Below, in pieces: positions 1-20,000 of a stretch of DNA of 20,000 bases. The translations under genes and the position numbers were made by a program. The DNA is from an uncultured virus (IMG/VR IMGVR_UViG_3300021959_008943) (lineage: Duplodnaviria > Heunggongvirae > Uroviricota > Caudoviricetes). Location: IMG/VR virus record IMGVR_UViG_3300021959_008943, one strand, 5' to 3'. Each line of letters begins with the position of its first letter. Positions within the stretch are counted from its first letter, which is position 1. Below the pieces are notes generated by a model. That model was given only the letters and a program-made list of their open reading frames with translations, was not told where the DNA came from and searched no databases.

Positions 1-2
1 AG

Positions 3-28
3 AAAAGGCCAACCGAAGTTGACCTTTT
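3..28 (-). terminator. Rho-independent terminator with cUUCGg tetraloop ending the structural operon (possibly bidirectional)
   Basis: The minus strand reads AAAA-GGTCAAC-TTCG-GTTGGCC-TTTT: a 7-bp stem with one G-U pair, a C(UUCG)G loop typical of T4-like phage terminators, and a U-tract. It lies about 25 nt downstream of the stop codon at 54. Confidence 0.9.
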
Positions 29-53
29 ATACAATTATTTGATTTTAAAAACC

Positions 54-2183
54 TTAAAGACCAGGTCTACCATAAAAAACCATATCTCCACCACCGACCG
101 GACGGCCGTTGATGATGTCACCATCAGAACCAGAATCAGCAAATGAATATCTATTTGCTTGAGAATTACTATCTCTTAAAGCTGTACATTCATATTGAAC
201 AACTCCGCCATAGTTATTAACTACATACAAATATTCGCCAGTATGATTCCAACAAATACTATTAATTCCGTTCGCCCATCCTCTTCGGTAGCTAGATGCT
301 TTGGTGTAAACTACATGAGGATTAAGATCGCCCACATAATAATCATAGAAATCTGCAATACTAGTATAACCACTATCTGCATGATTAATTGGGGCATGAA
401 TAAGTTCATCTATTTTTGCTTGCAGTCTTGAGGAATCTCCAAACAAAGCAAAGCTTTCAGAATCTCTTAAATGTTTTGCATTACTTCCAAATCTCCTAAC
501 AATATCAGCATCTTTATCACCTGGACCTCCATATCCACCAGAATCCATATCGCCGAGGGGGTCGCCAAATGCATTTATTTGATTAAACGCTGAATCAAAT
601 CGATTCAGAGGAAACAGCGCGGGCGGACCAATGGTTGACCATGCGGACACATGATCAGCTAAGTCATCCCAATCTATTCCGGCATATCCTAGAGTCATGC
701 CTTTCCAATCAGCAACATTCTCAAGTCTATATGTTGCAGCTGAATCGGCATCACTATAAATATCATATTTAGGATTGTTCAAACTCTGTCCACTGCTGGC
801 CACCAACGCATCGCCATTTCGTGTGAAGCTTCCATTGCCGGTTGTTGCGCTATCAAAGTAATCAAAAGGTTGAACTGTGCTCAAATCCCACGGAGTATCT
901 AAAACAAAATTCACAAGCTCCTGGCCTCCGGCAAAGTTATTCGCAACTAGAGTCATTATTTTTCCATCTTGAGATATATCAAAAGCATCAAACCCCCTAT
1001 TGGCCCAATAAGTGTTAATGCCAGAGTTGGGATTGCTAGAATGTCTTTTCAGATTAAAATGATATTGATCGCTATCTATAGTAAATGAGCTGCCTTGATA
1101 ATTACTCATAGTAGCAGATATAATCCAACTATCATCTACAAATGTATTATAACCATCCCACCCTTCACTTTGTTTTTTAAGACCAGTGCAATGAATAAGC
1201 ACTTTTAAATTATCATCGCCATAAGTAGGATTACCATTTGGCGTTGGCCCTAATTGCATTCGCATTTTATACGCATGTGCATCAAAATTATAATTGCCTG
1301 AAACACGCGAAATCCACCAATCTTCGCCATTGGCGTTAAAAAAATCAGAATCTAAAGTTGCAATTGTAGTTGGTACGCGAAATGGTACGCCGCTTCCAGG
1401 GCGCCAACTTCCAAAGTTTTGCGCGGTGCCGTAATCGGTGGGATATCTTCTAATTGTACCGCATTTAGCAGTTGTATCGGCAATTGGGTCATTATCGCTT
1501 AGAAGGTAAGTAAACGCAGAATTAGTAAGTTCTATATCTCGCACACTGCTATTAATCACATTAGGGTAGCTAATATACGACGCACCGATAGGAATATAGT
1601 TTTTATGTAAATTTTGCTCAACAAATATCTTTTGGTCTGAATCATTATTACCGTTTGGATCAGTGTAATATTTATGAAATTCAGATAAATCGCCCTTATT
1701 ATTATTTACTTGCCAATGGGAAATTTGAGTACCATTTCCTCTAAGTTGATAAATACCGGCACCAATATAAGTTCGACGTGTTCGAATTGGCATACCAAAA
1801 TGAACTGTATAAAAAGACGCTGCGGGTTTGCCTCTATTACCATCTTGCAAAAATGGAACAGGCAACATTTTTAAATTAAGAATTCCACCATTAAAAACTG
1901 GATCAGGGCTCTTAGTAATACTACCAGTTTCTCTAGACGTATTACTACCATATTCAACGACATCATTAGGATAATATGTTCCATTAACTATTTGCGATCC
2001 TGCTGCGTTTCCAGCATGACTATCTCTCAAAGGACCCCGGTTCAAAATAGAAGCATTTCTATATTCTGGATAATTCATATCCACAACCATTAACGGACCA
2101 TCTGAACTATCTAGTCTTGACGGCCGCAGATGTCTAATATCCCAATTTAAAAGATGACTGGATTTACCGTTGTTTAATATCAT
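54..2183 (-). CDS. Putative virion/receptor-binding protein associated with the tail fibre (709 aa), with beta-propeller-like segments
   Basis: Long ORF starting 11 nt after the fibre gene and followed by the terminator. Propeller-blade-like segments include FDISQDGKIMTLV, LDTPWDLST and ICWNHTGEYLYVV. Function is inferred from position. Confidence 0.5.
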   Translation of the reverse strand: MILNNGKSSHLLNWDIRHLRPSRLDSSDGPLMVVDMNYPEYRNASILNRGPLRDSHAGNAAGSQIVNGTYYPNDVVEYGSNTSRETGSITKSPDPVFNGGILNLKMLPVPFLQDGNRGKPAASFYTVHFGMPIRTRRTYIGAGIYQLRGNGTQISHWQVNNNKGDLSEFHKYYTDPNGNNDSDQKIFVEQNLHKNYIPIGASYISYPNVINSSVRDIELTNSAFTYLLSDNDPIADTTAKCGTIRRYPTDYGTAQNFGSWRPGSGVPFRVPTTIATLDSDFFNANGEDWWISRVSGNYNFDAHAYKMRMQLGPTPNGNPTYGDDNLKVLIHCTGLKKQSEGWDGYNTFVDDSWIISATMSNYQGSSFTIDSDQYHFNLKRHSSNPNSGINTYWANRGFDAFDISQDGKIMTLVANNFAGGQELVNFVLDTPWDLSTVQPFDYFDSATTGNGSFTRNGDALVASSGQSLNNPKYDIYSDADSAATYRLENVADWKGMTLGYAGIDWDDLADHVSAWSTIGPPALFPLNRFDSAFNQINAFGDPLGDMDSGGYGGPGDKDADIVRRFGSNAKHLRDSESFALFGDSSRLQAKIDELIHAPINHADSGYTSIADFYDYYVGDLNPHVVYTKASSYRRGWANGINSICWNHTGEYLYVVNNYGGVVQYECTALRDSNSQANRYSFADSGSDGDIINGRPVGGGDMVFYGRPGL

Positions 2184-2194
2184 TTAATTCTCTA

Positions 2195-5100
2195 TTATGC
2201 AAAATCTTGACCAACAACAGAACCATAAACAGTAGCTCCACCATCAGTTGTAAAAAATTGATAAAGTTGAGTGGAACTTGAAGCAACCGGAGTTTGAGGT
2301 TTTACTCCACCGCTCCACTTTACAGAAGATGGCCAAGTAATCTCTCTGCCACCGGTTGCTCCGTTTACGAGCATTACCATTAATTGAGCAAAATAACTAT
2401 TTGCAGGCAAATCAGTAAAGCCTATTGGAAAATTATTATTACCAGTATTTGTAATTTTATAATATTGGTTAGTTTTCCAGCTAAGGTTTTCTGTTGAAGT
2501 ATTAGTTTTAGTAATCTCAGTTCTAGAAGTAAATACGGTATTTGATGCTGTATATCCAACAACATTTACTATACCAGTACCATCAGACTCTTTAAGGTCT
2601 AGAGCCGATACGCCATATCCATCACCAACTGTATTGCTTTTTAATTTGAATGAAAGCTGATCTGCTGTATTAAGGTCTAAAAATCCTCTTTGTGCTGTTC
2701 CGTCTCTGAAATTAATTATTCCCAATCCAGCATCAAGTGTAAGATCGCCGTTACCAGTCTTTATAGTTACAGCGTCTGTTCCACTACCACCGCCACCAGT
2801 TCCATAGAACTCCCCATCCCCAGATACAGTAACCCCGCCTGCGTTAGATCCATTACCATAGCTAATTAATGTGTAATACGCTCCGCCTGCGTTATCTGTT
2901 ACGCGCAACGCCCCACTGGAATTGAGGGTTTTAAGCTTAATATCTGCACCATTACCTGTAGTTTTTAAATTAATAGATTGCGCATTACTAATTTCAAAAA
3001 GACCATTATCATCTAGGGTCATGGTAGTAGTATCACCACCTAGGCCATTTTTAAACAAAAAGTCATTACCCTCAGCATCAAATGTAATATCGCCATCAGA
3101 TGTTAATCCAAGGCCGTTTAAACTACGTGTATCAACTGCGCCTAATGCCATTCTAGTAGCTGAATCGCCATTCCATAATACAAACTGGTCTGTGCTATCT
3201 GCAGATATTTGAGTAGATAATTCATTAGGCGCAAATTCTAATGAATGATTAATGTTGGATCCACTAATGTCGCCAGTTGATGTTAAACCAATTCCAGCCT
3301 GTAAAGTTCCAACATAATCAGTAGCTGTAAATGTTGCATCAATCATAGCTTGAGCAGACGATGAATCCATAACATCTAATGTTACATTGCCACCAAGAGA
3401 TACTGATTTACCAATAGTATCTTCTCTAGTTTTAATTGTAATACTATTATTGGTTAGTTTAGAATTAGCAATTGATCCAGCAAGTTGTGCATTTGATATG
3501 CCTAAAGCTTTAACACTTACAGCACCAGCGGTAACACTAAAGTCATTACTATTAAATGAAGCAACACCCAACGTAGATGTTGTTGCAGCAGCTACAGATA
3601 AATCTACAGTATTGTCATCTGATTGATATGTTGCGGTAATATTTGTTTCGACATTCCCACTAAACAATCCGCCCGCAATTTTCTTAACATCTGAATCATT
3701 TACTTCAATAGTAACTTTATCGGTTGAAGAATTAACACCAATATCAATGCCTTCACCTTCTACAAAAGTAAGAGTTCCGCCTAACGAAACTGCTGCAGTA
3801 TTACCATCAGAATCTTTAAATGAAATTGATGAGTTAGCCAATTCAGCATTTGCCACTCCACCATTTTTAATTGTAACATCGCCGGCTGATACTAAGAAAT
3901 TATCAGAGCTAAATGATGCAATACCAAGAATGTCTGAATCTGCTTCATCAACAGAAACTGTTAAAGTAGATCCTGCCAAGTTTGTTTGAACTGATGTACC
4001 ACCATCAATCTTTAATGTTCCGGAACCTGTGGTTGCATTTACAAATAGATCATCATCATCATCGTCTTTAAAATGAATACCACCTGTAGTTGGAGCAGCA
4101 ATTGACAATTGATAGAACGTACCAGTTGAGTCAGTTGCTTCCCAATATCTACTGGTTTCATTCCATCTAAAGCCAGCGTAAAAAGTAGCTGCATCAACTT
4201 CACCACCAACAAAAACCCCAGCTCCACCAGCTTGGTTTGAATCAGTTAGGCCTGACCCAAGAACAATACTTTTATCTTCAACATTTAATGTTGAGGTATT
4301 TAGAATTGTTTGTGCGCCTTGAACAGTTAAGTTACCAGCAATAACAACATCATCAGGTAAGCCAACTGTAATTGTATCGCCAGATCTTACACTCGTAACT
4401 TGGCCGCTTGTTCCTTGTACTGTAAGAGTATTACCTCTATCCAAAGCAGAACCAGTATCACTGGCGCTGTCTTTTAAAGTTAATAGTGTATTTAAACTTA
4501 CTGCACCAGATGTTACTGTAAAATCTCCAGAGTTAAATGATGCAACGCCTTTATTTGAACTTGAAGCATTTTCGCCTTTAATTGTATAAGTGCCAGCGCC
4601 ATTTGTAATATCAATGCCTTCTCCTTCAACAAGAAAATTGCCTAAATCTGAATCAACTCTAGCTGTTGTATAGTAAATGTTTGTTGAGCCTTCATCTACT
4701 GAATCTGTAGACATAGCGTTCAATTCGTTAATAGCACCAGATAGTGTATTTGAGACAGTAGTTAAAGAAGAAGCACCAATTTCAGCATCAAGCTCATTAA
4801 TACCACCAGTTAAAGTTTTAGAAGTTGTTGTAAGATTTATAGCTGGTCTACTGCCAATGTCTGAATCTAATTCGTTAATAGCATCTACAACGTTCTGGCC
4901 TGTTGTGTTTAAACCTCCAGAGCCCATTGAATCATTCAATGTAGTAATATCAGTTTCGTGCTCATTAATAGCACCGCGAAGAGTACTTGCAGAAGTAGTT
5001 AAACTAGCCGCACCAATTTCACCATCAAGCTCATTAATACCACCAGTTAAAGTTTTTGCTGTGGTTGTCAAACCTGTATAAGGTCTTGCTCCAATGTCTG

Positions 5101-6064
5101 AATCTAATTCGTTAATAGCATCAGATAAAGTAGTTGCAGTAGTTGTTAAAGCTTGACCAGGTTCTACTTTAGTGTTAAGAGTATCAATTTCAACTTCTAA
5201 TTCGGATATAGCTCCACTCACTGTGGATGCCGTTGTGCCCATAGCACCGGCTGTGATAGTACCTAGTTCCGCATCTAATTCATTAAGAGCTGTGGTTAAT
5301 GCTGTTGCTGTTGTAGTTAAGTTACCAACTGTGCCAATATCAGATTCATGCTCGTTAATGGCCGCAACTATATTTTGTCCAGTAGTATTTAAACCACCAG
5401 AACCCATTGAATCATTTAGTGTATCAATTTCAACTTCTAATTCGGATATAGCCCCGCTTACTGTAGAAGCAGTTGTTCCCATTGCGCCGGATGAAATAGT
5501 ACCTAACTCAGCATCTAATTCATTGATGGCCGCAAAAGCATTTTGAGCGCTGGTACTTAGACTAGCTAGTGTACCTACAGAATCACGTAGCTCATTGATA
5601 GCATCGGTAAGTGTAGTACTGATGAATCCAACAAGACTTTGCGCAGGTTCGACATGAGCGTTGAGCGTATCAATTTCAGCTTCTAATTCACTAATAGCTC
5701 CACTTACAGTGGAAGCAGATGTACCCATTGCAGCAGGACTAATATCGTCAAGTTCTGCATCTAACTCATTGATAGCATCTGTTAGATTTTTAGCAGTGGT
5801 TGAAAGAGATATATAAGGTCTAACGCCTACGTCAGAATCAAGCTCATTGATAGCATCTGTTAAATTTTTAGCAATAGTAGTTAAATTAGAATGTGGTCTA
5901 GGACCAATGTCAGAATCAAGCTCATTGATAGCATCAGCCACAGGGCCAGCAGTAGTAGTCATTGTTGAAACATCGCCAACGGAATCAATAAGATCGTTAA
6001 ATCTTAATCTGCTAGTATTTAGTGTATCGCCAAGATCAACGTAAGGTATCTTTGAATTAGCCAT
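2195..6064 (-). CDS. Long tail fibre / fibritin-like trimeric fibre protein (1289 aa)
   Basis: N-terminal anchor (DTLNTSRLRFNDL), 16 coiled-coil AINEL-type repeats, a G/S/T-rich beta-repeat shaft, and a C-terminal domain (ITWPSSVKWSGG..P...YQFFTTDGGATVYG) commonly seen at phage fibre termini. Confidence 0.8.
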   Translation of the reverse strand: MANSKIPYVDLGDTLNTSRLRFNDLIDSVGDVSTMTTTAGPVADAINELDSDIGPRPHSNLTTIAKNLTDAINELDSDVGVRPYISLSTTAKNLTDAINELDAELDDISPAAMGTSASTVSGAISELEAEIDTLNAHVEPAQSLVGFISTTLTDAINELRDSVGTLASLSTSAQNAFAAINELDAELGTISSGAMGTTASTVSGAISELEVEIDTLNDSMGSGGLNTTGQNIVAAINEHESDIGTVGNLTTTATALTTALNELDAELGTITAGAMGTTASTVSGAISELEVEIDTLNTKVEPGQALTTTATTLSDAINELDSDIGARPYTGLTTTAKTLTGGINELDGEIGAASLTTSASTLRGAINEHETDITTLNDSMGSGGLNTTGQNVVDAINELDSDIGSRPAINLTTTSKTLTGGINELDAEIGASSLTTVSNTLSGAINELNAMSTDSVDEGSTNIYYTTARVDSDLGNFLVEGEGIDITNGAGTYTIKGENASSSNKGVASFNSGDFTVTSGAVSLNTLLTLKDSASDTGSALDRGNTLTVQGTSGQVTSVRSGDTITVGLPDDVVIAGNLTVQGAQTILNTSTLNVEDKSIVLGSGLTDSNQAGGAGVFVGGEVDAATFYAGFRWNETSRYWEATDSTGTFYQLSIAAPTTGGIHFKDDDDDDLFVNATTGSGTLKIDGGTSVQTNLAGSTLTVSVDEADSDILGIASFSSDNFLVSAGDVTIKNGGVANAELANSSISFKDSDGNTAAVSLGGTLTFVEGEGIDIGVNSSTDKVTIEVNDSDVKKIAGGLFSGNVETNITATYQSDDNTVDLSVAAATTSTLGVASFNSNDFSVTAGAVSVKALGISNAQLAGSIANSKLTNNSITIKTREDTIGKSVSLGGNVTLDVMDSSSAQAMIDATFTATDYVGTLQAGIGLTSTGDISGSNINHSLEFAPNELSTQISADSTDQFVLWNGDSATRMALGAVDTRSLNGLGLTSDGDITFDAEGNDFLFKNGLGGDTTTMTLDDNGLFEISNAQSINLKTTGNGADIKLKTLNSSGALRVTDNAGGAYYTLISYGNGSNAGGVTVSGDGEFYGTGGGGSGTDAVTIKTGNGDLTLDAGLGIINFRDGTAQRGFLDLNTADQLSFKLKSNTVGDGYGVSALDLKESDGTGIVNVVGYTASNTVFTSRTEITKTNTSTENLSWKTNQYYKITNTGNNNFPIGFTDLPANSYFAQLMVMLVNGATGGREITWPSSVKWSGGVKPQTPVASSSTQLYQFFTTDGGATVYGSVVGQDFA
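4720..5960 (-). repeat. Intragenic tandem repeat array (16 LTT..xxLxxAINEL[D/E] units of about 22-30 aa)
   Basis: Visible in the protein and in the DNA. Identical or near-identical stretches occur at 5831-5857/5909-5935 (offset 78), 5181-5212/5421-5452 (offset 240) and 4854-4885/5091-5122 (offset 237). Confidence 0.9.
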
Positions 6065-6275
6065 TATTATTGCTCTCTAATAGTTGCTGCAGCATTGCTT
6101 TAATTTCTGTTACATCTGTCTTTATTTGTTCAAATTCTTCACGTTCTTTAATTTTAGCATCCCGAGCTCTTCGACGCAAATTAGACTTATCTTTATTTAT
6201 ATTAACTATGGAGTTAGTTCTAACATCTCTGGCTAAATCTGGATATCCTTCAACTTTAATTAAATAGTCTTTCAT
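6057..6275 (-). CDS. Small T4-like phage hypothetical protein with C-terminal coiled coil (72 aa)
   Basis: IKVEGYPDLARDVRTNSIVNIN followed by a heptad-rich tail. It resembles the small ORF that follows the DUF4815-like gene in marine T4-like phages, and overlaps both neighbours (TAATG at 6275; 8-nt overlap with the fibre start). Confidence 0.75.
   Translation of the reverse strand: MKDYLIKVEGYPDLARDVRTNSIVNINKDKSNLRRRARDAKIKEREEFEQIKTDVTEIKAMLQQLLESNNNG
6194..6201 (-). promoter_or_regulatory. T4-type late promoter TATAAATA inside the 72-aa ORF, about 130 nt upstream of the fibre gene
   Basis: Exact match to the gp55 late consensus on the coding strand (+ strand tatttata). Confidence 0.55.
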
Positions 6276-7936
6276 TATATTGTTGCAAGCGTTCTAAGGT
6301 TTTTAATAATAGGAACATTGGAAGATCGAGTTGAATTGAAAGTAATTTTTATTTGATATTCATCAAACGATTCTATATCAAAAATATTAAATTCATATTG
6401 TCTAGTAAAAGGACTTCTTTCGTTCTGAGAATAATTAGATTTATTCGGTGGGTTAATAGTTTTACTAAATTCTGTCCAATCGATTTCTGATATTCTTGTT
6501 GATGATGCGCTTTGATTTGTTCTGTACCAAACAGAGAAATCAGAACCGTGAGGACGGATAGCATCCATAATTACTCTGATTGATGTAGCATCATCTTCTA
6601 GCACGAATGGTATCGTAATATGTTTAGAAGCAGTAGTACCACCATCAGCATTTGTTTCTGCAACATGCGTAATAGTCGATAATACGTTTCTATCGCTATC
6701 GCCATCAGAATTAATATCTTCACTTGCAGAATCTTGATAATCAATAAAGTTGCTAATAACTCCAAAAGATCCTGCATTAACGTTAATGCTAGGAGCAACA
6801 TACTTATGATCAGTTTTAAGAGTAATATCGAAATATGTAGAAGAACTATCTGCTGCTTCATTATTAATTGATTGTACCACATGAGGATCTTTTAGTCTCA
6901 TAACCTGGCCAATATCAACAGCTACGTTATTCGTTCTAGCTCCTTGGGTTTCTGTTCCGCCAAACGATTTATGAGTAATAAAATTACCAGTTGCATATAT
7001 TTCAGTGTGTATTGGTTCATAACGCGGCAGAGATAATATCATATCGTTAATTACATATTGTTCTGTAGCTTTTACAATATTATTACCAAATCTTCCACTT
7101 GAATCTGCTGATGAATCTATCGCAATCGTGTAGCCATACGGATCTGCTTTTGTGATAGTTCTTTGTCCTACAATACTTGAACCAAAAACACCGCCATAAG
7201 ATGTTGAGCTATCAAGGCCAGTTAAGTGAACTGTATCACCAGGCAAAAACCCGTGCGATGGGTGAATCACTTGTGCAGAATCAGCTCCTGCAGTTAATAT
7301 AATTGGATCAGAAGGATATTTAACTAAGTTTTCTGTAAAGCGATTTTCGGTCAGAGCTTTGACTGGGGGAGTAGGAATTCTGACTCTTGCTGTATTAATA
7401 TTATTAGTAAATACTGCTCTATAAACTTTAAAAGCAATATCTGTATTTTGATCCTTTGACCAAGTTGTACCATTTGAAGATTGAAAGAATACACCAGCAT
7501 CTAGCTGATGAGTTACTCTTACTGAATTAGAATTAGGTAATTTATATTCGCCTAATGTTCCTGCAAAAACTTTGTATTGACTAGCAGGCGCAGCAGTATA
7601 GGCCACAATAGCCATTTCAGTATTTCCAGGAACATAAAGTGGTTCTCTAAAAGTAAATTTATATTCTGTCGCATCACTGAAAGTTGCGCTTGCTACTGTA
7701 CGAATTTGAGCAGCTGATGCTGTAACTCTTGTACCAGGAATAAATTCTTGTGATGATGGATTACCACCATTAACGACTGGTCTTAATTCTATAATGATAG
7801 GCAAATCATCTTGTAACGCTGTCGGAGCACTTGAAAAGAATAAACCTACACCGGTAAGAACAGAACCTTGACGCTCTACAACCCTGAATGTTTGAGCCAT
7901 AGGATTGAGCTGTTCTGTAAGTGAAATTCCAGCCAT
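6275..7936 (-). CDS. Virion structural protein resembling the C-terminal part of DUF4815/VrlC-like proteins (553 aa)
   Basis: Motifs PMAQTF, LTGVGLFF, GVFFQSSNGTTWSKDQNTDIAFKVYRAVF and terminal FDEYQIKI...PIIKNLRTLA match the C-terminal region of the large cyanophage-type baseplate-associated protein. RBS GAGGA upstream. Confidence 0.7.
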   Translation of the reverse strand: MAGISLTEQLNPMAQTFRVVERQGSVLTGVGLFFSSAPTALQDDLPIIIELRPVVNGGNPSSQEFIPGTRVTASAAQIRTVASATFSDATEYKFTFREPLYVPGNTEMAIVAYTAAPASQYKVFAGTLGEYKLPNSNSVRVTHQLDAGVFFQSSNGTTWSKDQNTDIAFKVYRAVFTNNINTARVRIPTPPVKALTENRFTENLVKYPSDPIILTAGADSAQVIHPSHGFLPGDTVHLTGLDSSTSYGGVFGSSIVGQRTITKADPYGYTIAIDSSADSSGRFGNNIVKATEQYVINDMILSLPRYEPIHTEIYATGNFITHKSFGGTETQGARTNNVAVDIGQVMRLKDPHVVQSINNEAADSSSTYFDITLKTDHKYVAPSINVNAGSFGVISNFIDYQDSASEDINSDGDSDRNVLSTITHVAETNADGGTTASKHITIPFVLEDDATSIRVIMDAIRPHGSDFSVWYRTNQSASSTRISEIDWTEFSKTINPPNKSNYSQNERSPFTRQYEFNIFDIESFDEYQIKITFNSTRSSNVPIIKNLRTLATI

Positions 7937-9102
7937 TATTGATTCCTCATTTCCATCTTAGTATTTGTCAAATATTTTCCAATAAATTTACATAAAGGAA
8001 CACCAGCATTAAACATTAATCTTCCTGCTAAATTATCTTTATGTTTAGTAGGTTCCATCTTATGAGCAATATGTTGAGCCCAACATCTGGTGAATGGGAT
8101 AACCCATGCATGAAGATATATTTTAGATAAAATAGATCCTGTATTCATCCATTTAATCATAGGCTCAGCCCATGCATGATATCCTTCTAAAACAACTGGA
8201 TTTTCTGAAGCTACTATATCGCCAAACTGTTCATCTAAAATCCAGACATCTTTATCAAGATAACCTAATTCGTAAATGTAGTTACAAAGAACTGATTCAC
8301 TATTACTACTATTATTAGCATTTTTACCTGCATCGCTATTATTGTCTTGTGCTGTTATTATCACGCCTTGGTTATTTGGCGTGCCCTTGGCGATTGCCAC
8401 TTCGCCCCAACCAAGCGATTTAGCGTGCTGTTCAGAAACATAATAATTATAGCCATCATTGCCAAGATAAAGTTTCTTATCGTCGCTGCCACGATCATTG
8501 TCAGAGTTGTTGTTTTGCGGAGATTGAGAAGCAGGTACTGTCACCCAATCATAAATTGGCGCGTCATATGCTACATTAGTTGTTACACTATATTCCCAAT
8601 ACACTTCATATAAACCTGTTGAAACAAATTCGCCTTCAGCATAAGACAGAGCTTTTGATTTATCTAAAATATCAATATCAATAGCTGTTATTTTTTTAGT
8701 TCCTGTTTTGAACGAAAGAGTATCATTTGATTGTAAATAAAATGCACCACTTAAAGTTCCGCTGGCATCAGTGCTGATCGGGCCTGAAGCATTTGTAGGA
8801 CCGCCTTGTGCAGTAGGAAATGATGTAGCAGTAATATAATTATCGCCAGGATTTCTTAATATTGAATTTATAGGAGCGTTATTAAAGCTATCTAAATTAT
8901 AACTAGTATTAACCCATTTTGTAACATCAATACCGTCAAAGAAAATCCAATGGGGTGTGCTTGGTCTCAAACCCACCATTTCAAAAAAGACAAATTTTGG
9001 CTTACAAATAGAAACTGTTTCATAACCTAAGTTGTTTTCATAGGTATTAGTTTCGGATTTGTATTTTACTTCTGTTCCAACCTGTTGGTATGCTTGCACC
9101 AT
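7936..9102 (-). CDS. Virion structural protein resembling the middle part of DUF4815/VrlC-like proteins, plus an appended C-terminal helical domain (388 aa)
   Basis: GLRPSTPHWIFFDGIDVT and TDASGTLSGAFYL...FKTGTK match the middle of DUF4815-type proteins. An N/S/D-rich linker leads to a VLCNYIYELG...GYHAWAEPMIKWM domain. RBS AGGAGA upstream. Confidence 0.65.
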   Translation of the reverse strand: MVQAYQQVGTEVKYKSETNTYENNLGYETVSICKPKFVFFEMVGLRPSTPHWIFFDGIDVTKWVNTSYNLDSFNNAPINSILRNPGDNYITATSFPTAQGGPTNASGPISTDASGTLSGAFYLQSNDTLSFKTGTKKITAIDIDILDKSKALSYAEGEFVSTGLYEVYWEYSVTTNVAYDAPIYDWVTVPASQSPQNNNSDNDRGSDDKKLYLGNDGYNYYVSEQHAKSLGWGEVAIAKGTPNNQGVIITAQDNNSDAGKNANNSSNSESVLCNYIYELGYLDKDVWILDEQFGDIVASENPVVLEGYHAWAEPMIKWMNTGSILSKIYLHAWVIPFTRCWAQHIAHKMEPTKHKDNLAGRLMFNAGVPLCKFIGKYLTNTKMEMRNQ

Positions 9103-9111
9103 ATCTATCTC

Positions 9112-12066
9112 CTATGCTCCACCATCAATATTTTCATTACCTTGGGATGTAACGGTTTTGGTATTTATTTCAGCTACTGCTGCTGTAGTTCCTAATTCAT
9201 AAGAACCATCAACTTTTTTCCGAGTAGTAAATGCGTCGCGTGGTGGTTCAATTGTAGCTGATCCTACTGATTTGTTCATCTCAAATTGATTTACATTTAT
9301 AACTTTTGATGCTACATTTTGATTTATATAAACTTCTTCAGTATATGTAGGCCAAACAGTGTTACCTTTTTGTTGTACATTGGATGATGTATCAGAATCA
9401 TAATAAAGAGTAAGAGCTCTACCAAATATCATAGGTGATACTCTACTCATATTACGATCAATTCTAGCTCTATAATCCAAATCAGTCATATAAGACTGTA
9501 TATTACTATTAAAAGTGTCGCCGGTAATACCTTGCTTAACTCTATCTGGTAAAGTGGCATCGTTTGGATCTTGAACATCTAATTGCTGTAATTCCATTTC
9601 TGAAATAGTTAAAGCTGTAAGCTCTTCAACATTATTAAGTCTGTCATTCATTCTACGAATATCTGACATTTTAAAGCCACGATGGTCAATAGTTCTTATA
9701 AATAAATCATTTTCATTAAATGTATATGGATTTAGCATAACACTGTGCAAAAGCAGTTCATTCAAAGGAACAGCTGGTGCTACAGGATTAGGTGATGTCT
9801 GACCTTTTGTAACAGTAATAAAACCGGTATTAGAAATATGCACAATATCTCTACGAGGCATCCAGTTTGCTACAGTTCCTGCAGTTATAGTTGCTCCGTT
9901 CTTCGGTAAAGGTTCAATGACTGAACCAGTTCCTGTAAATTGAGCTCCAGTATCATTTTTAACTGGTCTCATATCAATAACATCTGTTAGTTTATGGAAA
10001 ATACCAGTACTTGTCGAATATTGCGGTACTTTTTCATATGCAATATCTGGATAAGAATTCTTACCCGCAAAATAATCTCCGGCTGAATGTGTGAAATAAT
10101 CGTATGTTACTGTCACAGTACCACCAGGAACTGTAGATCCACTCTTTACTGTACCAGTACCAACTGTGTAGAAATCATCTCTTTGACCGTTATTAAATAT
10201 AAATCTGTTTGTAATATCTAAACCAGTTGCATCTTCTACAACTGACTTAAATATATAAATGTCAGGCTTAGTAAGAGTAAATGTTCTGCCAACTATTGAA
10301 AGACTTTCAGAATAATTTAGTTGAAGTCTTTTAATTTTTTGAACTGCTGTTTTATTTTCATATGCTAATAATGTAACAGCTTTTAGCGCTGGTAATCCTG
10401 AGATAGTAGTAACAGCTCCACCTGCAGAATCATATGATGGTGGAGAGAACATTTCACCATCTGAATCTACTTGAATCATCCAGCTAGCGCCATCGGTAAA
10501 ATTATTATTTGAAATGTCTGATACTTGGAATGTAGCTATACCTGAAACGTTTGTAGTGTCTGTAGTAATACGAGTAACTGGCATTGTTACATTTGTGATA
10601 CTTTGAACTCTTGGCTGGCCAATTGGTATTAGTAAAGAGCTTTGTTGTTTATCAATTAAACTAATAACACCATTTACGGCTTTTAAATCTGCAAAGTCAG
10701 ATGAATCCGTACCAATAGCTTTTACGTTTCTAAATGATTTACCAGCATTTAGATTTACATCGAATAAATGAATTCTATATTCGTTATCGAAATCTTGAAT
10801 ATTTCTAATTCTTGTAGTACCAACTACAGAAGTTTTTCCTATATCATCATATAAATTAACTGTACTAAAATCACTAATATGGCTAATTAAACCTTTTACA
10901 TTTGCAGAATCTGCTAATACATAATTACCATATCGTGCTGATATAAACTCATTTGTTTTATTATGCAAATCGCTTGTAGTACTTCTCGGTTTTTCTATAC
11001 GAATTGGATTACTAGCAGATCTTCTTTCTACTCTATTACCATTAATGAATAGGACACCGCCGCCAACATTAAATCTTAAAAAATTATCATCGCTATCTTC
11101 ATCGACAATTAAATCAAATTGCGAACCAGGGTTGTTTACAATAAAGTCACCAGTAATATCATTAGTTCTTGCATTAATAATACTACCTAATTCACCTAGT
11201 GTATCGTTACTTTGATTAATCTTACGTACCACGCCGTTTTGCATTTTTAGAAGAGGATAGAACGTTTGACTTGCTGTTACATCTGACTCTTTTGTTAGAG
11301 TCATTTTAATTCTATAACGATCAGCACCCGGAGATGTTAGATTCGGTGTTGAACCAGTATTATCATATAAAGCGTTATCATCACTTACTGTCACAACATC
11401 TTCTGTTAACACATAACCTATTACTTCATCGGGTGCGGGATTATATTTGCTAATAACTAAACTTTGTGAATTTACAAAAATAAAATGACCGGCTACAAAG
11501 GTATCAAATTTAGGAATTTCGATCATAGAACCTTTACCAATAGCCAAATCATTTTGGTTATTAGCTGCGATTGTTAATGTTCCGCTACCATCACTTGTAG
11601 AATAATTTAAAGTTTCCCCTGCAACAAAAGTTTTTGGCGCAGCTGATGGGTCATCTGAAGTTAAATTATTTGAACTAATATATCGTACTAATAAGGTATC
11701 AGGATCTCCAGCAGCTGCTGGAATGGCAGCTTTTACTGTAGCGCTTATACCATCAGCATTTGTAATTTTAGTTCCAACTAAAGTAGGATAACTTACGCTT
11801 AAAGATCCGAATGAAACTAATTTAACGTAACCTACAGGACTAAACCCACTACTTAGATTTCCGCTTGATCCAAATATTCCGGCTTCATTAAATAAGAATG
11901 AACCAACTCTTGCTAATTCTGATTGAATGATAGTTTGAGACTGAGTTAGCTCTCTTGCTTGCAAAGCTCTGCCGCTATTAAACAATATTCTGTGATAGTT
12001 ATCACTATCGCGATAGTCGTCTTTATACTCAGTAGAAAAAGTAGTTTGTATTAGATTAGTTGCCAT
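9112..12066 (-). CDS. DUF4815/VrlC-like virion structural protein, N-terminal part (984 aa)
   Basis: Characteristic N-terminus YKDDY..NYHRILFNSGRALQARELTQSQTIIQ, plus PGADRYRI, FNNGQRDDFY, DVIDMRP and FKMSDI..RLNNVE. It directly follows gp8, as in marine T4-like phages. RBS AAGGA upstream. Confidence 0.8.
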   Translation of the reverse strand: MATNLIQTTFSTEYKDDYRDSDNYHRILFNSGRALQARELTQSQTIIQSELARVGSFLFNEAGIFGSSGNLSSGFSPVGYVKLVSFGSLSVSYPTLVGTKITNADGISATVKAAIPAAAGDPDTLLVRYISSNNLTSDDPSAAPKTFVAGETLNYSTSDGSGTLTIAANNQNDLAIGKGSMIEIPKFDTFVAGHFIFVNSQSLVISKYNPAPDEVIGYVLTEDVVTVSDDNALYDNTGSTPNLTSPGADRYRIKMTLTKESDVTASQTFYPLLKMQNGVVRKINQSNDTLGELGSIINARTNDITGDFIVNNPGSQFDLIVDEDSDDNFLRFNVGGGVLFINGNRVERRSASNPIRIEKPRSTTSDLHNKTNEFISARYGNYVLADSANVKGLISHISDFSTVNLYDDIGKTSVVGTTRIRNIQDFDNEYRIHLFDVNLNAGKSFRNVKAIGTDSSDFADLKAVNGVISLIDKQQSSLLIPIGQPRVQSITNVTMPVTRITTDTTNVSGIATFQVSDISNNNFTDGASWMIQVDSDGEMFSPPSYDSAGGAVTTISGLPALKAVTLLAYENKTAVQKIKRLQLNYSESLSIVGRTFTLTKPDIYIFKSVVEDATGLDITNRFIFNNGQRDDFYTVGTGTVKSGSTVPGGTVTVTYDYFTHSAGDYFAGKNSYPDIAYEKVPQYSTSTGIFHKLTDVIDMRPVKNDTGAQFTGTGSVIEPLPKNGATITAGTVANWMPRRDIVHISNTGFITVTKGQTSPNPVAPAVPLNELLLHSVMLNPYTFNENDLFIRTIDHRGFKMSDIRRMNDRLNNVEELTALTISEMELQQLDVQDPNDATLPDRVKQGITGDTFNSNIQSYMTDLDYRARIDRNMSRVSPMIFGRALTLYYDSDTSSNVQQKGNTVWPTYTEEVYINQNVASKVINVNQFEMNKSVGSATIEPPRDAFTTRKKVDGSYELGTTAAVAEINTKTVTSQGNENIDGGA

Positions 12067-12075
12067 AGTAAATCC

Positions 12076-13518
12076 TTAGAGTCTGATAACGACCTTGATG
12101 TCTTCTGTTTGATCTTCATCACGAGTTTTAGGGTCAATGTTTGCCAGAAATAGTAAATCCCCTGAGTATGGATCGATGTCCGGTAAAATTCGCGCCGAAT
12201 CTGCTACAATACCTGTAGTATCTCCAATATCTATAGTATCACCATCAGTAAATTGTGTAAAGCCAGTTGTTATATCATTTTGATGATACCAAATAGAAGT
12301 ATTAGGAGATGCTGCATCGGACCAGTCTAGAATTCCTTTTGCGTCTCCACCATTTTCTTCAATAATATCGTTAAAATCTAATCCAGTGTATTGAGCATCC
12401 AGTGTCATTCTCCATAGAGCAAGACCAGCTTCTGCTGTAAATTTTTCTGAACTGTCATAGAGTGTTGGGTTTTTAATTAATGCAATTTGACGATAATTTT
12501 GATCTATCACAAATTTTGGATTGCCATCAACAATCTCTTGACCGTCGGGTTTAATATTAAACATTAAGGCATTTGATTTTAAATCATTAATTGGATTGTG
12601 GCCTAAACCATTTTTTGGAGAGAAAACTGGTTTAATAATTGCCCCAGAGCCTGTATTAGCTGTAATTTTTACCTCAGCATAATCATATCCATTTCCCATT
12701 GCATCTTGAAATAATGGGTAAGGAGCTTGGCCAACGCTAGAACTATCACCAATTAGAACATGACCAATAACACCTGAAGATGTGATTGAAGCTCGAGCAG
12801 TTGCACCAGTGCCGTTTCCAATTATATCTAAAGTAACATCGCCTGCGCCTGTTGGATAACCTGATCCGCCATTTATAACTTGATACCCAACAATTTGTGC
12901 TGAATCCGCAGCTTGTTTTACAAGATATTGTGAAAAATATGGATCATCAGCTGGAGCAGAATCCACATATTTTAATGGCATCCAAGCGGTAGTCATAAAG
13001 TTATTTGCATCAGTAACATTTACACTGTATAAAAATTTCCAAATGTATCCATCTGTTTCTTCTGTAAGAGTAGAGTTAGTATGATCTGGTTTTACAGTTG
13101 AAGGCTGTTCTTCGCCTGCGGTATTTTTATTAGATTTAATGCAAAGATAAACATTATTATCATCGGTAATAACATATGGCGTTTGATCTACTGGATGGTT
13201 AACAGTTTCATGATCGCTAAACTGATAAAATGTATCGCCTGATGTCCAATCTCTTTTTGGTACAACCCAACTAAATGCATCCAGGGCTTTTACTGATTGC
13301 ATTGAAAATCTAAACTCACGTTCTTCTCTAGCGTTAACGCTAAAACCCGGCGGGTTTGTATCGTTGATGTTAATATTTATAGGATCATTCCATGCTTCAG
13401 AACGACCTATTGCAATATAAAAATTATTATCAGAGTCGCCAATACGTGTACCTTCATTTTCATTGAAGATTTTTTGTACTAAATCTCTTTTTAATGTATC
13501 AGTTAAAATAGAAGCCAT
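12076..13518 (-). CDS. gp8: Baseplate wedge subunit gp8
   Basis: FYIAIGRSEAW, VVPKRDWTSG, YVITDDNNVYLCI, PSTVKP, DGYIWKFLY, YRQIALIKNP and terminal YSGDLLFL...RDEDQTEDIKVVI are typical of T4-like gp8. Confidence 0.88.
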   Translation of the reverse strand: MASILTDTLKRDLVQKIFNENEGTRIGDSDNNFYIAIGRSEAWNDPINININDTNPPGFSVNAREEREFRFSMQSVKALDAFSWVVPKRDWTSGDTFYQFSDHETVNHPVDQTPYVITDDNNVYLCIKSNKNTAGEEQPSTVKPDHTNSTLTEETDGYIWKFLYSVNVTDANNFMTTAWMPLKYVDSAPADDPYFSQYLVKQAADSAQIVGYQVINGGSGYPTGAGDVTLDIIGNGTGATARASITSSGVIGHVLIGDSSSVGQAPYPLFQDAMGNGYDYAEVKITANTGSGAIIKPVFSPKNGLGHNPINDLKSNALMFNIKPDGQEIVDGNPKFVIDQNYRQIALIKNPTLYDSSEKFTAEAGLALWRMTLDAQYTGLDFNDIIEENGGDAKGILDWSDAASPNTSIWYHQNDITTGFTQFTDGDTIDIGDTTGIVADSARILPDIDPYSGDLLFLANIDPKTRDEDQTEDIKVVIRL

Positions 13519-13528
13519 GTTTTATTTC

Positions 13529-14515
13529 CTAGGATGTTGAGGCCGTGCCACCAATGATGTACCAATTATTATTTACCCACATAATCATCGTTGATTGTTT
13601 TGTGGTAACGTCAATGTCTGTATGAGCACCATTTTCTGGATCAAATGATGTCGGTTGAATTACAACCGGAGAAGTACCAATATTAGTAAATGTTTTAGTT
13701 TCTCCAACCACCGTGCCATTTGGAACGGTAACTGTAATTCCACTACCATTTACAAGATAATTACTTTTTGTAACATCAGCTAATGTTCCACCTGCAGTAA
13801 TTGTTGTTGCAGGTGGTAATGCTAATTTATTTACTAAAATAGCGCTGTTTCCTTTTGGTTCTAAAGTCAAGCTAATATTTGTATTAGAACCAGTTGCTGA
13901 AACTTTTGGTGCGCCGCCATTTGCATTTGAAATAGTAATTTCATTTGTTGCTGAGCTTACTGGAGCAAATTTAATAATTTCGTTATTGTTTGTGTCATTA
14001 ATAGCAGAAATAATTTTTGGAGAAGTAATAGATGCTCCAGCATTAATTATTGTACCAGTAGACAATGTTTTATTTTTTAAAGTTTGAGTATCAGAGTCAC
14101 CAACTATATTTGTTGCTGGAATTGATTTAGATGTAGAACTATCAATTACACCACTTCCGTCTGATAACATAAAAGACGATACGGGTAAACCATTAATTGT
14201 GTTTAAACCAATATCAATTGTTTTATTTGTAATAGTTTGAATAGCTGAATCAATAAGAACATTACCACCAGAATCTGGAAAGTCTATTTCAATATTTTCA
14301 TTGCCTTCATTGAAACCAACTCTAGTGTGATATAATATGCCATTAAGATCAAACCCACTGTCAGTTAGAGATGTTGCAGTTGATATGCTTGAATCTCCAC
14401 CAAGCCTGCTGAAGATCTCTTGAAAATTGGAATTCATTTTTACTCCGGCGGTACGTAAAGTATCGCCAGTTCCATCATTTGCTATAGATCCAATATTAAT
14501 TATGCGTCTAGCCAT
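13529..14515 (-). CDS. gp9: gp9/gp10-like baseplate wedge tail-fibre connector (328 aa)
   Basis: The N-terminus INIGSIANDGTGDTLRTAGVKMNSNF is the T4 gp9/gp10 N-terminal signature. The size is close to gp9 rather than gp10. Confidence 0.7.
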   Translation of the reverse strand: MARRIINIGSIANDGTGDTLRTAGVKMNSNFQEIFSRLGGDSSISTATSLTDSGFDLNGILYHTRVGFNEGNENIEIDFPDSGGNVLIDSAIQTITNKTIDIGLNTINGLPVSSFMLSDGSGVIDSSTSKSIPATNIVGDSDTQTLKNKTLSTGTIINAGASITSPKIISAINDTNNNEIIKFAPVSSATNEITISNANGGAPKVSATGSNTNISLTLEPKGNSAILVNKLALPPATTITAGGTLADVTKSNYLVNGSGITVTVPNGTVVGETKTFTNIGTSPVVIQPTSFDPENGAHTDIDVTTKQSTMIMWVNNNWYIIGGTASTS

Positions 14516-14544
14516 TTGGTTTCTCGTTCAAAATTAGTTGAAAT

Positions 14545-14552
14545 TATTTATA
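14545..14552 (-). promoter_or_regulatory. T4-type late promoter TATAAATA upstream of the gp9-like gene
   Basis: Exact consensus in the 41-nt intergenic gap, 30 nt upstream of the ATG at 14515. Confidence 0.85.
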
Positions 14553-14556
14553 ATGT

Positions 14557-15627
14557 TTATCCAGTGTAATCTGCCGAGTCAGCACTATTTTCAGAATCAA
14601 ATAATGTATTGAATTTGCCTTCATCAAATCTAGATGTAAACATATCAGAATCAGATAGAGTTTGTTCTTCGTCGAAGGTAGCTGCTGTTCTAAATACAGA
14701 CGCTGGATCGTCTGAATCATCGAATGTAGCACTACTTGCATCCAGCATTTCTTCAAGATTGTAGCCTTGTGCATCCTCAAGTTTAATGTTTCCAATTTGG
14801 TCGAAGAACTGATTTGCATTTTGTCTGTGCATACCGTAATCTGTATCTCCATCAACAAGTAGTGTCTGTGAAATAAATGTTTCTGTTTGTAGACTTGCAT
14901 CAACTGTGAAACCAAGAGTAGCAGTTAATTCATCGCCATTTGGTAGCTGGTCTTCCAAACCATTTTCATTAATAAGTTCAATAAGAAGTTCACTGCCAAG
15001 ATACATGCCGGCCGGATGGACAAATAACTTATACACATCCCGCCATTCATTTACAGACACACCAACTCGAATTAGCAAAGACATGACTTGGTAAAGCTTA
15101 TCATCAGTGATAAATCTTTGAGATTCAGTGCCAATATTAGATGCAGGCGATGTTATTTGTTGGCCTGCTGTATTTGCGCTGTCTAATGTATAATTAATTT
15201 CAGGGCCAACTTTAAAAATATTTTCTTTTGGATACGTTACAACAGGGTCTTCTCCATAAAACCCTCTAAAGAATTGTTCAATCGAATACTTAGTTCCTTT
15301 TGAACGATATAAAAGATTTGAAAACTTAATCGCTTCTCTTTTATTTTGAAATCCACCAAAATATGATTGTCCTAAAAGCAACTCATCTTCTAAAAATGGG
15401 AGATTATCACTAGGCGTTTGTGTAGCATCTCTTGATTCGTACAATCTTTTAATTTTACCAGAAGGATTTATATCTGAATCCATAAATTCATAATAAGCTT
15501 CAAACAATTGTTTTAGCTTTGGATATTCTTCGCCAAAGTACTCGGGTAGAACGTTGTCAATTTCCGCTCTATGGAAATCCAACTTAATTCTATTATCATC
15601 GAATGGGGTTTTATCTTTATATGCCAT
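14557..15627 (-). CDS. Short gp7-like baseplate wedge protein (356 aa)
   Basis: LPEYFGEEYPKLKQLFEAYYEFM, LYRSKGTKYSIEQFFRGFYG and YQVMSLLIRVG..WRDVYKLFVHPAGMYLGSE match conserved segments of gp7-type wedge initiators. It follows gp6 with a TAATG overlap. Confidence 0.7.
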   Translation of the reverse strand: MAYKDKTPFDDNRIKLDFHRAEIDNVLPEYFGEEYPKLKQLFEAYYEFMDSDINPSGKIKRLYESRDATQTPSDNLPFLEDELLLGQSYFGGFQNKREAIKFSNLLYRSKGTKYSIEQFFRGFYGEDPVVTYPKENIFKVGPEINYTLDSANTAGQQITSPASNIGTESQRFITDDKLYQVMSLLIRVGVSVNEWRDVYKLFVHPAGMYLGSELLIELINENGLEDQLPNGDELTATLGFTVDASLQTETFISQTLLVDGDTDYGMHRQNANQFFDQIGNIKLEDAQGYNLEEMLDASSATFDDSDDPASVFRTAATFDEEQTLSDSDMFTSRFDEGKFNTLFDSENSADSADYTG

Positions 15628-17654
15628 TAATTCGTTGCTGTTACAGTTACAGATTTCACTAGAGATCTTGTAGGATCATATTCTAGTAGTTCATTTCTTA
15701 CTGGAGATATTGCTGATTGATTAGCAGGAATAGCCGCTAATTTAATTTCAGATCCACCACCAACAATAGAAGCTGGGTTGAAGAAGTTAATTGTAACAAT
15801 ACCTGCTGTAGGATCAAAATTACCAACATTATCTATAATAACAGCATTACCAATTGCTGCTACAATTTGGATATCGGCGCTGTTTAGTTTATTTCTAAGA
15901 AAACAATTTTTACCATCATATGTAAATTGGTTACTTGTAATAATATACTCATTATTTGATACAGGCGCAATTTCCACAGGATAGCGAATTATTTGAGTTT
16001 TAATTGCACCAGCCGCAGTAAGATCTGTTAGGATTCCATTAAAGTTTTTACTTTGCACAGTTGAATTATTAATTAGATGATTTACTGCATCTTTAAATCT
16101 ACTTTGAACGACTAATTCTACAACCTTCGTGATATTAGCAGCCGAAATAGTAGATGAACCTTCAGCGTCCAATGTAAGATTCTTTACAGTATTAGAAATG
16201 CTTGGTGAGCTGGGCGTAAATCTTCTTTGCATACGAATATTAGAGCGAGAAGAAAGAACAGCAGCATTAATATCATCAACTAAAGAAAGCATATTTGAAC
16301 GTCTAAATGATTGTTTAAACTTACCGGTATTTAAATTAAAATAAGATTGTACTTCATCGCGAATCGCAGTTGTTACATTATTTTCAGATACATCAGTTAG
16401 TCTAGGGTTAAATTGAAAAAATACATCTGCTTCAATAAATGTTTTTATTGGATCTTCAAATCTAATTTTAAATGATGTAATTGCTAATTGGTTTGCTAGG
16501 TCAACAATCTCTTGTTTTTTCGCAGCCTGGGTTGCAGCATTCACATCATCTTGAAAAACAATTGAACTAAAAACTGCGCCGTATTCCGGTGGAACTGCAT
16601 CTTCTCCGCCAAATGTATTTGTGTCTTTAATAAATGTAGAAAATCTACGAAGAATAAGTGACGTATAATCTTCCGCTGTAACCATACGGTTTTGAGCTGC
16701 GTATTGGAATGGAGCATTTTTGCGAATAGATTCAATTGTTTCTTTTACCGCGCCGCCGACGCTATTTGAAACTGTGCTAGTTGTAACGGCTGATGAGAAA
16801 GTATTAGTTACACCAAATGTAATTGCTTCAGTTTTTGTAAAACTTATTGCACCATTTGCACTTGGTCCTTTTGTTGATAGATACTCAACTTCAATACGAG
16901 ATCCAGCGCCCGGAGCAATACCAAATGTTTTACCATCGCCAAATGATAATTCAAAATAGCCGTTTGGTGATTCTTTTAAAATATAAATTTCTGAATTAGC
17001 ATTAATACTTGTTACGTTAATAACATTATTATATGTAGCAAAATTTGTTGAAGTAAACGAATCATATACTTTTACGGTTACAGTTGTAGAATCTAAGTTA
17101 GGATCTGGAATTACATACACTGGATTGTCTTCATATTCACCTACAAGGAAAGACTTAGTTCTTTTTGTTCCTTCGTACAGTGTAATATTATTTGAGCCAT
17201 CTTTTGTTTTAAATTCATAAAAATCATTACCATCATTGGTAGCTTCATAGTTTTCAATAGTGGAAAATGTATATGATACGTCATCAACTGTTGTAGTAAA
17301 TGTTGTATAACCCGGCAAAGAAATTTTGTCATCTTTTAGTTGGTCAGGTCCAGTTAAAAAAATTCTAACAACAGCCTGAGATGCAGTCGTGGTGTCTGGA
17401 ACATATCCAATACCTTCAGCCAAAGAAACAACAGAACTTCTTAATTGAGCTGTACCAAGATAGGATTCATTCAAAGCAAAGTTTGCAATGAGCGCATTTA
17501 CATGTGTATTATATGCTAATACATCAAGAATGTTTGATAGCCCAGCAGCTTCAAAATTGTAATCCCTAAACTCTTGTTTATTGGCCAAAAATGTTTTTAG
17601 ATTGCTTTTAATATTATTAAAATCTAAAGCTGTTGATTTTATTGTAGTTGCCAT
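15627..17654 (-). CDS. gp6: Baseplate wedge subunit gp6
   Basis: LDFNNIKSNLKTFL, FRDYNFEAAGLSNILDVLAYNTH, ESYLGTAQLRSSVVSLA, FGDG, ETIESIRKNAP and QNRMVTAEDY are gp6/baseplate-J signatures. The 675-aa length is typical of gp6. Confidence 0.93.
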   Translation of the reverse strand: MATTIKSTALDFNNIKSNLKTFLANKQEFRDYNFEAAGLSNILDVLAYNTHVNALIANFALNESYLGTAQLRSSVVSLAEGIGYVPDTTTASQAVVRIFLTGPDQLKDDKISLPGYTTFTTTVDDVSYTFSTIENYEATNDGNDFYEFKTKDGSNNITLYEGTKRTKSFLVGEYEDNPVYVIPDPNLDSTTVTVKVYDSFTSTNFATYNNVINVTSINANSEIYILKESPNGYFELSFGDGKTFGIAPGAGSRIEVEYLSTKGPSANGAISFTKTEAITFGVTNTFSSAVTTSTVSNSVGGAVKETIESIRKNAPFQYAAQNRMVTAEDYTSLILRRFSTFIKDTNTFGGEDAVPPEYGAVFSSIVFQDDVNAATQAAKKQEIVDLANQLAITSFKIRFEDPIKTFIEADVFFQFNPRLTDVSENNVTTAIRDEVQSYFNLNTGKFKQSFRRSNMLSLVDDINAAVLSSRSNIRMQRRFTPSSPSISNTVKNLTLDAEGSSTISAANITKVVELVVQSRFKDAVNHLINNSTVQSKNFNGILTDLTAAGAIKTQIIRYPVEIAPVSNNEYIITSNQFTYDGKNCFLRNKLNSADIQIVAAIGNAVIIDNVGNFDPTAGIVTINFFNPASIVGGGSEIKLAAIPANQSAISPVRNELLEYDPTRSLVKSVTVTATN

Positions 17655-17655
17655 G

Positions 17656-18099
17656 TTATCTCAACCTTGATAGTGAAGTTGTAAACTGTACAACTTCTTC
17701 AGTGTTTATTACCTGAAATTCTATTGTGACATTTAAGTCGTTATAATCTTCTATAAAATTAACAAATATATTAATGATTTTAGCTCGAGGTTCATACTCA
17801 TTAATTGTTTGAATAATAGCTTCTTTTACTTCTATTTCAATATCTTCATCGGCTAATTCAAATAATAGTCCTCTTACATTACCACCGAAAAAAGGTTCAA
17901 AAGGTTTTTCATAATAATTTGTTTGAATCAAATTTTTTAATGCTTGTACAACTGCAGAAGCATCTTTCTTTGTATAAAGCTCACCATTCGGCTTTGCTGT
18001 AAAAGACAAATCTATGTCTTTATATTCCTGGATACGAGAGGTAAGTTTCGATACCTCTGTTATATCTTTATCCTGCCGTGAAAATACTTTAGTCGCCAT
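17656..18099 (-). CDS. gp25: Baseplate wedge subunit gp25 (sheath initiator)
   Basis: YKDIDLSF, AVVQALKNLIQTNYYEKPFEPFFGGNV..LLFE, INEYEPRA and terminal LSRLR. It lies directly upstream of gp6. Confidence 0.93.
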   Translation of the reverse strand: MATKVFSRQDKDITEVSKLTSRIQEYKDIDLSFTAKPNGELYTKKDASAVVQALKNLIQTNYYEKPFEPFFGGNVRGLLFELADEDIEIEVKEAIIQTINEYEPRAKIINIFVNFIEDYNDLNVTIEFQVINTEEVVQFTTSLSRLR

Positions 18100-18117
18100 T
18101 GTTTCTTCTTTTTGATT

Positions 18118-18125
18118 TATTTATA
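18118..18125 (-). promoter_or_regulatory. T4-type late promoter TATAAATA upstream of gp25
   Basis: Exact consensus in the 30-nt gap between the gp5-like gene and gp25. Confidence 0.85.
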
Positions 18126-18129
18126 CCCA

Positions 18130-20000
18130 TTAAATCAGTATCCTAAAGCCAGAATTCCATGTTCCTGCTTTTCCTGGTTTATTTTGTCTCCAAGGGCTTT
18201 CATCATAATGAATAAATTTTGTATATCCACCAATGCCTGGTCTTACGTTTTTGACGTTTGCGTTTACAACTAAGGCTTTAATTAAGTCATCATATATTTC
18301 TTTATTAGAATTTGTATATAGTCTTTCACCATTATATGACAAATAGAAATCAGCAGCCCAACCAAGCGGATGGTTTTGTGTTCCTGCAACTCTTCCAGAT
18401 CTACCACCGTTGAGTGTTACAGTCGCAACATACCCTTGACCTAATGTAGCTACTGCTGCATCTAAAGCATCAATAATAACTTGTCTGGGTAATGCGTTTG
18501 GATCAGGGTTTAAAAATTTAACTCTACCATTAGGATTAACATAAGGAATTTTATAATCAGATGTCAAAAGGTCTAGTGTTTCAGTTCTTTTAGATAAAAT
18601 TTCAATAAACTCGCCTTTAGAAAACGTTGTATTATTATAGTGTGTTTCAATATCTCTATTGAACGTGCCTCTATAATTTTCATCAATCTCTGGTAGTACA
18701 ACTATGATTCTGCCTTTAAGTGGCCCTTCAATCGTGTCATATGATAAAATTAGTTTTTCATAATAAATTACATCTTTCCACCATACAGCTAATTCAAATA
18801 ATGAGTTTAAATTGCTTTTACCTGTATTACCAATTACATCAAATACAACTGCCCTGCCTTTTAGTTTTAAATCATTAATACTTTCATTCGTAATTGTTTC
18901 TGATGGTCCTGGGCGATAAACACTTTCAGATATTTTTAAGCTAACATTTTTAAATTTATTTTGATTTGAAAGTATGTTTTTCATATTTAAAGCGTGAATT
19001 CCAAGATACTTTGCTAATTCTTGCTTGACACTAAGGTCTCTTAAAAAATTTAAGTTAGTAGAATCTTCTGATCCAAGAAACTTGGCCATTGAAATTCCAG
19101 GAGCTAATAATGTTTTAGTAGTAATATCAGATTGTCTATATGGATTATATTTTTCATCAGGATAAATTTTAACTTCAGATTGTCCTGGAATAAAAACAAT
19201 TGCCGGATTTACCGGTGAGCTTCCATCACCTAATGAAACCTGTGGTGTTGGATCTGATTTTACAATTCTTCCCATTGCAATAGGCGATGGAATATTCCAT
19301 TTATCAGTAATTACACCTTCTTTTAGCAATTGGCCTACTAACTGGTTATTTGATCTATTTGCTGGATCTCTTAACTTTGATCTTGCTTCCCCTGCTGTCA
19401 TTTTTGTTTTAGATCTACCAGAATAATCAGTTGCTCTATTTACAAATCGTTTTATAAAGTCGCCAACATCAATGTTTACCTTTTTGATTGCATAAACAGA
19501 TTTTGACAAGTAATTGCTAATATTAGATGCAGAAGCTTCTGCAATTGTTGGCATAGTTGTATTTGTAATAGATCCTTGTGTTCCAGTATTAGGCGAATAT
19601 CCAGGGCCAGTTCCATCATTATAAGATTGATGTAATGATGTTGCAGCAATCTTTGCCGTTCCATTTAGATCTCCATGAAACGTTGGTGCTTCAACTGCAT
19701 CAGTAAATTTAGCACCTTTACCATTGTACACCATACTTTGCCCACCAATGATACCGCTACCACCCATCATTACTAAATTGTTAGACCAAATTCTAGATTT
19801 ATCAGCCGAGATATTTAATTCAGCTTGAGAACTTATATGCATATTGTTTTTAGCAAAATAATTTGCAGCTCCGTCAATATTCATTGAATGAGTGCCTTTT
19901 ATATTATGAGAATGACCACCAAGAAAAGTGTCTGTGACTTGTTCGGTTACAGTTGTTGACATTGATTCGCCAACCATAGTACCCTTTGTTCCACCAATGT
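18130..20000 (-). CDS. gp5: gp5-like baseplate hub/spike protein, 5'-truncated by the window edge, with C-terminal peptidase M15-like domain(s)
   Basis: The frame is open past position 20000 (IGGTKGTMVGESMS...). It has 8-residue xxGxxxxx beta-helix-like repeats (VGESMSTT, LGGHSHNI, KGTHSMNI, DGAANYFA), a C-terminal HPLGWAAD...FIHYD Zn-peptidase motif, and sits upstream of gp25. Confidence 0.7.
   Translation of the reverse strand, partial: IGGTKGTMVGESMSTTVTEQVTDTFLGGHSHNIKGTHSMNIDGAANYFAKNNMHISSQAELNISADKSRIWSNNLVMMGGSGIIGGQSMVYNGKGAKFTDAVEAPTFHGDLNGTAKIAATSLHQSYNDGTGPGYSPNTGTQGSITNTTMPTIAEASASNISNYLSKSVYAIKKVNIDVGDFIKRFVNRATDYSGRSKTKMTAGEARSKLRDPANRSNNQLVGQLLKEGVITDKWNIPSPIAMGRIVKSDPTPQVSLGDGSSPVNPAIVFIPGQSEVKIYPDEKYNPYRQSDITTKTLLAPGISMAKFLGSEDSTNLNFLRDLSVKQELAKYLGIHALNMKNILSNQNKFKNVSLKISESVYRPGPSETITNESINDLKLKGRAVVFDVIGNTGKSNLNSLFELAVWWKDVIYYEKLILSYDTIEGPLKGRIIVVLPEIDENYRGTFNRDIETHYNNTTFSKGEFIEILSKRTETLDLLTSDYKIPYVNPNGRVKFLNPDPNALPRQVIIDALDAAVATLGQGYVATVTLNGGRSGRVAGTQNHPLGWAADFYLSYNGERLYTNSNKEIYDDLIKALVVNANVKNVRPGIGGYTKFIHYDESPWRQNKPGKAGTWNSGFRILI

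What the first reader, a model, noticed from the sequence alone, without database searches (positions are those of the whole stretch)
54..15627. D-S-[D/A/S/G] motif enriched across peripheral virion proteins but not core baseplate proteins: candidate sequon for virion surface modification
Seen (manual counts of Asp-Ser): 709-aa ORF 15, fibre 19, 553-aa ORF 7, 984-aa ORF 7, gp8 6, gp9-like 6 (of about 18 Asp), gp7-like 6. That totals about 66 in about 4700 aa, against 3 in about 1440 aa for the gp5 fragment, gp25 and gp6, and 1 in the 388-aa ORF. The next residue is D, A, S or G in about 53 of the 66 (DSD 21, DSA 15, DSS 12, DSG 5), while the four sites in the non-enriched proteins are DST or DSF. 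Ser is encoded by both TCN and AGY codons, pointing to protein-level selection. The proteins are unrelated folds. Established: Bacteroidota O-glycosylate D-(S/T)-small/hydrophobic sequons, and some phages glycosylate their virions with phage-encoded glycosyltransferases. Inference: this lineage may decorate outer baseplate and fibre proteins at DS sites, forming a glycan or other coat. No modifying enzyme is in this window. The 984-aa count alone is near chance.
Basis: partly seen in the sequence, partly recalled or inferred. Interest (0 to 1): 0.85.

Follow-up and report, generated by a model that had tools for sequence, protein, structure and literature searches.

The report
Asp-Ser tag on outer phage proteins
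The outer baseplate and fibre proteins of this uncultured marine T4-like phage and its whole clade carry the tripeptide Asp-Ser-(Asp/Ala/Ser) four to seven times more often than chance while inner proteins lack it, which looks like a tag read by some unknown factor, possibly a sugar-adding enzyme, though no modification has been shown.

Summary
All 11 of its per-protein counts reproduce exactly. In the seven peripheral proteins DS occurs 66 times against 35 expected. DS[DASG] occurs 53 times against 12 (z 12; 0 of 5000 shuffles reach it, and local shuffles give the same result).

The signal is at protein level, not DNA level. The true motif is D-S-[D/A/S]. Gly is not part of it, and Thr, Glu or Asn cannot replace the Ser or Asp.

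The pattern replicates in 24-29 dereplicated orthologues each of gp8, gp9 and gp7-like (O/E 6.5-7.6). Sites turn over while 4-5 per protein are kept. It is purged from gp6: 1 site against 38 expected in 36 sequences. It is absent from orthologues in T4, S-PM2, HTVC008M and C48C1.

So it is a clade-specific short linear motif under two-way selection. The best reading is a recognition tag for a serine modification.

No writer enzyme could be tied to it. Clade-specific GT8/GT25 glycosyltransferase genes exist in relatives but have rival uses.

This scan noted the same tag before on other marine T4-like DNA.

The parts
54..2183 (-). orf709, unknown protein downstream of the fibre gene; 15 DS, of which 8 are DS[DAS] and 3 are DSG
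   Evidence: DS[DASG] is 11 against 1.98 expected, reached by 0 of 5000 shuffles. No Pfam or PHROG family. The only relatives are 38-40% identical, in 3 IMG/VR contigs. The 593-aa relative in L256 has DS 11 against 4.8 and DS[DAS] 7 against 1.2.
2195..6064 (-). 1289-aa tail fibre; 19 DS, 11 of them DS[DAS]; 4 copies of an INELDSD[IV] unit and 2 of an LNDSMG unit
   Evidence: C-terminus matches PHROG tail-fibre families (phrog_9017, E 1e-12). Contexts, repeat units. DS[DASG] is 11 against 4.3, p 0.003.
6275..7936 (-). orf553, C-terminal third of a phrog_358 giant baseplate protein that is split here; 7 DS, all DS[DAS]
   Evidence: phrog_358, E 4e-72. 7 against 1.0, reached by 0 of 5000 shuffles. 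It aligns to the single roughly 2000-aa proteins of G002, G003, C48C1 and HTVC008M.
7936..9102 (-). orf388, middle piece of the split phrog_358 protein; 1 DS (DSF), no motif
   Evidence: The homologues in L256 and L258 have 0 DS against 1.7 and 1.3 expected.
9112..12066 (-). orf984, N-terminal piece of the split phrog_358/DUF4815 protein; 7 DS, all DS[DAS]
   Evidence: PF16075, E 3e-43; phrog_358, E 9e-148. DS is 7 against 6.8 (chance), but DS[DASG] is 7 against 2.0, p 0.004.
12076..13518 (-). gp8-like baseplate wedge protein; 6 DS, all DS[DAS] (residues 28, 186, 205, 258, 355, 440)
   Evidence: PF09215 scores 32.7 bits against a cut-off of 25; phrog_438, E 1e-60. The AF2 model has pLDDT 86 and matches T4 gp8 (1n7z_A, E 1.6e-10). 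5 of the 6 sites lie in loops or at the ends of strands or helices and 1 lies inside a strand.
13529..14515 (-). gp9/gp10-like fibre connector; 6 DS among its 18 Asp (DSS x2, DSG x2, DSA, DSD)
   Evidence: PF07880 scores 33.2 bits against a cut-off of 25. 6 against 0.69, p 0.0002. The AF2 model has pLDDT 75, and all 6 sites are predicted as coil or turn. The fold matches tailspike N-terminal anchor domains.
14557..15627 (-). gp7-like 356-aa wedge protein; 6 DS, 5 of them DS[DA]
   Evidence: PF23786 scores 36.4 bits against a cut-off of 27. 5 against 0.76, p 0.0002.
15627..17654 (-). gp6 inner wedge protein; 2 DS (DST, DSF), no motif
   Evidence: phrog_219, E 3e-122; PF21379. In 36 dereplicated orthologues there is 1 DS[DASG] against 38.4 expected, and DS is 70 against 131.8.
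17656..18099 (-). gp25 inner wedge protein; no DS
   Evidence: PF04965. The 65 orthologues have 1 motif against about 10 expected.
18130..19998 (-). gp5-like hub or spike fragment, open at the window end; 1 DS (DST)
   Evidence: The full 794-aa protein in L002, and five further inner baseplate proteins upstream of it, have 0 DS[DAS] against 2.8 expected.

Best explanation
D-S-[D/A/S], usually preceded by a hydrophobic residue, is a short linear motif specific to this clade. Selection keeps adding it to the outward-facing virion proteins: gp7-like, gp8, gp9-like, the split phrog_358 protein, the fibres and orf709, and in relatives also the major capsid protein, a neck protein and gp15. Selection keeps it out of tightly packed inner proteins (gp6, gp25, gp5 and hub proteins) and, more weakly, out of non-virion proteins.

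The most likely reason is that a trans-acting factor made during infection recognises the tripeptide and modifies its serine. My first guess is O-glycosylation by a phage-encoded glycosyltransferase, which would coat the particle's exterior.

What is shown: the enrichment, its chemical specificity, its restriction to the clade, the turnover of sites with a maintained number, and the purge from gp6.

What is inferred: that the motif is read by an enzyme, that serine is the modified residue, that the adduct is a sugar, and that the sites are exposed.
For: 1. Strength. In the window DS[DAS] is 48 against 8.8 and DS[DASG] has z 12.4. An unbiased tripeptide scan without the fibre puts DSA, DSD and DSS at ranks 1, 2 and 4.

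2. Chemical specificity, which does not fit a generic turn.
- Window: DSD 21 against 2.8, DSA 15 against 2.6, DSS 12 against 3.3. In contrast DT[DASG] is 4 against 12.7, ES[DASG] 3 against 5.8 and NS[DASG] 11 against 11.7.
- Replicated in the outer proteins of six other clade genomes: DS[DAS] 381 against 92.6, DT[DAS] O/E 0.39, ES[DAS] 0.47, DS[hydrophobic] 0.38.
- In non-virion proteins of those genomes DT[DAS] is 1.06 and ES[DAS] is 0.99.

3. Independent replication in dereplicated orthologues, window excluded.
- gp8: 139 against 20.5 in 27 sequences.
- gp9: 94 against 12.4 in 29 sequences.
- gp7-like: 88 against 13.6 in 24 sequences.
- Only 1 of these 80 sequences has no site.
- All 61 related loci that hold at least two of the three genes are positive.

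4. Turnover. The sites fall in 29-33 different alignment columns per protein. Orthologue pairs at 32-41% identity share only 20-40% of their sites, yet 4-5.5 sites per protein persist. Sequences that lack a site at a motif column mostly carry unrelated residues or gaps there.

5. Purge. gp6 has 1 site against 38.4 expected in 36 sequences. Non-virion proteins have O/E 0.54, against 0.73-0.95 for whole outgroup genomes.

6. The folds do not require it. Orthologues in C48C1, HTVC008M and S-PM2 are at or below expectation: gp8 has 0 against 0.8, 1 against 1.5 and 0 against 1.0. No protein in T4, S-PM2, S-PRM1, S-CAM9 or HTVC008M is significantly enriched. The gp8 model nevertheless has the T4 gp8 fold.

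7. Possible writers exist in the clade. A gene cluster with a GT8-family protein, several GT25-family proteins, a sugar-1-phosphate nucleotidyltransferase, methyltransferases and a BtrN-like radical SAM/SPASM enzyme is found in G002, G003, G004, G007 and G008. PF01755 (GT25) is absent from T4, S-PM2, HTVC008M and C48C1.

8. Precedent. SdgB O-GlcNAcylates serine in a minimal DSD peptide (PMC8561734, passages read).
Against: - No chemistry is known. Nothing shows that any of these serines is modified.
- No enzyme is tied to the motif. Glycosyltransferase cluster and motif are both clade traits, which amounts to one phylogenetic event.
- G002 has 6 GT25 matches but the weakest motif signal (outer O/E 1.8).
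- S-PRM1 and S-CAM9 carry the homologous HAD/nucleotidyltransferase gene with several glycosyltransferases and have no enrichment.
- C48C1 has two enriched proteins but no PF01755 match.
- The sugar genes have other plausible uses. G003 has TET/JBP plus TAGT, which points to DNA glycosylation. G020 has collagen-like fibres next to 2OG oxygenases and GT2 genes.
- The window's own genome beyond 20 kb is not held, so even the presence of the cluster in this phage is unknown.
- Some sites look structural. gp9 alignment column 102 reads DSA 12, DTA 4, NTA 4. In fibres the motif is part of repeated units.
- The sites sit at strand ends, loops and turns, which also fits a turn motif.
- Orthologue counts are not phylogenetically independent. 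Expected values outside the window are composition products, not shuffles.
Confidence: 0.45

Rival explanations
1. Structural motif. Asp-Ser-small forms a favoured turn or cap at the ends of strands and helices. It was fixed early in this lineage, spread by duplication of fibre repeat units, and is kept for folding or stability in seawater. No reader is involved.
For: In the two AF2 models, 11 of the 12 gp8 and gp9 sites lie in loops, turns or coil, directly after strands or helices. Positions -1 and -2 are hydrophobic. Some columns alternate conservatively, for example DSA, DTA and NTA. In fibres the motif is embedded in repeated units: INELDSD here, and LIDSAYVQ 77 times in the 2855-aa G003 fibre. 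The flanks of motif columns are slightly richer in gaps and less conserved than average.
Against: A turn motif should tolerate Asn for Asp and Thr for Ser. Instead the near-cognates are depleted in exactly the proteins where DS[DAS] is enriched (O/E 0.3-0.5) and are at expectation in non-virion proteins. The same folds in T4, S-PM2, HTVC008M and C48C1 lack the motif. Sites turn over at about the rate of average residues while their number is kept. At motif columns, only 22-77 of the replacements per protein are conservative [DN][ST], against 277-397 unrelated. A structural motif also gives no reason for the purge from gp6 (1 against 38.4).
Confidence: 0.25
2. The serine is modified, but not by a sugar. 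Options are phosphorylation, a phospho-form such as glycerol phosphate, or oxidation by the conserved radical SAM/SPASM enzyme, by analogy with the conversion of Ser to formylglycine by anaerobic sulfatase-maturing enzymes.
For: A radical SAM/SPASM protein is 73-74% identical across G002, G003, G004 and G007 and 69% identical in C48C1, the one outgroup with two enriched proteins. Its best solved relative is the radical SAM dehydrogenase BtrN. A cytidylyltransferase-like gene (PF01467) is 74-89% identical in G002, G003, G005 and G020 and absent from all outgroups. G002 has a Zeta-toxin/AAA_33-like kinase gene in the cluster. The strict preference for Ser over Thr would fit several of these chemistries.
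Against: The radical SAM gene sits among sugar-nucleotide and glycosyltransferase genes, and BtrN acts on a sugar-like substrate, so a role in sugar synthesis is the simpler reading. In G003 the cytidylyltransferase lies next to TET/JBP and TAGT, which are DNA-modification genes. The sulfatase-maturation analogy and its motif are recalled, not tested. No enzyme was linked to any protein substrate.
Confidence: 0.12
3. A docking or ion-binding motif without covalent chemistry. The tripeptide would bind a common partner on the virion surface, such as an accessory or decoration protein, a chaperone, Ca2+/Mg2+, or a host surface component.
For: The pattern of outer enrichment with an inner purge, and the turnover of sites, fits any short linear motif that a partner reads. 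In relatives, families of roughly 400-aa paralogues (phrog_19111) of unknown role lie in the virion module and carry the motif themselves.
Against: DSA and DSS offer too few acidic ligands for a cation site. Marine outgroups in the same ionic environment lack the motif. Three residues are very short for a specific non-covalent interface. No candidate partner was identified.
Confidence: 0.1
4. Artefact of composition, local low complexity, codon or DNA-motif bias, internal repeats, or post hoc choice of motif and protein groups.
For: The fibre holds repeated units. The core-protein deficit within the window alone is not significant (DS 4 against 8.3).
Against: Global shuffles and shuffles within 10, 20 or 40 residues all give z of about 12. 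The signal is confined to the coding frame and uses both serine codon families in their usual proportions. It holds without the fibre and without orf709 (29 against 4.3). It is the top hit of an unbiased tripeptide scan.
Confidence: 0.01

Closest known systems
SdgB/SdgA O-GlcNAcylation of staphylococcal Ser-Asp repeat adhesins (PMC8561734, passages read; PMC3794999, abstract start seen in the listing)
   Same: The enzyme acts on serine flanked by aspartates, and the minimal substrate is the tripeptide DSD, which is the most enriched form here (7.4-fold). That the modification takes place in the cytoplasm is recalled, not from a call.
   Different: SD-repeat substrates are long tandem (SD)n tracts. 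Here the sites are isolated (SDS 1 against 3.3), DSA is as frequent as DSD, and the sites are scattered over folded proteins of many families. SdgB is a GT-B enzyme with a DUF1975 insert. The glycosyltransferases found in the relatives match GT8, GT25 and GT2 families. No homology to SdgB was tested.
Bacteroidota general O-glycosylation motif D-(S/T)-(A/I/L/V/M/T), broadened to include S/C/G/F (PMC8550257, passages read)
   Same: A three-residue sequon that starts with Asp, with the glycan on the second residue. DSA and DSS fit it. It operates proteome-wide on surface proteins.
   Different: Thr is accepted there but depleted here (O/E 0.3-0.4). Hydrophobic third residues are accepted there but depleted here (0.38). 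Asp at position 3, the commonest here, is not in that motif. That system needs export to the periplasm, whereas tailed-phage virions assemble in the cytoplasm (general knowledge).
Mycobacteriophage virion glycosylation by phage-encoded glycosyltransferases (Freeman et al. 2023, Cell Host Microbe; seen only as a reference, paper not held)
   Same: A precedent that tailed phages can glycosylate their own virion proteins with their own enzymes. The details are recalled.
   Different: As far as I recall, no short sequon spread over the whole outer virion proteome was reported there. The hosts, phage families and enzymes are unrelated. Nothing about it was tested here.
T4 baseplate proteins gp6, gp7, gp8, gp9/gp10 and gp25
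   Same: The carriers of the motif are homologues of these proteins, in the T4 gene order.
   Different: T4 itself has no enrichment. Genome-wide it has 40 against 55.0. Its gp8 (the 334-aa ORF) has 1 of 3 DS followed by D/A/S/G, and none of its proteins is significant.

Membership tests
Bacteroidota-type O-glycosylation sequon D-(S/T)-(A/I/L/V/M/T) | Ser and Thr are both used at position 2 | tested here: not met
   DT[DASG] is 4 against 12.7 in the window. DT[DAS] is 43 against 109.5 in the outer proteins of six relatives.
Bacteroidota-type O-glycosylation sequon D-(S/T)-(A/I/L/V/M/T) | Position 3 is A/I/L/V/M/T (broadened: also S/C/G/F) | tested here: not met
   Asp is the commonest third residue in the window (21 of 66) and is 5.2-fold enriched in relatives. 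DS[VILMFYW] has O/E 0.38, DST 0.72 and DSG 1.03. Only A and S fit. The motif definition comes from PMC8550257.
Bacteroidota-type O-glycosylation sequon D-(S/T)-(A/I/L/V/M/T) | The substrate must be exported to the periplasm | not testable with these tools
   No signal-peptide predictor is on hand. By general knowledge, tailed-phage virion proteins assemble in the cytoplasm.
SdgB/SdgA-type Ser-Asp repeat glycosylation | The acceptor is serine in a D-S-D context | tested here: met
   DSD is 21 against 2.8 and 147 against 28.6 in relatives. The minimal DSD substrate is taken from PMC8561734.
SdgB/SdgA-type Ser-Asp repeat glycosylation | Long tandem SD dipeptide repeats | tested here: not met
   The sites are isolated. 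SDS is 1 against 3.3 and all contexts are listed. DSA and DSS are used as well.
SdgB/SdgA-type Ser-Asp repeat glycosylation | A GT-B glycosyltransferase with a DUF1975 insert encoded with the substrate | not tested
   No enzyme lies in the window. The Pfam scans of selected proteins of G002, G003 and G020 found GT25, GT8 and GT2. Whole genomes were not scanned for GT4 or DUF1975.
0 of 8 records match at E 0.01 or better: G002-G005, C48C1, T4, HTVC008M and S-PM2.
T4 gp8 (PF09215) | Family profile above cut-off and the gp8 fold | tested here: met
   PF09215 scores 32.7 bits against a cut-off of 25. phrog_438 is matched over its full length. The model matches 1n7z_A at E 1.6e-10, TM 0.57 by target length.
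T4 gp9/gp10 N-terminal domain (PF07880) | Family profile above cut-off | tested here: met
   33.2 bits against a cut-off of 25, over residues 3-45 only. The rest of the protein resembles tailspike anchor domains. I therefore call it gp9/gp10-like, not a gp9 orthologue.
T4 gp6 and gp25 inner wedge | Family profiles above cut-off | tested here: met
   PF21379 scores 69.7 bits; phrog_219, E 3e-122; PF04965 scores 34.9 bits.

The most novel reading that the evidence does not exclude
A broad clade of uncultured marine T4-like phages uses a three-residue code, D-S-[D/A/S], to mark which of its own proteins, and where, receive a phage-made serine modification, probably a glycan built by the clade-specific GT8/GT25 cluster. 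This would give the particle an outer coat. Proteins that must pack tightly have purged the code. It would be a virus-encoded, proteome-wide O-linked sequon in a bacteriophage, one that evolves by gain and loss of sites like the glycan shields of animal viruses.
Probability: 0.3. Interest if true: 0.9.

Novelty: new variant of a known kind. Interest (0 to 1): 0.72.

Why it matters
If the tag marks a real modification, abundant ocean phages decorate their particles by a simple rule that can be read from sequence. Modified sites could then be predicted from metagenomes alone. That would bear on host recognition, on resistance to proteases and grazers, on particle stickiness and decay in seawater, and on how phage surfaces evolve.

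It would also give a compact sequon-and-enzyme pair for protein engineering.

Even without a known chemistry, the pattern has practical use. Strict D, strict S, enrichment on outer proteins and a purge from inner ones give a marker of which virion proteins face outward in uncultured T4-like phages.

I found no paper describing the motif in three full-text searches. This scan, however, has noted the same tag on other marine T4-like windows.

Tried and rejected
- **DNA-level explanation.** GANTC/GATTC sites or a G-starting third codon were considered. Rejected: the signal is confined to the coding frame and serine codon usage is normal.
- **Local composition or low complexity.** Rejected by shuffles within windows.
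- **Whole genome of the window.** Not held. The nearest records are fragments of 11.9 and 15.8 kb.
- **Maf-like enzyme lead (PF01973).** No sequence match in 8 records.
- **HAD/sugar-1-phosphate nucleotidyltransferase fusion as a marker of the writer.** Rejected: the cultured cyanophages S-PRM1 and S-CAM9 have it at 53% identity together with several glycosyltransferases, yet show no enrichment (46 against 51.3 and 58 against 66.9).
- **GT25 as the writer.** Neither shown nor excluded. It is present in 5 of 5 clade records that cover the region about 25-35 kb upstream of gp6, and absent from 4 outgroups. Copy number does not follow motif strength, and C48C1 has two enriched proteins without it.
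- **The GT2/epimerase/2OG-oxygenase cassette next to collagen-like fibres in G020**, the closest long relative. Its GT2 genes have no homologue in the other clade genomes, so it cannot be the common writer.
- **The 2OG-oxygenase fusion protein inside the virion module of G003 and G020.** Not found in G005, which covers that region.
- **A search for the GT8-like gene in other phage families.** The best 80 of 183 matching contigs are all at least 56% identical and appear to belong to the same clade, so this gave no independent test.
- **Unknown cluster proteins.** Sequence search against PDB gave nothing. The Atlas gave only leads, GT8 and GT9.
- **Helix N-cap idea.** It fits the fibre repeats but not the gp8 and gp9 sites.
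- **Solvent exposure.** Could not be computed, because the structure tool returns no coordinates.

Full report
**What the window is.** All 11 large ORFs lie on the minus strand. Together they form the baseplate and fibre module of a T4-like myovirus with about 35% G+C.

| Gene | Window coordinates | Main evidence |
|---|---|---|
| gp5-like fragment | 18130-19998 | no family match; a 35-38% identical relative lies just upstream of gp25 in G002 and G003 |
| gp25 | 17656-18099 | PF04965 |
| gp6 | 15627-17654 | phrog_219, E 3e-122 |
| gp7-like wedge protein | 14557-15627 | PF23786 |
| gp9/gp10-like connector | 13529-14515 | PF07880 |
| gp8 | 12076-13518 | PF09215; phrog_438 |
| orf984, orf388, orf553 | 9112-12066, 7936-9102, 6275-7936 | see below |
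| 1289-aa fibre | 2195-6064 | C-terminal tail-fibre PHROGs |
| orf709 | 54-2183 | no family |

The three ORFs 984, 388 and 553 together equal one phrog_358/DUF4815 protein of about 2000 aa in relatives. The nearest named phages are distant: gp6 is 30-37% identical by tblastn to those of phage C48C1, Pelagibacter phage HTVC008M, the Methylophilales Melnitz phages and cyanophages. No whole genome is held for the window.

**The observation.**
- There are 66 Asp-Ser in the seven peripheral proteins (4699 aa), 3 in gp6, gp25 and the gp5 fragment (1444 aa), and 1 in orf388.
- The followers are D 21, A 15, S 12 and G 5.
- With 5000 composition-preserving shuffles per protein, DS is 66 against 35.1 (z 5.7) and DS[DASG] is 53 against 11.9 (z 12.4). 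No shuffle reaches either value.
- Shuffling only within 10, 20 or 40 residues changes nothing (z 11.9-12.2), so local composition is not the cause.
- Each of the seven proteins is individually significant for DS[DASG] (p 0.004 or lower). The reverse dipeptide SD is only mildly raised (50 against 35.2).
- GATTC, the commonest DNA spelling, occurs 46 times in codon frame 0 and 1 and 4 times in the other sense frames. Serine codons after Asp are 47 TCN and 19 AGY, the general mix. The signal is in the protein.
- The fibre contributes repeated units: INELDSD four times and LNDSMG twice. Without the fibre DS[DAS] is 37 against 5.7, and without the fibre and orf709 it is 29 against 4.3.
- An unbiased scan of all tripeptides seen at least five times then ranks DSA, DSD and DSS 1st, 2nd and 4th.

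**The motif, refined.**
- In the window, DSD is 7.4-fold enriched, DSA 5.8-fold and DSS 3.6-fold. DSG (5 against 3.2), DSE, DST, DSN and DSV are at chance.
- Near-cognates are depleted or flat: DT[DASG] 4 against 12.7, ES[DASG] 3 against 5.8, NS[DASG] 11 against 11.7.
- Positions -1 and -2 favour L, A, I, F and Y.
- The outer proteins of six other clade genomes show the same: DS[DAS] 381 against 92.6, DSG 36 against 34.8, DT[DAS] O/E 0.39, ES[DAS] 0.47, DS[hydrophobic] 0.38.
- In the non-virion proteins of those genomes DT[DAS] and ES[DAS] are at 1.06 and 0.99, and DSA is at 0.38.
- The motif is therefore strictly Asp, strictly Ser, then Asp or Ala, or less often Ser.

**Replication and evolution.** A search with gp6 fetched 80 IMG/VR loci.
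- Orthologues at below 45% identity to the window keep the enrichment: gp8 247 against 47.6, gp9 177 against 30.7, gp7-like 113 against 21.2.
- All 61 loci that hold at least two of these three genes are positive, with O/E 2.3-10.
- After dereplication, and leaving the window out, DS[DAS] is 139 against 20.5 (27 gp8), 94 against 12.4 (29 gp9) and 88 against 13.6 (24 gp7-like). One of the 80 sequences has no site.
- The sites are not fixed. They occupy 29-33 different alignment columns per protein.
- Pairs at 32-41% identity share only 20-40% of their sites, about as much as average residues, while 4-5.5 sites per protein persist.
- Sequences that lack a site at a motif column carry unrelated residues (277-397 cases per protein) or gaps far more often than conservative [DN][ST] (22-77 cases).
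- A few columns do look structural, for example gp9 column 102 with DSA 12, DTA 4 and NTA 4.
- gp6 shows the opposite: 36 dereplicated sequences hold 1 DS[DASG] against 38.4 expected, and 70 DS against 131.8.
- gp25 and gp5 orthologues are also low.
- In L002, a near-identical strain that reaches 7.3 kb further upstream, six more hub and inner baseplate proteins have 0 DS[DAS] against 2.8 expected.
- orf388, the middle piece of the split protein, has 0 DS in both relatives, while its two neighbouring pieces keep 6-7 sites each.

**Whole genomes.** I rebuilt two related genomes, G002 (144 kb, terminal repeats) and G003 (155 kb), and four partial ones, G004, G005, G007 and G009. I called ORFs with a simple caller of my own. 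Proteins were classed from G003's PHROG annotation and by homology to it. The classes are rough.

| Class (six clade genomes) | DS[DASG] observed / expected | O/E | Share of DS followed by D/A/S/G |
|---|---|---|---|
| Outer virion proteins | 417 / 127.4 | 3.3 | 75% |
| Inner and assembly proteins | 22 / 33.0 | 0.67 | 27% |
| Non-virion proteins | 31 / 57.7 | 0.54 | 17% |

- The follower contrast between outer and non-virion proteins has Fisher p 1e-44.
- In G003 the carriers include the major capsid protein (3 of 3 DS), a neck protein (7 of 7), gp15 (2 of 2) and a family of roughly 400-aa paralogues. The portal (0 of 3), terminase, scaffold, tube and gp6 have none.
- Outgroup genomes are flat: T4 40 against 55.0, S-PM2 84 against 88.2, HTVC008M 49 against 57.1, C48C1 68 against 73.7, S-PRM1 46 against 51.3, S-CAM9 58 against 66.9. 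None of their proteins is significant, except two in C48C1.
- Their gp8 orthologues, and the gp7-like orthologues of C48C1 and S-PM2, are at or below expectation; that of HTVC008M has 4 against 2.4. No separate gp9 orthologue was found in them.
- The AF2 model of the window's gp8 (pLDDT 86) nevertheless has the T4 gp8 fold (1n7z_A, E 1.6e-10). The folds do not demand the motif.

**Structural context.**
- In the gp8 model, sites 28, 186, 205, 258 and 355 lie in loops or just after strands or helices, and site 440 lies inside a strand.
- In the gp9-like model (pLDDT 75), sites 41 and 52 follow a helix and sit in a hairpin turn, and the other four lie in a low-confidence coil.
- The flanks of motif columns are somewhat richer in gaps and less conserved than average in gp8 and gp7-like.
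- This fits surface loops, and it fits a turn motif equally well. True exposure could not be computed.

**Who might read it.** The window holds no enzyme. Genes shared by G002 and G003 and missing from the outgroups include a cluster at G003 7.6-19.8 kb and G002 108-131 kb. It holds:
- several PF01755 (GT25) proteins;
- a 261-aa protein whose G002 copy passes PF01501 (GT8);
- a beta-phosphoglucomutase-like HAD fused to a sugar-1-phosphate nucleotidyltransferase;
- methyltransferases, and a cupin in G003;
- a carbamoyltransferase and a Zeta-toxin-like kinase, in G002;
- a radical SAM/SPASM protein whose best solved relative is BtrN.

GT25 is found in all five clade records that cover that region (G002, G003, G004, G007, G008). 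It is found in none of T4, S-PM2, HTVC008M or C48C1. The GT8-like gene occurs in 183 IMG/VR contigs.

This is only a co-occurrence at clade level, and several results speak against a simple link.
- G002 has the most GT25 matches and the weakest motif.
- The cultured cyanophages S-PRM1 and S-CAM9 share the nucleotidyltransferase fusion and have several glycosyltransferases, but no motif.
- C48C1 has two enriched proteins, the radical SAM gene (69% identity) and a GT9-like neighbour, but no GT25 match.
- G003 also encodes TET/JBP and TAGT, so the sugars may go onto DNA.

**The closest long relative.** G020 is 68-75% identical to the window in orf984, orf388 and orf553. Just beyond the point where the window ends it carries:
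- three collagen-repeat fibres with Peptidase_S74 chaperone domains, one of them with a PA14 domain;
- several 2OG-Fe(II) oxygenases;
- two GT2 glycosyltransferases;
- a sugar epimerase/dehydratase.

This suggests that fibres are modified after translation in this sublineage. The GT2 genes have no homologue in the other clade genomes, however, so they cannot be the common reader of the DS motif.

**Reading.** Five features fit best with a short linear motif read by a trans-acting factor made in the infected cell, most simply an enzyme that modifies the serine:
- strict residue specificity;
- enrichment on outer proteins of unrelated families;
- turnover of sites with a maintained number;
- depletion of near-cognates exactly where the motif is enriched;
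- the purge from gp6.

Glycosylation is the leading guess, because SdgB accepts a bare DSD peptide (PMC8561734) and because the clade carries its own glycosyltransferases. None of this is shown. A lineage-specific structural turn motif remains a serious rival.

**Novelty.** Three full-text searches found no paper on such a motif in phage virions. Earlier notes of this scan describe the same D-S-[D/E/A] tag on other marine T4-like windows, so the finding is not new to the scan. What this window adds:
- a refined motif, without Gly;
- a quantified turnover of sites;
- negative controls from cultured cyanophages that carry a related sugar cluster;
- the gp6 purge on 36 sequences;
- the modification cassette in G020.

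**Limits.**
- Expected values outside the window are composition products, not shuffles.
- Orthologues are related, so the counts overstate the number of independent events.
- ORF calls and class labels are my own and are rough.
- The models are monomers.

Noticed in passing
window 6275-12066 (- strand): orf984, orf388 and orf553 together align to one phrog_358/DUF4815 protein of about 1700-2100 aa in G002, G003, C48C1 and HTVC008M. The gene is thus split in three here (9-nt gap at 9103-9111; 1-nt overlap at 7936). The same split is kept in relatives L256 and L258. The middle piece has 1 DS here and none in those two relatives, while both flanking pieces carry 6-7 motif sites.
   Followed up: partly
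window 18125, 14552, 13381, 6201 (- strand): Four exact TATAAATA octamers, the T4 late-promoter consensus (recalled). Three lie just upstream of gene starts: gp25 at 18099, gp9-like at 14515, and the fibre at 6064 within the 210-nt gap. The fourth lies inside gp8.
   Followed up: no
G020 (loci L260-L261), contig positions about 30-49 kb: In the closest long relative, just past the point where the window ends, lie three collagen-triple-helix fibre proteins (740, 557 and 560 aa; GXY runs of up to 78 triplets) with Peptidase_S74 chaperone ends, one also with a PA14 domain. Beside them are 2OG-Fe(II) oxygenases, two GT2 glycosyltransferases (one fused to a methyltransferase) and an epimerase/dehydratase. 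This may be a collagen hydroxylation and glycosylation cassette in a phage.
   Followed up: partly
G003 (L096:6129-14693): A 2855-aa fibre protein with 116 DS, 77 of them DSA, mostly within repeated units of the type LDSALT..LIDSAYVQ.
   Followed up: partly
G003 (L093:7644-19817) and G002 (L090-L091): A sugar cluster specific to the clade: 4-6 GT25-family genes, a GT8-family gene, a beta-phosphoglucomutase-like HAD fused to a nucleotidyltransferase, methyltransferases, and a radical SAM/SPASM enzyme nearest to BtrN. G003 also has a cupin. G002 also has a carbamoyltransferase and a Zeta-toxin-like kinase.
   Followed up: partly
G003 (L099:9444-11985): A TET/JBP dioxygenase, a TET-associated glycosyltransferase (PF20691) and a small cytidylyltransferase-like gene lie side by side. 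This suggests glycosylated 5-hydroxymethylpyrimidine in the DNA of this relative.
   Followed up: no
G003 78-92 kb and 107.6 kb (L097, L098): About ten tandem paralogues of roughly 400 aa (phrog_19111, unknown function) lie inside the virion module. They share DKFPF and NATDVGDL blocks. Nearly every DS in them (in all but two of the genes) is followed by D/A/S/G.
   Followed up: no
window 14544-14915 (- strand): A 123-aa TTG ORF lies wholly inside the gp7-like gene in another frame. It is probably not a gene.
   Followed up: no
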